This document shows positions 1 through 64,000 of a DNA stretch of 64,000 nucleotides, in pieces. Origin of the DNA: an uncultured Acidimicrobiia bacterium (GTDB lineage: Bacteria > Actinomycetota > Acidimicrobiia > Spongiisociales > Spongiisociaceae). Made by a program: the position numbers and the translations under genes. How positions within the stretch are numbered: position 1 is the stretch's first letter; every line of letters begins with the position of its first letter. The stretch lies in the NCBI GenBank assembly GCA_958295745.1, contig OY282370.1, positions 1,295,724 through 1,359,723 of the forward strand, read 5' to 3'. A model generated the notes under the pieces. The model ran no database searches and was not told where the DNA came from. It was given only the letters and a program-made list of their open reading frames with translations.

Positions 1-2
1 AG

Positions 3-389
3 TACGCCTACCCGTTCGACTACAGCGAGACCGACTGGGAGCAGGCGCCGGTGGAGCTCCGCAACCAGATGGCCTTCATCGGGCGAGCCCAGCAGGGCGG
101 CGTCAAGGTAACGGCGGGCACCGACCTCACCAACCCGTTCGTGGTGCCGGGACACAGCATGCATGAGGAGCTGCGCCTGCTCGTGGAAGGCTGCGGTTTC
201 ACCCCTATGGAAGCCATCGTCGCCGCCACCGGCCGGGCGGCCGAGCTGCTGGGTCGGCAGGAGGATCTGGGCACGGTAGAAAAGCGCAAGCTGGCCGATT
301 TGGTGGTGCTCGACGGCGACCCGCTGGCGGACATCGGCAACACCCGGCGGATCACCGCCGTTTATAAGGGAGGCCGGGCCGTAGGGTAG
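3..389 (+). CDS. Amidohydrolase-family metal-dependent hydrolase, C-terminal fragment (5' end outside window)
   Basis: Open frame continues from base 3 to TAG at 387-389. The C-terminal residues (..GHSMHEEL..DLVVLDGDPLADI..) are typical of the amidohydrolase superfamily C-terminus. Confidence 0.55.
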   Translation, partial: YAYPFDYSETDWEQAPVELRNQMAFIGRAQQGGVKVTAGTDLTNPFVVPGHSMHEELRLLVEGCGFTPMEAIVAATGRAAELLGRQEDLGTVEKRKLADLVVLDGDPLADIGNTRRITAVYKGGRAVG

Positions 390-691
390 GAGGTCGGCGG
401 GCCTTCACCGGATCCCGGGCCGAGTCCGCAGGCGGGTTTGATGCGGCGGCCCCCAGAGAACCTCTCCGACGGGAGGGCGGCCCGCCCTTGCTCTCCCCTC
501 CGTCGCGCCGAGTCCTGCCGGGCTTTCTATCTCCTACGCCGTCGAACGACCCTGCCTCGCCCTGCCGGACCGAATCCGCCCAACCCGCCTGTCCCTGCCC
601 TGTTCGACGTTCTTTCCGCCCCCGGACATCCGAGGACCCGGGGAAATGGACGGAGTAACCATTCACGGCTCAGGGACAGACAGTCAGGACC

Positions 692-978
692 CGTTTTTCG
701 CGTTCTCCGCCCAAAACCTCCGGCTTCGCCGGGCCCTGCCCCCGCCGCCACCGATCCACCGTCTTCGGGCCGCCGGGGGCGTGTCCGCCCGGCTTGTGCC
801 CGATCCGTCTCAGCACAGCTAGTCCGACCGCCCCCGCCCCTTGGAGGCCCGCCCGGGAAGATGACCGAAGGGTCGGCGCCTCTGGGCCGGGGAGTGGTCT
901 TCTATGACCCCAGTGATCCGCGGAGCCACTGGAATATCTGTTATCCAACACTATACACCCTACCTATGACAATTTCAA
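692..978 (-). ncRNA. Candidate promoter-driven structured RNA/leader element, copy A (orphan, transcribed leftward)
   Basis: Minus-strand -35 TTGAAA (973-978), 17-nt spacer, -10 TATAGT (950-955). Downstream hairpin CCAGTGG..CACTGG, then GGTCATAGAAG, then a conserved core ending CGTTTTTCGCGTTCTC at 692-707 (plus-strand representation). Roughly 85-90% identical to copy B over the core by eye. Confidence 0.4.
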
Positions 979-1032
979 TACCCTTGTTCTCCATCCTCGG
1001 TTTCTGCTTGGAGGGAAATCCGCAGGGGGTGC

Positions 1033-1908
1033 TCAGCCGGAGACGATCCGGATCGGTGCGCCCATCGCCTCCTGGGGGTGGATATCTATGACCCCACTCA
1101 CTTCCCTGACTAACCGGACCCCGTTGCGGCGCAGCACGGAGGAGGTTGCCGCTAGATCCGCCGAAGACAGGACCAGCCGGTCGGGACCCGGCAGCCATCG
1201 ATCCGGTCTGGAGGCGGCGGGGTGATCCGGTTCGGGGGCGGGTGCGTAGATATCCAAGACAAAGCGCCCGAGGCGGCAGCACCAGTGAAGGCCTTCCATG
1301 ATCCAGCATCCATCCGCCAGCCCCAACCCCTGCTCGCAGATGCGCACCGCCGCCTCCACATCGTCCACCCGCAGGCTGATCCCGGCCACTCCCCCCACCC
1401 GATTTTGATGGCGCCAGGAAGGGTGTCCGCCGCCGCCGCCGCCCGCCGTCAGCTCCTCCTCCCCGGTGATCCAGTCGATCAGATAAGGCCACGGCTTGCG
1501 CCACGGGGAGCCGCCCGGCACTACCAGCCGCCACTCCACCAGCCCTCCGTCCGGCCGCATCCTGTTCATGTAGAAGGGGTCGGCGGTCTCGATGCCCAGC
1601 GCCCTGAACCGGGCCGCTTCCCGATCCAGACCGGATCCGGCCAGCACGTAACCCGCCAGGCCCGCCCCCCGGCCTGCCAGGAAGTCCACCAGGTCGGCCC
1701 CGAACCGTCCGGCGGCCCGCGCCCGATCCGGGTCTTCCACGGCCAGCAGCTCCAGGTAGTCGAGGCCGAAGCGGACGATGGCGTTGCGGGTGCCGAGCGA
1801 AGGGTGGCGCCCGCCTGCTTCCACCTCGAAACCGAGCCTGCGGAAGGCCGACATCCCCGCCTCCAGATCGGTCATGGCGACCACCGCATGGTCGAAACGT
1901 ACGATCAT
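1033..1908 (-). CDS. VOC-family (glyoxalase/bleomycin-resistance/dioxygenase) two-domain protein
   Basis: ORF 1033-2157. Internal ATG at 1908 gives MIVRFDHAVVAMTDLEAG.., a typical VOC N-terminus. The region upstream of that ATG is low-complexity. Confidence 0.55.
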   Translation of the reverse strand: MIVRFDHAVVAMTDLEAGMSAFRRLGFEVEAGGRHPSLGTRNAIVRFGLDYLELLAVEDPDRARAAGRFGADLVDFLAGRGAGLAGYVLAGSGLDREAARFRALGIETADPFYMNRMRPDGGLVEWRLVVPGGSPWRKPWPYLIDWITGEEELTAGGGGGGHPSWRHQNRVGGVAGISLRVDDVEAAVRICEQGLGLADGCWIMEGLHWCCRLGRFVLDIYAPAPEPDHPAASRPDRWLPGPDRLVLSSADLAATSSVLRRNGVRLVREVSGVIDIHPQEAMGAPIRIVSG

Positions 1909-1994
1909 TCCCGCCTCCTCCACTCCGCTTGCCCGGCGGTGACGGTACGCCCGCCGCCCGCCGTTGCTGTAATACGGGAGCGCTCCTCTGGTCC

Positions 1995-3026
1995 TTACCG
2001 GCCGCCCGCCAGCGCAGGCAGCACCTCTTCGGTCACCCTTCGGAACTGCGCCGCCTCGTCGCGGCCGGCCAGCCGCAGGGTGATGGTGGTGGCCCCCGCC
2101 TCTACGAAGCGGCGGATCCGGGCGGCGCACCGCTCGGGATCCCCGACCGCCGCCCACCGATCCAGGAACCCCCGGTCGTATTCCACCCCGTAGTATTCGG
2201 CCAGGTAGGAGGCGACTTCTTCCATGCCCCGGGCGCGGTCGTCGGTGACGTATATGTTGTAGTACAAGCAGGCCTCGAATCCAGCCCCGATTGGGCGGCC
2301 TTCCTCGGCGGCGTAGCGGCGGATGTCCGCCAGGTTAGCCGCGAAGCTGTCCGGCGTGTTGGCTGTGGTCATCCAACCGTCGCCCAGCCGGGCTACCCGC
2401 CGCAGCGCCCGCTCCGCCAGCTTCGGGAAGGCGGGGTTGGGGTTGGCGGTCACCCAGATCGGCAGGGGCTGCTGCACAGGACGGGGCAGCACGGTCACCC
2501 CTTCGAAGCGGTTGTAGGTGCCTTCGTAGGAGGCGTTCTCGGTGGTGGACACCAGGCGCAGCACCTCGATAGCCTCCTCCATCCGCCGGCTCCTCGTGGA
2601 GGGGTCGATCCCGAAGGCGGCGAATTCCTCTTCGAACCGCCCTCCCCCCGCTCCCCGCTGCCCCTGGCAGGCCGCGAATATCGACCGGCCCCCGGAGAGA
2701 TGATCGAAGCTGAGCCACTGGTAGGCCATCAGCAACGCGTCCCGCAGCGGAGTGCTGGCCATACATCCCACTCCCAGCCGGACCCGTTCGGTGAGGGCCG
2801 CCAGCGCACCGAGGGCCACGAACGCGTCCAGCCTCGGTTTGGCGAAGATCGAGTCGCCCAACCAGACCGAGTCCCACACCTCGGCGGCGTCGGCTTCGGC
2901 GGCCAAGGCCAGCATCTCCTCCACCGTGGACATCCCCAGCAACACGCTGCGGTTCGACAGGGTGAGCCCGTACTTGGCCCTGCCTCCGTTCCGACCCTCC
3001 ACCTCTGGTACCTCCTGTTCGGACAT
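1995..3026 (-). CDS. LLM-class (luciferase-like) flavin/F420-dependent oxidoreductase
   Basis: ORF 1995-3068. ATG at 3026 is preceded by AGGAGG. Protein motifs (..VWLGDS..TERVRLGVG.., ..ITLRLAG..) match luciferase-like monooxygenases. Confidence 0.65.
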   Translation of the reverse strand: MSEQEVPEVEGRNGGRAKYGLTLSNRSVLLGMSTVEEMLALAAEADAAEVWDSVWLGDSIFAKPRLDAFVALGALAALTERVRLGVGCMASTPLRDALLMAYQWLSFDHLSGGRSIFAACQGQRGAGGGRFEEEFAAFGIDPSTRSRRMEEAIEVLRLVSTTENASYEGTYNRFEGVTVLPRPVQQPLPIWVTANPNPAFPKLAERALRRVARLGDGWMTTANTPDSFAANLADIRRYAAEEGRPIGAGFEACLYYNIYVTDDRARGMEEVASYLAEYYGVEYDRGFLDRWAAVGDPERCAARIRRFVEAGATTITLRLAGRDEAAQFRRVTEEVLPALAGGR

Positions 3027-3176
3027 CAGCGCCCACCCGCCGCCGCCCGGAATCCTAACCCCCGGCACTGGGAAGCTGGCGGCCCGGGCTCAGGAAGGCG
3101 GCTTCCGGAACAGGCTGCCAAGCCGTCGAACCCTCTACTCCTGCCAAGAAAATGGGCGTAAACCGGAACAAGGGTA

Positions 3177-3545
3177 TTGTTGTTGTCACATCAATGCTGT
3201 ATAGTGTTGGATAACAGACCCCGCAGCGGTCCGGAAGCTGCGGTCATAGAAGTCGTCCCATCCACAGAGACGCCGTCGCTTCGGACAGGTTACGGCGGCG
3301 GTCCGGAATGGGCAGGACGGTTGAACTTGCTGTGCTGAGACGGATCGGGCACGGGGCCGGGCGAGCACGCCCCCCGCGGCCCGAAGACGGTGGATCGGTG
3401 GCGGCGGGGGCAGGGCCCGGCGAAGCCGGCAAGTTTCGGGCGGAGAACGCGAAAAACGATTCTGGGCCGGTACATCTGGTCGTCTCGGCGGCCCGATTGC
3501 GAAATAGTTCTCTTACCAGAACAGGCTGGTCCACCGGCCCGGATC
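3177..3545 (+). ncRNA. Candidate promoter-driven structured RNA/leader element, copy B (orphan, transcribed rightward)
   Basis: -35 TTGTTG (3177-3182), 17-nt spacer, -10 TATAGT (3200-3205). Hairpin CCGCAGC..GCTGCGG co-varies with the copy A hairpin. GGTCATAGAAG follows, then the core GCTGTGCTGAGACGG...GAGAACGCGAAAAACG (3329-3458). Confidence 0.4.
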
Positions 3546-3566
3546 GACTATTCGTAAAGGCTTGGC

Positions 3567-5150
3567 TTACGGGCCTTGCCCCCGGCCGGCGCGTCGGTCG
3601 GCGAAGACTCCTATGCGGCGCACCAGCCGGGCGGCGGTCACGGTGCGGGAGCGCTGCAGATCGGCCGCCGCCCGGCCGTGCCAGTAGGCGGCCGAGCGGG
3701 CGGCGGTAGGACCGTCCAGGCCCGCCGCCCAGAAGGCGCCTATCATCCCCGCCAGCACGTCACCGGTGCCGATGGTGGCCAGCTCCGGGCCGCCCGTGGT
3801 AACCGCCCACCGCTGCGGGGGCGGCCCCATCACGAAGGTGGGGTCGCCTTTCAGCAGCACGGTCACCCCCAAGCCGCGGGCCAGGCGGTCGGCCTCCTGA
3901 TATGTAGCGGGTCGGCCCGCCAAGCGAACGAACTCCCGTGCGTGGGGAGTTATGACGATCTCGCTGCCTTTCCCCGCCAGGTCCGCCGGGCGGCCGGACA
4001 GGGCGTTCAACCCGTCGGCGTCCACCAGCAACGGCCCTTGCCGACCCGCCAGCACTTCCTTCACGAAACCGTGGACGCCGGGCCCGGACCCCATCCCCAT
4101 CCCCAGCACCATCACGTCGAAGCGGTCGGCCAGCTCCAACACCTCGGCGGCGTCCGCAGGCTCGAACGACCCGGCGCCGCCGACCTCCCCTACAGCCCTG
4201 GTCATCACCTCCGCGGCCGAGACCCTCGCCTCCACCGAGGACGGGCAGGCGATCATCACCGCCCCGGCCCCGGCCCGCAGGGCGGCCCGCCCGGCCAGGG
4301 TCACCGCCCCGTCGATCCCGGCCGACCCTCCCACCACCAGCACGGATCCCGCCGACCACTTGTGGGCGGTCCGCCGCCGCACAGGAAGGGGGGCGTCGCC
4401 TTCCTCGCACAGCCGCAGTTCCGGCGCCACCTCGGGCAGGCCTATGTCGGCCACCGTCACCTCCCCGCACAGGTCGGGGCCCTCCCCGATCAGATGCCCG
4501 ACCCGGTAGCCGCCGAAGGTCACGGCGGCGTCGGCTCTCAAGACCCCCTCGGCGGCCATCCCGGTGGCGGCGTCCAAACCGGAAGGCACATCCACCGCCA
4601 GCACCTCGACCGACGCCCCTGCCGTTCCCGACCTGCCCGCCTCGACGGCCCGCTCCCACACCGAAAGGTCGGGCATCCTCCCCCCGGCCCGGAACCCGCC
4701 CCCGAACAGGGCGTCGATGACCAGGTTGTAACCGCCCCCCGGCCTCCCCGCCTCGTCTTCGCCGGCAACCCCCCTCACATCCGCCCAGGACCGTATGGCA
4801 ACACCGGCCAGCGCCGCCCTCCTCCTGGCCCATCGCGCCGGCCCGGTCTTCGGCTCAACCAAGGGATACACATCCACCATCGTCCCCCGCCCGGCCAGAT
4901 ATCCGGCCGCTACATAACCGTCCCCGCCGTTGTTGCCCGGACCCGCCAGCACCGCCGCCCGCCGCCCGTAGCCCGCCGCACCCAACCGCACAGCCTCCAG
5001 CGCAACCGCCATCCCGGCCCGGTCCAGCAACGTCAGCTCGTCGTCCTCGGCCAGAGCATCCTGGCGGCGTGACTGCTCGGGGGTAAGCACCGGTTTCACC
5101 GAGCACCCGTCCGGCTTCCCGACAAGGCCCGACACAAGGCCGCCCCGCAT
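3567..5150 (-). CDS. nnr: Bifunctional NAD(P)H-hydrate repair enzyme Nnr (YjeF_N epimerase + ADP-dependent dehydratase)
   Basis: GPGNNGGDG motif in the N-terminal half and a carbohydrate-kinase-like C-terminal half. Start is ambiguous: ATG at 5150 or GTG at 5099. The ORF as drawn extends to 5345. Confidence 0.7.
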   Translation of the reverse strand: MRGGLVSGLVGKPDGCSVKPVLTPEQSRRQDALAEDDELTLLDRAGMAVALEAVRLGAAGYGRRAAVLAGPGNNGGDGYVAAGYLAGRGTMVDVYPLVEPKTGPARWARRRAALAGVAIRSWADVRGVAGEDEAGRPGGGYNLVIDALFGGGFRAGGRMPDLSVWERAVEAGRSGTAGASVEVLAVDVPSGLDAATGMAAEGVLRADAAVTFGGYRVGHLIGEGPDLCGEVTVADIGLPEVAPELRLCEEGDAPLPVRRRTAHKWSAGSVLVVGGSAGIDGAVTLAGRAALRAGAGAVMIACPSSVEARVSAAEVMTRAVGEVGGAGSFEPADAAEVLELADRFDVMVLGMGMGSGPGVHGFVKEVLAGRQGPLLVDADGLNALSGRPADLAGKGSEIVITPHAREFVRLAGRPATYQEADRLARGLGVTVLLKGDPTFVMGPPPQRWAVTTGGPELATIGTGDVLAGMIGAFWAAGLDGPTAARSAAYWHGRAAADLQRSRTVTAARLVRRIGVFADRRAGRGQGP

Positions 5151-5487
5151 ACCTCGGCGCCATCGCTTCGAGTTCCTGCCCTGCGCCCCTTCATCACAGC
5201 GGTTCGCAGTCGGCGGTCGTCGTTCATTCGCTCCGTCTCCTTCCCGAGAACGAACCTCACAGCACCGGGTTCTCCATCCCGCGCAAAGCCGCTCCGCAGA
5301 ACGCCCCTCCTCTCCGCCTTGCTCGGAGGTCGAACACAGCTCCACTCCAAGATAGCGAACAGCATCGATCTATCTTCTGACAACGTATGCGGCGGGGGCC
5401 ACGGTTTCGAAACCTCGGACAGACAGAGCGAACCGCAACCCGCGAAAATCCCCGCCGGAATCCCTTACCCGGCATCCCCGACCGCAG

Positions 5488-6708
5488 TCAGCGGCGGAGC
5501 TCCTCCAAACGGTCCTCCATGGTCGCACGCAGGCGGTCGGTGACGGGCGGGTCGAAGCCGATATCGGAGGTTCGCTCGATCCAGACGGCGGCCTTGTCGC
5601 ACAGCGCGGCGATCTTGCGGGCCGCCAAGCGGGGCGGCAGGCCGAGGGATTCGGCGAAGCGTATCCAGTCGGATCCCCTGATGCGGTTGCGGCGGCCGTC
5701 CACGTGTAAGGCCTGCAGATCGTTCGGGATATAGGGGCTCGTGCTGATCAGGTCGTACACCGGGGTCGGCTCCACCATCTGCTGAGCAGGCAGCCAACGG
5801 ACGCTGATGTTCTTGGCGTGCATGTCCCCGTTGGCGATCAGATACGAAAAGGCGGCCAGCCGAACCAGCTCCAGCGCCGCCGGTTTCGGGGCCGACGCCA
5901 CCGCCGTCACCGCCCCCGCGGCCTGCCGCAACGACAGGCGGTACTTGTCGGCGGGCCATCGTCCGGCCAGCTGGCACACGTCCTCTTGGGCGAGGCGCAC
6001 CACCCGCTCCCCTTCCCGCACCCGGTCGAACCGCTCCACCAACAGCCCGGAAACCCCGTCTCGGTCCTCGACGACCTTGTGCGGAGGCACCCGGAAACCG
6101 CACCCTTCGGCCATCCCCAGAAAAAAAGCCTCGTTCTCCACGAGCCGCGGATAGAGCGGCGGGGTCAGTTTCAGGATGGCCGGCCCGCCCCCGATCTCCG
6201 CCGGAAAGGAAATCAACCCATCTGACAGCTTGTCCTGCACACCGGGGAGAGCCGTATCCAGCTGCGGGTCGGAAACCGCCACCGAGCGGGCGAACAGCTC
6301 TCGGAACGACACCCCGCCTGGATCAGACACCCCCGACCCTTCCCCCGGATCGCGGGGCCGCTCCCCGACCGGAACCACCGTGACGTTGCCCACCGTATCC
6401 CCGCCAACAGCCAGCAACAAAGACAGCTCGTCGTCGAGGGAAGTCTTGACCGCCCTGACAACCGCCTGCAGCCGCACTCCCTCCGGCAGGAGCCCGGCGA
6501 AGAAGGCCGGCACCGACCCGCCCGCCGTGATATACGGCTCGTCGCGGACCGGCAAGGTAGAAGCCACCCCCCGATAGCCGCCCCGCCTGTAGGAAGGGTC
6601 GTAGTCGAACTCGACATGATCAGGCCGCCGCCGCAGCCGTCCGGCCAGGATGCCGCCCTGATAGACATCGGCCGCATCTACCGAAGCTATTTCTGCCGGG
6701 TCGATCAT
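5488..6708 (-). CDS. hipA: HipA-family Ser/Thr kinase toxin
   Basis: N-terminal GNVTVVPVG, P-loop-like LPGVQDKLS and the catalytic LIANGDMHAKNISV motif (D-x-H-x-K-N). The ATG at 6708 overlaps the hipB stop (ATGA). Confidence 0.75.
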   Translation of the reverse strand: MIDPAEIASVDAADVYQGGILAGRLRRRPDHVEFDYDPSYRRGGYRGVASTLPVRDEPYITAGGSVPAFFAGLLPEGVRLQAVVRAVKTSLDDELSLLLAVGGDTVGNVTVVPVGERPRDPGEGSGVSDPGGVSFRELFARSVAVSDPQLDTALPGVQDKLSDGLISFPAEIGGGPAILKLTPPLYPRLVENEAFFLGMAEGCGFRVPPHKVVEDRDGVSGLLVERFDRVREGERVVRLAQEDVCQLAGRWPADKYRLSLRQAAGAVTAVASAPKPAALELVRLAAFSYLIANGDMHAKNISVRWLPAQQMVEPTPVYDLISTSPYIPNDLQALHVDGRRNRIRGSDWIRFAESLGLPPRLAARKIAALCDKAAVWIERTSDIGFDPPVTDRLRATMEDRLEELRR

Positions 6709-6923
6709 TTGCCCGCCCCCGGATAACGCGGACGGACCGCCGGTTCCAAGCCGACCGTCTCGCAGATCGCCTGCAGGTTGCGGAGCGTGACCGAAGCCGT
6801 CCCCCGCTCCACGCTCCATACCAACCGCCTGCTCACCCCGGCCAACTCCGCCGTATCCTCCTGTGTCAGCCGCAACATCCGCCTCCGCCGCCGGATTTCC
6901 GCTCCGATCTGTTCCGCATTCAT
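6705..6923 (-). CDS. hipB: XRE-family HTH antitoxin HipB
   Basis: 72 aa protein with an HTH (LRLTQEDTAELAGVSRRLVWSVERG). Its stop overlaps the hipA start. Confidence 0.7.
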   Translation of the reverse strand: MNAEQIGAEIRRRRRMLRLTQEDTAELAGVSRRLVWSVERGTASVTLRNLQAICETVGLEPAVRPRYPGAGK

Positions 6924-6945
6924 CCGAGAGCCCGCATACGCAATA

Positions 6946-6989
6946 TATGTAACATAAGGGCTATCTTACCGCCGAGCGCCTCCTGTCAA
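6946..6989 (-). promoter_or_regulatory. Putative hipBA promoter and operator
   Basis: Minus-strand -35 TTGACA (6984-6989), 15-nt spacer, -10 TAAGAT (6963-6968). An 11-bp perfect palindrome TATGTaACATA at 6946-6956 lies over the predicted transcription start. A second ATATGT half-site is at 6995-7000. Confidence 0.35.
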
Positions 6990-7118
6990 AGCCTATATGT
7001 GATAGATACGTAACTTTCCTTCTGGTCGTCAGGAGTGCTCGGCCCCCTTTGACATGCACCACACCCGACCATCAGGTATTCCCACCAGGGGGCAACGTCC
7101 CCGGTTGTCACAAACCAG

Positions 7119-9254
7119 CTAGGCGTTGTCGTAGATTCTCACGTTGGACAGCTCGAAGCTGTTGCGGACCGACCGGTCGGCGCTGTAGCTGTGGAACGAC
7201 ACCCGGGTGTAGTTGCCCGACCGCAGGGCCGCCTCGAACTCGGCCAGGGTACGATCCCTGCCGTCCACCGTGAACACGTCGTTCGAGTCATAGCGGACCA
7301 ACGCGGGGAACCCCGGATTCAGCACTATCAAATCGTCGTTCACGTCACTGGCCAGAAGCTCGGCCCCCAAGGATCCGGACTCGTTGTGCGGCACCGCCCA
7401 ATGGTGCCGTATCCGCTCGGCCCGCACCCTGGAGTCCGGCACCTGGACGGTTATGGTTTCCGACCCCGGGGTGGTCCCATCCCGCAGATACCTCAAAAGA
7501 GCCGCCCCCTGCGAGTCGGTGACCCTGCTCTTGGCCACCGAACCCACTCCCCGGCTGTCATCGGACGTGAACTCCAGCCTGACGCCCTCCACCGGGTCCC
7601 CGTACTGATCCGTCAGGACTGCCGTCACCAGGTGGGCCACCCCCGGCCCGGCCGCCGACACCAGGTGATAGGCCCGCCCCTGGCTCAACTTCAGCTCCGA
7701 GGGCCGGGCTTCCTCCTCCACCCAGCGGAGAAGAGCATTCTCCCCGGTCAGCACCCTGGACACCGTCCGGTCCACCACCTCCCGCCCCGGCGCCGACACC
7801 TCCATGACCAACGCCGCCCAGTCATCCCCCGACTGCGAAGAGGTATCCGGATCCTGTTGGCGGAAGGTGAGGCTCACCCGGCCGAAGCGGTCGGTGGGGT
7901 AGGTCTTTATCTCCGTCCGGCCCGTAACACCCCCCACGTCGATCCTGCTGGAGACCCGCACCCCCACCCCGCCTTCCGTCACCGGACTGCCGGTATCGTC
8001 CACCAGCTGCATGGTGAAGGTCACCGAATCCCCCAGCCGCAGCCGGCTGGCCCCCCTGCGCATGTCGTCCTCGACCACCAGCGAAGCCGAAGGCCGGGAG
8101 ACGGCTATTTCGAGCTGGCCGGCCTCGGTCACCCCGTCCCGGTAGATATCGTTGTGGGCGCCGGTCCAAGCCCAGAAGACGGTGCTCTCGGAGAGCTCTA
8201 CGGCAACAAACACGTTGCCCAAGTCGTCGGTGCGCCTATCCAGCCGGTCGATCTGGCAAATCTGCCCGGTGGGCACTGCGCTCACCTCCCTGGTGCAGTT
8301 CCCCCTGGCGTCGAAGGCCACATCCCATCTCCTGAGGGAGATCGAAAAGATATCCAAGGGGACCGCCGCCACCGACCTGCGGTCCTGGTCCCTGACCGAG
8401 AAATGCAGGTTGATGGTGTCCCCGGCGGGCACGGACGACCGGCCCGACCTGTCCACCTGGATGGTTACCCCCGCCGGCCGGGCGTTGCTGTGGTTCAGCG
8501 CCCGGGCGATGAACAACGCCATCTGACTCCGGCTCACCCGCTCGTTAGGCGAGAACCGGCCCTCCGAGGTGCCGGAGGTGACCCCCATCTCATAGAGGAC
8601 CATGATCGCCTGCTCGACGGCCCCGGACAGCGGGCTTATATCTTCGAACACCGTGTCGTCCGGCGCCACCTCGCTTACCTCGACCCCGCCCTCTCCGATC
8701 GGGATCTCCCCCAGGAACCGATACAGGAACAAGGCCATCTGCTGGCGGGAAACCGGCCCGTAGGGCGAGAACCGGCCCTCCCCGGTGCCCCTGGTGATCC
8801 CCAGCTGGGCCAGCCGGTTGACGGCTTCCCGGGTGGACGGTCCCAGAGTCCCGATATCCTCGAATCCCTGGTCCCGGGCTTCCGGCAGCGCCAACCCGGC
8901 CGCCTCCGCCGCCCGCACCAGGAACAACGCCATCTGCCAACGGCTAACCGAGTTGCCGGGCGAGAAGGCGCCCGACGAGGTCCCCTTGGTTATTTTATAG
9001 TAGGCCAGGCAGTTGATGGCGTCCTCGGCAAAGATGTCAGCGGTGTCCACAAAGCCCGCCGGGGTAGTCGCCGCCGCCCCCACACATGCCGAATAGCGGG
9101 CGGTGTTGTCAGGCTCGCCGTCCACCGCCATGGCCGGGCCCGCCCCCGGTCCGAACGGCCCTACCGCGCCGACCGCCAACAGCGCCGCGGCCAGCATGAC
9201 CCGCCCGGCCCGCACCGGCCGCGCCCGAACGGCCGAGGCCCCAACCAACTTCAT
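7119..9254 (-). CDS. Secreted cell-surface protein with three N-terminal SLH domains and Ig-like repeats
   Basis: Signal peptide after ATG at 9254. Three S-layer-homology repeats (..RWQMALFL.., ..RQQMALFL.., ..RSQMALFI..) are followed by beta-rich repeats. Confidence 0.7.
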   Translation of the reverse strand: MKLVGASAVRARPVRAGRVMLAAALLAVGAVGPFGPGAGPAMAVDGEPDNTARYSACVGAAATTPAGFVDTADIFAEDAINCLAYYKITKGTSSGAFSPGNSVSRWQMALFLVRAAEAAGLALPEARDQGFEDIGTLGPSTREAVNRLAQLGITRGTGEGRFSPYGPVSRQQMALFLYRFLGEIPIGEGGVEVSEVAPDDTVFEDISPLSGAVEQAIMVLYEMGVTSGTSEGRFSPNERVSRSQMALFIARALNHSNARPAGVTIQVDRSGRSSVPAGDTINLHFSVRDQDRRSVAAVPLDIFSISLRRWDVAFDARGNCTREVSAVPTGQICQIDRLDRRTDDLGNVFVAVELSESTVFWAWTGAHNDIYRDGVTEAGQLEIAVSRPSASLVVEDDMRRGASRLRLGDSVTFTMQLVDDTGSPVTEGGVGVRVSSRIDVGGVTGRTEIKTYPTDRFGRVSLTFRQQDPDTSSQSGDDWAALVMEVSAPGREVVDRTVSRVLTGENALLRWVEEEARPSELKLSQGRAYHLVSAAGPGVAHLVTAVLTDQYGDPVEGVRLEFTSDDSRGVGSVAKSRVTDSQGAALLRYLRDGTTPGSETITVQVPDSRVRAERIRHHWAVPHNESGSLGAELLASDVNDDLIVLNPGFPALVRYDSNDVFTVDGRDRTLAEFEAALRSGNYTRVSFHSYSADRSVRNSFELSNVRIYDNA

Positions 9255-9288
9255 CGGCCCGAGCCGCCGTCTCGATGCCTCCATCGTC

Positions 9289-11385
9289 TCAAGCCCTGAG
9301 GTCGAACCTGTTGACGGCGGACGTATCCCGGGAACGAACATCCACGTCCAGGGTCGTAAGCCCTCTCTCCTCTATGGCGGCCTCGAATTCCTGGAGAGTG
9401 ACGCGTACGCCGTAGATGTTGAACTGGTCGTTCAGGTCATAGGCGTAGGCATAGAGGTCGGCGGTGACGAACTGGTTGAGATCCGTGTCCAATTCCAGGA
9501 TGTAGAGGCCTCGGCGGGGGCCGGTCCGATAGCCGTTGACCCAATAGTGGGGGACAGGGTCCGCCTCGATGTTCGTGCCGACCACCTCGGCGCCGATCTC
9601 TTCCACGCCGGAATACTCGGAGTCGCGCTGATACCGGGCGGTGGCTATCCCCCGGGAGCTGGTATGGCGGCGGTACCGGTCCTCCCCGACGCCCAGATCG
9701 TCCTGCGAAGAGAACAGTATCCTCTGACCGCGCACCGGATCGCCGTACTGGTCGGTGAGCACCGCCTGGACCGAGTTCACAGCGCCCCGGCCCTCGTCGG
9801 AGGCCACATGGAACACAGGCTTCTGGACGATCCGCAGCATGGTGGGGACCGCGCTTTCTTGGGACCACGTCACCCGGACGTCACCGCCGCCGTCCGACGC
9901 GCCCAGGGTGGTCCTGTCCCGCACCACCAAGTCGGACACCGACACGTCCAGGTCGAGGGTCACCACGTCGTCGTTCTTGCTCTTGTCGGGATCCCTCTCC
10001 TGGAACCTGAAGGTCAGCGAACCCGACGAGTCGGTGCTGTAGTTCCTCGACTCGGAATCCTTCACCACCCCGTTGGCTTCGATGGTGCTGGCGACTCGGA
10101 GGGTTCTGCGCACCGGCACAGGGTCGCCGTCGCGGTCCACCACTTGCAGCGTGAAGGTGATCCGGTCGTCGAAAGCGAGCAGCGAAGCGCCTTCCTTCAT
10201 GTCGTCGGTTATTTCCAGGTCCACGGGGGGTTTGGAGGTGCGCACCACGAACGTACGCGCCTCCGCCTTGTCCTCGTCGTACTCTTCGTCGATGGCGCCG
10301 GTCCAAGCCCACAGCGTGAGGCTGTCGTCGATCCGGACGGCGTCGACGGCGTTGCCGAACCCGTCGGTCGTGAGGTCCGCATGGTCGATCACGCAGGCCA
10401 GGCCCCCCAACAGCCCGCCCAGGTTCTGGATCGAGGACGAGCAGGTGCCGTCGCGGTCGAAGGGGTTCTCGGCGTCCAGATCGACCCCGAAGAGGTCTAC
10501 GTACGCGTCCGCGATCGGCCTGTGGAAGCGGTCCCGCAACGAGATCAGAACGTCTATCTGCTCGCCTTCCACCACCTTGGTGTCCACCGCTTGGACCGTA
10601 ACCCCCGAAGGGCGGGCGTTGGTGTGGGACAAAGCCCTGGTTATGAAGGAGGCCATCTGCCCCCTGGTCACCGGAGCATCAGGGGAGAAGGCCGTATCGG
10701 AGGTGCCTTTGGTAACCCCCAGCTCATACAGCCGGTAGACGGCGGTCTCCACCGTGCGGGGAAGGCCGGACAGGTCCTCGAACAGGCTGTCGTCCGAGGT
10801 GACTTTGGTGATGTCGGTTCCACCTTCCCCGAGATCGGCCTGTTCCAGGAACCCGGCCAAGAACAGCGCCATGTCCCTGCGGGGGATCCGCCCCCCGGGA
10901 TCGAACCTCTCCGTCGAGGCGCCGCTCATGATCTTCAGCTCCACCATGCGGTTGATGGCGTCCTGTACCTCTTCGGGCAGGTCCACGATGTCCTTGAACC
11001 CCTGGTCTTCGGCGTCCGGCAGTCGGACCCCGGCGGGCCGGGCCGCCCGCGACAGGAACAGCGCCATCTGCTGGCGGGTCACCAAATCATTGGGGGCAAA
11101 GACGAAGCGGGACTTGCCCTGGGTTATCCGGTAGTGGGTCAGGCAGTCGATGGCCTGCTCGGCGCCGAGGCCGGCGGTGTCGCCGAAGCCGGCCGACTCG
11201 AGGGCGGGGCCCAGACAGGCCGAGAAGTCGGGCAGATGATCGGGCTCGTCCACGGCGGCCGAGGCCGGAGACACCCCCGCCGCCAACAGCGAAGCCGCCA
11301 GCAACAGCGCAACGACCGCACCCGACAAGGGCCGGGGGCGCATCTGTTCCATGGACTCCCGCCGCATCACGGTAATCGCATCCAT
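9289..11385 (-). CDS. Secreted cell-surface protein with three N-terminal SLH domains (paralog)
   Basis: Signal peptide, three SLH repeats (..TRQQMALFLSRA.., ..RRDMALFLAGF.., ..RGQMASFITRAL..). The start could be the ATG at 11385, 11352 or 11343. Confidence 0.7.
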   Translation of the reverse strand: MDAITVMRRESMEQMRPRPLSGAVVALLLAASLLAAGVSPASAAVDEPDHLPDFSACLGPALESAGFGDTAGLGAEQAIDCLTHYRITQGKSRFVFAPNDLVTRQQMALFLSRAARPAGVRLPDAEDQGFKDIVDLPEEVQDAINRMVELKIMSGASTERFDPGGRIPRRDMALFLAGFLEQADLGEGGTDITKVTSDDSLFEDLSGLPRTVETAVYRLYELGVTKGTSDTAFSPDAPVTRGQMASFITRALSHTNARPSGVTVQAVDTKVVEGEQIDVLISLRDRFHRPIADAYVDLFGVDLDAENPFDRDGTCSSSIQNLGGLLGGLACVIDHADLTTDGFGNAVDAVRIDDSLTLWAWTGAIDEEYDEDKAEARTFVVRTSKPPVDLEITDDMKEGASLLAFDDRITFTLQVVDRDGDPVPVRRTLRVASTIEANGVVKDSESRNYSTDSSGSLTFRFQERDPDKSKNDDVVTLDLDVSVSDLVVRDRTTLGASDGGGDVRVTWSQESAVPTMLRIVQKPVFHVASDEGRGAVNSVQAVLTDQYGDPVRGQRILFSSQDDLGVGEDRYRRHTSSRGIATARYQRDSEYSGVEEIGAEVVGTNIEADPVPHYWVNGYRTGPRRGLYILELDTDLNQFVTADLYAYAYDLNDQFNIYGVRVTLQEFEAAIEERGLTTLDVDVRSRDTSAVNRFDLRA

Positions 11386-11610
11386 CTGAGGCCTCCCTTC
11401 CCGCCTGTGGATAATAGCACCGCGACCGAGGTTTATACGGCAGAAGACCGCATCGTGTCCGTAGGGCCGGCGAACCCCCGCTCAGGGACAGGGGGCGGAA
11501 GGCCCTTCGAACCTCTGCGCTTTGCCTGCTTCGCGGCCCGGCCTAATATGGGATTCGGCAATTATCTGGGGTTTTCGAAGCAGCCGACCCGACGATCAGG
11601 GGAAGCCGAC

Positions 11611-12414
11611 ATGGCGACCATCGACACGATCAGCGACCTCATGCGTGTACTGGACACGCATCCCGAGTGGTTGGAGGCGATGCGCGCCCGTTTGTTGACC
11701 AGCGATGTTCTGGAAATGCCCCGACGACACGTGGAATCTACCAACCGTCGCCTGGAGGCTGTCGAACGACTCCTAGAAAACCACGAACAACGCCCAACAA
11801 ACATCGAACGACTCCTAGAAAACCACGAACAACGCCCAACAAACATCGAACGACTCCTAGAAAACCACGAACAACGCCCAACAAACATCGAACAGCTCCT
11901 AGAAAACCACGAACAGCTCCTACAGGGGGACAGCCACTACTTCACAAACGTCTACCGTCGGCTTGACCGCCAATCCGCTGATACGAGTTTCATCAAAGGC
12001 GAGCTGTTCGAAAGGAGGGCCCGTCGGTTGGCACAGGTTCTCACCTACGAATTGGGGTTGGCATGGAAGAGAACCCTGACCGACGAGGAAATACTGGAAA
12101 TGATCAGCAGTCGGCAGGACACCTCCGGCATCGACGCCCGCCGCCTGTACCGTCTTCGGCGGCTTGACCTAACAATTGAAGCCGTCGACCAGAAAGGCAG
12201 TCCCTGTTACATCGCCGGGGAGGTGTCTTACACCGTCGACGAGCGGGATACGGTCCGGGCCATCGACGGGGCGCGGCTCCTGACCGGGCTGACCGGACTG
12301 GCCGCCCATGCCGTGGTGGTCGGAACCCGCAAGGACGACCGTATCCAATGCCAGCTCGATGCCGGCGAGGTGTTCTACTGGGAATTGGAGGACGACGACC
12401 TACTGCCGAGGTGA
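11611..12414 (+). CDS. Hypothetical protein with a coiled-coil tandem-repeat region and a C-terminal domain of unknown function
   Basis: ATG at 11611 preceded by AGGGGAAG. Three perfect 14-aa repeats (ERLLENHEQRPTNI). GC content is lower than the surroundings (about 55% by eye). Confidence 0.55.
   Translation: MATIDTISDLMRVLDTHPEWLEAMRARLLTSDVLEMPRRHVESTNRRLEAVERLLENHEQRPTNIERLLENHEQRPTNIERLLENHEQRPTNIEQLLENHEQLLQGDSHYFTNVYRRLDRQSADTSFIKGELFERRARRLAQVLTYELGLAWKRTLTDEEILEMISSRQDTSGIDARRLYRLRRLDLTIEAVDQKGSPCYIAGEVSYTVDERDTVRAIDGARLLTGLTGLAAHAVVVGTRKDDRIQCQLDAGEVFYWELEDDDLLPR
11767..11926 (+). repeat. Perfect 42-bp tandem repeat, three full copies plus a diverged partial fourth copy
   Basis: cgactcctagaaaaccacgaacaacgcccaacaaacatcgaa occurs three times exactly, inside the CDS 11611-12414. 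Confidence 0.9.
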
Positions 12415-12684
12415 CCGCAGCCCCCCCTTGCTTTGCGCCTCCTATAACCCCCGCCGAGGCGGTGATGTGTTCCTCCAATGATCCACCCTGGAGAATACTG
12501 ATGATTGCCATTAGACGGGTTGATGACCGTTGAATTACCCACCCACCTTCCCCGCGTTTTCGCAAAGCCTCGCAATAATTGGCAGGAAGGGGACCCCTAT
12601 GGTTTCGTGCCTACCGGCGCCGAGGGACCGGCCCTCTCCCGAAGGCGCGGCGGGTTGGGTGGAAGATCCCTGTACCCGGTTTCT

Positions 12685-15600
12685 CTATCTTCGGATTAGG
12701 TAGACGGTCGACAGCTGCTTGTCGGTGGCCGTCTCCTCGCGGTGGGCGGAGTAGAGGGCGCCGGTGGTCCTGTCGAAGACGGTATGCCAGCCGAGGCGCC
12801 CGGCGGCCTTCACCCCAAGGAACTCTTCATCCACGGAGCTGTCGTCCGCCCAGCCGCCGGAGGGCCTATTGAACAGCACCACCGAACCCCGGAAGTCGCC
12901 CTCCTGCCGGTGGAGGCGCCCGGCGGCCACGGCCGAACCGTCGCCGGTCATCGTCACGAACCGGCCGAACAGATCCTGAGCCCGCCCCCGTCCGGCCTTC
13001 AGAACATCCGGGGCATTGCTGTCCGCCCAGCCGCCGGAGGGCTTGGTGAACACATGTATCTCACCGTTCCGTCCTTCGTCCTCGTGGGAATTACCGGCGG
13101 CGGCCACCACATCGCCGGCGCCGGAGAGGGCCACGTGCGCGCCCATCCGCTGCTGCGCCAAGGCGGTGGGGGCGGCCAGCACCGCCGTTTCCTGGATCGG
13201 TGAGGTTACCGCGGTGTCGCTGGTGTTCCATTCCGACCCGGACCTGACATATATGTAGGAAGATCCGGCCTCGGCGGTGCTGCCGATCTTCCTCTCGGCG
13301 CCGCCCACCGCGATCACATCGCCGTCGTCGGACACCGACACCGCCCTCTCCCGGCCGAACTGCATGGTGCTGCCGGAGACGGCGATGGTGGTGCTGGGCC
13401 ACAGCACCGCCCGGCCCGCCCCGTCGTCGTCGTCCCAGCCGGCAGTGCTGTTGTCGTTCTTCTCGAACACGTAGGCCAGGCCGTCTGATTCATCCAGCGT
13501 CGAGCAGGCCACCGGGGCGCGGGGATCTCGAGAGGTGACCACCACCGTGTCACCGTCTTTGGAGACCGCCACCCCGTAGCCGAACATGTGGTTGCGGCCG
13601 GAGCTGCTGGAACAGGCCGCATGATCGGTGCCGGCCACCCTGGCCTGCAGGGTGCCGGCGGTGCCCAGCCCGGAGTTGGTGAGGGTGGCAGCGGGCTGGA
13701 TGCCGGTTCCTTCCCAACCGCCGGAGGGCTTGGTGTAGATGAACACCCGCCCGTTGTCGGCGGCGGTCGCTCCGCTGGCCATTTCGTCGACCCTGGGCGC
13801 CCCGACCACGATGGTGTCGCCCGCGATGTCCACGTCGTATCCGAAATAGTCGTTCTCCTTGGGGACGGGGGCCGTCAGGATCGCCGGGCTCGCATCGGCC
13901 ATGCCTTCGTATACATACACCCGGCCCGCCTTGGGGCATTCTTGGATCGGGGTGCCCGAGTTGCCGTCGTGGTCGCAGTTGAAGGCCTCGTAACCGGCGC
14001 CGACCACTATCACACCGTTGTCGGCGGCGATGGCCTGCCCGAACTGGGCTTCGGCGCCGGCCGCCGCCCCGCCCGGATGGTCCAGGCTGCTCCATCCGTA
14101 GCGGAGAGCGATCTGGCCTGCGCCGGATGAGGAGGCGTGGTAGACCCCCACCCGTACATGGGCGGCGGAGTCCAGGCCGTCTTCGAAGTCGGAAAGCGAT
14201 CCCGACCCGTCCAGGGCGGTCAGGAAATCGTTGCTGTCGTAGGAGGCCAGCAGCACCTTCTCCGCGGCGGAGATCACGAACCGGTTGTCGGACGCGTCGT
14301 GGGCCAGGAGCCGGCCGGACAGCGGGGCGTCGGCGGCTTCCATGTCCTCCGTCCAGTAGTGATACAGGCGGTTGGAGGTGAACCCCCCGCCGGTGGCCCA
14401 GATGGTCTCGATGACGCTCTGGCCGGAATCTCGGTGGTAGGTGAGGGAAGCCGCGCCTGCGACGGCGGCCACCTGGTTGTCCGAGGCGGCGGCGCCGGTG
14501 AGAGTCCTCTTGCCGCCGCTTTCCGCGGAGGTAACGCCGCTGCTGTCCGCCCATATCCCGCTCGGATCGTCGGACAGGAAGGAAATGGTGTCGGTGGCGG
14601 CGGCCGTCTGACCGTACTGGTCGACGATCCTGGCGGAGACGGTGTTGGAGGCGCCCGCGCCCGACGAGGAGGCCTCGGTGTAGTCCGCCGTCTTGGCGAT
14701 CACCAAGGCGCGGGCCGCCGACGCTATGTCCTGCCCGCTCACCTCGTACTGGAGGTCGGCGTCGGGGGCGTTGGTGGTTCCGGCCACCACCGGCAGGGTC
14801 CTGCCCGAACGGGCGGCGGTGCTCGTCGTGAACGTCACCCGGGCGGTCTCGCCGGTGGCGGCGGTTCCGGCCTGGGTGAAGGAGAAGGAAGCCCTGCCCT
14901 CCTGATCGGTGGTGTAGCTGTCGGTCTGCGGCGAGCCGGCGCTGCCTCCCACCGGAGTTTCCGTGGAGGTGACGGTCACCCGCCAGCCGCTCTCGCGCAC
15001 CGGCCTTCCGGCCGAGTCCGACGCCTGCAGGGTGAAGGTAACCGTCCTCGACCGGTCCAGATTCAGATGGGTCTGCCCGGGCATCAGGTCGTCGGTCAGC
15101 AACACCTGAGTGGGCTTCGCCGAGGCGGTGTCGTCGGCCACCAACCCGCCCAGCAGGGTGATCCGGCTGATCCCCCTGGACGACGAAGCGTAGGTGTCCA
15201 CCCGGACGCGGGTGACCACAGGATTGGGCGTGGGTTCCTTGCCGGTGTAACCCAGCTCCTTCTCGAAGTCGGCCAGCCTCACCGGCCCGTCCAGGCCGTT
15301 CAGTTGGTCGTTGCCGTCGTATCCGACGAGAATGACCCCGCCCGACGCATCGCCGATGATCAGCCGGTTCCTGACCGTGTCCTTTTCCAGCAGCCGGCCC
15401 GAAACCGGCCCGGAGGCCTCCGTCGCCCAGTAGTGGGCCATCTGCTCGGGCGTCGAGCGCAGGTCGATGTCGTCGGCGGAGGTGCCGGCGTCGCCGGCGT
15501 CGGTGAATGTGGCCCAGATGTTCTCGATTCCGTCGGCGCCGGAGTCCCGGCTGTAGGAAAGGGTGGCCCTGCCCGACCGGTTGGTGGTGCGGGTCAACCG

Positions 15601-17388
15601 GGCGCCTCCGCCGGTGGCCGCGCCGATGCCGTCCTGGTCATCGGAGAAGAAGCTCAACCTCTTGCGGGATATGGGTTCGCCGTACTGGTCGACCAGCGCG
15701 GCGGTGACCGTGTTGGTAACCCCCCGGCCCGTATCCGACGCCTCGTGGTAGGAAACCGCCTGCGAGATCGTCAGGGTGGCGGGCTCCGCGGCCTCGTCCG
15801 ACCACACCACCGCGGCGTTCGCGGTGCCGGAGCCGTCCGCCCCTGCATTCCCGAGGGTGGTCTTGTCCTCCAGATCCAAGCCGGAGGGCGGGCTCACATC
15901 CAGGTCGAGCGTGGCGGAGTCGCCCGTGTTGCGGCTGCCCGACCTCGGGTCTGTCAGGCGGTACGACAACCTGATCCGGCCCGCCGCGTCCGTCTTGTAG
16001 GTTCTGGTCTCGGACGAATAATCGGCGGACCCCCCGCTCGGCGTCACCGTCTCCTCCACGGAGATCGTCACCGACCGGTCCTTGCCCGACACCGCCTCGC
16101 CGTCCTCGTCCACCAGCTGCAGGGTGAACGTGACCCGGTCGCCGAACCTGGCGTACTTGGCGTTGGCGGCCATGTCGTCGGAGACCCGCAACGAGGCCGC
16201 TCCCTTCGAGGCGGTGATACGCAACGTGGCCGCCTGCACGCGGTCGTCGTCGTAGGTGTCCCCTATATCACCGGTCCAGGCCCACAATGTGGTGCTCTCC
16301 GTGAGGTTGACGGTCAGCTCCACGTCGCCGTCGGCGTTGGTCGCCTCGTCGGCGTGGTCGATCTCACACTCCTTGGTCCCCCCGGCCCCGCCGCCAGGGG
16401 GCAACACCTCGTCCTCGTCGCAGGTCCCGTTGGAGTTGAACGCGTCCCCGGCCTTGGCCGCCGAGAACAGATCCACTACGACGTTGACGGACGGGGTGTG
16501 ATCCCGGTTGCGCACCGACACCACCAGATCCACCGAATCGTCCAAGAGTACGGACGTCTTTTCGGCCTGGAGGGTCAGCCCGGCGGGGCGGGCCACCGTA
16601 TGGGCCAGCATCCGGGTGATGAACACCGCCATCTGGGCGCGGGTCACCAACCCTTCGGGAGAGAACCTGTTGCGGGAGGTGCCCAGCGTCACCCCTGTCT
16701 CGTACATCCGGCTGATGGCCGAATACTCGCCGTGGGTCACCCGGCCGATGTCGTCGAACACGTCGTCATCCGGGTCCACGTCGTCGGGGTAATCGGGACG
16801 GGAAATATTGCCGAGCGCGCCGATGCCCAGTAGCGCCTCGCTCAGGAAAGCGTCCAGCATCAACGCCATCTGGGACCTGGTCACCGCCTCGTCAGGCCGG
16901 AAGGAACGGCCCGATCCGGGCATGATCCTCAGTTCGGCTATCTGGTTGATGGCGTTGCGGCCTTCTTCGAAAATCCTGTCTATATCGTCGAACCCCTGAT
17001 CCGACGCCGCCGGCAGGTCGATTCCGGCGGGGCCGGACGCTCGGGTGAGGAACAGCGCCATCTGCCAGCGCAACACCGGGGCCCCCGGATCGTAGGTGGT
17101 GGCGGTCCGACCCTTCGTTATCCCGTAGTGGGCCAGACAGTTGATGGCGTCCTCGGCGGACGACCTTCTGATGTCGACCAGCCCCGCCGACTCCAACGCC
17201 GAGCCCAGGCACGCCGAATAGGTCGCGGCGCTGTCCGCCTCGCCGTCAACCGCCGCCGCCGGCGCCGCCCCGACAGCCAGCAACGACCCCACCAGAACCA
17301 AAACAACCAAGGCAACGGACCGGCGACCCCGCCGCCGCTCGTTGCTTCTGACGCTTCCGTCACCGCCAAATCTGTTGTCCAGAGCCAT
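12685..17388 (-). CDS. Giant secreted surface protein: N-terminal SLH domains, Ig-like/adhesin repeats, C-terminal FG-GAP (integrin-alpha-like beta-propeller) repeats
   Basis: ATG at 17388 preceded by GAGAGGAG, then a signal peptide. SLH repeats are present. The C-terminal third carries about seven FG-GAP-like units (..FGYDVDIAGDTIVVGAP.., ..GRVFIYTKPSGGW..). Confidence 0.7.
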   Translation of the reverse strand: MALDNRFGGDGSVRSNERRRGRRSVALVVLVLVGSLLAVGAAPAAAVDGEADSAATYSACLGSALESAGLVDIRRSSAEDAINCLAHYGITKGRTATTYDPGAPVLRWQMALFLTRASGPAGIDLPAASDQGFDDIDRIFEEGRNAINQIAELRIMPGSGRSFRPDEAVTRSQMALMLDAFLSEALLGIGALGNISRPDYPDDVDPDDDVFDDIGRVTHGEYSAISRMYETGVTLGTSRNRFSPEGLVTRAQMAVFITRMLAHTVARPAGLTLQAEKTSVLLDDSVDLVVSVRNRDHTPSVNVVVDLFSAAKAGDAFNSNGTCDEDEVLPPGGGAGGTKECEIDHADEATNADGDVELTVNLTESTTLWAWTGDIGDTYDDDRVQAATLRITASKGAASLRVSDDMAANAKYARFGDRVTFTLQLVDEDGEAVSGKDRSVTISVEETVTPSGGSADYSSETRTYKTDAAGRIRLSYRLTDPRSGSRNTGDSATLDLDVSPPSGLDLEDKTTLGNAGADGSGTANAAVVWSDEAAEPATLTISQAVSYHEASDTGRGVTNTVTAALVDQYGEPISRKRLSFFSDDQDGIGAATGGGARLTRTTNRSGRATLSYSRDSGADGIENIWATFTDAGDAGTSADDIDLRSTPEQMAHYWATEASGPVSGRLLEKDTVRNRLIIGDASGGVILVGYDGNDQLNGLDGPVRLADFEKELGYTGKEPTPNPVVTRVRVDTYASSSRGISRITLLGGLVADDTASAKPTQVLLTDDLMPGQTHLNLDRSRTVTFTLQASDSAGRPVRESGWRVTVTSTETPVGGSAGSPQTDSYTTDQEGRASFSFTQAGTAATGETARVTFTTSTAARSGRTLPVVAGTTNAPDADLQYEVSGQDIASAARALVIAKTADYTEASSSGAGASNTVSARIVDQYGQTAAATDTISFLSDDPSGIWADSSGVTSAESGGKRTLTGAAASDNQVAAVAGAASLTYHRDSGQSVIETIWATGGGFTSNRLYHYWTEDMEAADAPLSGRLLAHDASDNRFVISAAEKVLLASYDSNDFLTALDGSGSLSDFEDGLDSAAHVRVGVYHASSSGAGQIALRYGWSSLDHPGGAAAGAEAQFGQAIAADNGVIVVGAGYEAFNCDHDGNSGTPIQECPKAGRVYVYEGMADASPAILTAPVPKENDYFGYDVDIAGDTIVVGAPRVDEMASGATAADNGRVFIYTKPSGGWEGTGIQPAATLTNSGLGTAGTLQARVAGTDHAACSSSSGRNHMFGYGVAVSKDGDTVVVTSRDPRAPVACSTLDESDGLAYVFEKNDNSTAGWDDDDGAGRAVLWPSTTIAVSGSTMQFGRERAVSVSDDGDVIAVGGAERKIGSTAEAGSSYIYVRSGSEWNTSDTAVTSPIQETAVLAAPTALAQQRMGAHVALSGAGDVVAAAGNSHEDEGRNGEIHVFTKPSGGWADSNAPDVLKAGRGRAQDLFGRFVTMTGDGSAVAAGRLHRQEGDFRGSVVLFNRPSGGWADDSSVDEEFLGVKAAGRLGWHTVFDRTTGALYSAHREETATDKQLSTVYLIRR

Positions 17389-17623
17389 CGAACTCCTCTC
17401 ACCGCTCTGGCAAATACTCAAATCGACTCCGCCTAATGAAGAGAGACGATAGCACCGTCTACCAAGACCCTTGGAGTTGCCCCGGTTTTGTGGACGGTTT
17501 TCGGCCTTGGGTTTCATACATCTCTGCTCTGAACACATACCGGCCTTGCCCCGAAAGGCCTGCCGGAGTCCGGAACGGAGCGCCTACTCTCACCGCCGGT
17601 CCGGAGCCGCTACCGTGCTCTCT

Positions 17624-18739
17624 GTGGCGGGACCCCTGTCAGACATCACCATCATCGATCTCACCCGGCTGCTGGCCGGCCCCTACGCCACCATGGTGCT
17701 CGCCGACCTCGGGGCGCGGGTCGTAAAGGTGGAACACCCGGACCGGGGAGACGACGCCCGGCAGGTAGGACCGTTCCTGGGGGAGAGGAGCGTGTATTTC
17801 GAGTCGCTGAACCGGGGCAAGGAGTCCAGGCCGCTCCGTCTCGACGACCCCGACCACCGGAGAGAGTTCGAAGCCATGCTCGACGAGGCCGACGTGCTGG
17901 TGGAGAACTTCCGCCCCGGCGTCATGGACCGGATGGGATACGGGTGGGACGCCCTGCATGCCCGCTGGCCCCGGTTGGTGTACGCGGCGGTCTCCGGGTT
18001 CGGGCAGACCGGGCCTTATGCCGGGCGGCCCGCCTACGACCTGGTCGTCCAGGCGATGGGCGGGGTGATGAGCCTGACCGGACGGCCGGGCGGCCCTCCC
18101 TCCAGGGTGGGCACCTCGGTGGGCGACATCACCGCCGGGCTGTTCGCCGCGGTCGGCATCCTGTCCGCCCTCCACGACCGGGCGCGGACCGGAGCGGGCC
18201 AGATGGTGGATATCGCCATGCTCGACTGCCAGGTGGCCATCCTGGAGAACGCCATTGCCCGCTATGCGGCCACCGGGGAGGTCCCGGCGCCGCTCGGCGC
18301 CCGCCACCCTTCGATCACCCCGTTCGACGCCTTCGCGGCGGACGACGGGCCTTTGGTGATCGCCGCCGGCAACGATGCATTGTTCGCCGCCCTCTGCCGG
18401 GCGCTGGACAGGGATGATCTGCCCGAAGACCCGAGGTTTGCGGACAACCGACGCCGCACCGAGAACGCCGCGGCGCTGAAGACCGAGATCGAAGGGGTGC
18501 TGAGCGGCCGCACCGCGGCGGATTGGCTGGAGCGGCTGGAGAAGGCCGGGGTGCCGTGCGGTCCCATCAACGACATCGCGGCGGTGGTCGGCGACCCCGG
18601 GGTGAGGGCCCGCAACATGATCGTGTCGGTCGGCCTGCCGGACGGATCGACCGTCGAGACGGCCGGCAACCCCGTCAAGCTGTCAGGCCACGAAGACCCG
18701 CCGACCCGTCCGCCCGCCCCCGGCCTGAGGACAGGCTGA
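17624..18739 (+). CDS. CoA-transferase family III (CaiB/BaiF-like)
   Basis: GTG at 17624 (or 17615). Motifs ..ITIIDLTRLLAGPYATMVLADLGARVVKVE.. are typical of family III CoA-transferases. Confidence 0.7.
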   Translation: MAGPLSDITIIDLTRLLAGPYATMVLADLGARVVKVEHPDRGDDARQVGPFLGERSVYFESLNRGKESRPLRLDDPDHRREFEAMLDEADVLVENFRPGVMDRMGYGWDALHARWPRLVYAAVSGFGQTGPYAGRPAYDLVVQAMGGVMSLTGRPGGPPSRVGTSVGDITAGLFAAVGILSALHDRARTGAGQMVDIAMLDCQVAILENAIARYAATGEVPAPLGARHPSITPFDAFAADDGPLVIAAGNDALFAALCRALDRDDLPEDPRFADNRRRTENAAALKTEIEGVLSGRTAADWLERLEKAGVPCGPINDIAAVVGDPGVRARNMIVSVGLPDGSTVETAGNPVKLSGHEDPPTRPPAPGLRTG

Positions 18740-18975
18740 CCGCAACCCACCGCTTCCCGACGCTCGGATGCACCCGGCCGTCGCATAGTTGTCACACCCC
18801 TTATATATATTGAGCAGCATGATACAACGTTCTGATACGAGGACAGCCGGGGTGAGGGGACCATGCAGGAACACTGCCGACAACGCAGAAAGGGGAGGAA
18901 GCACACTATCGTGGAGGGTCGTGGAAGCGGAGAACCGGACTTGACCACGGCTGTCACCTTCGGGACGGAGGTCTC

Positions 18976-20175
18976 ATGACCGGCGCGCCGTCCAATGCCC
19001 GGACCCGGAAACCGGTTATCAGCCGCCTGGTCCGCGCCGCGGCCCACTCGCCTATCTCCGAGGCGCGCGCCCGGGCGGCCGTCGAGCCTTCCGGCACCGG
19101 CCTTCCCCTCTTGGACGTGGCCCAGGCCACCCCCGGCTATCCGCCCGCGCCAGGGCTGCAGCGGCGGATGGCCGAGCTGGACCATCGAGCGGTCTCCCGC
19201 TACGGGCCGGTCCTGGGCGAGGCGCCGCTGCGCGAGGCGCTCGCCCGGGAGCTGACCTTCGCCTACCGGGCCCCGGTGCGACCGGAACAGGCGGCGATCA
19301 CCGCCGGGGCCAACCAGGCCTTCTGCCTGGCCGTCTCGGTGTTGTGCGAGCCGGGCGACGAGGTGATCCTGCCCATCCCCTACTACTTCAACCACGACAT
19401 GTGGCTGGCCATCAACGGCGTCGAGGCGGTATACCTGCCCTGCTCCGGAGACATGCTTCCCTCCCCGGCGGACGCCGACGCCCTGCTGACGGAACGAACC
19501 AGGGCGGTGGTGCTGGTGACGCCCAACAACCCGACCGGGCGGGTGTACCCCCCCGCCCTCATCTCGGCCTTCGCCGACCTGGCCGCAGAAAGAGGAATCT
19601 GCCTGATCCTGGACGAGACCTACCGGCATTTCCGGAGCACCGCGGAGCCCGCCCATCATCTGTTCAGGGACCCGGACTGGGACCGGCACCTGATACATAT
19701 CGACAGTTTCTCCAAGGTGTACGCCATAACGGGCTACCGGGTGGGGGGCTTGGCCGCCTCCCCCGGCCTGCTCACGGAAGCCGAGAAGGTCGCAGACTGC
19801 CTGACCATCTGCCCCAACCGCCTAGGCCAGGAGGCGGCCCTCTACGGGCTGGGCCGCCTGGAAGGGTGGGTCGAGGAAAACCGCCGGGCGGCGTCCCGCC
19901 GGATCGGGGAGTTCACGAAGACGGCGGGCGGGCGCCCCTACGAAGTGGCCTCGGCGGGCGGCCACTTCGTCTACGTGCGCCATCCTTTCGAGGGGGCGCC
20001 GGCCCGGGAGGTGGCCCAGCGCCTGTACGACGAGCAGGCCGTGTTGGCCCTGTCGGGGGACATGTTCGGCCCCGGCCAGGACCGCTACCTGCGGCTGGCC
20101 TTCGCCAACGTCTCCGACTCCGACGTCCCGGAGCTGGCCCGCCGCCTAGCCGAGAGCGCCCTGATGTTCGCCTAG
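18976..20175 (+). CDS. PLP-dependent aminotransferase (class I/II fold)
   Basis: SFSKVYAITGYRVG lysine motif, and the NPTG box. Confidence 0.75.
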   Translation: MTGAPSNARTRKPVISRLVRAAAHSPISEARARAAVEPSGTGLPLLDVAQATPGYPPAPGLQRRMAELDHRAVSRYGPVLGEAPLREALARELTFAYRAPVRPEQAAITAGANQAFCLAVSVLCEPGDEVILPIPYYFNHDMWLAINGVEAVYLPCSGDMLPSPADADALLTERTRAVVLVTPNNPTGRVYPPALISAFADLAAERGICLILDETYRHFRSTAEPAHHLFRDPDWDRHLIHIDSFSKVYAITGYRVGGLAASPGLLTEAEKVADCLTICPNRLGQEAALYGLGRLEGWVEENRRAASRRIGEFTKTAGGRPYEVASAGGHFVYVRHPFEGAPAREVAQRLYDEQAVLALSGDMFGPGQDRYLRLAFANVSDSDVPELARRLAESALMFA

Positions 20176-20242
20176 GCGCCGGCGGATCGGCGGGATACAA
20201 CCCCTGGCCGGCGAGCGCCGGACCGACAACGGTCGTCGCTGT

Positions 20243-20617
20243 TCAGCTCTCCCCCAGGGCCACCGCGAACACCAGGGCCTCCGTATCCGTGTGGGTGATG
20301 GCGGCCTCGATCCTGGTGACGCCCAGCACGGCCGCCCGGGCGGCCGCGGTCCCGGTCAGCACGACGGCGGGTTTGCCGCCCCCCGTTATCTCGATGTCGG
20401 TCCACCGCAGCTGCCGGTACCCGGTGCCCAGCGACTTCATCACCGCCTCCTTGCCGGCGAACCGGGCCGCATAGCGGCGGGCGGGGAAGGCGAACCGCTC
20501 GGCGTATTCCTGCTCGCCGGGGGTGAAGCAACGCCGGGCGAAGCGCGGGTAGCGGGCCAACAACCGCTCGACCCTGGAGATGTCGGTCAGGTCGACGCCC
20601 AGCCCGACGATGCGCAC
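20243..20617 (-). CDS. acpS: Holo-[acyl-carrier-protein] synthase
   Basis: GTG at 20617 preceded by GGGAGG. Protein begins VRIVGLGVDLTDISRVERLL.., matching the AcpS family. It sits directly 3' of glmS, as in other actinobacteria. Confidence 0.7.
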   Translation of the reverse strand: MRIVGLGVDLTDISRVERLLARYPRFARRCFTPGEQEYAERFAFPARRYAARFAGKEAVMKSLGTGYRQLRWTDIEITGGGKPAVVLTGTAAARAAVLGVTRIEAAITHTDTEALVFAVALGES

Positions 20618-20627
20618 GGACCCTCCC

Positions 20628-22448
20628 TTACTCCACGGTGACGCTCTTGGCCAGGTTCCGCGGCTGGTCGATGTCGCGGCCCAGCAGGCGGGCGGTGTGG
20701 TAGGCGAGCAGCTGGAGCGGAACTGCGGCCAGGATCGGGGACAGCAGATCGGCGGTGCGGGGCACCCGCAGGACACGGTCCGCCACCAGGTCGATCTCTT
20801 CGTCGCCCTCGTAGGCCACGGCTATGACCATGGCGCCCCGGGCCTTCACCTCCTGGAGGCTCAGCAGCAGCTTGCCGTATAAGTTCTGCTGGGTGGCCAC
20901 CGCCACCACCGGGGTGCCTTCGTCGACCAGCGCCAGCGTGCCGTGCTTCAGCTCCCCTGCGGGCATGGCCTCCGCATGTATATAGGAGATCTCCTTGAGC
21001 TTGAGGGCGCCCTCCATAGCGCTCGCGTAGTCGAGTCCCCGGCCTATGTAGTAGACGCTGGACGCTCCGGCCAGCTCTCCGGCCAGCAGGCGAAAGGGAT
21101 CCTGATCAGCGAGGACGCGGGCCGCCTTGTCGGAGAGGGAGTGCAGCTCTTCGACCAGCTTCCGCTCCTGGTCGGGGCCGGTGACGCCCCGCGACCGCCC
21201 CAGCCGGAGGGCCAGCAGGCATTCCCCCACCAGCATGGCCAGGTAGGCCTTGGTGGAGGCGACGGATATCTCCGGCCCCGCCCACGTGTAGAGGACTTCG
21301 TCCGCTTCCCGGGCCAGGCTGGACCCCACCACGTTGGTGAGGGCCAGCAGGCGGGAACCGCGCCGGCGGGCCAGCTTGGCGGCGGCCAGCGTGTCGGCGG
21401 TTTCACCGGACTGGCTGACGGCGAGCGTCAGGGAGCGGTCCCCGATGAGAGGATTCGAATAGCGCAGCTCGTGGGCGTATGCCACCTCGGTCGGCACGGC
21501 GGCCAGCCGCTCGAACATGGTCCGCCCGACCAGGCCGGCGTGGTAGGCGGTGCCGCAGGCGGTGATCCATATCTTCTGCACGTCCGCCGGATCGCCTTCC
21601 GCCCATGACAGGTCGGCCAGCGCCTTGCCGCCGTGGATGCGGCCGCCGAGGGTGCGGGCGATCACCTCGGGCTGTTCGTGTATCTCCTTGAGCATGAAGT
21701 GGGCGAAACCGGCTTTCTGAACCGATTCGTTGTCCCATTCGGCGGTAAAGGAGCGCCGCTCGACGGGACGGCCTTCGAGGGTCTCGATCCGGGCGCCGTC
21801 CCTGGTCACCTCGGCTATCTCACCGTCTTCGATGATCAGGAACTCGCGGGTGTAGTCCAGCACCGCCGGCATGTCGGAGGCCAGGAAGGTCTCCCCCTCT
21901 CCGAGTCCCACCACCAGAGGGCTGATCATCCGGGCCGCCACGATCCGGCCCGGTTCGCGGGAGGTCATCGCCACCAAGGCGTAGGCCCCGGAGGCCCGGC
22001 GCACCGCCCGGCGGACGGCTTCCTTCAGGTCTCCTTCGTACTCGAGGGCCAGCAGATGGGCAAGCACCTCCGTGTCGGTCTCGGAGCGGAACCCGACTCC
22101 GGCGCCCTCCAGCTCGCTCCGCAGGGCCCGGAAGTTCTCCACGATCCCGTTGTGCACCACCACGAAATCGCCTGTGTTGTCGCTGTGAGGGTGGGCGTTG
22201 CGGTCGGAAGGCGCCCCGTGGGTGGCCCAGCGGGTGTGCCCGATGCCTGCACGGCCGGGAAGCGGCGCCTCCTCCAAGCGGGCCAGCAGCCGATCGAGCT
22301 TGCCTTCGGCCTTCGATATGGCCACCGACCCGTTGTGGGCCACGGCGAGGCCGGCCGAGTCGTAACCCCGGTATTCCAGACGGCGCAACCCGTGGACCAG
22401 AACTTCCTGCGCCGGCCGGGGACCCACATAGCCGACGATCCCGCACAT
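20628..22448 (-). CDS. glmS: Glutamine--fructose-6-phosphate aminotransferase
   Basis: MCGIVGYVG N-terminus (catalytic Cys2) and two SIS domains. GGAGG lies 8 nt upstream of the ATG at 22448. Confidence 0.9.
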   Translation of the reverse strand: MCGIVGYVGPRPAQEVLVHGLRRLEYRGYDSAGLAVAHNGSVAISKAEGKLDRLLARLEEAPLPGRAGIGHTRWATHGAPSDRNAHPHSDNTGDFVVVHNGIVENFRALRSELEGAGVGFRSETDTEVLAHLLALEYEGDLKEAVRRAVRRASGAYALVAMTSREPGRIVAARMISPLVVGLGEGETFLASDMPAVLDYTREFLIIEDGEIAEVTRDGARIETLEGRPVERRSFTAEWDNESVQKAGFAHFMLKEIHEQPEVIARTLGGRIHGGKALADLSWAEGDPADVQKIWITACGTAYHAGLVGRTMFERLAAVPTEVAYAHELRYSNPLIGDRSLTLAVSQSGETADTLAAAKLARRRGSRLLALTNVVGSSLAREADEVLYTWAGPEISVASTKAYLAMLVGECLLALRLGRSRGVTGPDQERKLVEELHSLSDKAARVLADQDPFRLLAGELAGASSVYYIGRGLDYASAMEGALKLKEISYIHAEAMPAGELKHGTLALVDEGTPVVAVATQQNLYGKLLLSLQEVKARGAMVIAVAYEGDEEIDLVADRVLRVPRTADLLSPILAAVPLQLLAYHTARLLGRDIDQPRNLAKSVTVE

Positions 22449-22916
22449 GTGCGCCTCCAACCCACTCGTTCGACAACCACGGTAGACACTACTAGGGACA
22501 GGGCGGCATATAGCGTCTCACGGCAGGCCGGTGCGGACGGTCAAGCGCTGTCTGCCCCAAGGGTTCGGGGCAACCCGTTTCCGAGGAAGGCGGCCCCTGC
22601 CCACCCTCCTACTCACAGAACCCGCCTTCGCTCGGCATCCTGCAGGTCAGTCTCGTCGTTGCCGTAAAGCGCCTGGCCAATCGGGGTCGGTAAAACCGGG
22701 CTTCGCACCTCGAGAACGCGAAAAACGACCCACCTCCGCCCCCTTCGGGCCCGGCCCCCACCTCCTCCACTCCGTTTGAACGGTCGTCTTGGGCGTGCGG
22801 GGCTTGGGAACCCTCGGCGCTCAACACGACCTGGAATGATCACCGCCCTCCGGAGCAGAAGTGATATTTGTGATATCGGTATATATTGTTATACAACATT
22901 CTTGGGACAAGTTCAA
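22449..22916 (-). promoter_or_regulatory. glmS promoter plus about 430-nt structured leader (element copy C)
   Basis: Minus-strand -35 TTGAAC (22911-22916), 17-nt spacer, -10 TATAAC (22888-22893), with the shared upstream GAACAAGGGT motif. The 5' hairpin ATCACTTCTGC..GCGGTGATCAT is shared with copy D. GGGCCGGGCCCGAAGGGGG is present, and the GAGAACGCGAAAAACG box appears in inverted orientation (plus-strand 22712-22727). Confidence 0.45.
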
Positions 22917-22944
22917 GACCCTTGTTCGAAATCTCTTCGGTTTT

Positions 22945-24357
22945 TCAGCCGAGCTCGCCTGCCACGACTTCTGACAGCTCCAGGGCGGTCGAACGGGCCG
23001 TCTCCATGGTGGGGGCCTCGACCATCACCCTGACCACGGGTTCGGTGCCCGAAGCTCGAACCAGGATCCGCCCGTCTTCGCCCAGCTCCGCTTCGGCGGC
23101 CCGAACCGCCTTCCACACCCGGGCCGCCCCGTCCAGGTCCTTGGACCGGACCGGCACGTTCTCCAAGACCTGAGGGAACTCGACGAGAGCCTCCCTGCGC
23201 AGGTCGCGTATCGGGCGCCCGGCGGCCGCCGCCACCTCCAGAAGCCGGACGGCGGTGCGCAGCCCGTCCCCGGTACGGGCCCGATCTAGCTGGATCACAT
23301 GGCCGGACTGCTCCCCGCCCAGGAAAGCCCCATGCCGCAACATCGCCTCCAGCACGTACCTGTCGCCCACCCGGGTCTCGATCAGCTCGATGCCTTCCCG
23401 GCGCATGGCCCGGCGGAACCCCAGGTTGGACATGACGGTGGCCACCACCCGGTCGAGGCGCCCCAGGCGTCGCAGGTGACGGGCGATGACGGCCAGGATC
23501 ACGTCGCCGTTGGCGGCCGCACCGTCCTCGTCCACCACGATCAGGCGATCGGCGTCCCCGTCGAAACACAGCCCGATCCGCCCTCCGGCCGCCGCGGCCA
23601 GGCTCTCCGGGCAGGTGGCCCCGCACCCGTCGTTGATGTTCATGCCGTCCGGCGCCCCGAAGTACTCCTCCACGTCGGCGCCGAGTTCTTCGAACAGGCG
23701 CCTAGCCGCGCCCGAAGCCGCCCCGTTGGCGCAGTCGAGGGCCAGCCGGAGGTCTGCCAGCCCGCCCGCAGGGGTCTGGCGGAGGATGCCTTCCAGATAA
23801 CGATCGACCGCATCCGGGAAGGGACGGCGGAGGCCGATGCCCGCCCCGGTCGGCGCCTTCCAAGGCCCTCCCTTTTCCAGCCGGCTCTCGATCTCCCCCT
23901 CTGCGCCGTCGTCCAGCTTGCCGCCCCGCTCGTCGAAGAACTTGAAACCGTTGTCGGGGGCGGGATTGTGGGAGGCCGACACCATCACCCCGAGGCGGGC
24001 GCCCAGATCGGAGACCAGATCCGACACCCCGCCCACCGGAACGACCCCCGCATCGATGGTGTTCACCCCCACCGAATGGAAGCCGGCCTGCAGCCCGGCG
24101 CCGAGCATCTCCCCGGAGCGGCGGGTGTCGCGCCCCACCAGGACCGCCCCTCCGCCGATCAGCTCGCCGGCCGCCCGGCCCAAATCGAACGCCAAGGGCA
24201 CGCCGAGGTCGAGATTGGCCACCCCTCGGATGCCGTCGGTGCCGAACAGTCGGCGGGATCGGACGGGCCCGGAAGTCGGGGCCCCTGGAAGAACGTCTGG
24301 CTCCGCCGATTGCGGCCCCTGTCGGCCTGCCCCTCGGCGCCCAGGTATTTCAGTCAT
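22945..24357 (-). CDS. glmM: Phosphoglucosamine mutase
   Basis: ..LFGTDGIRG.., the active-site region SASHNPAPDNG and the ..GDGDADR.. motif. The N-terminal approximately 25 aa may be an extension, because the start is uncertain. Confidence 0.85.
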   Translation of the reverse strand: MTEIPGRRGAGRQGPQSAEPDVLPGAPTSGPVRSRRLFGTDGIRGVANLDLGVPLAFDLGRAAGELIGGGAVLVGRDTRRSGEMLGAGLQAGFHSVGVNTIDAGVVPVGGVSDLVSDLGARLGVMVSASHNPAPDNGFKFFDERGGKLDDGAEGEIESRLEKGGPWKAPTGAGIGLRRPFPDAVDRYLEGILRQTPAGGLADLRLALDCANGAASGAARRLFEELGADVEEYFGAPDGMNINDGCGATCPESLAAAAGGRIGLCFDGDADRLIVVDEDGAAANGDVILAVIARHLRRLGRLDRVVATVMSNLGFRRAMRREGIELIETRVGDRYVLEAMLRHGAFLGGEQSGHVIQLDRARTGDGLRTAVRLLEVAAAAGRPIRDLRREALVEFPQVLENVPVRSKDLDGAARVWKAVRAAEAELGEDGRILVRASGTEPVVRVMVEAPTMETARSTALELSEVVAGELG

Positions 24358-24405
24358 CGACCGACGGCCGCCGTCGTCTTGCGGCGCCCTCCCCGAATAT
24401 CACAC

Positions 24406-24798
24406 CTAGCGCTTGGTGTACTGGGGCGCCCGTCTGGCTTTGCGGAGACCGTACTTCTTGCGCTCCACTACCCGCGCATCCCTGGTGAGCATCCCGGCCT
24501 TCTTCAGGGACATGCGCAGATCGGGGTCGATTTCGATCAGTCCGCGGGCGATGCCCAGGCGCAGGGCGTCGGCTTGGCCGTTGGTCCCGCCTCCGTGCAA
24601 CCTGGCCACTATGTCGTAGCGGCCTTCCACGTTGGCCACCCGCAGGGGCTCGAGCACCCGCATGCGCCGGGCCAAGGTCGGGAAATAGTTCTCCAAGGGC
24701 CGATCGTTGAGGGTCATCACGCCGCTGCCGTTGTAGAAGCGAACCTGCGCCACCGACTCCTTGCGGCGGCCCGTGGCCTGTACCAAAGGCTTGTTCAT
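24406..24798 (-). CDS. rpsI: 30S ribosomal protein S9
   Basis: 130 aa ending ..RRAPQYTKR. The ATG at 24798 overlaps the rplM stop. Confidence 0.9.
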   Translation of the reverse strand: MNKPLVQATGRRKESVAQVRFYNGSGVMTLNDRPLENYFPTLARRMRVLEPLRVANVEGRYDIVARLHGGGTNGQADALRLGIARGLIEIDPDLRMSLKKAGMLTRDARVVERKKYGLRKARRAPQYTKR

Positions 24799-25259
24799 CA
24801 GGAACCCACCTTCCGGAGACCCAGGTCGAGCACCTCGGGGTTCTGGGCCTGGTGCGGATGCTCGGAGCCCGGGTAGACCTTCAGTTTGCGGATCATCCGC
24901 CGACCCAGCCTGTTCTTGGGCAGCATGCCCCGCACGGCCCGCTCGATCACCGCCTCCGGGCGGCGGCTGATCAGGCTCTCGAAGGATTCCTCCTTGAGGC
25001 CGCCCGGGTAACCGGAGTGCCGGTAGTAGATCTTGTCCCGGCTCTTGTTGGAGGAGACCGCCACCTTCTCGGCGTTCACCACCACCACGAAATCCCCCCC
25101 GTCCACGTGGGGGGCGTAGGTCGGCTTGACCTTGCCGGAGAGGATCGGGGCGAGGCGCGAGGCCAAGCGGCCCAACGGCGCATCGGCGGCGTCCACCACG
25201 TACCAACGGCGTTGGACTTCGGCCGGTTTCGGCGAATAGGTCTTGAGTCTGTTCACCAT
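24798..25259 (-). CDS. rplM: 50S ribosomal protein L13
   Basis: ..[18 protein letters not shown].. is a typical L13 N-terminus. Confidence 0.9.
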
Positions 25260-25265
25260 CCCATC

Positions 25266-26024
25266 CTAACGGTGCTCGTTCCCGAACGCCACATCGTAGT
25301 CCACCCGCCACAACACCAAACCGTGGGGCGGCGCCGCGCCCCGGGCCGCGTTCCGGTCCCGGGCTTCGAGCACCCTCACGGCCTCCTCCGGCGCCAGCCG
25401 CCCCCTGCCCACCTCGACGGAGAAGGCGGCGATCGACCTGACCATCTGATGGCAGAAGGCCAATCCTTCGATCTCCAGGCAGAGCAGTCCGTCGGGCAGG
25501 CGCCGCCAACCGGCCGACGTCACGGTGCGGACCGTCGAGCGGCCCTCGGCCTTGCGGCAGAATGAGGCGAAGTCGTGCTCCCCCACGAAATATCCGGCCG
25601 TTTCGTTCATCGAGGCCGCGTCCAGCGGGTGCGCGACGTGCCAGACGGTGAAGCGGCGCAGAGGGTCGGGGTGGGGCCGGTCGAGTATCCGGTACCGGTA
25701 GGTGCGTCGGGCGGCGTCGAACCGGGCCGAGAACCCGTCGGGGACCCGCCGGCAGCGGTAGACGACCACTTCGGGGCCGAGCAGCCTCGTCAGGGAGAAG
25801 GGCAGTCGGCGGCAGTCGACCGGCGTCTCGGTGTGAAACGAAACAACCTGATGGCGGGCGTGCACCCCGGCGTCGGTGCGGCCCGCCACCGCGGTGCTGA
25901 CCGGTTCGAGGATGCGGGCCAGGGCGGCTTCCAGCTCTCCCTGCACGGTGCGCACGTCCGGTTGCCGAGCGTAGCCGCGGAACCCGGATCCGTCGTAGGA
26001 CAGGTCGAGGCGGTAGGTGGGCAT
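25266..26024 (-). CDS. truA: tRNA pseudouridine(38-40) synthase
   Basis: ..GRTDAGVHA.. carries the catalytic Asp. The gene sits between rplQ and rplM, as in other actinobacteria. Confidence 0.85.
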   Translation of the reverse strand: MPTYRLDLSYDGSGFRGYARQPDVRTVQGELEAALARILEPVSTAVAGRTDAGVHARHQVVSFHTETPVDCRRLPFSLTRLLGPEVVVYRCRRVPDGFSARFDAARRTYRYRILDRPHPDPLRRFTVWHVAHPLDAASMNETAGYFVGEHDFASFCRKAEGRSTVRTVTSAGWRRLPDGLLCLEIEGLAFCHQMVRSIAAFSVEVGRGRLAPEEAVRVLEARDRNAARGAAPPHGLVLWRVDYDVAFGNEHR

Positions 26025-26043
26025 CGATCTACCCGGTGGCCAC

Positions 26044-26568
26044 TCAGACGGCGGCCGGGAACAGAATCGTCCCTATGTACCAGCCGAGGACGCCGGCGGC
26101 GGCGAGGAAGCTGTTGCGGGGGTGCCTCATATCGAAAAGGGCGTCCGCCACCACCCGCAGGGCCAGGAAGAACCATAGGAGCGACAGGGCGAGCAGAGGT
26201 ATGCGCAACAGGTCCGCCCAGACCGCCGCTATCAGCGGGAGGAAGGCGACGTGGGCGAACCCGACCAACCGGAAGGCCGAGGCCAGACTGCCGTAGCGCT
26301 TGAACAAGTGGACGCCCGCCGCCCAGACCGCCCCGGCGGCCAAGCCCGCCCGCACGATGCTCCACAGCGCCGCCGACGCCGCAGCGACCACCGACGGGGC
26401 GGCCAGCACGGGGAGCACCGAGACGAGGACGATGACCACCACCGCGTTGCCGGTGGCGTAGTTGTCATGGCGCAACGACGTGTAGAAGGACCTGTCTAGC
26501 CGCCCTGCGCTGAAGATCTGACCGAACACGGCACCTCGCACCGAAGACTCGGCAGAGGCTACCAGCAC
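26044..26568 (-). CDS. Integral membrane protein, Yip1-domain-like (hypothetical)
   Basis: 174 aa with 4-5 predicted TM helices and no recognisable catalytic motif. Confidence 0.45.
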   Translation of the reverse strand: MLVASAESSVRGAVFGQIFSAGRLDRSFYTSLRHDNYATGNAVVVIVLVSVLPVLAAPSVVAAASAALWSIVRAGLAAGAVWAAGVHLFKRYGSLASAFRLVGFAHVAFLPLIAAVWADLLRIPLLALSLLWFFLALRVVADALFDMRHPRNSFLAAAGVLGWYIGTILFPAAV

Positions 26569-26575
26569 AAGGGTA

Positions 26576-27154
26576 TTGACTTGTCGCAGCTACTCGATAT
26601 GATGATAACTGTAGAACAATACAAACATCACTTCCGCAGTCCGGACAGCGGTGATCATATGAGCGAGTCCCGCACCGGGACGAGCAAAACTAGCTGTGCC
26701 GAGACGGATAGGGCACGGAGAGGGAACACGCCCTCTCGCCCCTGAGACGGTGGATTGGCGGCGGCGGGGTGGGGCCCGGCGAAGCCGGGGATTTGGCGGG
26801 GAGAACGCGAAAACCGGCGGCTGGCGGGGGGCAACACCGGAAGGACGGGGCTTGGTTCAACGGTGGGGCGGTCGAAGCGACCTAACCTTGCGCCTACCGC
26901 AGATGCACTCTCGAAAGGCTCGGCTACCTACGATCCCGTCCTACCGAGGCCGCCTTGAGAACCCAACCCGGTTTCGGCCCGACCAAGGCCTTTCCAAAGC
27001 GTCGTGGGCGACGCCAGCGGCCCCCGGGCAGGCCGGCTCGGCGTCGGCCGCCGGGCAGGGGAGCCCCAACTCGACGATGGGTGTTACCACCCGGACGGCG
27101 GATGATCCGTCCTGAGGTCGCTTCGATGGGGCGTCCGTTGGTCATGGCAAGAAT
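26576..27154 (+). promoter_or_regulatory. Promoter plus about 550-nt structured leader (element copy D) in front of the low-GC two-gene module
   Basis: -35 TTGACT (26576-26581), -10 TATGAT (26598-26603), upstream ACAAGGGTATTG. 5' hairpin ATCACTTCCGC..GCGGTGATCAT. Core TAGCTGTGCCGAGACGGATAGGGCAC...GGCCCGGCGAAGCCGG...GAGAACGCGAAAACCG at 26693-26816. Confidence 0.45.
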
Positions 27155-27376
27155 TTGGCTTCGGTGTATATGCTCTCCCAAGACGACAAGGGGAACGGGA
27201 TGGTTGTCGTAATAAACCTAACGGAAGAGGAACTGTGGAAGCGGATCGATCCCTCGCTCGAGGACTTGGGGATGACACGTGACCGGTTCATCGCCGAAGG
27301 GAGAAACGACACTCTTGAAGACCCGCAGCTCCGGGACCTCTGGATCGTATACGGGGCGATGTTGACAGAGGAATGA
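27155..27376 (+). CDS. Small acidic hypothetical protein (candidate antitoxin/immunity-like partner)
   Basis: ORF of 73 aa. An internal ATG at 27200 is preceded by AAGGGGAACGGG, giving an alternative 58-aa protein. Region is about 50-55% GC by eye. Overlaps the next ORF by ATGA. Confidence 0.4.
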   Translation: MASVYMLSQDDKGNGMVVVINLTEEELWKRIDPSLEDLGMTRDRFIAEGRNDTLEDPQLRDLWIVYGAMLTEE

Positions 27377-27939
27377 ACGATTCGAAGCTCTGGATCCTTG
27401 CTCGAGAGTTTGCAGAAGATCTAAACAACAACCTCATGGCAAGGGTTCTGGGTGTCGGTGATGCTCTCCGGGTTACCGGCAAGGGTAAAGATAAAGTCTC
27501 CATAGAAACAACGGGGGTTGACTCTCGAGAGAAACCTGGGTTGCCCCTGATGCGGGCGTCTGATGAAACCCCGTCCCTGTTTCTTCGGGTCGGGTTCAGG
27601 CTCATGCTCGATTCGCAGAACGAGTTCCTGAAAGTCGATAGTTCCATCTTCGGACTGTGGGTCAAGACACCTGATCGCAACCTCCCGCGGCCTTTCGTGC
27701 GGGTCGAGTACGACCGGAGAAAGAGGCGGGCCTCGGCGGCGCATATACAGATACACGCCGAGTCGAAGGATCTGAAGTGGATCGACCAGTCTGCCGGGAG
27801 GACCCCCCGGCAGACAAGCGGGTCAGACCAGCTCTATCTGGGCCATCTCGGCGTTGTCGCCGCGCCGGGGGCCCAACTTGACGATGCGGGTGTAACCGCC
27901 CGGGCGGCGGTTGTAGCGGGGCGCCACCTCGTCGAATAG
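27373..27939 (+). CDS. Basic hypothetical protein (188 aa as drawn; C-terminal about 40 aa overlap the rplQ 3' end on the opposite strand)
   Basis: Low-GC ORF, translationally coupled to the upstream small ORF. Has a basic patch (RRKRR). I found no match to a family I recognise. The last 117 nt run antisense through high-GC rplQ sequence, so the functional C-terminus is uncertain. Confidence 0.4.
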
Positions 27940-28173
27940 TTTGGTCACCACTTCGAGGTCGGTCAGGTCGCGGAGCACCAGACGGCGGGAGTGGAGATCG
28001 CCGCGGCGGGCCTTGGTGATGATCTTCTCGACGTAGGGCCGCAGCACCTTGGCCTTGGCGACCGTGGTGGTAATCCGCTCGTCCCAGATCAGGGACTGAG
28101 CCAGGTTGGCCAGCATCGCCTTCTGATGAGCCGGGTCGCCGCCCAGCCGCTTGCCTTTCCTGGGGCGGGGCAT
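27823..28173 (-). CDS. rplQ: 50S ribosomal protein L17
   Basis: [12 protein letters not shown]... The ATG at 28173 overlaps the rpoA stop. Confidence 0.9.
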
Positions 28174-29126
28174 CAGCGGTCTTCCCCGTCCCGGGAAGAT
28201 GCGATGCTGAGGCCCAGCTCGTCCAGCTTGGCGATCACCTCCTCGAGGCTCTTCTGTCCGAAGTTGGTGATGTCGAGCAGGTCCTCGCTGGTCCGGCGAA
28301 CCAGGTCCCCGACCGTGTTTATCTCGGCGCGCCGCAGACAATTACGGGGGCGCTCCGAGAGGTCGAGCGTCTCGATAGGCAGGTCGAGATCCTGGGACCC
28401 CCCTTCGTCCACGATCACGTCGCCCAGCTCCAACCCTATGCCTTCGCCTATCTCGGCGAACAAGCCCAGCAGCTCGCAGAGTGTCTTGCCCGCCGAGGAC
28501 ATGGCCTCGTTCGGCCCTATCGAGCCGTCGGTCTCAACATCCACCACCAAGCGGTCGAAGTTGGTCATCTGGCCCACCTGGGTGTTCTCCACCCGATAGG
28601 CCACCTTGCGAACCGGGGAGAAGATCGAGTCGATCGGGATGGTGCCGATCGGATAGTTCTTCTTGTTGTCATCGGCGCTCCGGTAACCCACCCCCTGCTC
28701 GACGGTGAGCTCCATCTGCAGGTCGGCCCCTTCGGACAGGGTGCATATGAGGAGGTCCTTGTTGACGATCTCCACCCCGCTGGGCACATCCAGTTGGTCG
28801 GCGGTGAAGGGCCCGGGCTTGGAAGCCGAAAGATGGAGAACCCTGGGCTCGGTATCGTCCATCCGCACCACCAGCCGCTTGATGTTGAGGATGATGTCCA
28901 CCACATCCTCTTCCACGCCGGGGATGATGGTGAACTCGTGGTGGATGCCCTCGACACTGAGGGACGAAACCGCCGGACCCGGAATGCGGGAGAGCAGCGT
29001 CCGCCGCAGGGTATTGCCGAGCGTATAGCCGAAACCGGGCTCGAGCGGTTCGATCACGAACCTGGAACGAGTCTCGTCGACCTGTTCGGCCTCGATCTGT
29101 GGACGTTGAACGATCAAAGCTTGCAA
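28173..29126 (-). CDS. rpoA: DNA-directed RNA polymerase subunit alpha
   Basis: 317 aa with a typical N-terminal dimerisation domain and C-terminal domain. Confidence 0.95.
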
Positions 29127-29139
29127 AGCCCTGTCCTCC

Positions 29140-29757
29140 CTATCTCGAATAGAGTTCGACCACCAGCTGTTCCCGCACGGCCGTATCGATCTGGACGCGG
29201 CTCGGAAGGTCGAGTATCTTCACCCGCCGCTCGTCGAGACCCACGTCCAACCATTCGGGAACCCGGCGGTCACCGGCCGTATCGGCCGCATGCCGGATCA
29301 CGATTATATCCCTGGACTTAGACTTTACAGCCACCTCGTCGCCGGCCCGAACCCGATAGGAGGGAATGTCCACCTTGCGGCCGTTGACCCGAAAATGCCC
29401 GTGGTTGACGAGCTGCCGAGCCTGCGGACGGGTCCTTGCCAGTCCGGCCCGGTAGACGACGTTGTCGAGGCGGCATTCGAGCAGCTGCAACAGGTTGTCG
29501 CCGGTGATGCCCCGGCGTCGGGCCGCCTCCTCGTAGTAGCGGCGGAACTGCCGCTCCAACACGCCGTATATCTGGCGGATCTTCTGCTTCTCGCGAAGCT
29601 GATGCAGGTAGTCGGTATCGTTGCTCCGCCGGGACCGGCGGCGTCCATGCTCACCCGGCGGGTAGGGGCGGCGGTCGTAGTACTTCGACTTGTTGTCGTC
29701 GAGCAGCTGGCCCAAGCGCCGGCTCTTCCGCGTGCGCGGACCCAGATAACGCGCCAT
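29140..29757 (-). CDS. rpsD: 30S ribosomal protein S4
   Basis: MARYLGPRTRKSRRLG... Confidence 0.95.
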   Translation of the reverse strand: MARYLGPRTRKSRRLGQLLDDNKSKYYDRRPYPPGEHGRRRSRRSNDTDYLHQLREKQKIRQIYGVLERQFRRYYEEAARRRGITGDNLLQLLECRLDNVVYRAGLARTRPQARQLVNHGHFRVNGRKVDIPSYRVRAGDEVAVKSKSRDIIVIRHAADTAGDRRVPEWLDVGLDERRVKILDLPSRVQIDTAVREQLVVELYSR

Positions 29758-29760
29758 CCT

Positions 29761-30156
29761 TCATCCCCTCCGGCGTTTCTTGGGGCGGCAGCCGTTGTGG
29801 GCCAAGGGGGTCACGTCTTTGATGCCGGCCACCTCGAGGCCCATGTTCTGAAGGGTGCGGACGGCCGTCTCGCGCCCCGCCCCGTTGCCGCTCACGATGA
29901 CTTCGAGCTTGCGGATGCCGTGTTCACCCGCCCGGCGGGACGCCTCCTCGGCGGCCACCTGGGCGGCGTAGGGGGTCGACTTCCGGGAGCCTTTGAACCC
30001 CACCGATCCGCCGGAGGTCCAGACGATGGTGTTGCCCTTCACGTCGGTGATGTTGATGATGGTGTTGTTGAAGCTCGCCTTGATGTGCGCCTGGCCGAAA
30101 GGAATGTTCTTCCGCTCACGGCGGCGGACGCGTTGCTTCTTCTGCTGTCTGGCCAA
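29761..30156 (-). CDS. rpsK: 30S ribosomal protein S11
   Basis: ..[18 protein letters not shown].. Confidence 0.95.
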
Positions 30157-30165
30157 CCGGCTACC

Positions 30166-30543
30166 TCACTTCTTTATTTTCTTTTGACCGGCAACCGCCA
30201 TGCGCCGGCCCTTGCGGGTGCGGGCATTGGTGTGGGTGCGCTGCCCCCGCACCGGGAGCCCCCGGCGGTGGCGCAGGCCCTGGTAGCAGCCGATCTCCAT
30301 CTTGCGCTTGATGTTCTGCGCCACCACCCGGCGCAGGTCGCCCTCCACCCGAAGATTGGACTGTATGTAGGAGCGGATCCGACTCACCTCGTCGTCGGTG
30401 AGGTCCCGCACCCTGGTGTCGGGGTTCACCCGGGTCTCGCCGCACAAATTGCGGGAGGTGGATATCCCTATGCCGTAGATGTACGTGAGCCCGATCTCGA
30501 CCCGCTTTTCTCGGGGAAGATCGACGCCGGCGATGCGAGCCAT
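30166..30543 (-). CDS. rpsM: 30S ribosomal protein S13
   Basis: [26 protein letters not shown].. Confidence 0.95.
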
Positions 30544-30546
30544 GTA

Positions 30547-30660
30547 TCAGCCCTGCCGCTGGCGGTGGCGGGGGTTGGTGCACACGACCCAGACCCGCCG
30601 GCGACGGCGGATCAGGCGGCAGTTGTCGCACATTTTTTTGGTGGAAGATCGTACTTTCAC
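30547..30660 (-). CDS. rpmJ: 50S ribosomal protein L36
   Basis: GTG start. Protein (V)[36 protein letters not shown]. This short ORF is absent from the supplied track; I found it by reading the 30544-30721 gap. Confidence 0.85.
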
Positions 30661-30721
30661 CCTGCACCTCGTAGTTGCGGGCACGCGAAATCACCGACGG
30701 GGGCCGGTGAGACAAACCATA

Positions 30722-31495
30722 TTACCCCGCCGGGCGGGCAGACAGCAAGTCGCTCACCGTCATCACCACCGGGCCGTCCCCCGTCAGGGCCACGGTATGC
30801 TCGAAATGGGCCGACCGCCGGCCGTCGGCGGTCACCACCGTCCAGCCGTCGTCCAGGGTGGCGGTGCGGTGGGTTCCCAGGTTGAACATGGGTTCGATGC
30901 ACACCGCCATCCCTCTCTTGAGCCGCTGCCCCTTGCCCGGCGGCCCGTAGTTGGGGACCTGCGGGCTCTCATGCATGGACCGCCCGATGCCGTGGCCCAC
31001 GTAGTCGCGCACCACGCCGTAGCCGTGAGGGGCGGCCGCCTGCTCCACGGCATGGCCGATGTCGCCCACCCTCGCCCCCTCCTGCACCTGGTCGATGCCC
31101 GCCCAGAGAGCCCGGCGGGTGACCTCCAGCAAACGGGCCGACTCTTCGTCGATGCCGCCGATGCCGAAGGTCAGGGCGCCGTCACCGTGGTAGCCCTCGT
31201 AGACGGCCCCGGCGTCGATGGAGAGGATGTCGCCCCGGCCCAGCCGGTAGCCGCCCGGTATCCCATGGACTACCACCTCGTTGGGCGAGGCGCAGATGTG
31301 GGCGGGGAAGGACCGGTATCCGAGGAAGGAAGGCCGGCAGCCCCTCGACCGTATGACATCCGCCGCGATCTCGTCCAGCTCCCGCAGGGTCACCCCCACG
31401 TCCGCAGCTTCCACCACCGCCTCGTGGACGGCCGCCACACAGGCCCCCGCCATCGCCATCTTCCGGAACTCGCGCTCGTTCTTGATCGTGATCAC
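30722..31495 (-). CDS. map: Type I methionine aminopeptidase
   Basis: Metal-binding D..D..H..E..E pattern and an ..AHFEHTVAL.. motif. Confidence 0.9.
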   Translation of the reverse strand: MITIKNEREFRKMAMAGACVAAVHEAVVEAADVGVTLRELDEIAADVIRSRGCRPSFLGYRSFPAHICASPNEVVVHGIPGGYRLGRGDILSIDAGAVYEGYHGDGALTFGIGGIDEESARLLEVTRRALWAGIDQVQEGARVGDIGHAVEQAAAPHGYGVVRDYVGHGIGRSMHESPQVPNYGPPGKGQRLKRGMAVCIEPMFNLGTHRTATLDDGWTVVTADGRRSAHFEHTVALTGDGPVVMTVSDLLSARPAG

Positions 31496-31511
31496 AGGGC
31501 CTCGGCGGTGG

Positions 31512-32039
31512 TCACAGCGCGGCGAGGATGCGGCGGGTGATGGTTGCTATCTCGCCCTCGCCCGGCACCCTCACCACGATGCCGCGGGCCTGGTAGAAAT
31601 CAATCAGCGGGGCGGTCTCCTTCTCGTAGGTGACCAGGCGGTTCCTCACCGTTTCCTCGGTGTCGTCGGCCCGGCCGCGGGCCAGCATCCGTTCCACCAG
31701 GACCTCCTCGGAGGCCTCCAGCACCACCGCCGCGTCCAAGGCTTCCGGGCCTACGGCCTCGTCCAGCGCCAAGGCCTGCGGGCGGGTGCGCGGGAAGCCG
31801 TCGAGGATGTATCCGTTCGCATCGAGCCGGGGGGTGAGCATCTCGACGGTGAGGGAGTCGGGAACCAGGCCGCCTAGGGCGATGATCCGCTTCACCCGCT
31901 TCCCCAAGGGGGTTCCTTCCGCCATGTGGCGGCGGAACATGTCCCCGGTGGAGATGTGGGTCAGGCCCTTGGCGGCCGCCACCTTCTGCGCCTGCGTTCC
32001 TTTTCCCGCCCCCGGAGGCCCCAGGAACAGGAGCTTCAT
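31512..32039 (-). CDS. adk: Adenylate kinase
   Basis: MKLLFLGPPGAGKGTQA P-loop. The ATG at 32039 overlaps the secY stop. Confidence 0.9.
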   Translation of the reverse strand: MKLLFLGPPGAGKGTQAQKVAAAKGLTHISTGDMFRRHMAEGTPLGKRVKRIIALGGLVPDSLTVEMLTPRLDANGYILDGFPRTRPQALALDEAVGPEALDAAVVLEASEEVLVERMLARGRADDTEETVRNRLVTYEKETAPLIDFYQARGIVVRVPGEGEIATITRRILAAL

Positions 32040-33358
32040 ACCAGGAAGCCCTCGTAGTTGCGCATGGTGAGCTGACTCTCGATCTGCTTCATGGTCTCCA
32101 GGGCCACTCCCACCACGATGAGGATGGACACTCCGGAGAACCCCACCGGGATGGCCCACACGGCCGAGGCGATGGCGGGCAGGATCGAGATCATCCCCAG
32201 GAATATGGCGCCCGGGAGGGTGATGCGGTTGAGGATCCTCCCCAGGTAGCGGGCTGTCTGCTGGCCGGGCCGCTGGCCGGGGATGAACCCGCCCTGGCGC
32301 TGGATCATCTCCGACTGCCGCACCGGGTCGAACTGGATGGCGGTGTAGAAGTAGGTGAAGAACACGATCAGGAAGAACAACACGGCGATGTACAGCCAGC
32401 TGGTGGCCCCGCTCGCATATCCGGAGGGGGCCAGGTGCACGTTGATGAACTCCCGCACCGTGGAGAAGAACCCTTCGGTGCTGGGAATGGAAGTGGAGAT
32501 CAACACCGGGAAGAACAGGATCGAGGTGGCGAAGATCACCGGGATGACCCCCGCCATGTTGATCTTGAGCGGGATGTAGGTGCTCTGGCCGCCCATCACC
32601 CGGCGACCCCGTATCCGCTTGGCGAACTGGATGGGGATGCGCCGCTGGCCCTGCTCCACGTAGATGATCCCCACGATCATGGCCACGAACAGCAGGATGA
32701 TGAAAACGAAGATGGCCGCCCGGCCGGCCGGCACCGTGTACTGCCATATCAGCGTGAATTGGCTGGGCATGGCGGCGACGATGCTGATGAAGATGAGCAA
32801 CGACATTCCGTTGCCCACCCCGCGCTGGGTGATCAGCTCGCCCAGCCACATCACGAAGGCCGTCCCGGCGGTCATGGTCACCACCATCAACACCACCCGG
32901 GTGGGCGTGTAGTCCTCGATCAGCACCACCCCGCCGGTGAAGCTGCTGCCCCGGCTGAACAGGTAGGTGATCCCGGTGGACTGGAGGAGGGCCAGCACCA
33001 CCGTAACGATGCGGGTCCATTTGACGATGACCGCCCGGCCGGACTCCCCTTCGTCTTGGAGCTTCTGGAGACGCGGGATCACCACCGACAGGAGCTGCAT
33101 GATGATGCTGGCGGTGATGTAGGGAAGGATGCCCAGGCTGAACACCGACAGGTTCTCCAAAGCGTTGCCCGAGAACAGGTTGAGCAGACCGAAGGCGCCC
33201 CCCTGCTGCTGGCCCGCCAAGGCGTCGAGCCTGTCCAGCTCGATGCCCGGCACCGGGACCGCCGCCCCCAGCCGGTAGATGGCGAAGATGAGCAGGGTAT
33301 AGAGTATCTTGCCCCGCAGGTCGGGGATCTTGAACATGTAGCGGTATACGTTCAGCAT
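32036..33358 (-). CDS. secY: Preprotein translocase subunit SecY
   Basis: 440 aa with 10 TM helices and a typical SecY sequence. Confidence 0.95.
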   Translation of the reverse strand: MLNVYRYMFKIPDLRGKILYTLLIFAIYRLGAAVPVPGIELDRLDALAGQQQGGAFGLLNLFSGNALENLSVFSLGILPYITASIIMQLLSVVIPRLQKLQDEGESGRAVIVKWTRIVTVVLALLQSTGITYLFSRGSSFTGGVVLIEDYTPTRVVLMVVTMTAGTAFVMWLGELITQRGVGNGMSLLIFISIVAAMPSQFTLIWQYTVPAGRAAIFVFIILLFVAMIVGIIYVEQGQRRIPIQFAKRIRGRRVMGGQSTYIPLKINMAGVIPVIFATSILFFPVLISTSIPSTEGFFSTVREFINVHLAPSGYASGATSWLYIAVLFFLIVFFTYFYTAIQFDPVRQSEMIQRQGGFIPGQRPGQQTARYLGRILNRITLPGAIFLGMISILPAIASAVWAIPVGFSGVSILIVVGVALETMKQIESQLTMRNYEGFLV

Positions 33359-33367
33359 CTCACTCGT

Positions 33368-33817
33368 TCACCCGGCGGCTTGGCACGATCCGCCCGCCGC
33401 CTCGATCTTCTCCCGGGCGGAGCGGCTGAAAGCGTGGGCCTCGACCATCAAGGCCTTGTCGATCTCGCCCCGCCCCAGCACCTTGACCTTCCCGCGCTTG
33501 CGCACCAGGCCCTTCTGTCGGAGTTCATCGAGCGAGACGACGGAACCTTCGTCGAATATCCCCAGGCTGTCGACGTTCACGACCGTGAACTCCTCCCGGT
33601 TGTGAGGTTTGAACCCGCGCAGTTTGGGGATGCGGGCCTGGAGGGGAGTCTGGCCGCCCTCGAAGCCCGGTCGGACCGAGCGGCGGGCCTTCAGGCCCTT
33701 GGTGCCGCGCCCGGCGGTCTTTCCGCGCCGTCCGGCCTCGCCGCGCCCGACGCGGACCTTTTTCCGCTTCGAACCCTCGGCGGGCCGCAGATGATGGAGC
33801 TTCAACGGGGCGGTCAT
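33368..33817 (-). CDS. rplO: 50S ribosomal protein L15
   Basis: ..GRGEAGRRGKTAGRGTKG.. Confidence 0.9.
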   Translation of the reverse strand: MTAPLKLHHLRPAEGSKRKKVRVGRGEAGRRGKTAGRGTKGLKARRSVRPGFEGGQTPLQARIPKLRGFKPHNREEFTVVNVDSLGIFDEGSVVSLDELRQKGLVRKRGKVKVLGRGEIDKALMVEAHAFSRSAREKIEAAGGSCQAAG

Positions 33818-33999
33818 GCTTCCTCCACCTCCACCAGGTGACGAACCCGATGGACCATACCCCGGATGTCGGGGGTGTCGGAATGCTCCACCGAGGCGTG
33901 CAGCTTGCGCAACCCCAGACCGCGGACCGTGGCCCGGGTCTTCGGCTTCTGGCCGATCAGGCTCTTGCGCAGGGTGATCCGTATCCTCGATCCCGTCAT
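33814..33999 (-). CDS. rpmD: 50S ribosomal protein L30
   Basis: 61 aa, ..IRITLRKSLIG.. Confidence 0.9.
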   Translation of the reverse strand: MTGSRIRITLRKSLIGQKPKTRATVRGLGLRKLHASVEHSDTPDIRGMVHRVRHLVEVEEA

Positions 34000-34002
34000 C
34001 GC

Positions 34003-34563
34003 CTATCCCCTGGTCATCTCGGTGGAGCGGTAGGCGGCCAGCAACCCCGGGGGGGTGATCTGCTCGGGCGTCTTGCCTCTGGCCCGCGCCACCTCCTCGG
34101 GGCGCCGCTGGGATTGGAGGCCGCTCACCGTCGCCCGGGCCACGTTGAGATGGGTGGGCGCGCCCAGGGACTTTGCCAGGGCGTCGCGCACCCCGGCCAC
34201 CTCGAGGATCTGGCGGACGGCGCCGCCCGCGATCACCCCGGTCCCGGGGGAGGCGGGCTTCAGGAGCACCCGCGAGGCACCGTGGCGGCCGATCACCTGA
34301 TGGATCAGGGTCGTGCCGGCCATCGGCACCGTGAACATCGTTTTGCGGGCCGACTCGAGCGCCTTCTGGATGGCGGTGGGCACCTCCTTGGCCTTGCCGT
34401 AACCGATCCCCACCCGGCCCTTGCCGTCCCCGAGCGCCACGAGGGCCGTGAAGGAGAACCTTCGGCCTCCCTTGCTGACCTTCGCCACACGGTTGATCTC
34501 GATCACCCGCTCGTCGTATTGCGGCCCTGAGTCCGCGCCGCCGTCTCGTCTCCTAGAAGTCAA
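34003..34563 (-). CDS. rpsE: 30S ribosomal protein S5
   Basis: ..[19 protein letters not shown].. and other conserved S5 stretches. Confidence 0.9.
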
Positions 34564-34909
34564 GTCCGCCCTCCCTCGCTGCTTCTGCCAAAGCCTTGAC
34601 CCGCCCGTGGTAGGGATGGCCTCCGCGGTCGAAAACCACCCCGGTCACCCCCGCCTCGGCCGCCCGGCCCGCGATGAGCCGGCCCACCTCCGCCGCCGAG
34701 CCGGCGGTCAGGGTACCGGAACGGAGGTCCCGCTCCTGCGACGAGGCAGAGGCCAGGGTGCGGCCGGCCGCGTCGTCTATGACTTGGGCGTATATGTAAC
34801 GATTGCTGCGGAACACGGCCAAGCGAGGCCGGGCGGCGGTTCCGTTCAACCTCTTCCGAATCCGTCTGTGGCGGCGGATCCGTCCCCGGGCGCGGGCGCC
34901 GCCGCTCAT
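34553..34909 (-). CDS. rplR: 50S ribosomal protein L18
   Basis: ..[20 protein letters not shown].. Confidence 0.9.
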
Positions 34910-35454
34910 CTCACCGCCCCCACCCCGGCCTTGCCGCTCTTGCGCCGGACGTGCTCGTTCTCGTAGCGGATGCCCTTGCCCTTGTACGGCTCGGGCGGGC
35001 GGACCCGGCGGATCTCGGCTGCTACCTGGCCTACCAGCTCCTTGTCGATGCCCTTGACAACGATGGTGGAGGCGTCAGGAACCTCGAACTCCACCCCGTC
35101 CACCGCCGGGACGGGGACGCTGTGGCTGAACCCCACCTGCAGCTCCAGCCCGCCGCCCCTGGGCAGGACCCGGTACCCCACCCCCACGATCTTGAGGGTC
35201 TTGCTGTAACCCTCGGCAACCCCGATGACCATGTTGTTCACCAAGGCCCTGGCCAACCCGTGATAGGCGCGGCTGCGGCGCTCGTCGTTCACCCGGGTAA
35301 CCACGCATTCCCTATCCACCACCTCGACCTTCACCCGGCCGCCGAAGGTGCGGCGCAGCGTTCCCTTTGGCCCGTCCACGGTCACGTCTCCCCCGGATAC
35401 GGCCACCTTCACACCGTCCGGCAGGGGGATAGGGATCTTTCCTATGCGGCTCAT
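34906..35454 (-). CDS. rplF: 50S ribosomal protein L6
   Basis: [17 protein letters not shown]... ATG at 35454. Confidence 0.9.
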
Positions 35455-35456
35455 GC

Positions 35457-35858
35457 TCACCAGACCTCGCACATCAGCTCGCCGCCCAGCCGCCGCCGGC
35501 GCGCCTCTCGGTCGGGCAACAGCCCCTGGGATGTGGAGACGATCACGGTTCCCAGCCCTCCCTGCGACCGGGGGAGCTCGTCGGCGCCCTTGTATATCCG
35601 GCGGCCCGGGCGGGATATCCGCCGCAGGCCATGGATGATCGGATCGCGGTTGCCTTTGCCCGAGAACTTCAGGCGGATGGTCAGCTCGGTTCCGCGGACG
35701 GCCGGGGCTACGTCATATCCTTCGACGTAACCTTCGGACGCCAAGAGCTTGACGATCTGCTCCTTGAGCTTCGACGAAGGCATCGAGGCCGTGGACCGCA
35801 GGGCCATGTTGGCGTTGCGGATCCGGGTCAGCATGTCGGCGATCGGGTCGGTCATCAT
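35457..35858 (-). CDS. rpsH: 30S ribosomal protein S8
   Basis: MMTDPIADMLTRIRNAN... ATG at 35858 (or 35855). Confidence 0.9.
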   Translation of the reverse strand: MMTDPIADMLTRIRNANMALRSTASMPSSKLKEQIVKLLASEGYVEGYDVAPAVRGTELTIRLKFSGKGNRDPIIHGLRRISRPGRRIYKGADELPRSQGGLGTVIVSTSQGLLPDREARRRRLGGELMCEVW

Positions 35859-35872
35859 GGTCTTTTCACCGC

Positions 35873-36178
35873 CTACCAGGAGGCTTTCATCACGCCGGGC
35901 AACTCCCCTCGGTGGGAGAGCTCCCGCACCGCGATGCGGGACATGCCGAATTTGCGCAGGAAGCCCCTGGGGCGGCCGGTGATCCCGCACCGGTTCCTGT
36001 AACGGGTGGAACTGGCGTCGCGGGGCATCTTGGCGATGGCCGCATAGGCCTCCCGCTTGGCCTCCAGGGTGGTCGAGGGATCCTTGATGACGGCGATCAG
36101 CTCGGCCCGCTGCTCGCGGTAGCGCTCGACCGTCTCCCCCCGGCGCTTGTTCTTGGCGATCATCGATTTCTTGGCCAT
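35873..36178 (-). CDS. rpsN: 30S ribosomal protein S14 (long, non-zinc type, 101 aa)
   Basis: Ends ..[11 protein letters not shown]. Confidence 0.9.
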
Positions 36179-36225
36179 ATCTTCATCCAGTCGTTTCTTC
36201 GTCGGTCTTCATCCGGTCGGTCTCA

Positions 36226-36813
36226 TCAGATCTGGGGCGCAATTTGCCGGAACGGGAAACCAAACGCTTCCAGCAGGGCCTTGGCGCCTTCGTCATCGGC
36301 GGAGGTGGTGCAGATGGTGATGTCCATACCGCGCACCGCCGTTACCTTGTCGTAATCGATCTCGGGGAAGATGAGCTGCTCGCTCACCCCGAAGCTGTAG
36401 TTCCCGCGCCCGTCGAAAGCCGTCGGGCTGAGGCCTCGGAAGTCCCGTATGCGGGGAATGGATATGGTAATCAACCTGTCCAGGAACTCCCAGGCCCGGT
36501 CGCCCCGCATGGTCGCCGAGCAACCCACCGGGTTGCCGGCCCGCAGCTTGAAACCGGCGATCGACCGCCGGGCCCGGTTGAGGCGGGGCTTCTGGCCGGT
36601 GATGGTGGCCAGGTCCTCGATGGCGGATCTGATCTGCTTGGCGTCGCCCGCCGCTTCGCCCACCCCCATGTTCACCACGATCTTGTCCAGGGTGGGCGCC
36701 AGCATGGGGTTGCCGAGGTCGAGGTCTTCCAAGAGGCGCCGGTGAACGGAGTCGCGGTACTGCCGCTTGAGGCGGGGAACGCCCGCTCCTTCCGAATTCT
36801 CGGCCCCGCTCAT
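36226..36813 (-). CDS. rplE: 50S ribosomal protein L5
   Basis: ..[23 protein letters not shown].. Confidence 0.9.
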
Positions 36814-36826
36814 GCCCCGCCCCTAT

Positions 36827-37132
36827 TCATACCTCGCCCCCGCACTTGGCGCAGCGCCGATACTTGCGGCCCGCCTCGTTGAAGGCGGCCCCCACCCGCA
36901 CCGGCCCGCACTCGCCGCACATCAGCATGACATTGGAGATGTGGACGGGCATGTCCTTGTCGATGATGCCCGCCTGGAGGGTCCGGCCCCGGGCCTTCTG
37001 ATGGCGCTTGGCGGTGTTGATGTTCTCTACGATCACTTTGCTCTGGCGCGGGAGCACCCGGGCCACCCTGGATTCACGCCCCCGGTCCTTGCCGGAGATG
37101 ATCATGACCCTATCGCCCTCCCGGATGGCCAT
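36827..37132 (-). CDS. rplX: 50S ribosomal protein L24
   Basis: [18 protein letters not shown] (KOW motif). Confidence 0.9.
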   Translation of the reverse strand: MAIREGDRVMIISGKDRGRESRVARVLPRQSKVIVENINTAKRHQKARGRTLQAGIIDKDMPVHISNVMLMCGECGPVRVGAAFNEAGRKYRRCAKCGGEV

Positions 37133-37500
37133 CAGATGACCTCCGGCGCCAGGGAGACGATGCGCATGAAGCGCCGCTCCCGCAGCTCACGGGCCACCGG
37201 GCCGAAGATGCGGGTGCCGCGGGGCAACCGGTTCTCGTTGATGATCACGCACGCATTGTCGTCGAAGCGGATGTAGGTGCCGTCCCGGCGGCGCTGCTCC
37301 TTGGCGGTCCGCACCACCACTGCCTTGACCACCTCGCCCTTCTTGACCGCCGCGCCCGGGTTGGCCTGCTTGACGGTGGCCACGATCACGTCCCCGATGC
37401 GGGCGTAACGGCGGCGCGACCCGCCCAACACCCGGATGCACAGCACCACGCGGGCGCCGCTGTTGTCCGCCACCTTGAGGCGGGATTCCTGCTGGATCAT
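37132..37500 (-). CDS. rplN: 50S ribosomal protein L14
   Basis: [17 protein letters not shown]... ATG at 37500. Confidence 0.9.
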
Positions 37501-37754
37501 CGCGCCCGCTCCAACACCTCGACCAGCCGCCACCGCTTGGTCTTCGAGATCGGCCGGGTCTCCATGATCAACACCCGGTCACCGATGCGGGCGTCGTCGC
37601 GCTCGTCGTGCACGTGCACCTTGCGGGCGGTGCGCACGATCTTGTCGTAACGCGGATGGCGGAAGGCGCGCTCGATCCGCACCGTCACCGTCCGGCGGCG
37701 GGCGTCCGAGACCACCACCCCTACCCGGCTCTTGCGACGGGAGCGTTCAGCCAC
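37497..37754 (-). CDS. rpsQ: 30S ribosomal protein S17
   Basis: ..[20 protein letters not shown].. Confidence 0.9.
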
Positions 37755-37950
37755 TTCGCACCTCCTGATCCTGCTCGTGCATGACGGTCTTTATCCGGGC
37801 GATGCGGCGGCGCAGGGTGCCCAAGGAGGCAGTGTCCTCGGATTGGCTCACCGCCAGCTGAAATCGGAGATTGAACAGCTCCTCCTTGGTGTCGTCCAGC
37901 AGCTCGGCCAGCTCGGCGGGCGTGAGGTCGCGCATCTCCGAGGCCCTCAT
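37747..37950 (-). CDS. rpmC: 50S ribosomal protein L29
   Basis: ..[13 protein letters not shown].. Confidence 0.9.
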
Positions 37951-38363
37951 GAGATCTCCCTGGTGACGAATTTGGTCTTGATCGGGAGCTTGTGCCCCGC
38001 CTTGCGGATGGCCTCCCTGGCCAGGTCCTCGGTCACCCCCGACAGCTCCATCATCACCCGGCCCGGCTTGACCACCGCCACCCAGAATTCAGGGTTGCCC
38101 TTGCCCGAACCCATACGCGTCTCGGCGGGCTTGGCGGTCATGGGCTTGTCGGGGAAGATGTTGATCCACACCTTGCCGCCCCTCCGCACCGTCCTGGTGA
38201 TGGCGATACGGGCCGATTCGATCTGGCGGGCGGTGATATGGCCCGGCTCGAGGGCCTGGATGCCGTAGTCGCCGAAGGTAACCGACGTGCCGCCCTTGGC
38301 ATAGCCCCTCATGCGGCCCCGATGCACCTTGCGGTACTTGGTGCGCTTCGGCATCAACATCAT
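37947..38363 (-). CDS. rplP: 50S ribosomal protein L16
   Basis: [20 protein letters not shown]... ATGA overlap with the rpsC stop. Confidence 0.9.
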
Positions 38364-39250
38364 TTCTCCTCGCCGGCGGGGCTTGGGGGTTTGGACGAGT
38401 CGGCTTCGGCGCGGGCGGTGTCGTAGACCGACTTGGCCTCCGCGGCGGAGATCTTGCGGCCGCCCCCGGCCTCGATGATCCGCTTCCCTCCTCCGGCCTC
38501 GATGACCCGGGGCGCGCGGCGCCCGCCGGCCCGCTGCTCGGCGCGGCTCTTGGCGGGGGTCATGCGCCCGCCGGTGGCCAGGGCGGCCTCGGCGGCGATC
38601 TTCTCGCGGGTGGTCTTGAGGGAGGCCACCACATCGCCTTTGTAAACCCATACCTTCACCCCGATCGTCCCCACCGAGGTGGCGGCGGCGGCTTGGCCGT
38701 AATCTATGTCGGCGCGGAGGGTATGGAGCGGCACCCTGCCCTCGCGGTACCACTCCCGCCGGCACATGTCGGCGCCGCCCAGGCGACCCGAGCACTCGAC
38801 CCGCACCCCTTCGGCGCCTGCCTTGAGGGCGGTCTGTACGGTCCGCCTCATGGCCCGCCGGAAGGCCACCCGGTTTTCCAGCTGGTCGGCCACCCCTCGG
38901 GCCAGCACCTGGGCGTCGGTCTCCGGATCCTTGACCTCGATGACGTTGAGCTTGACCCGGCGGCCGGTCATGTTTTCGATGCCGCTGCGGATGCGCTCGG
39001 CTTCGGCGCCCTTGCGCCCGATCACCGCCCCGGGCCGGGCGGTGTGGACATCCACCTGGAGGCTGTCCCTCGTGCGCTCCATGTCCACCCGCGACACCGC
39101 GCCCCGCTTCAGCTCGCGGCGCAGGTAGTCGCGGATGCGGTAGTCCTCGTTGGCGAGGGCCGTGTAGTCCTTCTCCGAGTACCAGCGGGATTTCCATTCG
39201 GTGACGATCCCGAGCCGGAACCCGTAGGGGTGTGTCTTCTGGCCCATCAT
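38360..39250 (-). CDS. rpsC: 30S ribosomal protein S3 (about 296 aa, with a low-complexity C-terminal extension)
   Basis: [14 protein letters not shown]..., GGGAGGA upstream. The C-terminal tail carries [16 protein letters not shown] repeats. Confidence 0.9.
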
Positions 39251-39606
39251 TCCTCCCGGCCGTCGGAAACGACGATCGTTATGTGGCAGGTGCGTTTGCG
39301 TATCCGGGTGGCTCTGCCCCGAGCGCGGGGCCGGAACCGCTTTATGGTCGTTCCTTCGTCGGCGTAGGCCTCCACCACCGTCACCCCCCCGGCGAGGTGG
39401 TCGAGGTCTTCGCCCAGCTCGAACTTGGAGTTCATGTTCGCCACCGCCGAGCGCAGGCAGGCCAGGATCGGACCGGCCGCCCGCCGGTTGGAGTACCGGA
39501 GGACGGTCTCCGCCTCGGAGGCCGACATGCCGCGCACCAAGTCGAGCACCACCCTCACCTTGTAGGGCGACTGCCGGATATGGCGGGCGCGGGCGACGGC
39601 TCTCAT
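39247..39606 (-). CDS. rplV: 50S ribosomal protein L22
   Basis: ..[16 protein letters not shown].. Confidence 0.9.
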
Positions 39607-39887
39607 CGACGCGAAGCCCTTTTCTCCTTGGACCCCGCATGGCCCCGGAAAGTCCTGGTGGGAGCGAACTCCCCCAGCTTATGCCCCACCATCTGCTCCG
39701 AGATGTAGACCGGCACGTGCTTGCGGCCGTCGTGGACCGCGATCACCTGGCCGACCATCTCGGGAACGATGGTGCTGCGGCGGCTCCACGTGCGGATCAC
39801 CCTCCGGGCGCCGGCCCGGCTCTGGGCTTCCACCTTCCTCATGAGGTGCTCGTCTACGAAGGGGCCTTTCTTGAGGCTGCGTCCCAT
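39603..39887 (-). CDS. rpsS: 30S ribosomal protein S19
   Basis: [15 protein letters not shown]... ATG at 39887. Confidence 0.9.
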
Positions 39888-39889
39888 GG

Positions 39890-40723
39890 TTATCTCCGAC
39901 CCTTCTTGGTGCGCCGCCGCACGATATCGCGGTTGCTGGCCTTGTTGCGATTCCGGGTGCTGCCTTCCGGCTTGCCCCAAGGGGAGACCGGATGGCGCCC
40001 TCCCGACGAGCGGCCCTCGCCGCCCCCGAGCGGATGGTCCACCGGGTTCATGGCCACCCCGCGGGTTTGGGGGCGCACGCCCTTCCAGCGGTTGCGCCCC
40101 GCCTTGCCGAGCTTGACGAGCTCCGCCTCGGGGTTGCCCACCTGCCCGATGGTGGCGCGGCAGTCGAGCGGGACATAGCGGACCTCCCCGGAAGGAAGCC
40201 GCAGGAGGGCCCGGTTTCCCTCCTTGGACATGAGCTGCACCCCGGCGCCCGCCGCCCGCGCCATCTTCGCCCCGCCGCCGGGCCGCATCTCGATGGCGTG
40301 CACCACGGTTCCGGCCGGGATGTTGCGGAGGGGCAGGGCGTTGCCGGGGCGTATCTCGGCCTTGGCCCCCGACTCCAGCCGGTCGCCGACCGAAACCCCC
40401 ACAGGATGCAGGATGTAGCGCTTCTCGCCGTCGACGTAGTGGAGCAGGGCCAGCCGGGCATTGCGGTTGGGGTCGTACTCCACCGCCGCCACCCGGGCCG
40501 GCACGCCGTCCTTGTTGCGGCGGAAATCCACTATCCGGTAGCGGCGCTTGTGTCCGCCCCCCCGGTGGCGCGAGGTGATCCGCCCGTGGTTGTTGCGGCC
40601 CGAGGAACGTTTCTTCTTGGCCAGCAGAGACTTCTCCGGCTTCGACTTGGTGATCGACTCGAAGTCCGAGACGGTCTGGAACCTCCTGCCGGGCGAGGTG
40701 GGCTTGCGCTTCTTCACCGCCAT
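39890..40723 (-). CDS. rplB: 50S ribosomal protein L2
   Basis: [14 protein letters not shown]... ATG at 40723. Confidence 0.9.
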
Positions 40724-40724
40724 T

Positions 40725-41012
40725 TCAAACTCCAAAAATCTCTACGGTTTGACCCTGCGAAAGGGTCACCATGGCCCGCTTCGTATCGGAGCGGCGGCCT
40801 GCCACCAACCCCGTTCGCTTGCGCTTGCCCTTGCGGTTGAGGGTGTTGACCTTCAGCACCCGCACGTCGAAGAGACGCTCGACGGCGTCCCTTATCTCTT
40901 CCTTGCGGGCTCGGCGGTCGACCACGAAGGTATAGGTGTTGGACCTCTCGATGAGGTCGTAGGACTTCTCCGAAACCACCGGCAACAGGATGATGTCTCG
41001 CGGGTCTTTCAT
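40725..41012 (-). CDS. rplW: 50S ribosomal protein L23
   Basis: ..[13 protein letters not shown].. Confidence 0.9.
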
Positions 41013-41701
41013 CGCTCCTCCCCCATGTGATCATCCTCCCCCTGGCGGGCCGGCTCGGCGGAGGGGGCCGTCTCGACCGGCGCCCCGGTGGTCTGCTCCA
41101 AGGCCCGGCGGGAGAAGACCACGGTTTCGGACCACAGTACGTCGTATGTGTTCAGATATCCGGCGCGGCCCAGCACCACCCTGGACAGATTTCGGAAGGA
41201 GCGGGCGGCCGCCGCCTCGTCGCGGTCCAGCACCACCAGCGCCTTGCCGCCCGCGCCGATCTCTTCCAGCAGGCCGTCGGCCCGCTTGGTCTTGGGCGCT
41301 TCCCAGTCGAAGTCGTCGACCACCTTCACCGCCCCTTCGGAAGCCCGGGCCGACAGGGCGCTGTGCAGGGCCAAGGCCTTCATCTTCTTGGGGGTGCGCT
41401 GGGCGTAACTGCGGGGCTTGGGACCGTGCGCCACCCCGCCGCCGACCCAGATAGGAGAACGGATGGAGCCGTGGCGGGCCCGCCCCAGGCCCTTCTGGCG
41501 CCATGGCTTGCGGCCGCCGCCCCGCACCTCCGCCCGGGACTTGGTGTGGGCGCTGCCGGCGCGCCGGGCGGCCAGATGCGCCACCACCACCTGGTGCATG
41601 ACGGCCCGGTTCGGCTCGATGCCGAACACCGCGGGGTCGAGCGCCACCGCCCCTTCGAGGGCGCCGGTCGAGGCGTACAGGGAAGCCGACATATCAGCCA
41701 C
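41009..41701 (-). CDS. rplD: 50S ribosomal protein L4
   Basis: ..[22 protein letters not shown].. Confidence 0.9.
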
Positions 41702-42332
41702 GGCCGCTCTTTACCGCCCGGCGCACGAACACCAGGCCGCCCTTCGGCCCCGGCACCGCGCCTTTCAATATCAAGAGGTTGCGTTCGGTGTCCACCCCCA
41801 CCACCGCCAGGTTGAGAACGGTGGAGCGCTCGCCGCCCATCCGACCGGGCAGCTTGGTGCCCTTGAAAACACGGGCGGGGGTGGCGCAGGCCCCGATGGC
41901 GCCGGGGGAACGGTGAACCTTGTGGGCGCCGTGGCTGGCCTCCTTGCCCCGGAAGTTGTGGCGCTTCATGACCCCCTGGAAACCCTTCCCCTTGGACAAG
42001 CCGGACACGTCCGCCCGGATGCCGGGTTCGAAGAGGTCACCGACCGCCAGCTCCTGACCGACCTCGAAGGCGGCCGGGTCGTCGACCCGGAACTCGATCA
42101 GGTGGCGGGCCGGCGCCACCCCCGCCTTGGCGAAATGGCCGGCCTGCGGCTTGTTCACCTTGCGGGGCGGGATCTCGCCATAGGCGAGCTGCACGGCGGT
42201 GTAGCCGTCGTCGTCTTCGGTCCGGATCAGGGTCACGCGGCAGGGGCCCGCTTCGATGACCGTCACCGGGATGGCCCTGGCCTGATCGTCGAAGATGCGG
42301 GTCATGCCCAGCTTCTGTCCCAGGAGGCTCAT
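41694..42332 (-). CDS. rplC: 50S ribosomal protein L3
   Basis: [16 protein letters not shown]... Confidence 0.9.
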
Positions 42333-42637
42333 GTCTCGATCTCCACTTCGACGCCCGCCGGCAGGTCGAGCCGCATCAGCGACTCGATGGTGTTGTGGGT
42401 AGGTCCGAGGATGTCTATGAGGCGCTTGTGGGTCCGTATCTCGAAGTGCTCCCGGGAGTCTTTGTAGACATGGGGGGAACGGATCACGCAGTAGCGTTGG
42501 ATCCTGGTGGGGAGCGGAACCGGGCCGCTTACCCGCGCCTGGGTGCGGATGACCGTCTCGGCGATCTTGCGCGCCGATTCGTCCACCACGTGGTGGTCGT
42601 AGGCCTTCAATTTGATGCGTATCTTTTGTTCTTTCAT
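42329..42637 (-). CDS. rpsJ: 30S ribosomal protein S10
   Basis: ..[14 protein letters not shown].. Confidence 0.95.
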
Positions 42638-42644
42638 CTGCCGC

Positions 42645-43835
42645 TCATTTGGTTATTTTGGTGACGGTGCCCGCACCCACAGTCCGACCACCCTCACGAA
42701 TAGCAAACCGCAACCCCTCATCCATAGCAATAGCCGAACCCAACTCCACCGACATCACCGTATTATCCCCAGGCATCACCATCTCCACCCCCACAGGCAA
42801 CCCCACCCGACCAGTAACATCCGTCGTCCGGAAATAAAACTGCGGCTGATACCCACCAAAAAACGGATTATGACGACCACCCTCCTCCTTCGTCAACACA
42901 TACACCTGCGCCTCGAACTCCGTATGAGGCTCAATCGACCCCGGCGCCGCCAACACCTGACCCCGCTCGACCTCCCCCCGACCCACACCCCGCAACAACA
43001 CCCCCACATTATCCCCAGCCAACCCCTCATCCAACAACTTCCGAAACATCTCCACCCCCGTCGCCACCGTCCCCCGAGTCTCCCCCAACCCAACCACCTC
43101 CACCCGATCACCCACCCGAACCACACCCGACTCCACCCGACCCGTAACCACCGTCCCCCGACCCGTAATCGAAAACACATCCTCAATCGGCATCAAAAAC
43201 GGCCGATCCACCGGACGCTCCGGCACCGGAACATACGAATCCACCGCCCCCATCAACTCCAACACCCCCCCAGCAGCCCCCACATCACCCTCCAACGCCC
43301 GCAACGCCGACACCCGCACCACCGGCACATCATCCCCAGGAAACCCATAATCCCCCAACAACTCCCGCACCTCCAACTCCACCAACTCCAACAACTCCTC
43401 ATCATCCACCAAATCCACCTTATTCAACGCCACCACCACACACGGCACCCCCACCTGACGCGCCAACAACACATGCTCACGCGTCTGCGGCATCGGACCA
43501 TCCGCCGCCGACACCACCAACACAGCCCCATCCACCTGCGCCGCCCCCGTAATCATATTCTTAATATAATCAGCATGACCAGGCATATCCACATGCGCAT
43601 AATGACGCAAATCAGTCTCATACTCCACATGCGCAATCGAAATCGTAATACCACGCTCACGCTCCTCAGGAGCCTTATCAATATCATCAAACACCGTAAA
43701 CACATTACGCCCAGGCACCCGCTCAGACAACACCCGAGTAATCGCAGCCGTCAACGTCGTCTTACCATGATCAATATGACCCATAGTCCCAACATTCACA
43801 TGCGGCTTAACCCGCTCGAACTTTGCCTTAGCCAT
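42645..43835 (-). CDS. tuf: Elongation factor Tu
   Basis: 396 aa with [18 protein letters not shown] and NKVD motifs. Confidence 0.95.
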
Positions 43836-43841
43836 AAGGAT

Positions 43842-45962
43842 TCAACCTCCTATGAGCTCGCCGCGTATCGCAGCTACGATACCGCGAGAAACCTGTTCCG
43901 GTACTTCGTCGTACGAGTGGAATTTCATGGTGGACACGGCGCGGCCCTGGGTGCCGGACCGCAGATCGGTCACGTATCCGAACATCTCCGAGAGGGGCAC
44001 CCGGGCGGTTATGAGCCGATGATTGCCCCGCTGTCCCAGCTCGCCGATCTGTCCCCGGCGCGACGACAGGTCTCCGATCACCTCGCCCGTGTACTGCTCG
44101 GGCGTGACGACCTCGACTTCCATCACCGGTTCCAGCAGCTTGACCCCCGCCCGGCGGGCGGCCTCGCGCAGCACCATCGAACCGGCGATCCGGAAGGCCA
44201 TCTCGGAGGAGTCCACATCGTGTGAGTGGCCGTCCACCAGCCGGGCCCGCACATCCACCAGCGGGTATCCGGCCAGGACGCCTTGGTCGAGCCCTCCCCC
44301 GATTCCCGCGTTCACGGCCGGGATGAACTCGCGGGGCACCGCGCCTCCCTTGATCTCGTCTACGAACTCGTAACCGCCGCCGGGGCCGGTCGGCTCCAAG
44401 TCGATCACCACCACCGCGTACTGGCCCCGCCCGCCGGTCTGCTTGACGTGGCGGTACTCGACCCTTCGGACCGGACCCGCGATGGTCTCGCGATAGGCCA
44501 CCTGGGGGCGGCCCACGTTGGCGTTGACCCCGAACTCCCTGACCAGCCGGTCGACCAGGATGTCGAGGTGGAGCTCGCCCATGCCGGAGATGATGGTCTG
44601 GCCGGTCTCCTGATCGGTGCGGACCAGGAATGTGGGGTCCTCTTCGGTCAGCCGCCCCAGTGAATCGGACAGCTTGTCCTGATCGACTTTGGACTTCGGC
44701 TCGATGGCGACCGAGATCACCGGGGCGGGGAAGCTCATGGCCTCCAGCACCACCGGATGGCGAAGGTCGCTCAGCGTGTCTCCGGTGGCGGTGTGCTTGA
44801 GGCCCACCGCCGCCACGATGTCGCCGGTGAAGACATCCCGGCGGTCTTCGCGGCGGTTGGCGTGCATGCGCAGCAGGCGGCCCAGGCGCTCCTTGCGGCC
44901 TTTGGTGGTGTTCAACACCTTTCCGCCCTTGGGGGCGTGACCGGAGTAGACCCGGAAATAGGTGAGCTTGCCCACGTGCGGATCGCTGACGATCTTGAAG
45001 GCCAGGGCGGCAAAGGGCTCTTCGTCGTCCGGTGGCCGCTCCACGACGGCCTGCTCTTCGCCCGGCAGGAACCCTTGTATGGAGGAGAGGTCGAGCGGGC
45101 TGGGAAGATAGTCCACCACCGCATCGAGGAGCAGCTGCACGCCCTTGTTCCTGAAGGCGGCGCCGCAGAACACCGGGGTGAACATGTGCTGCAGGGTTCC
45201 GGTGCGGACCGCGCTCACTATCTCGCCGGGAGATATGTCGAGGTCCTCCAAGTACTTGACGAGCAGCTTCTCCTCGATCTCCGCCACCTGCTCGAGCAGC
45301 CTGCCCCGGTATTCCTCCGCCATCATCGCGTACTTGGGAGGGATGGCGCCGGTGTTCCAGGTGCGTCCGTCGTCCCCATTCCAGGTGTGCGCCTTCATCT
45401 CGATCAGGTCAACCACCCCCCGGAAGCCGGCCTCTTCCCCGATCGGAAGCTGCATCACCAGAGGCGCCGCCCCCAGCCGTTCCTCGATGGAGGCCACCGC
45501 CGCGAAGAAATCGGCGCCCACCCGGTCCATCTTGTTGATGAAGCAGATACGGGGCACCTCATAGCGGTCGGCCTGCCGCCATACGGTCTCGGTCTGGGGT
45601 TCGACTCCGGCCACCGCGTCGAACACGGCCACCGCGCCGTCGAGCACTCGGAGGGAACGCTCCACCTCGACGGTGAAGTCCACATGGCCGGGCGTGTCGA
45701 TGATGTTGATCCAGTGATCGTGCCACTCGCAGGTGGTGGCGGCGGAGGTGATGGTGATGCCGCGTTCCTGCTCCTGCTCCATCCAGTCCATGACCGCGGC
45801 GCCCTCGTGGACCTCGCCCAGCTTGTAGGTGCGGCCGGTGTAGTAGAGGACCCGCTCGGTCAAGGTGGTCTTGCCCGCGTCGATGTGGGCCATGATCCCG
45901 ATGTTCCGGGTCCGGCTCAGCGGATACTGACGTAGATGGACCAATGCCGTGGGGTTGCTCAT
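43842..45962 (-). CDS. fusA: Elongation factor G
   Basis: 706 aa with a ..[14 protein letters not shown].. G domain. Confidence 0.95.
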
Positions 45963-45965
45963 GAT

Positions 45966-46433
45966 CTACCAGCGGTAATGGGCGAAGGCCTTGTTGGACT
46001 CCGCCATCTTGTGCAGGTCCTCCTTGCGTTTGATGGCCGCCCCGGTGTTGTTGGAGGCGTCCATGATCTCGTTGGCGAGCCGCTCGGGCATGGTCTTCTC
46101 GCGGCGGCGCCGGGCATACCCGACCAACCACCTGACGGCCAGCGTGGAAGCCCGCCGAGGCCGCACGTCCACCGGCACCTGGTAGGAGGATCCCCCCACC
46201 CGGCGAGACCGCACCTCGACCTGGGGCCGGAGGTTGTCGATCGCCCGCTTGAGTATCGTCAGCGAATCCTGGCCGCTCCGGCGGGCCACGATCTCCAGCG
46301 CCCGGTAGACGATCTTGCGGGCCTTCTCCTTCTTGCCCTTGAGCAGGACCTGGTTGATGACCTGGCCGACCAGAACGTTGCGGAACACCGGATCGGGGTC
46401 GACGGGCCGCTTCTCGGCCGGTGCTCTCCGCAT
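45966..46433 (-). CDS. rpsG: 30S ribosomal protein S7
   Basis: 155 aa ending ..AFAHYRW. Confidence 0.95.
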
Positions 46434-46804
46434 CAGCGCCCCTTCTTGGCGCCGTAGCGGGAGCGGGCCTGGCGGCGGCCCTCCACCCCGGCGGCGTCGA
46501 GGGTGCCGCGGATGACTTTGTAGCGCACACCGGGCAGGTCCTTCACCCGCCCCCCGCGCACCAACACGATGGAATGCTCCTGGAGGTTGTGTCCTTCACC
46601 CGGTATGTAGGCGGTGACCTCCACCCCCGAGGTGAGCCGGACCCGGCATACCTTGCGGAGGGCGGAGTTGGGCTTCTTGGGGGTGATGGTGTACACGCGG
46701 ATGCACACGCCGCGGCGCTGGGGAGACCCGGCGAGGCCGGGTGTTTTCTCCTTGCGCGCCTTGGGCTTGCGCCCTTGGCGGACCAGCTGTTGGATGGTCG
46801 GCAA
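46433..46804 (-). CDS. rpsL: 30S ribosomal protein S12
   Basis: TTG start at 46804 (..GAAGGAGAAGAA TTG CCG ACC ATC..), then [14 protein letters not shown]... Confidence 0.9.
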
Positions 46805-46979
46805 TTCTTCTCCTTCGGGTCGGCGCGCCGCGAAACCACCGCATCGGGTGGGTAACGGGTTCCGACGGAATCTTTCCTGGACTTGTGCTAGCCCCACGCC
46901 CGGAGAGGGCACCGGGGTGGGGTCACACCGGCAACCCGTTCAGGGCACAGGAAAACAGACGTGCATGTGCACGGGGGTA

Positions 46980-47008
46980 AGTATATGGCATAGGTGCACG
47001 GTCGTCAA
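46980..47008 (-). promoter_or_regulatory. Putative sigma70-type promoter of the rpsL-rpsG-fusA-tuf operon
   Basis: Minus-strand TTGACG (47003-47008), 17-nt spacer, TATACT (46980-46985), about 170 nt upstream of rpsL. Confidence 0.5.
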
Positions 47009-47018
47009 TACAGACCGG

Positions 47019-47092
47019 CGCGGCCGGGAGGACTCGAACCCCCAACCTTCTGATCCGTAGTCAGACGCTCTGTCCATTTGAGCTACGACCGC
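47019..47092 (-). tRNA. tRNA-Arg (anticodon ACG)
   Basis: Hand-folded cloverleaf. Acceptor GCGGTCG/CGGCCGC, anticodon loop CTACGGA, T-loop TTCGAGT. Confidence 0.9.
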
Positions 47093-47317
47093 AGGCCCCA
47101 AAGGGTACCACGTCTAATGGTAGCCAGCCCGGACGGCAACCGAAACCCGGATCGCAGTCCCCGGCCTCAGGGTTGCACACCGGGCGGCGGCGCCCATCCG
47201 AAGAGGGTCCCTAATCTGGTGTTCCATGCGGTCGAATGTGCCGGACAGCCTCACATGATCATGTCATGATCGGGGACCGTGAGATCACGATGCAGGGTGC
47301 CCAAGCTCTGTGGAGAG

Positions 47318-47407
47318 CGGAGAGGGAGGGATTTGAACCCTCGAGGAGGTTTTCAACCCCCTACTCGCTTAGCAGGCGAGCGCCTTCGACCGCTCGGCCA
47401 CCTCTCC
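47318..47407 (-). tRNA. tRNA-Ser (anticodon GCT)
   Basis: GGAGAGGTGGCCGAGCGGTCGAAGGC... with a long variable arm and anticodon loop CTGCTAA. Confidence 0.9.
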
Positions 47408-47433
47408 CGTCGGCCCTCACTCTAGCCAAAGCG

Positions 47434-47522
47434 CGGAGGGAGTGGGATTCGAACCCACGAGACCCGTCGCCGGGCCCACCGGTTTTCAAGACCAGCGCCT
47501 TCGACCGCTCGGCCATCCCTCC
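47434..47522 (-). tRNA. tRNA-Ser (anticodon TGA)
   Basis: GGAGGGATGGCCGAGCGGTCGAAGGC..., anticodon loop CTTGAAA, long variable arm. Confidence 0.9.
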
Positions 47523-47641
47523 GACTGGGATTATCGCAGGCCGCGGCGCGCACCGAAACGAAGCCCCCACCCGGTAGAATCCGGGCAAGGCCGGGACGAA
47601 GAAAGCCGGGACGAAGAAAGTCGGGACGGAGGAGGTGGCAG

Positions 47642-48631
47642 ATGACCGGTCTCACCGCCGAGCAGCTCCGCCGCTTCGACGAGGACGGGTACCTGATCGT
47701 CGAGGACGTGCTGAGCGAAGAGGACCTCGCCCGGATCGAAGCCGAGTATCGGGAGATACTGGACCGGGCGGCCGACGGCCTGGTCCGCCGGGGCCGGATT
47801 CGGCCGCTGCGGGGCGGCGCCTTCTCGGAGCGTTACGTGGAGGCCATGCGCCAGATCGACGATATGTACGCTCTATACCAACACCTCGACATCTCCCTGC
47901 CGTTGGTCGAGGATCTCGGCCTGTCCCACACTTTGAACACCGGACCGGAGGTTTTCCGCCTGCTGACCCATCCCCGGCTGCTCGACATCGTCGAATCGGT
48001 GATAGGCCCCGAGATCTACTCGAATCCGATCCAGCACACCCGGATCAAGCCTCCTGTCCACTGTCTGCCCGACGCGATCCTCGACTCGAACGTGGCCGCC
48101 ACGGGATGGCACCAGGACTCCGCTGTAGCCACCCGGGAGGCCGACGACACCGACATGCTGACCGTATGGCTGGCCGTCACGGACGCCTTCGTCCAAAACG
48201 GCTGCCTCGTCGTGACGCCGGGCAGCCATCGCAAAGGGGTGACCCGGCACTGCCCCGGCATGGCTTCGTCGGCCGAGATCTACATCCCGGAGACGATCAT
48301 CGACCTGGACCGGGTGATCCCTTTGGAGGTGAAGGCGGGGAGCGCCGTCCTGCTCCACAAGATGACCGAGCACGGTTCCCTGGAAAACCGCAGCGAAGGC
48401 ATCCGATGGAGTTTCGACCTGCGCTACCAACCGATCGGGCAACCCACCGGCCGCTCTGTCTTCCCCGGCTTCGCGGCGCGGAGCTCGGCCCGCCCCGATC
48501 TGGTCGTCACCGACCACGCGGAGTGGGAGAGCCTGTGGCGCCAAGCCCTCCACCGCATCGTGAACGGCGAGGCGGACGCGGCTTTCAACGCCAAGTGGGA
48601 GGCCAACGCCGGGCATCCGCTCTGCGCCTGA
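47642..48631 (+). CDS. Phytanoyl-CoA dioxygenase (PhyH) family Fe(II)/2-oxoglutarate oxygenase
   Basis: ..ATGWHQDSA..H..D.. facial-triad region. 329 aa. Confidence 0.7.
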   Translation: MTGLTAEQLRRFDEDGYLIVEDVLSEEDLARIEAEYREILDRAADGLVRRGRIRPLRGGAFSERYVEAMRQIDDMYALYQHLDISLPLVEDLGLSHTLNTGPEVFRLLTHPRLLDIVESVIGPEIYSNPIQHTRIKPPVHCLPDAILDSNVAATGWHQDSAVATREADDTDMLTVWLAVTDAFVQNGCLVVTPGSHRKGVTRHCPGMASSAEIYIPETIIDLDRVIPLEVKAGSAVLLHKMTEHGSLENRSEGIRWSFDLRYQPIGQPTGRSVFPGFAARSSARPDLVVTDHAEWESLWRQALHRIVNGEADAAFNAKWEANAGHPLCA

Positions 48632-48651
48632 ACCGTCCCCGGCCCCGAAGG

Positions 48652-48739
48652 CGGAGGGGGTGGGATTCGAACCCACGAGGGGCGGAGCCCCTACGGCATT
48701 TCGAGTGCCGCGCACTAGGCCAGACTATGCGACCCCTCC
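48652..48739 (-). tRNA. tRNA-Ser (anticodon CGA)
   Basis: Anticodon loop CTCGAAA, long variable arm, T-loop TTCGAAT. Its 5' end lies inside the tadA 3' end. Confidence 0.9.
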
Positions 48740-49213
48740 CGAAGGATCGGATTGTACCTTGCGGCGCCTCGATTCCGCGAAGAAACCGGTCAGGAGGGCG
48801 GCGCAGTCGGCTTCCAGCACCCCGGCCACCAAGTCAATGCGGTGGTTGAGGCGGCGGTCCTGGGGAATGTTGTAGAGGCTCCAAGCGGCGCCCCCCTTGA
48901 GGTCCGCCGCCCCGTAGACGATCCGCTCCAGGCGCGCCAGGACGGCGGCGCCCGCACACATGGCGCACGGCTCCAAGGTGACCACCAGGGTATGGCCATC
49001 GAGCCGCCGGTTCCCTATCCGGCGGGCGGCCTCCGACAGAACCAGCATCTCGGCGTGGGCGGTGGGGTCGTTCCTCTGCTCACGGCGGTTGCGCCCCGCC
49101 GCCGCCCGCCGGCCGTCGGGGCCCACCAGCACCGCCCCCACCGGCACGTCGCCGTGGTCGGGGGCACGCGCGGCCTCGGCGAGGGCCGCCTCCATCCAGG
49201 GAATCCAGGACAC
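48725..49213 (-). CDS. tadA: tRNA-specific adenosine-34 deaminase
   Basis: HAEMLVL.. and PCAMCAGA zinc-binding CDA motifs. Confidence 0.8.
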   Translation of the reverse strand: MSWIPWMEAALAEAARAPDHGDVPVGAVLVGPDGRRAAAGRNRREQRNDPTAHAEMLVLSEAARRIGNRRLDGHTLVVTLEPCAMCAGAAVLARLERIVYGAADLKGGAAWSLYNIPQDRRLNHRIDLVAGVLEADCAALLTGFFAESRRRKVQSDPSGGVA

Positions 49214-49634
49214 GGGCCAACTATAGGAGTCGGCTATACGGCCAGACGCAGAGAAAGAGCCGAGAGAAGCCGTGCGGCCCGCCGTCGAACGGACATCCCG
49301 AGGCGCAAACCGGCCGCCTGCTCGGGCCCGGCACCCCTACGGCACCCGGTACGCATCGCTTAGGGCTGCTTCCTCCCGGACCTGACCCGGTTCACGAAGG
49401 TTCCGCTGCGCAGGACCCGGCCGTCAATACCGCGTGCCGGCCGCATACCGGCGAGATGCCGACGCCCTTCGACGGGCTTCCGCCCCGCATGTAGAGGGTT
49501 TCGGGTAGAGGGCACCCCTAGCGCCCCGCGTAGCACGGCCGAATCCGGAGTATACAGGTCATCCAGGAAGAGCACTGAACAACGAAGATGGCTCGGTCCC
49601 GTGTATTGCTCAGCACATCTAGAATCACCCCCCA

Positions 49635-49725
49635 GGGAGGGATCGCATAGTCTGGCCTAGTGCGCACGCCTGGAAAGCGTGTTGGCGCCTACCGCGCCTC
49701 GTGGGTTCGAATCCCACTCCCTCCG
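49635..49725 (+). tRNA. tRNA-Ser (anticodon GGA)
   Basis: Anticodon loop CTGGAAA, long variable arm. A TAGAAT -10-like box lies about 10 nt upstream. Confidence 0.9.
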
Positions 49726-49928
49726 CCGACCTCCACCTTTAGAGGGTGCGCGGATAGGTGCTCACCTGGGAATACACTGCTTGCGGCGGTTGCTGAGCCC
49801 ACAGCCATAGCCAGGGGTTCCGAACTGGATCCTGACCGGCGTTTACGAACAGGGCCGGTGGCGGTCCGCCTATTCCCGCACCCTCTTACCCCCTCGCCTT
49901 TCTCATAGACCGGCGGGCGGGAACTGAA

Positions 49929-50585
49929 CTACCCCTCCTTGATCAGTATCACCCCGTAGACGAAGCCGAGAGGCCCCATCCTCCACAGATCCAACCTCCG
50001 AAGGGCGGTTTCCCGAAGGACGGCATCCGCATAGAGCCGCTCGGGGGGCGGGAGCTTGTCGAGGGAACGGTGCAGGTAGCGGTATTCGGCCGCCGCGCCG
50101 ATGGTGAAACCGGCCGCCGGAACGATCACGGCCGAACCGAGCCGGTGGAGGGCCGCGGCCGCCTTCCGTCGGGGGCGGGCCAGGTCGACGATGCCGGCCA
50201 TCCCGCCGGGGCGCAACACCCGCGCGATCTCGGCCAGGGCGCCTCCCACCGAATCGAGGTTGCGGAACACGAAAGCCGAGAAGACCGCGTCGAAGGCTCG
50301 GCCGGAGAACGGCAGGGCCTCGCCCACCCCCGCCACCCGCACGGTCATCGGGTTGAGAGCCAGCATCTGGGACACCGGGTCCAAGGCGACCGCGGGGCGG
50401 TCCCCGAACAGGGGGCGGGCGGCGCCGGTACCCGAGCCGAGGTCGAGCAGGCGGCCGGGGGGCAGCCGAACCATGACGGACCGCCGCCACTCCTGGTCCC
50501 TTCCGAGCGAGAGCACCCGGTTGAGGCGGTCGTATCGGCGGGCGATCTTGGCGAAAACAGCACCCGGGTCGGGGTCGGGGTTCAT
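49929..50585 (-). CDS. Class I SAM-dependent methyltransferase (UbiE/MenG-like)
   Basis: ..LLDLGSGTGA.. SAM motif I. The ATG at 50585 overlaps the serS stop. Confidence 0.6.
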   Translation of the reverse strand: MNPDPDPGAVFAKIARRYDRLNRVLSLGRDQEWRRSVMVRLPPGRLLDLGSGTGAARPLFGDRPAVALDPVSQMLALNPMTVRVAGVGEALPFSGRAFDAVFSAFVFRNLDSVGGALAEIARVLRPGGMAGIVDLARPRRKAAAALHRLGSAVIVPAAGFTIGAAAEYRYLHRSLDKLPPPERLYADAVLRETALRRLDLWRMGPLGFVYGVILIKEG

Positions 50586-51835
50586 CCGACCCGATCGAAC
50601 CCCACATAGGGCCGCAGCGCCTCGGGCACCGCGAAGGATCCGTCTTCCTGCTGGTGGTTCTCCAACAGGGCGATGAGCAGGCGGCCCACCGCCGCCGCCG
50701 TCCCGTTGAGGGTGTGAACCAACCGGTTGCCGCCCTCCGACCGGAACCGTATCCGCAGCCGGCGGCTCTGAAAATCGGTGGTGTTGGAACACGAGGTGAT
50801 CTCTCGGTAACGCTGCTGCGACGGGATCCAGGCTTCGATGTCGTACTTCTTGGCGGCCGAAGCGCCGAGGTCCCCGGCCGCCACGTTCACAACTCGGTAG
50901 GGGATCTCGAGGCGCCGGACGATCTCCTCTTCGAGGGACAGCAGCATCTCGTGCTCGTCCCAGGACCGCTCCGGACGGCAGAAGGAGAACATCTCCACCT
51001 TGTCGAACTGGTGGACCCTGAATATCCCGGCGGTGTCCTTGCCGTGGGCGCCTGCCTCCCGCCGAAAGCAGGTCGAGAATCCGGCGTAGCGGATCGGCAG
51101 GTCGGCCTCTTCGAGAACCTCTCCGGCGTGGTAGGCGGCCAAGGCGACCTCGGAGGTCCCGATCAGGTAGAGGTCGTCCCCGGCGAGCTCGTACACCTGC
51201 TGATCTTCGTCCGGGAAGAACCCCGTTCCGAACAGGGCCTGCTCACGTACCAACACCGGCGGGACCATCGGGGTGAAGCCCTTATCCGCCAGGAAATCGA
51301 GCACCATGCGCACCAGACCGAGCTCGATGATCACCGCCGGGCCGGTCAGGTATGCGAAACGGGCACCGGACACCTTGGCCGCCCGCTCGATGTCGATCAT
51401 TCCGAGGGCGGCGCCCAGCTCGCGATGGTCTTTCGGGGCGGCGCCGTCCGCCGCGGGCTCGCCCCAGCGCCTGATCTCGAGGCTGTCTTCGTCCGAGAAC
51501 CCTTCCGCCGCCGAAGGATGGGCCAGGTTGGGCACCCGCACCCACATCTCGGTGAAACGCTCGTCCAGCTCGTCGGCCCGGGCAAGCCTGTCCCGGTAAG
51601 CCGAAGCCACCTCCGAGGCCCTGGCTATGGCCTCCTGCTTGGAACCGCCTTCGAGCCGGGATATCTGCCGGCCCAGCCGCCGTTGCTCGGCGCGCATCCC
51701 CTCGGCCTCGGCCCGGACCCGGCGGCGCGCCGCGTCCGTCTCCGCCATCGCACCTACATCGAGATCGAGGCCCCTGCGGGCCAAGGCGGCCTCCAGCAGG
51801 CCGGGGTTCTTCCTGAGAATCGAGATGTCGATCAT
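50582..51835 (-). CDS. serS: Seryl-tRNA synthetase
   Basis: 417 aa with an N-terminal coiled-coil arm and class II motifs (..FRREAGAHGKDTAGIFRVHQF..). Confidence 0.9.
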   Translation of the reverse strand: MIDISILRKNPGLLEAALARRGLDLDVGAMAETDAARRRVRAEAEGMRAEQRRLGRQISRLEGGSKQEAIARASEVASAYRDRLARADELDERFTEMWVRVPNLAHPSAAEGFSDEDSLEIRRWGEPAADGAAPKDHRELGAALGMIDIERAAKVSGARFAYLTGPAVIIELGLVRMVLDFLADKGFTPMVPPVLVREQALFGTGFFPDEDQQVYELAGDDLYLIGTSEVALAAYHAGEVLEEADLPIRYAGFSTCFRREAGAHGKDTAGIFRVHQFDKVEMFSFCRPERSWDEHEMLLSLEEEIVRRLEIPYRVVNVAAGDLGASAAKKYDIEAWIPSQQRYREITSCSNTTDFQSRRLRIRFRSEGGNRLVHTLNGTAAAVGRLLIALLENHQQEDGSFAVPEALRPYVGFDRVG

Positions 51836-51892
51836 CGCCGGGGATGCTACTACCGGGTCGAAGAGGTCAACCCCCGATTCGGCCTGATCTGT

Positions 51893-52867
51893 TCATGGAG
51901 GGTTGATCCTGATCTCGGACTCCCACGAGTTGTCCTCTATGTTCGGATCGTCCTCGACCATGGTCAGGTCGAAGGTGAGGAGATACTCGGCGCCCGGGTC
52001 CACCGGCAAGACCCCGAAGATCACTGAACCGATCTCCCCCGGGGCGAGGTCGAGGGCGTCGCTGTCCTGGGTCGAGAGGGTTTGGCCGGAGGTGGATCGC
52101 AGGCTTGCCGAGACCGTCAGCCCCTTCTGGGCCACGTTGCCCCGGTTGCCGACGACCGCGCTGAACTGCAGACGGTCGGTGGCCGGCAGGATGATCTCGC
52201 CGTCCTGACCCAGCCCGCCGGTAGGCAGCGGCTCGAACACCACCTGCAGGATGCCGATATCCCGCCGGACCCCCATCTGGGTGCTGTTGCGGACCGTCCT
52301 GGCCAGACCTTCGCCGTTCATCAGAGCCGGTTGACGGCTGATGAAGGAAATATCCGGGAACTCGCTGACGGCAACGTCCAGGCCTTCGATCATCGCCCCG
52401 GCCCGGGCGAGGAACCCGGCGTAGATCAGATCGCCTACCCGCAGCTGCACGATGGCGCCGCCGAGCCGCTCCACCGGCGCCGCGCCGGCCGGTTGGTCGG
52501 CCACCTCGATTATGGATGTCCGGAAATCGGCCAGCCCGGCCGCCCACGAATCGAAGGCCAGGTCGAGCATGTCGCGGACGGCCCCGGCCGAATCCGGGGA
52601 TTCGGTCTCCTCCAGCCCTTCCGCATGGAGAGCCATCTGGGAAGCCAGCCGCTCCATCAGCACCTCGAAGTCGTCTCGTCCGATGGTGCGCAGCTCGGCG
52701 CTGACCAGACGGCTGAAACCCCCGGCCACCTGGTCGGCCTCCTGGGTGAGGGCGCGGGCCGAGTCGAAGAAGGCGGTCAGACGTCGGGTCTCGGTCCTCT
52801 GACCGTTGACCAGCAGGGCGGTGACCGCCGCCGCCAGCAGGATCAGCGCCAGCAGCCACCACCACAC
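51893..52867 (-). CDS. Membrane-anchored hypothetical protein (single N-terminal TM helix)
   Basis: Putative GTG at 52867 precedes WWWLLALILLAAAVTALLV. The longer track ORF extends upstream through low-complexity sequence. Confidence 0.35.
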   Translation of the reverse strand: MWWWLLALILLAAAVTALLVNGQRTETRRLTAFFDSARALTQEADQVAGGFSRLVSAELRTIGRDDFEVLMERLASQMALHAEGLEETESPDSAGAVRDMLDLAFDSWAAGLADFRTSIIEVADQPAGAAPVERLGGAIVQLRVGDLIYAGFLARAGAMIEGLDVAVSEFPDISFISRQPALMNGEGLARTVRNSTQMGVRRDIGILQVVFEPLPTGGLGQDGEIILPATDRLQFSAVVGNRGNVAQKGLTVSASLRSTSGQTLSTQDSDALDLAPGEIGSVIFGVLPVDPGAEYLLTFDLTMVEDDPNIEDNSWESEIRINPP

Positions 52868-52944
52868 GGCCCGGCGGCGGCGGGTTCTGTACCCGGACCT
52901 GGGGCGGTAATCGATCGACAAGGCGGCAGCCCTTCTACCCCGGG

Positions 52945-53994
52945 TCAGGCAATCGGGAAGGGGGTCTGGAACCAGGCCGGGACATCGGAGACCTCGACCG
53001 CCTCGACCCACTTGACCCACCAGAAACCGCGTCGTCCGGGCGCCACGATCCGGGCCGGGAACCCGTGGCCGGCGCTGAGCGGAGCGCCGCCCATCTCGAA
53101 GGCCAGCCAGAGCCGGTCGGCGTCCTCCGCCGGGAAACGGCGGCCGTATCCCGTAGCCGAACGAACCGAGACGGAGGCGCCGTCCACCTCTCCGAGGAGG
53201 CGGTCCAGCCTCACCCCCCTCCATTCCTGGGTCGAGTACCAGCCGGATGTGCAGTCGAGAGTGGCCTCCACCGTTTCCAACGGCAGCGCGGCCAGCTCCT
53301 CGGGCCCCAGAAGGCGGCCGCGCACGACCAGCTCCGGCCTCTCGAGGCGGGGTACGGTGTCCAAGAACCATTGGGTGACCGGCATGGCGGCCGGATTCAT
53401 GCTCCCCCGCTCGTGCGACCCCGTGAAGCGGCGTTCGCCGCCCGGCCATCCGAGGCCGCCCACCGCCGTTTCCCAACCCGCCAGGACCAGACCGGCCCCG
53501 GCGGTGAGGGCGCCTGTCCGGATCAGATTGCGCCTCGTCAGGTCGGCGGCCCGCGGGCGGACGGGGTGGCGCTTGTAATGCCAAACCGCCAGGGCCGTCG
53601 CAAGCACCGCCGCTCCAACGTGGATCTGCATCGTCCCGAGCGGGCCGACCCTGGTCACCGCGCCGGTCATCTGCGCCAGGCCCGACCCGATCGTGATCAC
53701 GACCGCCCCCGCCAAGACCAACGACCACACCGCTCCCCTGCGCCGCCGCCGCCAACCGGATCGGGCGATCCGGGACTTCCAGGGCGCGAGCAACAGAAAA
53801 CACATACCGAGGGCGCCGTGGGCGAGGACGGCGGCCCGAGACCACCCGGTCCCCAGACCCTGCGCAACCAGGCCGGAAGCCAGGGCCAAGGTGAGCAGCC
53901 CGATCAGGGCCAGGTTCGTGAAGCGCTTCACGACTCCGCCCCTTTCGAGAAAGGCGTCGAGCAATACACCGGCAGACCGTCGGGCGCTGGACAT
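52945..53994 (-). CDS. Molybdopterin-dependent oxidoreductase (sulfite-oxidase/MsrP-like domain) fused to an N-terminal 4-TM membrane domain
   Basis: Mo-binding domain signatures (..DCTSGWYSTQEWRGV.., ..GFPARIVAPGRRGFWWVKWV..) lie C-terminal to the TM helices. Confidence 0.6.
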   Translation of the reverse strand: MSSARRSAGVLLDAFLERGGVVKRFTNLALIGLLTLALASGLVAQGLGTGWSRAAVLAHGALGMCFLLLAPWKSRIARSGWRRRRRGAVWSLVLAGAVVITIGSGLAQMTGAVTRVGPLGTMQIHVGAAVLATALAVWHYKRHPVRPRAADLTRRNLIRTGALTAGAGLVLAGWETAVGGLGWPGGERRFTGSHERGSMNPAAMPVTQWFLDTVPRLERPELVVRGRLLGPEELAALPLETVEATLDCTSGWYSTQEWRGVRLDRLLGEVDGASVSVRSATGYGRRFPAEDADRLWLAFEMGGAPLSAGHGFPARIVAPGRRGFWWVKWVEAVEVSDVPAWFQTPFPIA

Positions 53995-54031
53995 AATGCC
54001 TGTTCAGCGAGCGGCAGGCCGTCGGCAGTCG

Positions 54032-54247
54032 TCATCGTTCAGCACTCTCCTGATCATCCAGCATCCCGACGGTCTTCTCGATCCGCCGCTGCCTGGTCTC
54101 GGGGCGCTTCGCCTCGTCTATCCACTCCAGGTACTCGCGGCGGTGGCTGGGGGCCAGCCTACGGTACGCGGCCATGGCGGCCGGGCGGGCCTCGAGCACG
54201 GCCTCCAGATCGCCCGGGGACTCTATGGGCGTCGATCCGGTTCCCAT
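54032..54247 (-). CDS. Small YdeI/OmpD-associated-family-like protein
   Basis: ..YLEWIDEAKRPETRQRRIEKTV.. 71 aa. Confidence 0.45.
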   Translation of the reverse strand: MGTGSTPIESPGDLEAVLEARPAAMAAYRRLAPSHRREYLEWIDEAKRPETRQRRIEKTVGMLDDQESAER

Positions 54248-54338
54248 GCCCGCCAGACTACGCGGAACGGGCGCCTATTTTCAGGGCCGGAGCATCTCGA
54301 CGATCCCGGTCCGCAGACCCTGGTACAATGTCCGATCC

Positions 54339-54423
54339 GGGCGAGTGGCGGAATTGGTAGACGCGCTGGGTTCAGGACCCAGTGAGCGGTAAGCTCGTGG
54401 AGGTTCGAGTCCTCTCTCGCCCA
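54339..54423 (+). tRNA. tRNA-Leu (anticodon CAG)
   Basis: Acceptor GGGCGAG/CTCGCCC, anticodon loop TTCAGGA, long variable arm. Confidence 0.9.
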
Positions 54424-54538
54424 CAAGCCGTTTCAGTTGAGTCCACGGTCGTGTGTACGGGGGGTGGGGGTCCTTGTTTGGGCGGCGACCGTACCGGACT
54501 TCTCCTGACCGCCCGGCCTCCGATTCGCGCTACGGGCG

Positions 54539-54898
54539 CTACTTCTTGGTGCGCAACATCCACACGTATAGGACGCCGACCGCCGGGATGGCGGAGAAAA
54601 TGAGGGGCAGCCACCAATCCCCCCTGGCGACGCCCGCGCCTATGAGCACCGCGAGCGCGATATCGACTGCGATGTTGACCAGCAACAGCGTCGCGGCCAG
54701 GTCTTTCAGCCTCTTCGAAACCGGCTTGGGCTTCACCGCAACGACCAAGAGCGCGACCGCGGCAATCGGATGCACGACCACGATCGGGATGCGCTCCCAC
54801 AAGCCGCCGTCGGCGAACAGGCCGCCGAGAAGGCCGATCCCCGCCAACAACAACTGGACTGCGGCCAATATCACGATCAGCCTATGGAAGAATTTCAT
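54539..54898 (-). CDS. Small 4-TM membrane protein (hypothetical)
   Basis: 119 aa, hydrophobic, ends with basic KK. Confidence 0.45.
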   Translation of the reverse strand: MKFFHRLIVILAAVQLLLAGIGLLGGLFADGGLWERIPIVVVHPIAAVALLVVAVKPKPVSKRLKDLAATLLLVNIAVDIALAVLIGAGVARGDWWLPLIFSAIPAVGVLYVWMLRTKK

Positions 54899-55062
54899 GT
54901 CCGAATCCTCCTCGTCTACGGAACATCCTACCCCGTCCCTTCCTGCGAGGGGAGCGCCGGACGGGTAGCGTGGCCTGGGAGGGTGCTGAGCAATACACCG
55001 ACGGCCTGCCGGTCGCCGAGCAGCACCCTTCTCGAAATTCGAAGGCCGGGAAGGGGCTGCCG

Positions 55063-56643
55063 ATGTTCGACGTAGTGGTCCGGGGCGGCCTGTTGGTGGA
55101 CGGAACCGGCGCGGCGGCCCGGCGGGCCGACATCGGCATCGAAGGGGAACAGATCACCGCCATCGGGGACCTGGGCGGCGCCGAATCTCGCCTGGCGCTG
55201 GACGCCGGCGGGCTGGCGGCGGCGCCCGGGTTCATCGACATACACAGCCACTCCGATTTCACCCTGCTGGTCGACCCGAGAGCCCACAGCCAGATACTCC
55301 AGGGAGTCACCACCGAGCTGGTGGGCAACTGCGGCCACGGATGCGCTCCCCTGGGTCCGAGGATCGAGGCCTACACGGGCAACATCTACGGGTATCAGGA
55401 CCTCATCCCGATCGACTGGACCTCCATGGAGGGCTACCTGGCCCGCCTGGAAGAAGCCGGGCCGGCCGTGAACGCCGCCGCCCTGGCGCCGAACGGGAAC
55501 CTCAGGTTGACGGCCATGCCGGACGTCCGGCGGCCCGCCGACAAGGACGAGACCGCCCTGATGGTCCGGCTGCTGGAGGAAAGCCTCGACGCGGGGGCGT
55601 TCGGTTTCTCCACCGGGCTCGAATACCCCGCCGAGCGGGCGGCTTCGGAGGAGGAGATCGTCGAGCTGTGCCGCGCCGCGGCCCGCAAGGGCGGGCTCTA
55701 CGCCACCCACGAGCGCAACCGGGACCTGCTGGCCGTGGAAGCGGTCGAAGAAGGGGTGCGGGCCGCGGAGGCGACCGGGGTGCGGCTGCAGGTGTCGCAC
55801 ATCATCCCTCGGCGGGGCGGGCCGCCGGACTCCCTGGAGCGGAGCATCGAAGCGGTCGAGCGGGCCTGCGCCCGGGGCCTGGACGCGGCGTTCGACGCCC
55901 ACACCCGGCTCCACGGCATCACCAACCTCAGCGCGGTGCTCCCCTCTTGGGCCTCGGCGGACGGCCCGGGGCAGATGAACAGACATTTGAGGGATGCGGC
56001 AACACGGGACCGCCTGAAGCAGTACCGCAGCATCATCTCCTCGTTCGGCCTGGGGGGCTGGGATGGGGTGGCCCTGTTCTGCAGCGAAGGCTCCCCGGAC
56101 AAGGTGGGCCGCAGCATCGCCGAGCTGACGCCGCCGGGCGGGGATCCCTACGACACCATGTACGACCTGCTGCTCGCCGAAGGGGGCGACCCGCACGGGC
56201 CGCTGCTGATATGCCGCTCCTACGACGAAGACATGCTGGCCGACACCTTCCGCCATCCGCTCTGCACCACCGAATCGGACGCCACCGCCCTGTGCCTCGA
56301 CGGCCCGCTGGCCGATACCGCCTTCCTCGGCGCCTACACCTGGGCCGGGTCCTTCTTCCGCACCATGGTCCGCGAGCGGCGTGAGCTGACCCTGGAAGAG
56401 GCGGTCCACAAACTCACCGCCCAGCCGGCCGGCCGGATCGGGCTCGGTGACCGGGGCCGCCTGCTGAAAGGTATGAAAGCGGACGTCGTGGTGTTCGATC
56501 CCGCCGAGTTCTCGGACCGCGGAACCTTGGACGACCCCAACCGGCCGGCGGCGGGAGTGCACCATGTCCTGGTGAACGGCGGGCTCACCGTGGTGGACGG
56601 AAAAGAAACCGGCCGACGCAGCGGCCGGGTGCTGCGCCGCTGA
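55063..56643 (+). CDS. N-acyl-D-amino-acid deacylase (D-aminoacylase) family amidohydrolase
   Basis: MFDVVVRGGLLVDGTG...PGFIDIHSHSDF metal-binding HxH. 526 aa. Confidence 0.75.
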   Translation: MFDVVVRGGLLVDGTGAAARRADIGIEGEQITAIGDLGGAESRLALDAGGLAAAPGFIDIHSHSDFTLLVDPRAHSQILQGVTTELVGNCGHGCAPLGPRIEAYTGNIYGYQDLIPIDWTSMEGYLARLEEAGPAVNAAALAPNGNLRLTAMPDVRRPADKDETALMVRLLEESLDAGAFGFSTGLEYPAERAASEEEIVELCRAAARKGGLYATHERNRDLLAVEAVEEGVRAAEATGVRLQVSHIIPRRGGPPDSLERSIEAVERACARGLDAAFDAHTRLHGITNLSAVLPSWASADGPGQMNRHLRDAATRDRLKQYRSIISSFGLGGWDGVALFCSEGSPDKVGRSIAELTPPGGDPYDTMYDLLLAEGGDPHGPLLICRSYDEDMLADTFRHPLCTTESDATALCLDGPLADTAFLGAYTWAGSFFRTMVRERRELTLEEAVHKLTAQPAGRIGLGDRGRLLKGMKADVVVFDPAEFSDRGTLDDPNRPAAGVHHVLVNGGLTVVDGKETGRRSGRVLRR

Positions 56644-56720
56644 CCGGCCGGCGATGGTCCGGCAGGTAAACTGGTCCCGGCCAGGACAGGCAAACCAGGC
56701 AACGGGAGCAAGGAACAGCA

Positions 56721-56912
56721 ATGGGCAAGAAGCCCAGGAAGATCACCCGAAAACAGAAGCGGTACTTGGAGGACCTGCTGGCAGACGCCGGGAGATCGAC
56801 CAGGAAGATTCGGGATGAGACCGGCCGGAAGCGGAAGGTCAAGAAACTGACCCTTCCCGAAGCATCTAGGGCCATCGACGAATTGAGAGGTTGTCGATGC
56901 CACTCATACTGA
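56721..56912 (+). CDS. Small basic protein, DUF3072-like
   Basis: ..TRKQKRYLEDLLADAG...LTLPEASRAIDELRG. Lower GC than the flanking sequence. Confidence 0.4.
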   Translation: MGKKPRKITRKQKRYLEDLLADAGRSTRKIRDETGRKRKVKKLTLPEASRAIDELRGCRCHSY

Positions 56913-56963
56913 CGCTCCAGTTGTGATATTCGGAGGGTGATCGATCATCATGGGGCGGTTCTC

Positions 56964-58634
56964 ATGAATTGGAGGCAGGGCAGGGGACGGAAGGCCGTGC
57001 TGGGGGTGATGTTGACCGCGGCGCTGGCGGCGGGTTCATGCAGCACCGAAGACCCGGGCGGCGGGGAGATAGTCCTGGCGGTGGAACAGTGGCCCGAGTG
57101 CCTCAACCCCATCACTTCCTGCGCCAACGCCTCCTGGCTGTCATGGGCGGTATTGGTGCATCTGCAGCCGGGGCTGATGGAGTTCGACGCCGACAACTCC
57201 CTGCGGGCTTCCCCGGTGCTGGTGGAAGCCCCCACGACGGACAACGGGGGCGTGACGGTGAACGACGACGGCACCTTCACGGTCACCTACCGACTCGACC
57301 CGGACGCCCGGTGGAGCGACGGGACGCCCATCACCAGCACCGATGTGTGGTTCACATGGAGGGCCACGCTCGACACCCGGGGCTCGCTGCGGACCGTCGG
57401 CTATGACCTGATAACCGGGGTGGACGCCGCCGACCCCCGCACCGCGGTGGTCACCTTCAGCAAACCCTATGCACCGTGGCGTTACATGTTCCAAGGCCTG
57501 CTCCCCGCCCACGCTTTCGACGGGGAGACCGACATAGCCGATCACTGGAACGACTCGATTCCCATCTCCGGCGGGCCGTGGCGCCAGGAGTCTTGGAGTC
57601 AGGACGAGCAGGTCCTCGTACCGAACGAGAACTACTGGGTGACCGAGCGCATACCGTTGGTCGATCGGGTGGTGATGGTGCCCCGTGAGAACACCGAATC
57701 CGAGACGGAGGCGCTGCAGGCCGGAGAGGTGATGGCCGCCCTTCCCCAGCCATTTCCCGGCGCCCGGGAGCGCTTCGGCGGCAACCTGGCCTTGGTCGAT
57801 GGACCCGGCACCTTCATCGAGGGCCTGTGGTTCAACCAGATAGCCCCCGACCGGCGCTTCGAGATCACCGCCAACCTGCGCCGGGCGGTGGCCTACGCCC
57901 TCGACCGGGAGCGGATCGCCGAAGCGGCTCTCGGCTCGATCATCGAAGATCCCCAAGTACTGCAGTGCGCCGGTTGGAACCCGGCCTTCGGCGACTGGTG
58001 CGGCGACGACTTCGCCGGCTACGTGCAGGACATGGCGGCCGTCACCGAGCTGCTGACCGCCGACGGTTGGTCCCGGCCCGACCCCGAAGGCCTGTGGGTC
58101 AACGCGGCGGGCGAGGAGCTGATACTGCAGTGGAACACGGTGGCGGGGAACAAACGCCGTGAGGAGGTTCAGGCGCTGGTGGCGGAGATGACCGAGCCGT
58201 TCGGCATCGGTTGGGAGATGATCAACTACGACCCGAGTGAGCTGTTCCAGCGCCGGCTGCCGGCGATGGACTTCGGTCCGGTGGCGCTGTACGCATCCCC
58301 GACCGAACCGGATCCGTCGGTGACGAGGCTGTACGACATCGACGGCATACCCGGCGAAGCCAACGGGTTCAGCGGCCAGAACCACATGGCCTACGCCAGC
58401 CCCCAAGCCAGCGCTCTGGCCTTCGCCATCGACGACGCGATAGACGAGGCGGCCCGGCTCGAGCTGGCGGCCGAGCTCGGCGCACTGCTGGCCGCCGACG
58501 TACCCTGGATCCCCCTCTACGTACTGCCCAACCTCCTAGTGTGGAACTCCACCGTGCTGGAGGGTCCGGGAGAGTGGGTCTCCAGCGTGTACGGCGGTTT
58601 CTACGACATGTACGACTGGACGGTCATCGGCTGA
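56964..58634 (+). CDS. ABC transporter substrate-binding protein, family 5 (peptide/nickel type), probably lipoprotein
   Basis: Signal peptide ending LAAGSCS and a family-5 SBP fold signature. An alternative GTG start at 56937 lies within GGAGGGTG. Confidence 0.7.
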   Translation: MNWRQGRGRKAVLGVMLTAALAAGSCSTEDPGGGEIVLAVEQWPECLNPITSCANASWLSWAVLVHLQPGLMEFDADNSLRASPVLVEAPTTDNGGVTVNDDGTFTVTYRLDPDARWSDGTPITSTDVWFTWRATLDTRGSLRTVGYDLITGVDAADPRTAVVTFSKPYAPWRYMFQGLLPAHAFDGETDIADHWNDSIPISGGPWRQESWSQDEQVLVPNENYWVTERIPLVDRVVMVPRENTESETEALQAGEVMAALPQPFPGARERFGGNLALVDGPGTFIEGLWFNQIAPDRRFEITANLRRAVAYALDRERIAEAALGSIIEDPQVLQCAGWNPAFGDWCGDDFAGYVQDMAAVTELLTADGWSRPDPEGLWVNAAGEELILQWNTVAGNKRREEVQALVAEMTEPFGIGWEMINYDPSELFQRRLPAMDFGPVALYASPTEPDPSVTRLYDIDGIPGEANGFSGQNHMAYASPQASALAFAIDDAIDEAARLELAAELGALLAADVPWIPLYVLPNLLVWNSTVLEGPGEWVSSVYGGFYDMYDWTVIG

Positions 58635-58787
58635 TCACACCGCCCCCGCCCGTCAACACCTGCCCGCCCCGACCGGGTCCGAGTGAATAGTTTCAATCCA
58701 TAATCCCAGGTCAGAGAGCCGCACGCCCGTACCGCCCCCTCCCCTCCCGTCAACCCCGCAACCGAGCGGGGTAGAATCCCCCGCATC

Positions 58788-59996
58788 ATGAGGCCCCTCG
58801 AGGACATAAGGGTCACAGCCGTCGAACAGTACGGCGCCGGTCCGTTCGCATCCTTCCACTTGGCCGCCTTGGGCGCCGAGGTCATCAAGGTCGAGGACCC
58901 CCGGTTCGGGGGCGACATAGGCCGTTACATACCCCCCTTCCAGGAAGGGGAGGACAGCCTGTTCTTCGAGACCTTCAACCGCAACAAGAAGAGCCTGTCC
59001 CTCGACCTGACCGTTCCCGAGGGCCGGCGCGTGTTCGAAGATCTGGTGGCCGAGAGCGACGCCGTGCTCTCGAACCTGCGGGGGGACGTACCGGCCAAAC
59101 TGCGGCTGCGGTACGAGGACCTGGCGGAGGTCAACCCGAAGATCGTCTGCGTCTCGCTCAGCGGATTCGGAATGACCGGCCCGCTGGCGGACCAGCCGGG
59201 GTACGACTACATCCTGCAGGGCCTGGCCGGATGGATGAGCCTGACAGGAGAACCCGGCGGCCCGCCCACCAAGACCGGAATATCGCTGGTGGACTATTCG
59301 ACCGCGTACGTGGGGGCGCTGGCGCTGCTGGCCGGCGTGCACGCCGCCCGGCGCGACGGGCGGGGCATGGACTGCGACATCAGCCTGTACGACACGGCGG
59401 TGTCGCTCCTCACCTACCCGGCCACCTGGCTCCTCAACCGGGGATGGGAACCCCGCCGGACCACCCGCTCCGCCCATCCGTCCCTGGTGCCCTTCCAGCT
59501 GTTCAAAGGGAGCGACGACCGGTGGTTCGTGGTGGGGTGCCCGAAGGAGAAGTTCTTCCGGCGGGTGGCGGAGACGGTGGGGCGGCCCGAGCTGGCCGAT
59601 CATCCCGACTACCTCACGTTCGCCGACCGGGCAAAACACAGCGAGGCGCTGATCGGGATACTCGACGATCTGTTCGCCGCCCGGACGGCCTCCTACTGGA
59701 TCGACCGGCTGAGGGAGGCCGGCGTTCCGACCGGACCGGTGCAGGACACGGCGGAGGCGCTGGCACACCCGCACACCGCCGCCCGGAAACTGATCGTGGA
59801 GACCCCCCACGATGTGTTCGGACCGGTCCGCGCTCCGGCCAGCCCGGTGCAGGTGGGCGATCCGGACGACCTCTCCTACGAGAGAGCGCCCCGGCGCAAC
59901 GAGCACGCCCGGGAGATACTGGAGGGCCTGTTGGGCTACGACGAGGCCGCCGTCCGGCGTTTCGCGCAACGGGGCGCCTTCGGGGAGGCCGGGTGA
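58788..59996 (+). CDS. CoA-transferase family III (CaiB/BaiF)
   Basis: ..IRVTAVEQYGAGPFASFHLAALGAEVIKVE.. 402 aa. Confidence 0.75.
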   Translation: MRPLEDIRVTAVEQYGAGPFASFHLAALGAEVIKVEDPRFGGDIGRYIPPFQEGEDSLFFETFNRNKKSLSLDLTVPEGRRVFEDLVAESDAVLSNLRGDVPAKLRLRYEDLAEVNPKIVCVSLSGFGMTGPLADQPGYDYILQGLAGWMSLTGEPGGPPTKTGISLVDYSTAYVGALALLAGVHAARRDGRGMDCDISLYDTAVSLLTYPATWLLNRGWEPRRTTRSAHPSLVPFQLFKGSDDRWFVVGCPKEKFFRRVAETVGRPELADHPDYLTFADRAKHSEALIGILDDLFAARTASYWIDRLREAGVPTGPVQDTAEALAHPHTAARKLIVETPHDVFGPVRAPASPVQVGDPDDLSYERAPRRNEHAREILEGLLGYDEAAVRRFAQRGAFGEAG

Positions 59997-61342
59997 CCCT
60001 GACCGAACGGTTCGCCGAGTGGAGCGCCGGACTGGAACGGGCGCCGACCGAGGTGCGGAGGGCCGCCAAGTGGCACATACTGGATGCCATAGGCGTGGGG
60101 CTGGCGGCGGCCCGGCTGGGGGTGGTGGACTTCGCGGTGGCGGAGGCGATGAGCTACGGAGCACCGGAGGAATCCGGCGTCATCGGCTACAGCACCCGCC
60201 ATCCTGCCCCGATGGCCGCCCTGGCGAACGGCGCCCTCATCCACGGGCTGGACTTCGACGACACCCACGCGGCCGCCATCCTGCACGGCTCGGCCGCCGT
60301 GCTCCCCGCGGTGCTGGCCGTCTCGGAGGTCGTCGATGCGGACCTCGACGCCGCGGCCGACGCCTTCGTGGTCGGACTCGAGACGGCGATACGCATCTCC
60401 GCCGCCGCCCCGCGCAAGTTCCACCTCCGGGGATTCCACGCCACCAGCGTGGTCGGGATATTCGGCGCCGCCCTGGCCGCCGCCCGTCTGCTGGGCCTCG
60501 ATCCGTCGGCGGCGGTAAACGCCATGGGCCTGGCCGGCAGCCAGGCTTCCGGCTGTCTCGAGTTCCTCTACACCGGCACCTCGACCAAGCCCTTCCATCC
60601 CGGTTGGGCGGGGCTGGCGGCGGTCATGGCGGCGCGGCTGGCCGCACGGGGCGCGGCGGGGCCGGCCACGGTGCTGGAAGGCGAGCGCGGCCTCTACCGG
60701 GCCTACGCCGACGCATCCGTCGATCCGGACCGGGTGACCGCCTCCCTCGGCGGCGAATGGGAAACCACCCGGATGACGGTCAAACCGTATCCGGTCTGCC
60801 AGTACTCCCATGCCACCCTCGACGCGCTGGCCCTGTTCCCCACCGACCTGCAGCCCGGCGGGATCGCCCGCATAGACATCGGCATGCCCGAGGCCTCGCT
60901 GACGGTGGTGGCCGAACCCAGGGAAGGCCGGCTGCGGCCCCGCTCGGCTTCCGAAGCCAAGTTCAGCGTGCAGTGGAACGCGGCCGCCCTGCTGATCGAC
61001 GGCTGCCTGAGCGTCGATCACTTCCGGGAGGAGCAGCTCGCCAGGGAGGACATCCGCGACCTGGCCGCTCGGGTGCACGTGCATCGGCGTCCGTTCGACG
61101 GCCCCCCGGCGGAAGCGCCCGCAGAAGTGACCATCACCATGCACGGAGGGGCGGCCCTCACCCGCAGCCTGACCAGGAGCTCCGCCGACCCGGAGCGGCC
61201 GCAGGACGATGGCGCCCTGCTCGACAAGTTCACCTCCAACGCCGCCGACCGCATCGAGGATCCGGCCAGATTCGCCAAACTGGTGCTGGAGGACGGCGGA
61301 CTGCCCGTCAGGGAGCTGATGGCCTCGACGGGCGGCAGATGA
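59993..61342 (+). CDS. MmgE/PrpD-family protein (2-methylcitrate dehydratase-like)
   Basis: GTG start overlapping the upstream stop (GTGA). Typical PrpD N-terminal and C-terminal domains. Confidence 0.7.
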   Translation: MTLTERFAEWSAGLERAPTEVRRAAKWHILDAIGVGLAAARLGVVDFAVAEAMSYGAPEESGVIGYSTRHPAPMAALANGALIHGLDFDDTHAAAILHGSAAVLPAVLAVSEVVDADLDAAADAFVVGLETAIRISAAAPRKFHLRGFHATSVVGIFGAALAAARLLGLDPSAAVNAMGLAGSQASGCLEFLYTGTSTKPFHPGWAGLAAVMAARLAARGAAGPATVLEGERGLYRAYADASVDPDRVTASLGGEWETTRMTVKPYPVCQYSHATLDALALFPTDLQPGGIARIDIGMPEASLTVVAEPREGRLRPRSASEAKFSVQWNAAALLIDGCLSVDHFREEQLAREDIRDLAARVHVHRRPFDGPPAEAPAEVTITMHGGAALTRSLTRSSADPERPQDDGALLDKFTSNAADRIEDPARFAKLVLEDGGLPVRELMASTGGR

Positions 61343-62526
61343 CCCCGTCCGCCATCCGTCCGGCTGATTTCCCCTGGTTCGACTACTCGCGATATTCCTT
61401 CTCGCTCGGCCTCTCCCTGGGGCCGGACCGGGCCGCTCTCTCCGGCCACTCGGCCTCTGCGTACGACCCGGGCCGGGGCCGGATCGTGGTCGAGGGGGGG
61501 ATGGCCGAGCAGAGCCGCACCGCCTACCGGAAGATCGAGGCCATCCTGCGCTCCGCCGGGCTGGGCTTCGGGGACGTGGTCAGGGTTGTGGAGAACGTGA
61601 CCGCCGAAGGTATAGACCACTATGCGGAGGCGGAGGCGGTCAGGGCCGAGGTGTTCGGCCCGCACACACCTGCGGTCAACACCGTGGTGGTGCACCGTCT
61701 GCTGCGGCCGGGCGCCCTCGTCGAGATCGAGGTCACCGCCGACCGCGGCGGGGGCGCGGCCTGCGGAGGGACCCCGCACCGACCGGCCCGGGCCGCCGGG
61801 GATATCGTCTACCTGAGCACCGTGCACCCCTACGACGCGGAGGGCGAGCTGGTGGGAGAAGGAGACCCCGAGGCGCAGGTCCGCCAGATCTTCCGGAACG
61901 CCGAAGCCGTCCTGAAGGCGTGCGGGCTCGGCATGGAGAACGTGGTGAAGACCCTGGAGATGATCCGCCCCGAAGCGCTGGAGGGTTACAGGTACACGGG
62001 CCGGCCCCGGCGGGAATACCTCGGGCCGGTATACCCGGGCGCGGCCGGCATTCTCCAGGATCGGGTGGCGCCCGACGACCGGGTCCTGATCTCCTACGAC
62101 TTCACGGCGTCCCGCGCCCCGAGGTCGGCCGTGAATCCGGGATGGGACCGCTACCGGCGGCTCACCTACTCCCCGGCGGTCCGGGCGGGCGGCATGTTGT
62201 TCATGTCGGGCCAGGCGGCGCTCGATCCCGAGACCGGGCGGGCCGTTTTCCCTGGTGACGTGGCCGCCCAGGCGGATTACACCTACGCCAATATCCTCGA
62301 TGTCCTGGAAGCGGCCGGGATGGGTCCCCGCAACCTGATCAAGACCATCGAATACGTTGCCCCCGAAGGCCTGGCCGAATATCGAGAGGTGGCGGCGGTG
62401 CGCAGGCGGCGGCTGTGCGAACCCTGGCCGGCGTCGACGGGTGCGGTCTGCCATTCGCTGCTGCGGAAGGAGTTCCTGATCGAGATCGACCCGCTGGCCA
62501 TGGCCTTCGAAGGAACCGGGCCGTGA
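61339..62526 (+). CDS. Tandem-domain Rid (RidA/YjgF/L-PSP) family protein
   Basis: Two Rid-like domains in one 395-aa chain. ATGA overlap with the upstream stop. Confidence 0.65.
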   Translation: MTPSAIRPADFPWFDYSRYSFSLGLSLGPDRAALSGHSASAYDPGRGRIVVEGGMAEQSRTAYRKIEAILRSAGLGFGDVVRVVENVTAEGIDHYAEAEAVRAEVFGPHTPAVNTVVVHRLLRPGALVEIEVTADRGGGAACGGTPHRPARAAGDIVYLSTVHPYDAEGELVGEGDPEAQVRQIFRNAEAVLKACGLGMENVVKTLEMIRPEALEGYRYTGRPRREYLGPVYPGAAGILQDRVAPDDRVLISYDFTASRAPRSAVNPGWDRYRRLTYSPAVRAGGMLFMSGQAALDPETGRAVFPGDVAAQADYTYANILDVLEAAGMGPRNLIKTIEYVAPEGLAEYREVAAVRRRRLCEPWPASTGAVCHSLLRKEFLIEIDPLAMAFEGTGP

Positions 62527-63674
62527 CCGGCCGGGAGGTTGCGGTCGTCGGGGTGGGCGAGTCGGAGCTGGGGGTGACGGGTTGCTCGATCTACCAGCTC
62601 CAGACCCAGGCCGCCCGGGCGGCGCTCGAGGACGCCGGGCTGCGGATGTCCGATGTGGACGGCCTAGCGACCGCGGGGGTGGAGCGGTTCAGCGCCACCG
62701 CCATGGCCGAATACTGGGGGATGCGGCCCGCGTGGGTGTCGTCGACAATGGAAGGCGGGTCGTCGTTCGAGCTGATGGTGGGGGCGGGGGTGGACGCCAT
62801 CCGCTCCGGACGCTGCCGGGTGGTGTTGATCTCGTACGGATCGAACCAGCGGTCGGCCGCCTCCCGCCGGCTGCGCGGGATGGTCCAGCCGCACACGCCC
62901 GCCGACCAGTACGAGGCGCCCTACGGGGTGCTGAGCCCCCTTTCCCTCTATGCGATGGCGGCCCAACGGCACTTCCACGAGTACGGGACCACCGGGGAGC
63001 AGCTGGCCGAGGTCGCAGCGGCGGCCAGGGAGTGGGCGCTGCTGAACCCGAAGGCCTACCGCTACGGCGCCGGGCCGATAACCGTCGACGATGTTCTGTC
63101 GTCCCCGATGATCTCGTCCCCCCTGCACCTCCTGGACTGTTGCCTGGTGGTGGACGGAGGGGGGGCGGTGGTGCTGACCTCCCTCGACCGGGCCCGCGAC
63201 CTTCCCAAACCGCCGGTGCGGGTGCTGGGATGCGGCCAGAGCGTCACCCACATCACGATGGCGCAGGCGCCCGACCTCACCCGGACCGGGGCCGTCGAGT
63301 CCGGCGCCGCCGCCTTCGCCGAGGCGGGGATCGGGCCGGAGGACGTGGACGCGGCGGAGATCTACGACAGTTTCACGATCACCGTGCTGCTGACTTTGGA
63401 GGCGCTGGGGTTCTGCGGGCGGGGAGAGGGCGGACCCTTCGTGGAGGGGGGCAGGACCCGGCCGGGCGGCGCCTTCCCCATGAACACCAACGGGGGCGGT
63501 CTGTCCTATTGTCATCCCGGTATGTACGGGGTGCTGCTGCTGGTGGAGGCGGTGCGCCAGCTCCGGGGGGAGGCGGGGGACCGCCAAGTGCCGGACCCGG
63601 AGATAGTCCTGGCCCACGGCACCGGCGGGGTGCTCTCGAGCCACGGCACCGTGATCCTGGGGGTGGATCGATGA
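62523..63674 (+). CDS. Thiolase-like protein (SCP-x/nonspecific lipid-transfer thiolase type)
   Basis: GTG start overlapping the upstream stop. Thiolase-like fold with a Cys in ..VVGVGESELG.. context. It partners with the DUF35 protein that follows. Confidence 0.7.
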   Translation: MTGREVAVVGVGESELGVTGCSIYQLQTQAARAALEDAGLRMSDVDGLATAGVERFSATAMAEYWGMRPAWVSSTMEGGSSFELMVGAGVDAIRSGRCRVVLISYGSNQRSAASRRLRGMVQPHTPADQYEAPYGVLSPLSLYAMAAQRHFHEYGTTGEQLAEVAAAAREWALLNPKAYRYGAGPITVDDVLSSPMISSPLHLLDCCLVVDGGGAVVLTSLDRARDLPKPPVRVLGCGQSVTHITMAQAPDLTRTGAVESGAAAFAEAGIGPEDVDAAEIYDSFTITVLLTLEALGFCGRGEGGPFVEGGRTRPGGAFPMNTNGGGLSYCHPGMYGVLLLVEAVRQLRGEAGDRQVPDPEIVLAHGTGGVLSSHGTVILGVDR

Positions 63675-64000
63675 CCCTCGTAACCTCCCCGGAGGCCCGG
63701 GAATGGTGGGAGGCCGCCAAAAACCGCCGCCTGCTGGTCCAGTCGTGCCGAACCTGCGGACACCGCCAGCATTACCCCCGGGCCCTGTGCCTGCGGTGCG
63801 GCGGGGTCGATCTGGGTTGGGTGGAGGCGTCCGGCGGCGGAACCATCTACTCGTTCACCCACAGCCACCGGTCGCCGGATCCCGCCGCCTTCGAGCCGCC
63901 CTACACCATCGCCATCGTTACCCTCGACGAAGGACCCCGGCTCCTGACCACCGTTACCGGGCCCGGCATCCGGTGCGACGCCCGGGTGCGGCTCGAGTGG
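63671..64000 (+). CDS. DUF35 OB-fold/zinc-ribbon protein, 3' end outside window
   Basis: C-x2-C...C-x2-C zinc ribbon (CRTCGH..CLRCGG), then an OB-fold. It is the typical partner of SCP-x-type thiolases. Confidence 0.6.
   Translation, partial: MTLVTSPEAREWWEAAKNRRLLVQSCRTCGHRQHYPRALCLRCGGVDLGWVEASGGGTIYSFTHSHRSPDPAAFEPPYTIAIVTLDEGPRLLTTVTGPGIRCDARVRLEW

Follow-up and report, generated by a model that had tools for sequence, protein, structure and literature searches.

The 64,000-nt window of contig OY282370.1 (GCA_958295745.1), from an uncultured Acidimicrobiia bacterium, carries four copies (A to D) of a previously undescribed modular family of non-coding RNAs. That this family is independently promoted, structured and lineage-specific to a clade of uncultured Acidimicrobiia is well supported. 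Copy C is the 5' leader of glmS, about 430 nt long, and contains the exact complement of the 3'-terminal box of copies A and B. Our preferred reading, which we hold tentatively, is that stand-alone members of the family act in trans on paralogous leaders, including that of glmS.

Four copies of two subtypes

The first-pass annotation had described four loci with a promoter module in common and a 5' hairpin that keeps its pairing despite changes in the stem, and every feature it listed was found in place. Its locus boundaries had to be redrawn. According to blastn, the repeated unit covers 692-989, 3166-3459 and 26561-26817, and the additional segments 3460-3545 (B), 26818-27154 (D) and 22449-22700 (C) are copy-specific flanks (Table 1). 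In the same comparisons, A aligns with B over 301 nt at 80% identity, both match D at 80% identity over ~133 nt in addition to the promoter, and C matches D at 72% identity over 99 nt. Copy D is a mosaic, C-like in its 5' part and A/B-like in its core.

The conserved core ascribed to all four copies is indeed present in A, B and D, where the box GGCCCGGCGAAGCCGG is exact and the box GAGACGGATNGGGCAC has three matches (0.46 expected). Comparison of the four copies showed that GCTGTGC...GACGGTGGAT is absent from C, whose similarity to the other three is confined to the promoter and the 5' hairpin, a G-tract with its hairpin-like segment, and the inverted box. Hence, the set consists of three copies of one subtype and one of another.

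The family is built of four parts. The first is a promoter whose -10 element is near-consensus and is preceded, at a distance of 12 nt, by an invariant GTC; in the genome of copies A to D the promoter additionally has a consensus-like -35 element and the upstream box GAACAAGGGTATTG. It is followed by a stem-loop near the 5' end, whose stem covaries and whose self-complementary UCCGGA loop is invariant, and by CAU on the 3' side of this stem-loop. The middle part is variable and GC-rich, and in subtype I it contains a conserved core of three helices, the internal loops of which are rich in purines. The 3' module comprises a G-tract (GGNGGNGGN(1-2)GGGGG), a CCCGGCGAAGCCGGG hairpin and a box of 13-17 nt. 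In subtype I (A, B and D in this genome; E152 and E160 in relatives) the terminal box reads GAGAACGCGAAAA. In subtype II (C in this genome; F1, F2 and the L154 copy in relatives) its reverse complement UUUUCGCGUUCU occupies the same position and the RNA runs on into an mRNA, either glmS (C and F1) or that of an aminotransferase (F2 and the L154 copy).

The search of related genomes that had been suggested with the first-pass annotation was carried out through the neighbours of GlmS (83-99% GlmS identity) and yielded homologs at partly different intergenic sites: E152, E160, E158, E161, E157, F1, F2, the L154 leader and matches to the models R1 and R2. No reading frame is shared across the copies, and indels between them are not multiples of three. 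Together with the covariation of the 5' hairpin and the homologs in relatives, these frame-breaking indels uphold the earlier view that RNA structure, and not a coding sequence, is under selection. The element had also been left without a known family, and the family copies have no Rfam match at the gathering threshold or even at E<=10. It had been proposed to be either a new leader or a new sRNA family; both roles occur. The glmM gene (22945-24357) lies upstream of glmS, for which C is the leader. A and B are followed by genes on the opposite strand (GC3-based gene calls, Pfam), and these two copies appear to be stand-alone RNAs of ~250 nt with inferred ends. Copy D is counted as the third stand-alone copy, but two same-strand ORFs are found 340-390 nt downstream of it, and it may therefore be a leader.

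Table 1. Positions of the family copies, their parts and associated features in the window.
Feature	Position	Strand	Description
Copy A	692-989	-	Subtype I, ~135-nt core
A promoter module	950..989	-	GAACAAGGGTATTG 989-976; -35 TTGAAA 978-973; TTGTC (-26 element) 972-968; -10 TATAGT 955-950
A transcription start (inferred)	near 943	-	
A 5' stem-loop	907..935	-	Loop UCCGCGGA, then invariant GUCAU
A core stem-loop	744..819	-	R1 145 bits; P1 GCUGUGCUGA with UCGGUGGCGGC; internal loop GAGACGGAU on one side, GAAGACGGUGGAU on the other; P2 UCGGGC/GCCCGA; closed by GC-rich P3 hairpin
A 3' module	692..752	-	G-tract GGUGGCGGCGGGGG 752-739; hairpin CCCGGCGAAGCCGG 735-720; box GAGAACGCGAAAAACG 707-692
Copy B	3166-3459	+	Subtype I, ~135-nt core
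B promoter module	3166..3205	+	GAACAAGGGTATTG 3166-3179; -35 TTGTTG 3177-3182; TTGTC 3183-3187; -10 TATAGT 3200-3205
B transcription start (inferred)	near 3212	+	
B 5' stem-loop	3221..3243	+	CCGCAGC/GCUGCGG; loop with UCCGGA 3230-3235, then UCAU
B core stem-loop	3329..3405	+	P1, P2, P3; R1 147 bits
B 3' module	3397..3459	+	G-tract 3397-3410; hairpin 3414-3429; box GAGAACGCGAAAAACGA 3443-3459, predicted mostly unpaired
Copy C	22700-22943	-	Subtype II, within glmS 5' leader
C promoter module	22888..22927	-	GAACAAGGGTCTTG 22927-22914; -35 TTGAAC 22916-22911; TTGTC 22910-22906; -10 TATAAC 22893-22888
C transcription start (inferred)	near 22881	-	
C 5' stem-loop	22839..22865	-	AUCAC...GUGAU; loop UCCGGA 22854-22849, then CAU; R2 61.5 bits
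C 3' module, inside glmS leader	22700..22768	-	G-tract GGAGGAGGUGGGGG 22768-22755; short hairpin GGGCCCGAAGGGGGC; reversed box
Copy D	26561-26817	+	Subtype I, ~135-nt core
D promoter module	26565..26603	+	GCACAAGGGTATTG 26565-26578; -35 TTGACT 26576-26581; TTGTC 26581-26585; -10 TATGAT 26598-26603
D transcription start (inferred)	near 26610	+	
D 5' stem-loop	26627..26655	+	AUCAC...GUGAU; loop UCCGGA 26640-26645, then CAU
D core stem-loop	26693..26765	+	P2 with compensatory C-G -> A-U; R1 141 bits
D 3' module	26757..26816	+	G-tract; hairpin 26773-26788; box GAGAACGCGAAAACCG 26801-26816, one mismatch
glmS (proposed target)	20628..22448	-	606 aa; protein P0001 100% identical; GATase and SIS Pfam domains
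Probable 3' remnant of a decayed family member (tentative)	5390..5450	+	GCGGCGGGGGCC...CCGCGAAAATCC, upstream of YjeF-family gene
Extra GTC-N12-TAnnnT promoter	18789..18811	+	TTGTCACACCCCTTATATATATT, upstream of aminotransferase gene, without RNA body

A common promoter type

The upstream motif ACAAGGGTNTTG has four exact occurrences, at 976-987 (-), 3168-3179 (+), 22914-22925 (-) and 26567-26578 (+). Tolerating one mismatch raises the count to five (0.33 expected), the fifth being the one-mismatch site 17463-17474, and TTGTC follows the motif in 4/4 copies. The -35/-10 pairs given in the first-pass annotation are all present, with spacers of 17 nt in A, B and C and 16 nt in D, as is the promoter TTGACG-17-TATACT that it had pointed out at 47008-46980 (-). 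What had escaped it is the invariant GTC at -26 that is common to the promoters. In the alignment, this GTC and the TA of the -10 element are unchanged in 13 of 13 family promoters, even in those devoid of the -35 element and the upstream box. The pattern GTC-N12-TAnnnT has four matches in the window against 0.15 expected, and its geometry is that of the PafBC promoter consensus, tGTCgg(N10)tA(N3)T (PMC8635444). At the site orthologous to the extra promoter at 18789..18811, relatives have a leader-type family member.

RNA structure

The hairpins, including their compensatory changes, are as originally described. When homologs from other genomes are aligned with the copies, 95% of the cells of the 5' hairpin are paired (22-64% with the partner slid), compensatory double changes occur in four of the eight pairs, and none of 500 shuffles reached its score. 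The corresponding values for the subtype-I core are 90% and 31-58%, with three compensatory pairs, and several of its G-U pairs are valid on the promoter-sense strand only. Few independent lineages underlie the core covariation. Thermodynamic stability varies: the E152 RNA is more stable than shuffled sequence (z = -2.73), and that of B does not exceed shuffled sequence in stability (z = +0.23). Segment 26689-26817 of D has zero substitutions relative to a 99% strain, and conservation of the core extends to species between which neutral intergenic DNA can no longer be aligned.

The terminal box and the glmS leader

The last box of C had been reported as inverted, and it does lie on the opposite strand relative to the C promoter (22712-22728, +). 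The consequence that the first-pass annotation missed is that C is complementary to A and B: at 22728-22712 its transcript has the sequence UCGUUUUUCGCGUUCUC, which is exactly complementary to the B box (17 nt) and to the A box (16 nt). Pairing with the glmS-leader box is perfect over 17 bp for B and over 16 bp for A, and extends to 15/16 for D; the computed energy of the 17-mer duplex of the B and C boxes is -26.6 kcal/mol. The 16-mer GAGAACGCGAAAAACG has four matches in the window (0.03 expected), and the A-B homology stops at 692, the end of this box. The predicted unpaired probability of the box is 0.56-0.76, compared with 0.36-0.42 for the whole RNA, and no cis partner of it beats a shuffled box. 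Across genomes, both orientations are kept at the same position between diverged flanks. Box orientation goes with context: all four leader copies have the U-rich form, and A, B, E152 and E160, which no gene follows, have the A-rich form. The complementarity arises from inversion of a box common to both subtypes.

As the stand-alone boxes are the exact complement of the glmS-leader box, the stand-alone RNAs may regulate glmS and, judging by their sequences, probably act on the leaders in trans. The largely single-stranded 3' box of a stand-alone RNA would form a duplex with the leader box, possibly after a first loop-loop contact between the identical palindromic UCCGGA loops, and this duplex would alter how the leader is processed, how stable it is or how it folds and, with that, GlmS output. 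Since the sRNAs and their putative target have one promoter type, they would respond to the same signal, and the GTC-N12-TAnnnT geometry suggests that it may act through a PafBC-like sigma-adapting activator. The C box is situated ~265 nt upstream of the glmS start codon, and no contact with the ribosome-binding site is predicted. In the genomes of L152, L157, L158 and L160, subtype I is found close to glmS, yet the U-rich box is missing from the glmS leader. Hence, glmS cannot be the sole target, if it is a target at all.

Other explanations of the family

The conserved motifs could instead be recognised by one RNA-binding protein or RNase adaptor, which the stand-alone copies would titrate off the leaders, box pairing being incidental. 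Titration of this kind is known from GlmY/RapZ and CsrB/CsrA. The recognised motifs would be the 5' stem-loop with its UCCGGA loop, the G-tract and the GAA hairpin. Indeed, the best-conserved features in both subtypes are single-stranded or loop motifs and not helices, namely the UCCGGA loop, CAU and, in the G-tract, the GG doublets, between which the 1-nt spacers are free to vary. A decoy would also fit the occurrence of multiple strongly promoted stand-alone copies in one genome and their presence in some genomes without a box-bearing glmS leader. However, no candidate protein gene lies beside any copy, and the 100% retention of the reversed box specifically in leaders is left unexplained. 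We regard titration as an unlikely account.

We give somewhat less credence still to an explanation at the level of DNA, in which the copies are portable expression cassettes of a promoter and a stabilising 5' hairpin, and the box, instead of being an RNA pairing partner, is an asymmetric double-stranded site that could act as a roadblock or bind a pause or termination factor or a nucleoid protein. Such a site would tolerate either orientation and explain the same box conservation, and the same duplex is found in both orientations at equal distance from the hairpin. Read in its T-rich sense, the box of every copy points the same way as the nearest gene whose 3' end faces it, as would befit a directional pause or terminator signal, and promoter and hairpin alone precede unrelated ORFs in L157 and L154. 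Nevertheless, GC hairpins precede the T-run inconsistently, by 0-12 nt, and the terminator scan found no intrinsic terminator there or after the A-rich box. Beyond the family copies the box is found nowhere else in the 64 kb and hence is no terminator or site of general use, and the conserved subtype-I core with its strand-specific G-U pairs argues that the RNA itself matters.

A selfish repeat, that is, a promoter-carrying miniature mobile or recombination-spread element with a functionless RNA and with effects on neighbours as by-products, is about as improbable. The window holds at least four copies plus relics, and the copies are modular mosaics, as exemplified by D. Presence and absence at orthologous sites vary among the genomes compared: B is absent in L156 between the YjeF-family and luciferase-like genes, E-type copies follow acpS in some genomes only, and F2 is present in L156 and L154 and reduced to the promoter in the genome of A to D. 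E161, E157 and the L161 relic (21540-21660, R1 18 bits) are truncated, and the fragment at 5390..5450 corresponds to this relic. Against this stand the lack of terminal inverted repeats, of recognisable target duplications, of a nearby transposase and of plasmid, phage or viral-contig matches, as well as the persistence of the core across species. Moreover, paralogs within a genome are only ~80% identical, and perfectly conserved blocks between compensatorily changing stems are the opposite of recent amplification. The mobile element envisaged in the first-pass annotation is thus the weakest of its options, although the presence/absence pattern at orthologous sites speaks for it.

It is very unlikely that all members are or were riboswitch-like or attenuator leaders sensing a common metabolite or factor, for instance one linked to nitrogen or amino-sugar metabolism, with stand-alone copies orphaned by rearrangements: although the family precedes glmS and aminotransferase genes, the purine-rich internal loops could make a ligand pocket and the G-tract has an alternative partner in the C-rich 3' arm of P3, in the manner of an expression platform, the conserved subtype-I core resides in copies that no gene follows and the true leaders lack it, orphaned leaders would decay while A, B, D, E152 and E160 keep ~80% identity and invariant blocks, and no terminator or helix sequestering a ribosome-binding site is predicted.

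Comparison with known systems

The C leader resembles the glmS ribozyme (RF00234) of Gram-positive bacteria in being a long structured RNA in the glmS 5' UTR. However, the covariance model of the ribozyme has no match to the 430-nt leader, and the family of the leader includes stand-alone RNAs and an aminotransferase leader. The intergenic, multi-copy, modular and structured Correia elements of Neisseria, pneumococcal BOX elements and MITEs also vary in presence between related genomes and can supply neighbours with promoters; unlike them, the Acidimicrobiia copies have neither terminal inverted repeats nor target duplications, and they are old and diverged, with compensatory changes and block conservation across species.

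The promoters share GTC near -26 and the tGTCnn-N10-tAnnnT spacing with the PafBC-dependent (RecA-NDp) mycobacterial promoters, which operate by sigma adaptation, and the E-type copies are similarly devoid of a -35 element. In contrast, a near-consensus -35 is found at 16-17 nt in A, B, C, D, F1 and F2, no 'gg' follows TGTC in the family, and the products downstream are RNAs, glmS and an aminotransferase and not DNA-repair genes.

Like the csRNAs of streptococci, Qrr1-5 and LhrC1-5, which are multi-copy sRNAs with a regulator-dependent promoter in common, the family comprises several diverged paralogs per genome, with conservation from a common promoter motif to a sharp stop at the RNA 3' end and a single-stranded conserved pairing motif. 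The Acidimicrobiia RNAs differ in being much longer (~250 nt), GC-rich and without a canonical terminator, in serving also as mRNA leaders and in having the pairing motif in both orientations.

The proposed trans-acting circuit would be functionally analogous, though not homologous, to that of GlmY/GlmZ in Enterobacteria (Rfam GlmZ_SraJ, GlmY_tke1). The two share no homology in sequence or structure (Rfam, E<=10), regulation is here a proposal, the sRNAs are paralogs of the leader itself, and the site is far upstream of the start codon instead of in an SD-sequestering hairpin. Actinomycetota are not known to have Hfq, and no connection with RapZ is known. What the two systems have in common is at least two paralogous, independently promoted sRNAs of ~150-250 nt, a specialised promoter type shared by the sRNA genes, and a glucosamine-6-phosphate synthase gene with a leader complementary to an sRNA segment.

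Four loci of one RNA family

Reading the four family loci A to D confirmed all of the sequence features listed for them in the first-pass annotation. In scans of the window, ACAAGGGTNTTG occurs exactly once in each locus; when up to one mismatch is allowed it has 5 matches against 0.33 expected, the fifth being a one-mismatch site at 17463-17474. The boxes GAGACGGATNGGGCAC, GGCCCGGCGAAGCCGG and GAGAACGCGAAAAACG also occur far above chance. In pairwise blastn, A (989-692) and B (3166-3458) are 80% identical over 301 nt, D (26689-26817) matches both at 80% over ~133 nt plus the promoter, and C and D share 72% over 99 nt, which comprises the promoter and the 5' hairpin. Homology between copies ends directly after a 13-17-nt terminal motif, here called the box. 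The conserved core that had been ascribed to all four copies is present in A, B and D, but C lacks the GCTGTGC...GACGGTGGAT core. The box of C is indeed inverted, as an exact 16-17-mer on the opposite strand, at 22712-22728 (+). Copies from related genomes join A, B and D in subtype I (E152, E160) and C in subtype II (F1, F2 and a copy in locus L154).

As suspected earlier, the element belongs to no known family: no Rfam 15 family overlaps A-D, even at E ≤ 10, and SRP RNA and tRNAs are all that the whole window contains at the gathering threshold. The nearest Rfam match to the loci is an Actino-ugpB-like one at 527-608 (-), downstream of A. It scores 23 bits (E=0.38; gathering score 42.5), carries a GGAGA Shine-Dalgarno-like element with no ORF after it and is probably a chance match. 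6S, Ms1, 6C, riboswitch, retron, omega-RNA and group II intron were rejected for want of Rfam support and of associated protein genes. Nor is the element coding: the copies differ by 1-, 2- and 4-nt indels, and their six-frame translations have no reading frame in common. A chimeric six-frame "protein" query for spurious ORFs called over the element elsewhere gave no match.

Neither A nor B is followed by a gene in its own orientation, as the genes downstream of both are on the opposite strand. C sits in the glmM-glmS spacer, on the same strand as these two genes, and is thus the glmS 5' leader, ~430 nt long. D diverges from a string of membrane-protein, truA, rplM, rpsI and glmM genes. The two low-GC ORFs that follow D (58-68 aa and ~160-190 aa; window 27200-27939 and 27803-27809) form a cassette that overlaps the 3' end of rplQ and differs from its counterpart in the 99%-identical strain (L159 4356-4687) by an indel of 330 nt. 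The 3' extension of D contains a weak fragment resembling the C-terminus of the longer ORF. Decayed 3' pieces of the element, with a G-tract, a remnant of the GAA hairpin and a degenerate box, lie upstream of the YjeF-family gene at 21540-21660 (-) in locus L161 of a relative and probably also at ~5390-5450 (+) in the window.

Features of the window (67% G+C). Gene layout is from codon-position GC and Pfam.
Feature	Position	Strand	Remark
Amidohydrolase gene	end at 389	+	
A	692-989	-	subtype I
Glyoxalase-like gene	1911-1033	-	next after A
Luciferase-like gene	3029-1995	-	precedes B
B	3166-3459	+	subtype I
YjeF-family gene	5345-3567	-	after B
glmS	22448-20628	-	downstream neighbor of C
C	22700-22943	-	subtype II
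glmM	24357-22945	-	upstream neighbor of C
D	26561-26817	+	subtype I
Two low-GC ORFs	27200-27939	+	follow D after 340-390 nt of copy-specific sequence; no Pfam match
G-tract motif	739-752		in A
G-tract motif	3397-3410		in B
G-tract motif	22755-22768		in C
G-tract motif	30561-30574	+	outside family
G-tract motif	41795-41808	-	outside family
G-tract motif	62777-62790	+	outside family
G-tract motif	63566-63579	+	outside family
SRP RNA, large	49270-49538	-	137 bits
Six tRNA genes	47019-47522, 48652-48739, 49636-49725, 54339-54423		

Promoters

The near-consensus promoters reported earlier are present in every copy of the window, each with a TTG-type -35, TTGTC and then a -10 (TATAGT, TATAAC or TATGAT) at 16-17 nt. 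In the consensus scan, A and D match TTGACA-N16-18-TATAAT at 10/12 positions, and B and C also have TTG-type -35 hexamers. In an alignment of 13 promoters the GTC, the TA of the -10 and the spacing GTC-N12-TAnnnT are invariant (13/13); this pattern has 4 matches in the window against 0.15 expected. The E-type copies, the only ones in the alignment without a -35, have lost both it and the GAACAAGGGTATTG box and have kept (T/C)TGTCAC.

The geometry equals that of the PafBC (RecA-NDp) motif, tGTCgg(N10)tA(N3)T, in which PafB reads a GTC triplet at about -26 and the activator stands in for recognition of a -35 (PMC8635444). However, PafBC promoters have no -35, whereas A-D have good ones, and the "gg" of the motif is missing from the family promoters. 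Hence, judged by sequence, the likeness to PafBC promoters is a resemblance only. GAACAAGGGT was also considered as a LexA (Cheo-box-like) site and rejected, since it matches a half-site only.

A fifth promoter of the GTC-N12-TAnnnT type, TTGTCACACCCCTTATATATATT, lies at 18789-18811 (+) upstream of an aminotransferase gene (18976-20175) and has no RNA body; the orthologous position in L156 and L154 holds a leader-type family member. The promoter noted on the rpsL side was found as well: a consensus TTGACG-17-TATACT at 47008-46980 (-), directly upstream of the rpsL-side operon and without the -26 GTC of the family promoters.

RNA structure

The 5' stem-loop starts ~10-17 nt after the inferred transcription start. 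Its stem differs by lineage (CCGCAGC/GCUGCGG, UUCCAGU/ACUGGGG, CACCGCCGC/GCGGCGGU(G), AUCAC/GUGAU), and its UCCGGA loop and 3' CAU are invariant. The compensatory changes that had been taken as a sign of selection on structure hold up: 95% of the cells are paired and 4/8 pairs are double-changed, compared with 22-64% pairing in slid registers, and none of 500 shuffles reached the observed score. An antisense mini-ORF starting from the invariant CAT (ATG on the other strand) was discarded, as it is not in a constant frame with TCCGGA across the copies.

A variable GC-rich linker hairpin separates the 5' stem-loop from the core. In subtype I the core consists of P1 (GCUGUGCUGA with UCGGUGGCGGC), several G-U pairs of which are valid on the promoter-sense strand only; an internal loop with invariant GAGACGGAU and GAAGACGGUGGAU; P2 (UCGGGC with GCCCGA), where a C-G pair has become A-U in D; and P3, which differs in sequence per lineage and keeps its complementarity. 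In this core 90% of the cells are paired, as opposed to 31-58% in slid registers, with only 3 compensatory pairs, and its covariation counts, like those of the 5' hairpin, come from ~4-5 independent lineages. Relative to shuffled sequence, the folding energy of B has z = +0.23 and that of E152 has z = -2.73.

Both subtypes have a common 3' module, made of a G-tract, the hairpin CCCGGCGAAGCCGGG and, 10-12 nt further, the box. The G-tract reads GGNGGNGGN(1-2)GGGGG. Its G doublets never change within the family, and the 1-nt spacers do so freely, a pattern expected of a two-tier G-quadruplex; the tract could be such a quadruplex or a protein site. The motif GGNGGNGGNGGGGG has 7 matches in the window against 1.1 expected.

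The terminal box

The box of subtype I (A, B, D, E152, E160) is A-rich, GAGAACGCGAAAA, and that of subtype II (C, F1, F2, L154) is U-rich, (G/A)UUUUC(C)GCG(U/A)UCU, at the same position. All 4 leader copies carry the U-rich form; the A-rich form is found in A, B, E152 and E160, none of which has a gene following. The A-rich box is complementary to the C transcript at 22728-22712 over 17 nt exactly in B, 16 nt exactly in A and 15/16 in D, with a predicted duplex energy of -26.6 kcal/mol. It is also predicted to be mostly unpaired (0.56-0.76 versus 0.36-0.42 overall). No further occurrence of the box was found elsewhere in the 64-kb window, and a literature search on the box sequences and on sRNAs in sponge-associated Acidimicrobiia returned nothing relevant.

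Several roles in cis were considered and rejected. No consistent cis partner for the box scored better than that for a shuffled box. Were the U-rich box an anti-Shine-Dalgarno element, it should pair with the start region, but no such pairing is predicted in any of four leaders, including that of glmS. As a terminator U-tract, for the leader or for the facing opposite-strand gene, it is preceded by inconsistent hairpins, and the scans were negative. The 3' ends of A, B and D have no canonical Rho-independent terminator (GC hairpin plus U-run), the box being A-rich on the sense strand. Two copies have a complement of the box in the same RNA, at a distance of 30-45 nt: in L154 (14120-14222 (-)) it is GGAGGAACGCGC, which precedes the U-rich box, and in E152 (L152 12485-12545 (+)) it is GCGUUCUUC, which follows the A-rich box. 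These hint at an ancestral 3' end that may have been a hairpin with both arms, but the pattern is not general.

Homologs in related genomes

Relatives were collected by a GlmS protein search, graded from 100% to 74% identity, and the glmS neighborhoods of ten were compared; those named are "Acidimicrobiia bacterium" and "Candidatus Spongiisocius sp." The search for further copies was productive, with homologs present near glmS. In the 99% strain (L159), C and D are 97.7-97.8% identical to those of the window, with zero substitutions in the D core or either box. In the 86-87% group (L152, L160, L158, L161), acpS is followed by a subtype-I copy that faces a gene on the other strand; the copy in L161 is truncated at its 3' end. 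L156 (88%) carries two C-type copies: F1 precedes glmS, and F2 precedes an aminotransferase gene. A diverged ortholog of F2 is present in L154 (83%), which also has the promoter and hairpin as a cassette before unknown ORFs. In L157 (12262-12785) the promoter and 5' hairpin alone remain, where they would drive an inserted, unannotated 142-aa ORF. Since promoter and 5' hairpin stand alone before ORFs in both L157 and L154, this module behaves as a portable expression cassette. The L154 cassette (17058-18525) has neither core nor box and directly precedes unannotated ORFs of 80, 263 and 65 aa.

At L152 11840-12694 the public gene call lets acpS continue into a spurious ORF that spans the RNA element, so that the product has 284 aa where relatives have ~125-145 aa; this fusion is an annotation artefact caused by the element. 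In the glmM-glmS spacer of L152 (9112-9770), a low-GC insertion with two small ORFs sits where the window has C. The glmS leader of L156 (9762-9945) contains three copies of a ~37-nt repeat, CCCTGAACAGGGACAACCTCCCCGAATATCAC, each with the palindrome CCCTG-AA-CAGGG, and similar GAACAGG motifs flank A and B in the window.

Wider searches added no members. A two-box DNA pattern had 0 matches in GTDB representative genomes because it was too strict, E-type copies having GGTGGTT and not GGTGGAT. A relaxed pattern had 70 matches in metagenomes, all of them chance, since none came with any other box or with blastn similarity. A locus search based on GlmM came no closer than 59% identity, and the Acidimicrobiia that it reached lack the element.

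Interpretation and alternatives

The family is non-coding, strand-specific, structured, modular and absent from Rfam. It is kept in blocks across genomes whose neutral intergenic DNA has ceased to align, and each member either stands alone or forms an mRNA leader. We class it as a new family of bacterial sRNAs and leaders.

Our favored but tentative reading, which is possible though short of probable, is that the stand-alone RNAs use the box to act on the leaders in trans, perhaps aided by the identical palindromic loops, and that the shared promoter co-regulates the whole family. A more elaborate, self-referential system is somewhat unlikely. In it, an mRNA leader would have been duplicated into stand-alone genes and its 13-17-nt terminal box inverted. 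The paralogous RNAs would then recognize their parent leaders, beginning with a loop-loop contact of the identical UCCGGA loops and proceeding to a perfect box duplex, and would control glmS and an aminotransferase, with every member driven by a sigma-adaptation (PafBC-like, GTC at -26) promoter.

It is unlikely that the members are instead a family of protein decoys. That the box would be a site at the DNA level, combined with portable expression cassettes, is quite improbable. We give as little credence to a selfish promoter-carrying repeat. The patchy distribution and the presence/absence polymorphism at orthologous sites speak for it; B, for example, is absent between the YjeF-family and luciferase-like genes of L156. 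However, the element has internal inverted repeats only and no terminal ones, its copies are not near-identical (A versus B 80%, A and B versus D ~80% over the core only), and blastn against plasmids and phages gave no match. A pattern scan of viral contigs likewise had 0 matches. No target-site duplication is visible at the four junctions, and the empty site of L156 is too diverged to fix boundaries. A composite transposon built of the inverted pairs A/B and C/D was rejected: there are two cases only, without terminal repeats, and the arrangement is not kept in relatives. Orphaned cis-leaders are very unlikely.

Significance and comparison with known systems

Acidimicrobiia are abundant and mostly uncultured. 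We know of no regulatory RNA described in them, and a literature search was likewise empty. Little has been described, too, of how Actinomycetota that have no glmS ribozyme control GlmS. Pairing of the stand-alone RNAs with the glmS leader, if real, would mean that sRNA control of amino-sugar synthesis was invented independently here, and would illustrate the origin of an sRNA from its own target. If the self-referential reading is true, the family would be an actinobacterial equivalent of GlmY/GlmZ that arose by convergence, and an example from bacteria of a regulator born through inverted duplication of its target. Sigma-adaptation-type promoter geometry has so far been linked to DNA-damage genes in mycobacteria, and the family ties it to RNA genes in a distant actinobacterial class. 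Two covariance models built from the family could seed a new Rfam family and improve the annotation of the genomes concerned, at least one of which has acpS and the element merged into a single called gene.

Like the glmS ribozyme, C lies in the glmS 5' UTR. However, 22300-27400 has no RF00234 match at E ≤ 10, and the family element is not a glmS ribozyme. The closest functional analogue of the family is GlmY/GlmZ with glmS. Although an Rfam search found no homology to RF00083 or RF00128 in the family loci, here, too, a segment of the sRNA, namely the boxes of B and A, is complementary to the glmS leader.

Follow-up and report, generated by a model that had tools for sequence, protein, structure and literature searches.

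Throughout this report, the window denotes the whole stretch of 64,000 nucleotides that was analysed. Near its left end, two related elements, which we refer to as copies A and B, lie in inverted orientation on either side of a pair of minus-strand genes. The genes and the features recognized within the two copies are as follows:

3-389, plus strand: C-terminus of an amidohydrolase (Pfam)
692-990, minus strand: copy A (A-type), a promoter and a non-coding body of ~250 nt directed toward the amidohydrolase 3' end, recognized by inverted homology to B
692-833, minus strand: conserved 3' core of A, GAGACGGAUCGGGCAC...GGUGGCGGCGGGGGCAGGGCCC...GGAGAACGCGAAAAACG, 89-96% identical to B in blocks
910-932, minus strand: 5' hairpin of the A transcript, CCAGUG...CACUGG, unlike that of B in sequence but with the pairing kept
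950-987, minus strand: promoter of A, with ACAAGGGTATTGA (987-975), a -35-like TTGAAA (978-973), a '-26-type' TGTC (971-968), a 12-nt spacer and TATAGT (955-950)
1033-1908, minus strand: VOC gene (Glyoxalase_3; Pfam), bracketed by the copies and listed as context only, outside the element
1995-3026, minus strand: LLM oxidoreductase gene (Bac_luciferase; Pfam), likewise bracketed, context only and outside the element
3165-3460, plus strand: copy B (A-type), a promoter and a non-coding body of ~250 nt directed toward the 3' end of nnr, recognized by inverted homology to A
3168-3205, plus strand: promoter of B, ACAAGGGTATTGT, with TGTC (3184-3187), a 12-nt spacer and TATAGT (3200-3205)
3221-3243, plus strand: 5' hairpin of the B transcript, CCGCAGC GGUCCGGAA GCUGCGG (alignment, folding)
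3315-3458, plus strand: conserved 3' core of B, with the G-rich block GGUGGCGGCGGGGGCAGGGCCC and the terminal hairpin GUUUC-GGGCG-GAGAA-CGCGAAAAAC
3397-3404, plus strand: GGTG^GCGG, the site at which an IS110-family element is inserted in a sister strain (between 3400 and 3401)
3567-5345, minus strand: nnr (YjeF_N and Carb_kinase; Pfam)

Self-BLASTN aligns A (692-990, minus) and B (3165-3460, plus) as inverted homologues with 80.4% identity over 301 nt (B 3166-3458 versus 989-692; E value 1.6e-67). The alignment joins four gapless inverted blocks that a repeat search of the window delivered individually (937-989/3166-3218, 53 nt, 83%; 796-833/3315-3352, 38 nt, 89%; 720-793/3356-3429, 74 nt, 96%; 692-717/3433-3458, 26 nt, 96%), and the longest exact run common to both copies spans 54 nt (720-773/3376-3429). 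The inverted duplication of roughly 300 bp proposed in the first-pass annotation hence withstands computed alignment, and so does the notion of a common core in which a hairpin and an internal segment have been replaced; in a MAFFT alignment the 5' hairpin is swapped, and one internal segment is more divergent. The Pfam domains agree with the assignment of the bracketed genes as a VOC and LLM pair. Both copies carry the outward-facing promoters that had been annotated: TTGAAA-17-TATAGT of A (978-950, minus strand) scores 10/12, and TTGTTG-17-TATAGT occupies the aligned position in B. Neither promoter is followed by a credible gene on its own strand, and the two copies do face the 3' ends of the convergent amidohydrolase (A) and nnr (B) genes. 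A small ORF within the transcripts was considered and dismissed, as the copies differ by indels of lengths not divisible by three and no ORF is common to them.

A and B are two of at least four related copies in the window, a circumstance absent from the first-pass annotation of this locus. The four homologous copies (A, B, C, D) found within the 64 kb are joined by a fifth promoter of the same build:

18790-18811, plus strand: fifth TGTCACA-N-TAnnnT promoter, upstream of an aminotransferase gene (18976-20175)
22697-22927, minus strand: copy D (D-type-like), located between glmM and glmS and on the same strand as glmS (match to the R1 model with 33 bits, E value 8e-8)
26566-26817, plus strand: copy C (A-type, with a shortened middle), with a membrane-protein ORF on one side and an IS110 remnant on the other

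The 3' core of A (692-833) is 79% identical to that of C, with compensatory changes. Over the first 30 kb of the window, D is followed in the ranking of R1 model matches by the G-rich blocks of copies A and B, both in the correct orientation; C comes sixth. When the D-type covariance model is run on A, B and C, only the G-rich block scores (E values 0.01-0.14), without recovery of a whole unit; the homology between A-type and D-type bodies consequently rests on the promoter, the layout of the 5' hairpin, and short blocks. The orthologue of the aminotransferase gene in a related genome (L008) is preceded by a full D-type element, of which the window locus keeps only the promoter. Copy D occupies the spacer in which relatives carry the glmS ribozyme; its interpretation as a degenerate glmS ribozyme was rejected since no Rfam match appeared at E<=10.

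Further copies are present in related genomes (two in L005, others in L008/L009, L010, L096 and L097), and a D-type pattern scan of metagenomes yielded 83 loci. Among the metagenome loci, 33 nhmmer matches span both ends of the profile, and cmsearch with the D-type covariance model returned 65 matches over the collected loci and the window. Many of the contigs terminate within the element, as is expected of a repeat that breaks assemblies. The genes found 3' of family members (those for Pup ligase, HipA_C, HicA, Fic, ECH, DAO, MerR, glmS, secY and aminotransferase) have no function in common. No match in Rfam 15 was obtained for A-D or their D-type relatives at the gathering score or at E<=1-10, and no description of the A/D-type family was found in the literature. 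A pattern for the A-type gave three matches over the genome contigs, all attributable to chance, and its tail pattern found nothing in the metagenomes; searches of viral contigs with the D-type pattern, and of plasmids and phages by BLASTN with a D-type copy, were equally negative. Judged by these sequence comparisons, A and B are members of a multi-copy family, previously undescribed, whose small and apparently non-coding units are found in this bacterium as well as in its uncultured relatives.

The promoter is a hallmark of the family. The motif ACAAGGGTnTTGA occurs four times in the window against 0.33 expected occurrences, and TGTC-N12-TAnnnT is exact in A, B and C. TGTC-N12-YAnnnT has five matches in the window against 1.14 expected, and it is found in 31 of the 34 full-length D-type members, with a variable -35 region; across the copies, TGTC and the hexamers of the promoter are conserved, unlike the spacer, which is variable. 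The -10 hexamer of D is TATAAC (TGTC...TATAAC at 22909-22888), and many family promoters also possess a usable -35 sequence. This layout resembles that of the PafBC-dependent promoters of Actinobacteria ('RecA-NDp', -26 element), in which 12 nt separate a GTC element from a canonical -10 hexamer downstream and the -35 region is optional or absent (PMC8635444). The PafBC motif reads tGTCgg(N10)tA(N3)T, with the GTC triplet as the base-specific contact (PMC8635444). The family promoters differ from this mycobacterial consensus in that they contain TGTCACA instead of tGTCgg, the 'gg' being exchanged for ACA or GCA; moreover, known PafBC targets are mostly genes for DNA-repair proteins, whereas here it is a dispersed RNA family. 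By analogy, a PafBC-like WYL regulator would activate transcription at the TGTC '-26' element, and the promoters would then probably be inducible by stress or DNA damage. One family member is located directly upstream of a Pup ligase gene; hence, at least that host has a Pup system.

Among the family members, the D-type RNA (~180 nt) offers the best view of the structure. In its alignment, 95.6% of the cells are paired, in comparison with 33-48% in slid controls, and eight pairs show changes on both sides, compared to 2.4±1.0 in shuffles, none of which (0/500) reaches eight; in helix P1, five of the six pairs exhibit compensatory changes. The D-type is a structured non-coding RNA whose base pairs are kept by compensatory substitution beyond the controls. 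In the A-type, C-G to A-U and G-C to A-U switches distinguish the core helices of A and B from those of C, and the 5' hairpins of A and B both pair despite their unlike sequences; these changes, drawn from only three independent sequences, are no more than suggestive. By predicted folding energy, A is marginal (z -2.25) and B is on a par with shuffled sequence (z -0.06). RNAalifold returned no structure for the model-fitted alignment A7, which has many incomplete rows. A long-range pairing of 5' AACCG with CGGUU was kept out of the tested structure, as it shows some A-U/G-C switches but also uncompensated breaks. A G-quadruplex in the G-rich block was discarded because four G-runs are not conserved.

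There is also evidence for mobility at the DNA level. In one metagenomic lineage (MKWU01-type relatives), the promoter and RNA unit are embedded in an IS630-like MITE with the terminal inverted repeat GTGTCC...GGACAC and a flanking TA inside the palindrome CCTCCTAGGAGG. Filled and empty sites can be compared between L010, which carries a copy between rplO and secY, and L008, which has none there, and likewise between the window and L005/L007. Like a MITE, the family is short, multi-copy, non-coding and insertion-polymorphic. In addition, three copies, those of L096 and L097 and copy B of the sister strain L004, harbour an IS110 element at one and the same site, GGTG^GCGG, with the junctions ...GGTG|AGCTCC...CACGCATG|GCGG.... 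In L004, the left end of this element covers 245 nt (8305-8549). Insertions at the same position in different copies make the family a natural target repeat of IS110. Since copy B is present in L004 but split by this element, at least this copy is dispensable.

We suggest that A and B are probably two independent, anciently diverged paralogous copies of a dispersed non-coding RNA unit, rather than two arms of some larger structure that moves or inverts. Such a unit would consist of a sigma-70-type promoter, in which exactly 12 nt separate TGTC from the -10 hexamer downstream of it and the -35 region is variable or absent, a 5' hairpin followed by (G)AUCAU, and a structured body with the near-invariant block GGUGGCGG(U)GGGGGnGGGCCC. 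Copies A, B and C would represent a derived 'A-type', in which the long-range closing helix of the D-type (GGGACGCG / CGCGUUCUC) would have been replaced by a local terminal hairpin. Both A and B would be transcribed from their own promoters into RNAs of ~250 nt with a predicted start and a predicted 3' end. The family propagates, or once propagated, at the DNA level, its copies landing in intergenic spacers in either orientation, and the outward-facing arrangement around the VOC-LLM pair would be incidental. Of the 'pair of antisense-RNA generators' envisaged in the first-pass annotation, the RNA-generator part stands, in that both copies are non-coding units led by a promoter, and covariation supports an RNA structure in their family; the antisense role lies outside this outcome.

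The cassette ideas that had been raised for this locus, either a composite, transposon-like structure or an invertible segment, did not survive comparison with related genomes. Inverted repeats do bracket two genes, and in another lineage related repeats move as MITEs; A and B might accordingly be seen as the arms of a composite-transposon-like unit that moves VOC and LLM together. However, the LLM-VOC-amidohydrolase genes have the same order and orientation in four genomes (the window, L004, L005, L007), two of which (L005 and L007) lack the repeats. The LLM proteins of these two are 84% and 83% identical to that of the window, and their VOC/amidohydrolase gap measures only 1-18 nt with no repeat inside; the VOC-LLM pair is thus ancestral here, and the repeats were added around it. 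The syntenic block takes in the amidohydrolase gene, which lies outside the A-B bracket. The bracketed block itself was not found elsewhere. Furthermore, the arms are 300-bp, non-coding and only 80% identical, and Pfam revealed no transposase, recombinase or invertase domain in the four flanking or bracketed genes. Target-site duplications, a check proposed in the first-pass annotation, were looked for at A and B and not found, nor were terminal inverted repeats, and neither such repeats nor a TA duplication could be detected around A, B, C or D. We regard the composite-transposon reading as largely refuted and grant it hardly any probability. We consider it very unlikely that recombination between A and B inverts the 2.2-kb VOC-LLM block and alters what is driven by the outward and inward promoters. 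The 54-nt exact and 74-nt (96%) inverted matches, 2.5 kb apart, are enough for occasional RecA-mediated inversion, but a single orientation was seen in the window, L004, L005 and L007, with the whole region collinear in the sister strain L004 (~98% identical), and the adjacent genes lack an invertase or recombinase domain. Since both promoters point away from the block, a flip would not re-wire the expression of VOC and LLM, which likewise counts against this proposal.

The remaining alternatives accept the copies as members of the family and concern their present role. The idea of A and B as the dead remains of a mobile, promoter-carrying repeat, with no RNA function at present, is in our view unlikely, even though several observations point that way: the IS110 element interrupts B in the sister strain, only the promoter survives at the aminotransferase locus of the window while L008 keeps the full unit, no terminal inverted repeats remain, and the elements are, at 98.1-98.7% identity between the window and L004 (copy A, 98%, at 12005-12324), no more conserved than their mostly coding flanks (98.6%). 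Decay is at odds with a core of A, B and C that is far better conserved than the remainder, with compensatory changes that keep the pairing, with the retention of promoter hexamers and TGTC next to a varying spacer, and with the covariation in D-type relatives; gene conversion instead of selection could, however, account for the near-identity between the cores of A and B. A role as cis-antisense regulators, in which the transcripts extend into the amidohydrolase and nnr genes at their 3' ends and modulate these genes, would be compatible with the paralogous-copy model; we consider it quite unlikely. Both units face convergent genes, the conserved parts of A and B end 303 nt and 109 nt from the respective stop codons of amidohydrolase and nnr, no canonical terminator lies in between, and L005 also has a copy that faces the 3' end of nnr. 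When window B is compared with this L005 copy in the same spacer, the flanking coding DNA alone aligns, and orthology is not demonstrable. Homology between the copies ends sharply at ...GAAAAACG, short of the neighbouring genes, and other family members face any type of neighbour, often co-oriented with unrelated downstream genes. Finally, the position of D ahead of glmS, and of other members 26-300 nt upstream of co-oriented genes (e.g., secY, aminotransferase, ECH, DAO), could be taken to mean that the units are cis-regulatory, riboswitch-like leaders whose downstream genes have been lost. As these downstream genes lack a common function, A, B and C have none, and the units possess their own promoter and move whole, this is highly improbable.

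A broader proposal, to which we attach little probability, would see in the family a new structured non-coding RNA class, harboured by uncultured lineages of an Actinobacteria-like kind, and combine it with a PafBC-type switch-on, selfish spread and an IS110 landing site. In it, the activator may be a PafBC-type regulator that senses DNA damage or single-stranded DNA, the spread may be MITE-borne in some hosts, and a bridge-RNA recombinase of the IS110 type may use the invariant GGUGGCGG block as its dedicated landing site. The proposal further includes the 3' tail GGAGAACGCGAAAAACG of the A-type RNAs (A, B, C). The last 16 nt of this tail are complementary, without a mismatch, to the CGUUUUUCGCGUUCUC strand by which the D-type fold is closed, so that A-type RNAs could act in trans on D-type units, for instance on the glmS leader (22712-22727).

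A candidate RNA family that is absent from Rfam, supported by covariation, and represented by 83 metagenome loci and several related genomes is, we believe, more useful than the cassette idea. It unites, in a rare combination, a '-26 element' promoter, so far known from the actinobacterial DNA-damage regulon, with carriage by a MITE in one lineage and a fixed IS110 site. The family hence provides a testable case of a regulated promoter plus RNA that spreads through a genome and rewires its neighbours; examples in this genome are copy D in the glmS-ribozyme spacer and the lone promoter before the aminotransferase gene.

Among known systems, the Correia elements of Neisseria are a point of reference; these promoter-bearing MITEs are short, dispersed, multi-copy and intergenic repeats with outward promoter activity. 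As with the Correia elements, copies of the family lie beside unrelated genes, and one of its lineages has terminal inverted repeats and a TA duplication. In contrast to Correia-type MITEs, the cargo is a structured RNA of ~180-250 nt with covariation and a dedicated TGTC-N12 promoter, and the window copies have no detectable terminal inverted repeats. Qrr and GlmY/GlmZ are multi-copy families of paralogous sRNA genes with a common promoter. The present family shares with them homologous RNA genes within a genome, a distinctive common promoter, and variable 5' parts next to a conserved core, but it differs by a far higher copy number and dispersal and by the evidence for DNA-level mobility. 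The ssr9 sRNA gene associated with ISPpu9 in Pseudomonas putida is multi-copy, occurs beside an IS110 element or solo, and has been interpreted as a selfish module (PMC12288879). While ssr9 is a separable module downstream of the transposase, the IS element interrupts the RNA unit here, intact family units are contiguous in more than 40 copies, and the two have no sequence relationship. There is also a likeness to the REP targets of the bridge-RNA elements IS621, ISPpu9 and ISPpu10 of the IS110 family (for ISPpu9, see PMC12288879), where a multi-copy intergenic repeat is struck at one fixed position, as it is here at three loci. Unlike a REP sequence, which is a short palindrome, the target is a block inside a promoter-led RNA unit. 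The family copies represent a natural target set for studies of IS110 specificity outside REP sequences.

The inverted duplication noticed in the first-pass annotation is real and holds under computed alignment. A repeat search of the window linked positions 692-989 with 3166-3458 through four gapless inverted blocks of 74, 53, 38 and 26 nt (96%, 83%, 89% and 96% identity, respectively), which self-BLASTN merged into a single 301-nt alignment (80.4% identity, E 1.6e-67) with a longest exact common run of 54 nt. When the two copies, A (692-990, minus strand) and B (3165-3460, plus strand), were compared by MAFFT, conservation was high in the promoter-like region and in a 3' core of about 140 nt, the middle segment was the more divergent part, and the 5' hairpin differed in sequence with its pairing retained; the replaced hairpin and altered internal segment described earlier are thus seen in the alignment. 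Both copies possess sigma-70-like hexamers directed away from the bracketed gene pair, and no credible same-strand gene was found downstream of either, in keeping with the outward promoters originally proposed. The gene assignments were likewise confirmed by Pfam:

3-389, plus strand, amidohydrolase C-terminus
1033-1908, minus strand, Glyoxalase_3/VOC
1995-3026, minus strand, Bac_luciferase/LLM
3567-5345, minus strand, nnr

A sub-threshold Rfam match to Actino-ugpB in the lineage-specific spacer downstream of A (527-608, minus strand; 23 bits, E 0.39) is probably due to chance.

The suggestion that this layout reflects a composite, transposon-like or an invertible cassette fails on comparative evidence, for which the locus was fetched from other assemblies via LLM homologues. 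In a sister strain (L004) that is about 98% identical to the window, A and B are likewise present, arranged and oriented as in the window. The related loci L005 and L007, whose LLM proteins are 84% and 83% identical to that of the window, keep the order and orientation of the LLM, VOC and amidohydrolase genes. Their VOC/amidohydrolase gaps measure 1 and 18 nt, respectively, compared with 643 nt for that of the window, and contain no repeat. Therefore, the VOC-LLM pair is ancestral at this site and the repeats are lineage-specific additions. Furthermore, the amidohydrolase gene constantly accompanies the pair, yet falls outside the A-B bracket. In addition to the repeat-free synteny, a composite element is contradicted by the lack of terminal inverted repeats around A or B and of a transposase domain among the four flanking and bracketed genes (Pfam), while an invertible one is contradicted by the single orientation in all four genomes and the lack of an invertase domain in the same four genes. 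The most plausible reading of the inverted, outward-facing layout is that a dispersed promoter-plus-RNA unit was inserted twice, independently, or that two copies of it were retained.

Self-BLASTN revealed two further copies in the window: C (about 26566-26817, plus strand), whose core is 79% identical to that of B (E 4e-25), and D (22697-22927, minus strand), recognized by a promoter-plus-5'-hairpin match at 22927-22890. Each of A, B, C and D contains the sequence ACAAGGGTnTTGA once, giving four occurrences in the window against 0.33 expected. Copy D sits within the glmM-glmS spacer (22461-22944) in the same orientation as glmS and with its own promoter. A clear glmS ribozyme (80 bits) precedes glmS in the relatives L008 and L009 (both 11654-11810) and L010 (12803-12960); none was detected upstream of the window glmS even at E<=10, where D occupies the spacer. 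Between C and rplQ lies a 17-aa remnant of an IS110 transposase (27098-27145, minus strand), followed by a lower-GC island (27160-27820) with small ORFs lacking Pfam matches; both lie within an otherwise conserved ribosomal-protein/truA cluster.

The weak match of D in L005 served as the entry point to related units, hereafter D-type, in relatives:

L005 14946-15161, plus strand, D-type unit
L005 8522-8304, minus strand, D-type unit in the spacer equivalent to that of B, facing the nnr 3' end
L010 1224-1450, plus strand, D-type unit inserted between rplO and secY, where L008 is empty
L008/L009 16370-16150, minus strand, D-type unit upstream of an aminotransferase gene

A pattern built from the conserved blocks of these units matched 83 metagenome loci, in which 57 profile matches were obtained (33 reaching both profile ends); many contigs terminate within the unit, a pattern expected when a repeat breaks the assembly. 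The consensus reads, from the promoter to the 3' end:

promoter, TGTCACA-N-GTTGCATACT
GGUAgaUAACCGyAAAGCACC
helix P1, CGGUCC...GGACCG, enclosing the palindromic loop CGGUACCG or CGACGUCG
GGGAUCAU
CCCC/GGGG hairpin
GGCGGGACGCG
GAGGUGGCGGU(U)GGGGGnGGGCCC
variable hairpin
3' end, GGUUUUCGCG(U/G)UCUCGG

The genes downstream of family copies are unrelated (Pup ligase, HipA_C, HicA, Fic, enoyl-CoA hydratase, DAO oxidoreductase, MerR, glmS, secY, aminotransferase), which argues against a riboswitch-type leader. The family has no Rfam match, and we found no description of it in the literature. Relatives of the window's proteins are labelled 'Acidimicrobiia'.

In MKWU01-type metagenomic copies, the conserved unit measures about 340 bp and is bounded by imperfect inverted repeats (GTGTCCCGAGTC...AGTTCG and CGAACT...GGACAC), with TA on both flanks. 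If the unit and a single TA are taken out, the palindrome CCTCCTAGGAGG is regained, and this palindrome in turn forms the end of another repeat; such behaviour is IS630/Tc1-like. No such MITE-type ends were seen in other lineages, including the window, L005, L008 and L010. A further short palindromic repeat, whose ends are CTAGGAGGGTGCTGAGCAAT...ATTGCTCAGCACCCTCCTAG, adjoins the RNA-bearing MITE about 100 bp upstream of the unit in L021, L035, L092 and other MKWU01-type loci; the MITE appears to have inserted at the TA of this repeat's terminal palindrome.

A covariance model built from 18 diverse D-type members retrieved 65 hits, in whose alignment 95.6% of the cells are paired (33-48% in slid controls); being fitted to the model, this alignment is biased toward the structure, yet the controls are exceeded by a wide margin. 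Eight pairs changed on both sides versus 2.4±1.0 in shuffles (0/500). Compensatory changes occur in five of the six P1 pairs, and in the long-range closing helix, formed by GGGACGCG with CGCGUUCUC, pairing is maintained mostly via G-U/A-U changes. In D-type members (e.g., L008 16152-16328), the P1 loop carries one of the two alternative 8-nt palindromes, CGGUACCG or CGACGUCG, and an invariant GGGCCC lies further along; the symmetric switching between the two is suggestive of dimerisation via loop-loop contact or of a binding site for a dimeric protein.

Copy D was recovered only in part by this model (33 bits), and for A, B and C the match was confined to the G-rich block (E 0.011, 0.013 and 0.14, respectively). 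Within the first 30 kb of the window, these three are nevertheless among the best hits after D (ranks 2, 3 and 6), in correct orientation; A, B and C thus represent a divergent A-type. Its fold was derived from these three copies together with the L004 counterpart of A, which amounts to three independent sequences, too few for a test. Pairing is preserved across the differing 5' hairpins and in two switches, GAUCGGGC/GCCCGA versus GAUAGGGC/GCCCCU and CCGGGCG...CGCCCCCGG versus GAGGG...CCCUC. Folding stability relative to shuffled sequences is marginal for A (z -2.25) and not above background for B (z -0.06). The A/B tail (692-708, 3442-3458; GAGAACGCGAAAAACG) is a perfect 16-17-nt reverse complement of D 22712-22728 (BLAST E 0.007). 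In our reading, the D-type tail GUUUUCGCG would have gained a complementary arm in the A-type through a hairpin-forming tail duplication, the resulting local hairpin being GUUUU-GGGCG-GAGAA-CGCGAAAAAC. Trans pairing of A-type with D-type RNAs (the A/B tail with D in the glmS leader) is possible.

The invariant promoter feature is not the -35 region, which ranges from TTGACC to nothing recognisable in D-type members, but a TGTC at a fixed distance of 12 nt upstream of the -10, seen in 31 of 34 full-length D-type members. The window contains five such motifs (1.14 expected): those of A, B and C, one within the glmS leader (22479-22500, minus strand), and TGTCACA-N-TAnnnT at 18790-18811 (plus strand), upstream of an aminotransferase gene (18976-20175). 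The leader of about 165 nt following the last no longer resembles the family, and the L008 orthologue has a full D-type unit upstream; 18790-18811 thus resembles a promoter that has been domesticated and whose RNA part has decayed. Promoter and 5' hairpin (CAUCACCGC...GCGGUGAUCAU) without the remaining RNA precede small ORFs at L008 19068-19147 (plus strand) and L010 18916-18842 (minus strand), the two hairpins differing by a compensatory A-U to G-C change; this module may be separable from the rest of the unit.

In L004, copy B is interrupted by a 1300-bp IS110-family element (8305-9604) with a frameshifted transposase, between the equivalents of window positions 3400 and 3401, inside GGTG^GCGG. 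The same element occupies the same site, with identical junctions (...GGTG|AGCTCCTATGTC...CACGCATG|GCGG...), in two D-type copies with different neighbour genes from the same sample (L096, 2752-4122; L097, 2753-4056). Because the identical site is occupied in three different family copies, the invariant G-rich block is suggested to be a natural target of this element. The roughly 60 nt of B beyond the element (8243-8304 versus window 3401-3458) are 85% identical, against about 98% in the surroundings, and resemble C-like copies. This stretch looks like a gene-conversion tract that arrived together with the element; instead of inserting afresh, the element may therefore have been transferred into B through gene conversion, with another occupied copy as the donor.

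In our working model, a stress-inducible, WYL/PafBC-type promoter would drive a structured RNA, the unit would propagate selfishly, and it would at times donate its promoter to neighbouring genes. In the PafBC motif, tGTCgg(N10)tA(N3)T, the GTC triplet of a '-26 element' is recognized by PafB and no -35 is required (PMC8635444); the geometry of the family promoters is the same, although the 'gg' is not conserved. One relative's family copy has a Pup ligase gene immediately downstream. We infer that the family promoters may depend on PafBC or another WYL factor. The fixed IS110 site within the family, in turn, parallels the targeting of REP sequences by IS110 elements (PMC12288879).

Follow-up and report, generated by a model that had tools for sequence, protein, structure and literature searches.

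In Enterobacteria, glmS is under small-RNA control by the GlmY/GlmZ-RapZ system, in which GlmZ pairs at the glmS ribosome-binding region and activates translation. Another described regulator of the same gene is the GlcN6P-activated glmS ribozyme (RF00234), which represses glmS through self-cleavage (PMC2258182). A third class of sequences that bears on the present locus is that of the putative mobile promoters, namely, homologous promoter-bearing intergenic sequences that stand before unrelated genes (Matus-Garcia et al. 2012, PMC3488235).

The locus considered here is the spacer between glmM and glmS in the window, a term used for the whole 64-kb stretch of DNA that was analysed. According to the first-pass annotation, glmS is preceded by a leader of about 430 nt that carries one copy (copy C) of a repeated element and no recognisable glmS ribozyme, and this leader was taken to suggest an alternative control mechanism that possibly answers a common signal. 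The absence of the ribozyme and the presence of a shared repeat in the spacer were borne out, whereas the replacement role and the common signal were not.

The glmM-glmS spacer and the missing ribozyme

Both genes are encoded on the minus strand and are separated by 496 nt (22449-22944). Apart from copy C, which is described below, the region contains the following features:

20628-22448, minus strand: glmS coding sequence (606 aa, ATG at 22448) with GATase_6/7 and SIS domains
22454-22458, minus strand: glmS ribosome-binding site GGAGG
22486-22495, minus strand: CTAGTAGTGT, candidate -10 (TAGTGT) of a putative proximal glmS promoter
22496-22711, minus strand: GC-rich, unconserved stretch of ~215 nt between copy C and the proximal motif, which holds three chance "ribozyme words"
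22945-22947, minus strand: glmM stop codon TGA, the upstream edge of the 496-nt spacer

The source is an uncultivated actinobacterium of high GC content, whose nearest named GlmS homologues are 74-75% identical and belong to Acidimicrobiia, including Candidatus Spongiisocius. PGM_PMM domains (Pfam) are recorded for the glmM orthologue in the relative L057. The 75 nt of the spacer next to glmM have a GC content of 36%, as compared to 67% for the window. The promoter of copy C (TTGAAC, 17 nt, TATAAC) places a putative start near 22881, which gives a leader of ~433 nt to the glmS ATG and agrees with the length first proposed.

The glmS ribozyme was searched for at several levels of stringency. 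Across the whole 64-kb window RF00234 gave no match at the Rfam gathering score (37 bits), and cmscan at the gathering score returned an SRP RNA and six tRNAs and nothing else. On 22300-23100, there was no match even at E<=10, and only junk matches of 13-16 bits were listed. The spacer lies directly upstream of the glmS ATG at 22448, as the ribozyme does, but position alone does not establish membership; the parts of the ribozyme core (A/GCGCC cleavage site, P1 hairpin, GACGAGG, UAUCGAA..UUCGGCGGAU, and P3/P4) do not occur in it as such. Three words reminiscent of the ribozyme are present, GGCGCUU (22673-22667), GACGAG (22657-22652), and GGAUGCC (22640-22634). They had been described as out of order; in fact they follow the order of the real ribozyme, squeezed into 40 nt without P1 or P2, and are chance matches.

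The sequence of the relatives that was compared comprises ~220 kb around glmS, fetched via GlmS homologues; a look-up with ribosomal protein S11 for further genomes returned the same strain only. RF00234 is readily detected in several of these relatives, with 88.5 bits in L094 (GlmS identity 84%), 85.8 in L095/L096/L097 (80%), 99.1 in L099 (79%, with L100 likewise a carrier at this identity), and 94.8 in L101 (77%). In these genomes 214-240 nt lie between the end of the ribozyme and the glmS ATG, and the ribozyme core is nearly invariant among the carriers. The genomes without a ribozyme are those with the GlmS proteins closest to that of the window: L057 (99%), L058 (91%), L093 (88%), L059 (87%), and L102 (86%). 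For the first four of these, the absence is based on Rfam or on near-identity to the window, and for L102 on a lineage-specific profile together with sequence inspection. The glmS gene of L058 is found in a different genomic context.

A profile of the lineage's own ribozyme and its downstream spacer (nhmmer) found nothing in five ribozyme-less spacers, and in pairwise blastn the window spacer has only the region of the ribosome-binding site in common with the ribozyme-bearing leaders. A degenerate or relic ribozyme is ruled out by these two comparisons and by the Rfam search at E<=10. Because the ribozyme occupies the same place in relatives of 77-84% GlmS identity and is missing at 86-100%, it was ancestral and was lost in this subclade, with no detectable relic. 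With genomes that have kept the ribozyme on one side and genomes without it on the other, such a clean, datable loss makes it possible to ask what follows for glmS control.

The part of the leader that is unique to glmS is not conserved. By blastn, the ~215 nt between copy C and the proximal motif are alignable with no relative's spacer, including that of the 88% relative L093. Copy C has a counterpart upstream of glmS in L093, yet past the box the stretch cannot be aligned between the two genomes. No terminator-like site was found between copy C and glmS. Compared with shuffled sequence the leader has no excess folding stability (z = 0.16), and the element part of it reaches z = -1.28, although such z-scores are uninformative at 60-67% GC. 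The spacer contains no credible toxin-like or leader-peptide small ORFs and none with a Pfam family. In this lineage, the region upstream of glmS is an insertion hot spot, where Fic, PIN, and AT-rich inserts are encountered.

Within these otherwise unalignable spacers one short motif is retained. CTAGTA(R)(K)GT is shared by all four distinct genomes that have no ribozyme (window, L093, L059, and L102), at a distance of 37-50 nt from the ATG, and reads as a TANNNT -10, in the form of TAGTGT, TAGGGT, or TAATGT. It is probably the -10 of a proximal promoter belonging to glmS itself, a proposal that rests on a motif of 10 nt. In the relatives with a ribozyme, C-TAGACT or C-TACACT stands ~30 nt before the cleavage site. 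Homology between this promoter and the region of CTAGTAGTGT was not significant in Smith-Waterman comparison against shuffles, and the resemblance is a lead only.

A repeat family with its own predicted promoter

Self-comparison and repeat finding in the window revealed three strongly similar copies, A, B, and D, of which A and B are joined by inverted repeats. Together with copy C, they are described by the following features:

681-997, minus strand: copy A, type 1 (nhmmer E 2.9e-95), stand-alone, convergent with a gene ending at 389
3158-3469, plus strand: copy B, type 1 (nhmmer E 2.4e-95), inverted partner of A, convergent with a YjeF gene
26561-26827, plus strand: copy D, type 1 (nhmmer E 5.3e-68), divergent from the truA-rplM-rpsI-glmM operon
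22709-22932, minus strand: copy C, type 2, full length, with promoter, 5' module, middle hairpin, G-rich tract, and terminal box
22888-22916, minus strand: sigma-70-type promoter of C, with TTGAAC at 22916-22911, a 17-nt spacer, and TATAAC at 22893-22888
22839-22865, minus strand: 5' hairpin of C, the family hallmark, AUCACUUCUGC-UCCGGA-GGGCGGUGAU, with CACAAAU before it and CAU after it
22729-22773, minus strand: G-rich tract of C, GGAGUGGAGGAGGUGGGGGCCGGGCCCGAAGGGGGCGGAGGUGGG, which includes a GAA-capped hairpin and aligns with the same tract in all copies
22712-22727, minus strand: terminal box of C, CGUUUUUCGCGUUCUC, the exact reverse complement of GAGAACGCGAAAAACG, the box that ends copies A and B

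The anatomy of the family is modular. All copies have a predicted promoter, in which the -35 reads TTGNNN and has a conserved (T)TGTC behind it, and the -10 reads TANNNT or CATANT. In copy C the -10 is without the consensus final T, which is unique among 12 copies; the promoter scan demands T at position 6 of the -10, and hence the C promoter was not listed by it. The 5' end is a CA-rich single strand ending in CACAAAY, after which there is a hairpin of 6-9 bp with a UCCGGA apex and then (G)AUCAU. The middle domain varies; type-1 copies have a predicted rod-like hairpin of ~75 nt here, whose internal loop is flanked on each side by GACGG(U)GGAU. The 3' module consists of a G-rich tract (GGNGGNGGNGGGGG), a GAA-capped hairpin (often CCCGGCGAAGCCGGG), and finally the box.

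The 5' hairpin shows the signs of an RNA structure under constraint. Over 10 copies, 94% of the cells are paired, and four pairs have compensatory changes. None of 500 shuffles reached the observed percentage paired or the covariation score, while the compensatory-pair count was reached by 12 of 500; slid controls were only 29-57% paired. The rod-like hairpin was predicted independently in each of the four type-1 sequences considered. The covariation of the 5' hairpin and the shared type-1 rod fold argue for constraint at the RNA level.

The box measures 13-16 nt and exists in two reverse-complement forms, while the neighbouring motifs are never flipped. Type 1 (A, B, D, L059x, and probably L102x) ends in GAGAACGCGAAAA and is seen only in the ribozyme-less clade, namely, in the window, L059, and L102. 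Type 2 (C, L093a, L093b, L095-97x, and roughly L099z) ends in UUUUCGCG(U/A)UCU. The 13-mer GAGAACGCGAAAA has four exact occurrences in 64 kb, once per copy, where 0.05 would be expected. In copy C its strand is opposite to that of the element (22712-22727, plus strand), so that the reversal described in the first-pass annotation is confirmed. A and B cease to be similar within 3 nt of the box, and this limit marks the putative 3' edge of the unit. Weak hairpin-plus-U-rich features occur around the box, and no canonical terminator follows C. Tested on A, B, and C, the element matches no Rfam family at the gathering score or at E<=10 beyond junk, the best of which is Actino-ugpB downstream of A (23 bits, E 0.37).

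That copy C is a full-length member of this family was established with several models, two of which were profiles built without it. A profile made from A, B, and D only (nhmmer) matches C at 22932-22822, that is, over the promoter and 5' hairpin, with E 2.8e-9, the remainder being weak. A profile of the transcribed part of type-2 copies from other genomes (L093a, L093b, and L097x) has its best window match at 22883-22709, with E 1.9e-13 and coverage of model positions 4-195. With the covariance model of the 5' module, the window has exactly four matches, the best of which is C (60.1 bits at 22886-22827). The 5' hairpin of D is nearly identical to that of C, and the G-rich tract of C is closest to that of the copy in L097. 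The 5' module (CACAAAY, UCCGGA hairpin, and (G)AUCAU), the similarity along the full length, and the exact box thus place C in the lineage-specific repeat. Judged from its nucleotides, the family is a lineage-specific repeat encoding a modular structured RNA of ~175-260 nt with its own predicted sigma-70-type promoter. It is an uncatalogued repeat of this kind, and its two-form box is unusual.

Genomic context of the copies and the role of copy C

The copies are mostly stand-alone and not gene leaders. In the window only C and perhaps D precede a gene; A and B do not. These last two are inverted partners on either side of a Glyoxalase_3/luciferase-like gene pair, away from which they would be transcribed, toward convergent genes and into their 3' ends. 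Behind A and B there are no credible ORFs and none with a Pfam family, and an unannotated ORF of 73 aa lies ~330 nt downstream of D. The copies in the relatives occur in every orientation to their neighbours, those of L059/L102, L095-97, and L099 being convergent or divergent. In L059 and L102 the copies sit downstream of acpS, and in L095-97 the copy is found between two opposite-strand genes, with no downstream gene. L099 has one copy next to rplQ and a truncated one (L099y) directly before an 800-aa gene. The 88% relative L093 has a type-2 copy upstream of glmS, as in the window, and a second (L093b) between CoA-transferase and aminotransferase genes, where the window strain is without one. 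In the ribozyme-less L059 and L102, no element is present upstream of glmS, and AT-rich inserts are found there. Copies nevertheless adjoin the glmS-acpS operon in six of eight distinct genomes, and this adjacency hints at a non-random association.

Within a genome the copies are more alike than between genomes: the cores of A and B are 96% identical, and L093a resembles L093b. Together with positions that shift between close relatives, this likeness points to turnover or homogenisation. Copies C and A share ~50% identity. A comparison of filled and empty sites at the element boundaries gave no result, because divergence prevents alignment with the spacers of the 88% relative.

The family was also looked for beyond the lineage. 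The pattern GAGACGGAT-N25-55-AGACGGTGGAT had 56 matches in 185,579 species genomes, all due to chance. The pattern GGCGAAGCC-N6-30-AGAACGCGAAAA had 32 matches in JGI metagenomes and one in viral contigs, all coding or chance. The plasmid and phage collections gave no match to the element. The first pattern is too strict, as the L059 copy differs from it by one base in each half, and for this reason the scans do not allow absence of the family elsewhere to be inferred.

The distribution bears directly on the proposal that the leader shared with unrelated loci replaces the ribozyme as a control sensing a common signal. This is not supported, since the copies are for the most part no leaders at all and two ribozyme-less genomes do without the element at glmS. 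A narrower version, in which the leader is a new cis-acting sensor, that is, a novel riboswitch or ribozyme responsive to GlcN6P or a related signal, draws on the position upstream of glmS, on the loss of the classic ribozyme, and on the type-2 copy at the same place in L093. It is opposed by the occurrence of the element at loci that have no link to amino-sugar metabolism and no gene downstream, and by its absence upstream of glmS in L059 and L102. Furthermore, the unique part of the leader is unconserved and has no excess folding stability, and the spacer keeps a -10-like motif ~40 nt from the ATG. This version is, in our estimate, very improbable.

The reading that we prefer, with a confidence somewhat above the even mark, is that the glmM-glmS spacer is a composite left after the loss of an ancestral glmS ribozyme. 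Its upstream half (22932-22709) would be one copy of the lineage-specific promoter-bearing repeat, and the remainder would be made up of ~215 nt of unconserved spacer, of CTAGTAGTGT as the proximal -10, and of the ribosome-binding site. The RNA made from the repeat would have the modular order of CA-rich 5' end, UCCGGA hairpin, variable middle hairpin, G-rich tract, GAA-capped hairpin, and box. Copy C would then be an independent repeat or small-RNA unit that stands upstream of glmS by happenstance, and the leader would have no GlcN6P-sensing role. Read-through into glmS from the C promoter, which had been described as firing straight into the gene, may occur, and the effect of C on glmS would be limited to such transcripts with a long 5' UTR. 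The gene would otherwise be served by the proximal promoter and by read-through from glmM. The feedback control exerted by the ribozyme would be lost, with any replacement not visible in the spacer.

Some observations count against this composite-spacer reading. Because no terminator-like site separates C from glmS, transcripts from C may well be the main glmS mRNA. The type-2 copy upstream of glmS in L093 and the adjacency to glmS-acpS in six of eight genomes also weigh on the other side. In addition, an independent unit gives no reason why the box should be perfectly conserved in two orientations.

The shifting positions lend themselves to another account, in which a selfish or mobile promoter-carrying repeat, spreading or homogenised by recombination, has inserted by accident in a freed spacer, its RNA being functionless. 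Its location indeed varies: the window and L093 have it upstream of glmS, in L059 and L102 it follows acpS, and L093b is an extra copy. The likeness within genomes extends to the hairpins of C and D. The region upstream of glmS is, as noted, prone to insertion, and both L093 copies are bracketed by direct box repeats, which are the only four motif matches in that locus. Conversely, the compensatory changes by which pairing is preserved in the 5' hairpin and the type-1 rod point to selection at the RNA level; there was no sign of terminal inverted repeats, target-site duplications, or a transposase; the copies are old and diverged, as the ~50% identity of C and A indicates, with no recent burst; and plasmids and phages gave no match. 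We regard this account as fairly unlikely.

The conservation of the box in both orientations can also be read at the level of DNA. The box, and possibly the palindromic sequence centred on TCCGGA just past the start site on its downstream side, would be operators, and the copies would be co-regulated promoters answering one signal; the orientation of the box would be irrelevant because a protein reads double-stranded DNA. In keeping with this idea, the box is equally conserved in both orientations, the TCCGGA in the middle of the hairpin hardly varies, and both L093 copies have a second box directly upstream of the -35, ~231 bp from the terminal box, an arrangement that would suit DNA looping or the binding of an activator or repressor. 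No second bracketing box of this kind is seen in the window or in L097/L099. The single box of the window copies lies 190-260 bp downstream of the promoter, it is not palindromic, and no candidate regulator was identified. The stems flanking TCCGGA vary while remaining complementary, as expected for an RNA and not for an operator. A regulon of this type is held to be quite improbable.

What the composite-spacer reading leaves aside, the two-form box, is the starting point of a trans-antisense hypothesis. According to this, type-1 RNAs (A, B, and D) would pair via GAGAACGCGAAAA(AC) with the type-2 box, including that of the C transcript running into glmS, and the duplex would trigger processing or alter the stability or translation of the glmS mRNA, as a GlmZ-like, although unrelated, substitute for the ribozyme. 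All four window copies have an identical 13-nt core, and the complementarity of A/B with C is perfect over 16-17 nt. Since only the box is flipped and the neighbouring motifs keep their orientation, the RNAs of A/B and C could form a perfect 17-bp duplex, which is indeed predicted for the C box with B. The predicted energy of the duplex between the B 3' end and the C leader is -85 kcal/mol, as compared to -64.8 +/- 5.5 for shuffles, but these energies ignore intramolecular structure, and GC-rich sequences pair promiscuously. Both forms of the box are conserved across genomes, and the restriction of type 1 to the ribozyme-less clade is in line with the hypothesis. Several points speak against it: the two types were compared within one genome only, that of the window; with ~265 nt between it and the start of glmS, the box is remote from the ribosome-binding site; the type-1-bearing L059 and L102 lack a type-2 copy upstream of glmS; and type-2 copies also occur where no gene follows (L095-97). 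We therefore consider such pairing unlikely. The broader proposition that the clade which deleted the ribozyme has rewired glmS to a lineage-specific small-RNA network through a 13-17 bp sense/antisense duplex is doubtful to a still greater degree.

The two outcomes differ in their significance. If the box forms pair, the locus would offer a new trans-RNA circuit that bears on the synthesis of cell-wall precursors; otherwise, it would be a case in which promoter-bearing repeats have colonised the spacer that a riboregulator left vacant when it was lost.

Comparison with known systems

The likeness to the glmS ribozyme is one of place. The same slot, the 5' region of glmS downstream of glmM, is filled by the ribozyme in the sister lineages, whereas nothing in 22449-22944 matches it by Rfam or by the lineage profile. 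With respect to GlmY/GlmZ, whose Rfam families have no match in the window (cmscan, gathering score), the resemblance would lie in a ribozyme-independent, trans-acting RNA route to glmS, provided that the trans pairing is true. The difference is that the window box lies ~265 nt upstream of glmS and that neither an adaptor protein nor a decoy RNA is in evidence.

The element shares with multi-copy small-RNA families, REP/REPIN sequences, and MITEs the properties of being short, non-coding, present in multiple copies, rich in hairpins, intergenic, and homogenised within the genome. Unlike them, each copy has its own predicted promoter and a terminal box in one of two reverse-complement forms, and the element is without terminal inverted repeats, target duplications, or an associated transposase. 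No inverted termini were found within the copies, and in the window the box motif is located only at the 3' edge of each copy. The direct box repeats of L093 have the same sequence at both loci and hence are not target duplications.

A further comparison is with the putative mobile promoters. Four homologous promoter-bearing intergenic copies are present in the window; C, and perhaps D, precedes a gene, and in the case of C this is a housekeeping gene, glmS, whose own regulatory leader was lost. The element departs from this class in that it carries along ~175-260 nt of structured, covarying transcribed sequence and in that most copies are without a downstream gene. In the preferred reading, the locus fits the mobile promoter concept more than that of a riboswitch.

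Element copies, box pairs and the spacer before glmS

The terminal box motif TTTTCRCGWTCT brackets, as direct repeats, both type-2 copies of the element (the promoter-bearing structured-RNA repeat of this lineage) in L093, the glmS locus of a relative without a glmS ribozyme. In each pair one box lies immediately 5' of the -35 and the other at the element 3' edge, at a spacing of about 231 nt, and the four matches to the motif in the 21.8-kb locus all bracket the two copies:

L093:9489-9500 and 9720-9731, plus strand, box pair of the first copy
L093:13948-13937 and 13716-13705, minus strand, box pair of the second copy

Between the element and glmS of the same locus, CCCTGAACAGGGACAACCTCCCCGAATATCAC is repeated three times in tandem (L093:9765-9945). 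Each unit is promoter-like (CTGAAC, 17 nt, TATCAC) and every unit contains the hairpin CCCUGAACAGGG; no counterpart of this tandem array is present in the window.

In the window, GGGGTCATAGATATCCACC (1064-1097, minus strand) is a short fragment resembling the 3' side of the element 5' hairpin plus UCAUAGA, which lies directly 5' of the type-1 copy A, within the end of a Glyoxalase_3 ORF, and gives a weak nhmmer match to the element (E 0.27). A diverged partial copy occupies the glmM-glmS spacer of the ribozyme-bearing relative L094 (8693-8882, minus strand), where it is antisense to glmS and located about 750 nt 5' of the ribozyme.

Insertions and mobile elements

The surroundings of glmS are an insertion hot spot in the lineage (L099:12014-12385; L101:8278-9456 and 12185-13555). 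These intervals hold a bAvd/23S_rRNA_IVP gene between glmS and acpS, together with Fic-domain genes and a PIN-domain gene, either between glmM and glmS or 3' of glmS. In the window, two relatively AT-rich ORFs of 73 and 188 aa, which match no Pfam family, are found 3' of the type-1 copy D (27155-27939). They are probably a recent insertion, because they occur in the 99% strain and are missing at the same site in the 87-88% relatives.

Two type II hammerhead ribozymes were detected in L058, in a region with many mobile-element-like genes (N6_N4 methylase-HNH) and a second glmS, 91% identical to that of the window; this glmS region is on an 874-kb contig from a sample shared with the 99% strain, to whose genome it may belong. 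In L096, an ALIL pseudoknot (IS3-family frameshift element) adjoins an rve transposase gene.

L058:5247-5355 and 6231-6300, type II hammerhead ribozymes, 41-43 bits
L096:15499-15615, ALIL pseudoknot, 92 bits

Other features of the window

A tandem array at 11720-11941 has a 21-nt register and the 42-nt unit TCGAACGACTCCTAGAAAACCACGAACAACGCCCAACAAACA. Related repeat families are scattered across 8.5-17 kb. In relatives, the loci orthologous to the array region code for surface proteins with SLH domains. Five clustered tRNA genes and an SRP RNA occupy 47019-49727.

window:49270-49538, large-type bacterial SRP RNA, 136.9 bits

Leader motif of the ribozyme-bearing relatives

L094, L095, L099 and L101 share the conserved motif CCCUCCGAUCGG, which lies 3' of the ribozyme and about 85-100 nt 5' of the glmS ATG; it is not found in the window. 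The motif includes the anti-Shine-Dalgarno sequence CCUCC, potentially complementary in the transcript to the ribosome-binding site GGAGG, with which it may form a pairing.

Follow-up and report, generated by a model that had tools for sequence, protein, structure and literature searches.

Type II toxin-antitoxin (TA) systems such as RelBE, ParDE, and VapBC are the closest described counterparts of the two-gene module considered here. As in those systems, the module consists of co-directional genes, in most cases with the stop codon of one overlapping the start of the next, the first being small and acidic and the second larger; its spread is patchy and horizontal (prophages, plasmids, and sites between housekeeping genes), its GC content is atypical, and the larger gene can be lost while the small gene persists. 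The module departs from them in that neither protein (ORF1 or ORF2) has sequence or fold similarity to known toxin or antitoxin families, in that ORF2 (~235 aa) is bigger than most type II toxins, and in that ORF1 has no detectable DNA-binding domain. A second comparison is offered by the att-linked cargo loci of mycobacteriophages (Dedrick et al., 2017, as cited in PMC8092301), prophage loci of this integrase-proximal kind having been described as defence or TA sites (PMC8092301). In MabE1 prophages of M. abscessus, a homologous pair sits in just such an exchangeable position, with the tyrosine integrase on one side and the lysis cassette on the other; the likeness is limited in that the prophage genes (78 and 77) are annotated only as hypothetical and in that the copy studied here belongs to a chromosome and is not enclosed by a prophage.

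This copy lies in the window, i.e., the whole 64,000-nt stretch of contig OY282370.1 from an uncultured Acidimicrobiia bacterium that was analysed. An initial annotation had singled out a low-GC pair of coupled ORFs wedged between truA and rplQ and had likened it to type II TA or small defence pairs. On a modest balance of the evidence, the segment at 27167-27808 represents a copy, now in decay, of an Actinomycetota cassette that moves horizontally and has a putative TA or abortive-infection-like function; the likeness holds for the conserved, usually coupled, unannotated module and the contexts in which it occurs, but the copy in the window is broken. The reported drop in GC content at ~27150-27800 is borne out by values of 0.52-0.585 in 27100-27800 against 0.64-0.73 on both sides (200-nt windows), and a codon-usage comparison gave GC3 values of 0.67-0.70 in ORF1 and ORF2 against 0.83-0.90 in five host genes (truA, rplQ, rpoA, rplM, and glmM). 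Both plus-strand ORFs (27155/27200-27376 and 27373-27939) and their ATGA overlap (27373-27376) are likewise present as described. Since 27200 is the start of all homologues, it is taken as the true start of ORF1 (27200-27376, + strand), so that of the 58-73 aa first allowed for, the 58-aa form stands and the longer form from 27155 falls away.

The host flanks are clear on one side and slightly more intricate on the other. Complete rplQ (ribosomal protein L17; 27823-28173, - strand, 116 aa) converges on the module and was identified by its orthologues and by PF01196, of which its product covers profile positions 1-97 of 97 (E = 6e-39). On the opposite side, truA (25266-26024, - strand, a 252-aa ORF whose orthologue in L005, a near-identical relative, matches PF01416) is followed by a membrane-like ORF of 174 aa (26044-26568, - strand) with no Pfam match, which precedes the variable interval and adjoins truA also in the relatives L005, L017, L028, L094, and L065. 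The segment is therefore located between truA and rplQ as claimed, but this membrane ORF also separates truA from it. The module was absent downstream of rplQ in all 80 related metagenome loci; rplQ lies 92-166 nt from truA in more distant relatives and 223 nt from the membrane gene in L094. These comparisons support the view that the segment is foreign cargo and that the interval beyond the rplQ 3' end is variable. The left boundary of the present cargo can be placed at ~27166/27167 (within 27160-27170), up to which L017 is near-identical to the window before continuing into unrelated low-GC sequence.

Both ORFs belong to sizeable families. ORF2 homologues form at least 803 representative clusters (50% identity) at E <= 1e-3, and ORF1 homologues at least 152 clusters, every one of which is annotated as hypothetical; dN/dS values of 0.13-0.23 for ORF2 and 0.10-0.13 for ORF1 indicate purifying selection. 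The small gene is upstream of the large gene at every locus examined (the window, L001, L004, L005, L006, L009-L013, L015, L016, L018, L020, and L021), and among ~14 independent loci most pairs overlap by 1-14 nt, with two gaps of 9 and 41 nt. Two operational hallmarks of type II TA systems, a coupled co-directional pair with a conserved small partner and a mobile, patchy distribution with atypical composition, were found; a third, relatedness to an established superfamily of toxins or antitoxins, was found in none of Pfam, NCBIfam, PADLOC, PHROGs, or the PDB, nor did these resources return a known defence protein for either ORF. The profile searches, run with single sequences and with alignments of 105-119 members, uphold the earlier statement that the two proteins belong to no recognisable family (neither window ORF matched in Pfam, PADLOC, PHROGs, or NCBIfam), PADLOC-DB 2.0 containing no matching defence-system component and giving only a chance-level hit for one of 119 members (E = 0.008). 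Literature searched by gene context and homologue accession numbers yielded no description of the ORF1/ORF2 family.

ORF1 of intact cassettes is small (57-92 aa), acidic, and helical, and the window protein, which is identical in L005, is acidic as claimed (pI 4.25). By eye only, a beta-strand / helix / G-M-[ST] / helix pattern can be traced in it; a ribbon-helix-helix antitoxin identity (CopG/Arc/MetJ) was rejected, as neither 105 members searched against Pfam nor two profile searches against the PDB gave a match of this kind. The acidic/basic charge asymmetry ascribed to the pair is no general trait, given that ORF2 is not uniformly basic (pI 6.5-9.8 among close homologues).

ORF2 homologues span 215-255 aa and share a constellation of invariant polar residues reminiscent of an enzyme (S91, H124, H152, R159, R161, E165, D166, and Q199). 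A first AF2 model built from 7 sequences (pLDDT 45) was discarded in favour of one from a 119-sequence alignment (pLDDT 93.1), in which an N-terminal helix and a seven-stranded antiparallel sheet are predicted to pack on C-terminal helices; the fold comparison recommended in the initial annotation thus yielded a confident model, for which no structural neighbour was found in the PDB or BFVD. Several enzyme and toxin identities were weighed against this model. The nucleophile of HIT hydrolases is the central histidine of their signature, and ~40% of the ORF2 family carries an H-hydrophobic-H-hydrophobic-H motif of HIT form on a beta-strand (e.g., AHVHIHA); nevertheless, the central histidine is replaced by glutamine in 56% of members, including the window clade (AHIQIHA), the third histidine is only 65% conserved, and there was no HIT protein among the structural neighbours and no Pfam HIT match, so that central histidine, fold, and Pfam all speak against placement in the HIT superfamily. 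Fic toxins carry HxFx(D/E)GNGRxxR in an all-alpha fold and, in VbhA/FicA, a small partner with an (S/T)xxxE(G/N) inhibitory helix. The corresponding motif of ORF2, LHFPxGGxRFRP, differs in spacing and lacks the D/E and N, its model is alpha+beta, there is no Pfam Fic match, and ORF1 homologues have no conserved (S/T)xxxE(G/N); accordingly, both the Fic and the VbhA/FicA identities were set aside. HEPN (Rx4-6H), RES, and ART were rejected for ORF2 against the conservation table and the alpha+beta model.

The genomic company of the module is varied. At seven loci its GC content is 0.51-0.61 against 0.64-0.71 in the flanks, its flanking genes differ between related genomes, and many copies sit between unrelated housekeeping genes. 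It occurs on five plasmids, on one of which cas3 follows 1 kb further downstream, and it is carried by a mobile element of Streptomyces that also encodes DpdA, DnaB-like, and TraA-like proteins. In the MabE1 prophages (164 index blocks), the homologous pair corresponds to genes 78 and 77 of prophiGD102-2 and prophiGD54-1, and the sibling prophage prophiGD04-1 has other cargo in the same integrase-proximal slot; PMC8092301 lists these prophages, but does not count genes 78/77 among TA or polymorphic-toxin systems. The module is rare among phage records (2 of 50,697) and plasmids (5 of 72,556), one IMG/VR contig was matched with one exact pattern from a sub-alignment, and a blastn search of the window locus against plasmids gave no match. 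The prophage slot, the plasmids, the cas3 neighbourhood, and the Streptomyces element fit a TA or defence-like cassette, although only 1 of ~14 contexts adjoins a recognised defence system.

In an intact cassette, ORF1 (57-92 aa) precedes ORF2 (~235 aa), mostly with the stop codon of the former overlapping the start codon of the latter; the effector role would fall to ORF2, whose substrate would probably contain phosphate (e.g., nucleotide or nucleic acid), and ORF1 would be its co-translated neutraliser. In the window lineage, the cassette is seated in the variable interval between rplQ and the membrane-protein gene adjoining truA, and in the window genome a 337-bp microhomology-flanked deletion has taken the catalytic-looking 40% at the C-terminal end of ORF2. 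The sequence data show the anatomy, the deletion, the homology, the purifying selection, the mobility, and the contexts, whereas toxicity, neutralisation, and defence activity are what we infer for the intact form. A bolder version, namely that this is a new Actinomycetota-wide TA or abortive-infection system with a new fold and an S-H-H-R-R-E-D-Q catalytic set that is active in the M. abscessus prophage slot, is put forward tentatively, and we would stop short of calling it probable.

The pattern of decay offers an indirect hint in this regard. ORF2 has been lost three times independently, by truncation in the window, by a frameshift in Citricoccus, and by reduction to a 51-codon remnant in Rathayibacter rathayi (at least 24 assemblies), with ORF1 intact in all three cases; because ORF2 offers four times the mutational target, however, three losses confined to it could arise by chance with a probability of about one half.

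The most durable competing account holds that the module is non-toxic accessory cargo, i.e., a small regulator or chaperone with an enzyme that rides mobile elements and serves, for example, in modifying nucleotides or nucleic acids, in lysogeny fitness, or in anti-defence. The lack of homology to toxin or defence families favours it, as do the many chromosomal copies that lie amid housekeeping genes, away from any other defence genes, and the fact that the integrase-proximal slot also holds non-defence morons, such as the 'RNA demethylase' and 'oxidoreductase' of prophiGD04-1. Strict coupling to a tiny acidic upstream partner, patchiness, low GC content, and repeated loss of the large gene alone are nevertheless more typical of addiction or defence modules, and one copy abuts cas3; this account is consequently regarded as rather unlikely, while deserving to be taken seriously.

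Less probable by far is a self-mobilising mini-element, with ORF2 as a novel nuclease or recombinase that would insert the cassette in a homing-like manner just 3' of housekeeping genes and with a duplicate of the rplQ 3' end as its integration footprint. Insertion sites do vary between related genomes and fall directly after or between conserved genes, phosphodiester chemistry would be feasible with the conserved His, Arg, Glu, and Asp residues, and the window cassette is bordered by directly repeated copies of the rplQ 3' end (76 nt, 77.6% identity). The upstream copy of this repeat (27038-27104, - strand, paired with 27841-27913) aligns with L005 positions 10582-10647 (78% identity, E = 1.6e-9) and is colinear with a decayed ORF2 3' end at 26910-27001 (+ strand; the last 72 nt and 17 nt downstream), which is similar to L005 positions 10412-10500 (79.6% identity, E = 5e-16) and retains the frame LERLGY..PTE..NP, its ORF2 counterpart being LESLGYSMIQPTEVDRETNPVSG. 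As the upstream repeat includes the ORF2 3' end, it derives from an earlier copy of the module and not from a simple target duplication, and the presence of this decayed ORF2-3'/rplQ-3' junction upstream of ORF1 implies that the module has been in the locus at least twice. Moreover, five other module loci have no flanking repeats, ORF2 has no nuclease or recombinase fold or profile match, each locus holds a single copy, and the module appears passive beside bona fide integrases in prophages and plasmids. An att-type integrative element is similarly disfavoured by the origin of the 76-nt repeat and by a cassette that contains no integrase.

With the TA or abortive-infection-like cassette retained as the preferred reading, the condition of the window copy can be considered. 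L005 encodes an ORF2 of 237 aa in the corresponding position, and relative to it there is a deletion junction in the window at 27802-27808 (pairwise alignment A4, columns 1809-2145). The window lacks 337 nt of the L005 sequence, comprising the last 92 ORF2 codons, the stop codon, and most of the spacer; short GGAGG..CCCCC microhomologies lie on either side of the deleted stretch. The ORF2 remnant, a pseudogene of the putative effector covering residues 1-~145 (27373-27808, + strand), was delimited by homology to P0002-P0005 and L005 and differs from L005 at ~10 positions in 435 nt, and the tail at 27809-27939 (+ strand), which has no family homology, runs antisense to rplQ from 27823. Correspondingly, matches to full-length homologues of 228-234 aa are limited to the first 71-78% of the window ORF. 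Nine of the 13 most conserved ORF2 residues are gone (H152, P154, G156, G157, R159, R161, E165, D166, and Q199, each 94-100% conserved in 119 members), and with them the invariant motif LHFPxGGxRFRPxLED. Judged by these alignments, the 188-aa ORF2 is no natural protein and its tail is read-through created by the deletion; in an exact-protein look-up, neither this protein nor P0001 was on record. As this deletion cost ORF2 its catalytic-looking C-terminal 40%, the system is almost certainly dead in the window genome, with ORF1 left as an orphan.

It is consequently very improbable that the window holds an intact functional pair with a promoter in element D, a dedicated structured leader, and a deliberate overlap with rplQ, as was originally envisaged. 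A 188-codon open frame does exist, and its product as read has the basic character and RRKRR patch reported for it (pI 9.5), but it is chimeric and weighs 20.8 kDa, not ~19 kDa; its last 43 codons have no family homology, and the 92 C-terminal residues of the genuine protein, LHFPxGGxRFRPxLED and Q199 among them, have been lost. Its antisense overlap with rplQ (117 nt; rplQ stop codon 27823-27825) is likewise real, but an artefact of the deletion and not a design feature. Upstream, the predicted promoter has a counterpart in the sole sigma-70-like match of the region (TTGACT-16-TATGAT, 26576-26603, + strand, 10 of 12 positions; one observed against 0.3 expected from shuffles), which is part of repeat-element copy D. 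The core of this copy (26688-26817, + strand) belongs to a genome-wide repeat, with further copies at 691-823 (- strand) and 3324-3458 (+ strand), and is ruled out as a module component, being absent from every other module locus and followed by other sequence in the same slot of L017. For the same reasons, expression of the module from the putative element D promoter would be at best accidental. The supposed 550-nt structured leader fared no better: folding of 26610-26900 is not notably structured (z = -1.9), and its content is the copy of element D together with the decayed junction duplicate, an arrangement shared by L017, where different sequence occupies the cargo position. Neither the leader nor the repeat copies matched Rfam, whether across the whole window at the gathering threshold or in 26400-28000 and 22440-22960 at E <= 10 and E <= 1.

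The notion that the ORFs are spurious, as chance ORFs abundant in high-GC genomes might be, or are native housekeeping genes of the ribosomal operon is already contradicted by the hundreds of homologues of both ORFs under purifying selection, the absence of the pair 3' of rplQ in 80 relatives, and GC3 values atypical of the window genome, and its probability is negligible.

In the window genome itself the cassette is broken, which makes the finding a modest one there. Should the functional reading be correct, however, the module would constitute a sizeable two-gene addiction or defence family named by no annotation resource, with an effector fold that is confidently predicted and has no solved structural relative (PDB, BFVD), and the window would provide a snapshot of decay in which the effector has been deleted and an orphan neutraliser kept. 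Because prophages that are frequent in clinical M. abscessus have the module in their cargo slot, it may then also be relevant to phage therapy and to defence mediated by prophages. As a case for genome annotators, the locus illustrates that a deletion can produce a plausible chimeric ORF running antisense into an essential gene, that a decayed junction copy may be mistaken for a structured leader, and that the interval downstream of a ribosomal protein/rpoA/rplQ operon can serve as a cargo hotspot.

Lastly, an inverted repeat with 9-bp arms (TCTGCCGGG and CCCGGCAGA) forms a hairpin directly after the rplQ stop codon (27789-27815). Its left arm is built from ORF2-remnant sequence, and two of the ~10 substitutions that distinguish the window from L005 in ORF2 are located within that arm.

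The minus strand of the window carries glmS, glmM, rpsI, rplM, truA (25266-26024), a 174-aa membrane-like ORF (26044-26568), an interval (26569-27822), and then a complete rplQ (27823-28173; L17, PF01196, E = 6e-39), rpoA, rpsD, rpsK, and rpsM, which is an actinobacterial-type gene order. The features considered here all lie on the plus strand of the interval: a single sigma-70-like site, TTGACT-16-TATGAT (26576-26603), and two ORFs, the small acidic ORF1 (27155/27200-27376) and ORF2 (27373-27939), an open frame of 188 aa with an RRKRR patch, which overlap in an ATGA (27373-27376). Between 27100 and 27800 the GC content falls to 0.52-0.585, against 0.64-0.73 in both flanks, and GC3 is likewise lower in the two ORFs (0.67-0.70) than in the adjoining host genes (0.83-0.90). 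Both ORFs are without a match in Pfam, PADLOC, PHROGs, and NCBIfam, and an Rfam search of 26400-28000 was likewise negative. The initial annotation had proposed a foreign two-gene module with low GC, coupled ORFs, and no recognizable family, and in each of these respects the module is real.

The copy in the window is nevertheless a pseudogenised remnant. With the 188-aa ORF2 as query, a homology search recovered seven clusters; four full-length homologues (228-234 aa) cover only the first 71-78% of the query, and family homology ends at about residue 145, so that the window ORF2 lacks everything from H152 onward. P0006, a fragment 96% identical to the window ORF2, comes from L005, a 2.2-Mb metagenome contig arranged in the same way (truA, membrane ORF, module, rplQ, rpoA), where the frame opening at the ATGA encodes 237 aa and closes 73 nt short of the rplQ stop codon. 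The two loci are near-identical at the nucleotide level save for one gap, where the window lacks 337 nt between ...CGGGAGGA and CCCCCCGGCAG..., both edges of which bear short GGAGG/CCCCC microhomology. Lost with this deletion were the last 92 ORF2 codons, the ORF2 stop codon, and most of the spacer, and what remains of the frame happens to stay open across the rplQ terminator region and for 117 nt antisense to rplQ. The basic protein of about 19 kDa that had been attributed to ORF2 is therefore a chimera of an ORF2 remnant and a read-through tail; the antisense overlap of 117 nt does exist as annotated but is a by-product of the deletion, and its convergence on rplQ is artefactual. A perfect 9-bp hairpin, TCTGCCGGG / CCCGGCAGA (27789-27815), immediately follows the rplQ stop codon; its left arm is ORF2-remnant sequence and holds two of the approximately ten ORF2 substitutions between the window and L005. 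L005 has a different hairpin, within the spacer that the window has lost, and the window hairpin may be an rplQ terminator re-created after the deletion.

Elsewhere, the cassette is a mobile, strictly paired, and usually translationally coupled unit under purifying selection, in which a small acidic protein accompanies a larger, enzyme-like partner. The ORF2 homologues P0002-P0005 are each preceded by an ORF of 57-59 aa that is 60-76% identical to the window ORF1 and begins at the counterpart of 27200; among four close homologues, dN/dS is 0.10-0.13 for ORF1 and 0.13-0.23 for ORF2. The contexts of these pairs are unrelated: the module lies between nitroreductase and pntB, between an AhpC fragment and ABM, or between atpC and transaldolase. 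At L004 (9690-9827), the ORF1 homologue is immediately preceded by two occurrences of a 38-nt segment, CACGGGCTGTATCATCAGTGATGAAGAGAGGGGCAAG, whose starts are 67 nt apart; the duplication takes in the ribosome-binding region. More distant pairs, with ORF2 approximately 28-37% identical, are found in Brevibacterium samyangense; in Citricoccus, directly downstream of glmM; on a Streptomyces albus plasmid, 1 kb upstream of a type I-E cas3; on two Rhodococcus plasmids, of which the one examined, pDK3, has the pair near integrases and a transposase; on two Curtobacterium plasmids; in a Streptomyces integrated element with excisionase-like HTH, DpdA, DnaB-like, and TraA-like genes; and in M. abscessus MabE1 prophages, as genes 78 and 77, which fill a slot bounded by the tyrosine integrase and the lysis cassette. 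In the sibling prophage prophiGD04-1 that slot is taken by other cargo, and the MabE1 small protein is indexed in 164 assembly blocks, all with this prophage context. Such att-linked positions have been described as sites of TA and defence genes in a study that does not name genes 78 and 77 (PMC8092301). The small proteins of all module loci align (consensus MPTVIHxTxxELxxQRxxLLxxxGMSxEELRxRAxxYxLS...IDYLL), and at all seven loci measured the module is lower in GC (0.51-0.61) than its flanks (0.64-0.71). In Citricoccus (L010, 5486-6444), a frameshift divides ORF2 into 5709-6020 and 5932-6444; glmM also lies in the neighbourhood of the window module, which is probably a coincidence.

A profile search of 1.84 billion representatives placed 803 clusters in the ORF2 family at E <= 1e-3 (545 at E <= 1e-10), almost all of 215-255 aa. 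A separate profile search with ORF1 recovered at least 152 clusters, every one annotated as hypothetical, from Streptomyces, Mycobacteroides, Mycolicibacterium, Rhodococcus, Rathayibacter, and others. Searched one by one, 119 ORF2 and 105 ORF1 members gave only scattered chance-level hits in Pfam, as did the 119 ORF2 members in NCBIfam, PADLOC, and PHROGs; profile searches against PDB sequences gave nothing meaningful. The AlphaFold2 model of P0003, built on the 119-sequence alignment, is confident (pLDDT 93.1, pTM 0.89) and begins with a helix at residues 3-25; a seven-stranded antiparallel sheet spanning 31-127 comes next, followed by three helices (131-140, 164-173, 184-217). The best-conserved positions are polar and enzyme-like: S91 (98%), H124 (99%), H152 (98%), P154 (99%), G156 (100%), G157 (94%), R159 (97%), R161 (100%), E165 (100%), D166 (94%), and Q199 (100%), with R115 and R205 at 89%. 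The signature consists of AH-x-[QH]-x-H on a strand followed by LHFPxGGxRFRPxLED running into a helix N-terminus, an arrangement suggestive of phosphate binding. One member, P0027 (L013, 1002-2222), has 406 aa, with the ORF2 domain at residues 3-223 and a C-terminal extension of approximately 180 aa without a Pfam hit; a 64-aa ORF1 homologue still precedes it.

As in type II TA or abortive-infection modules, ORF2 would be the effector or toxin and ORF1 its neutraliser, and the initial suggestion of a TA or small defence pair is a plausible one. One copy adjoins CRISPR-Cas, and the prophage copies occupy a known defence/moron slot; against this reading stand the lack of homology to anything characterised, the absence of a detectable DNA-binding domain in ORF1, and the rarity of the module on sequenced phages and plasmids. 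Three independent inactivations of ORF2 have left ORF1 intact (the window deletion, the Citricoccus frameshift, and a reduction in R. rathayi); the reverse, loss of ORF1 beside an intact ORF2, was never seen. In R. rathayi (L022-L027, 8001-8790), ORF2 is down to approximately its first 51 codons in at least 24 assemblies, across which the 63-aa ORF1 homologue is intact and identical, an orphan small gene kept species-wide. Given the four-fold size difference, a three-to-none pattern has a chance probability of about 0.5, and these losses lend the effector/neutraliser reading weak support. Viewed as a whole, the family makes a good candidate for a TA/defence system not described before, with a new effector fold.

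The claim of an insertion after rplQ is supported: neither ORF1 nor ORF2 lies downstream of rplQ in any of 80 metagenome loci whose L17 is 60-92% identical to that of the window. More distant relatives have truA 92-166 nt after rplQ, and closer ones have the membrane ORF between the two, with a spacer of varying length (223 nt in L094, 631 nt in L065, and an unrelated, non-coding-looking 1232 nt in L028). This makes the region following rplQ a variable hotspot, where the module represents lineage-specific cargo common to the window genome and L005.

The structured leader of the initial annotation is not notably structured: the folding energy predicted for 26610-26900 lies just 1.9 SD below that of shuffled sequences. 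The stretch 26569-27199 consists partly of a repeat copy, a promoter-like site plus a GC-rich core of approximately 130 nt (26688-26817, plus strand), here termed element D. Further core copies, at 79-80% identity, lie at 691-823 (minus) and 3324-3458 (plus); a fourth locus, 22836-22940 (minus), upstream of glmS, has the promoter-like head only. Copies D and C have a common head, TTGAC(T/A)...TAT(G/A)AT. The family, which has no Rfam match, occurs after a glyoxalase-like gene, between a luciferase-like monooxygenase gene and nnr, between glmM and glmS, and upstream of the module, and could be a miniature mobile repeat or an sRNA or regulatory element. None of the other module loci has element D. 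Beyond it lie decayed copies of the ORF2 3' end (26910-27001; the last 72 nt of ORF2 and 17 nt downstream; 79.6%, E = 5e-16) and of the rplQ 3' end (27038-27104; 78%, E = 1.6e-9), the latter also apparent as an internal direct repeat with 27841-27913. Both similarities are significant and colinear with the convergent ORF2-3'/rplQ-3' junction, which means that the module has occupied this locus on at least two occasions. The apparent leader is in large part the wreck of an older module copy and, like the antisense overlap, a by-product of rearrangement. A third close relative, L017, shares the leader features up to approximately 27166 and then continues as unrelated low-GC sequence until the contig ends, which sets the left boundary of the cargo now present at about 27166/27167. 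In L017 this sequence (1-70, just right of window 27166) stands where ORF1 starts, with element D and the decayed junction copy present, which suggests that the slot there is occupied by different cargo or by a repeat, for instance an IS element.

A 26-nt inverted repeat (26858-26883 / 27115-27140; 77% complementary) brackets the 231-nt decayed junction copy and may form a long-range RNA stem, record a rearrangement, or have arisen by chance. The 480-nt intergenic region upstream of glmS that bears the promoter-like head of the repeat (22461-22944, minus) yielded neither a glmS ribozyme nor any other Rfam family at E <= 1. At 90% identity the ribosomal proteins form clusters of one or cluster with metagenome contigs alone, which marks the genome as one from a sparsely sampled lineage. 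On the minus strand, 49270-49538 encodes a large bacterial SRP RNA with an Alu domain (136.9 bits), in an organism with an actinobacterial-type gene order.
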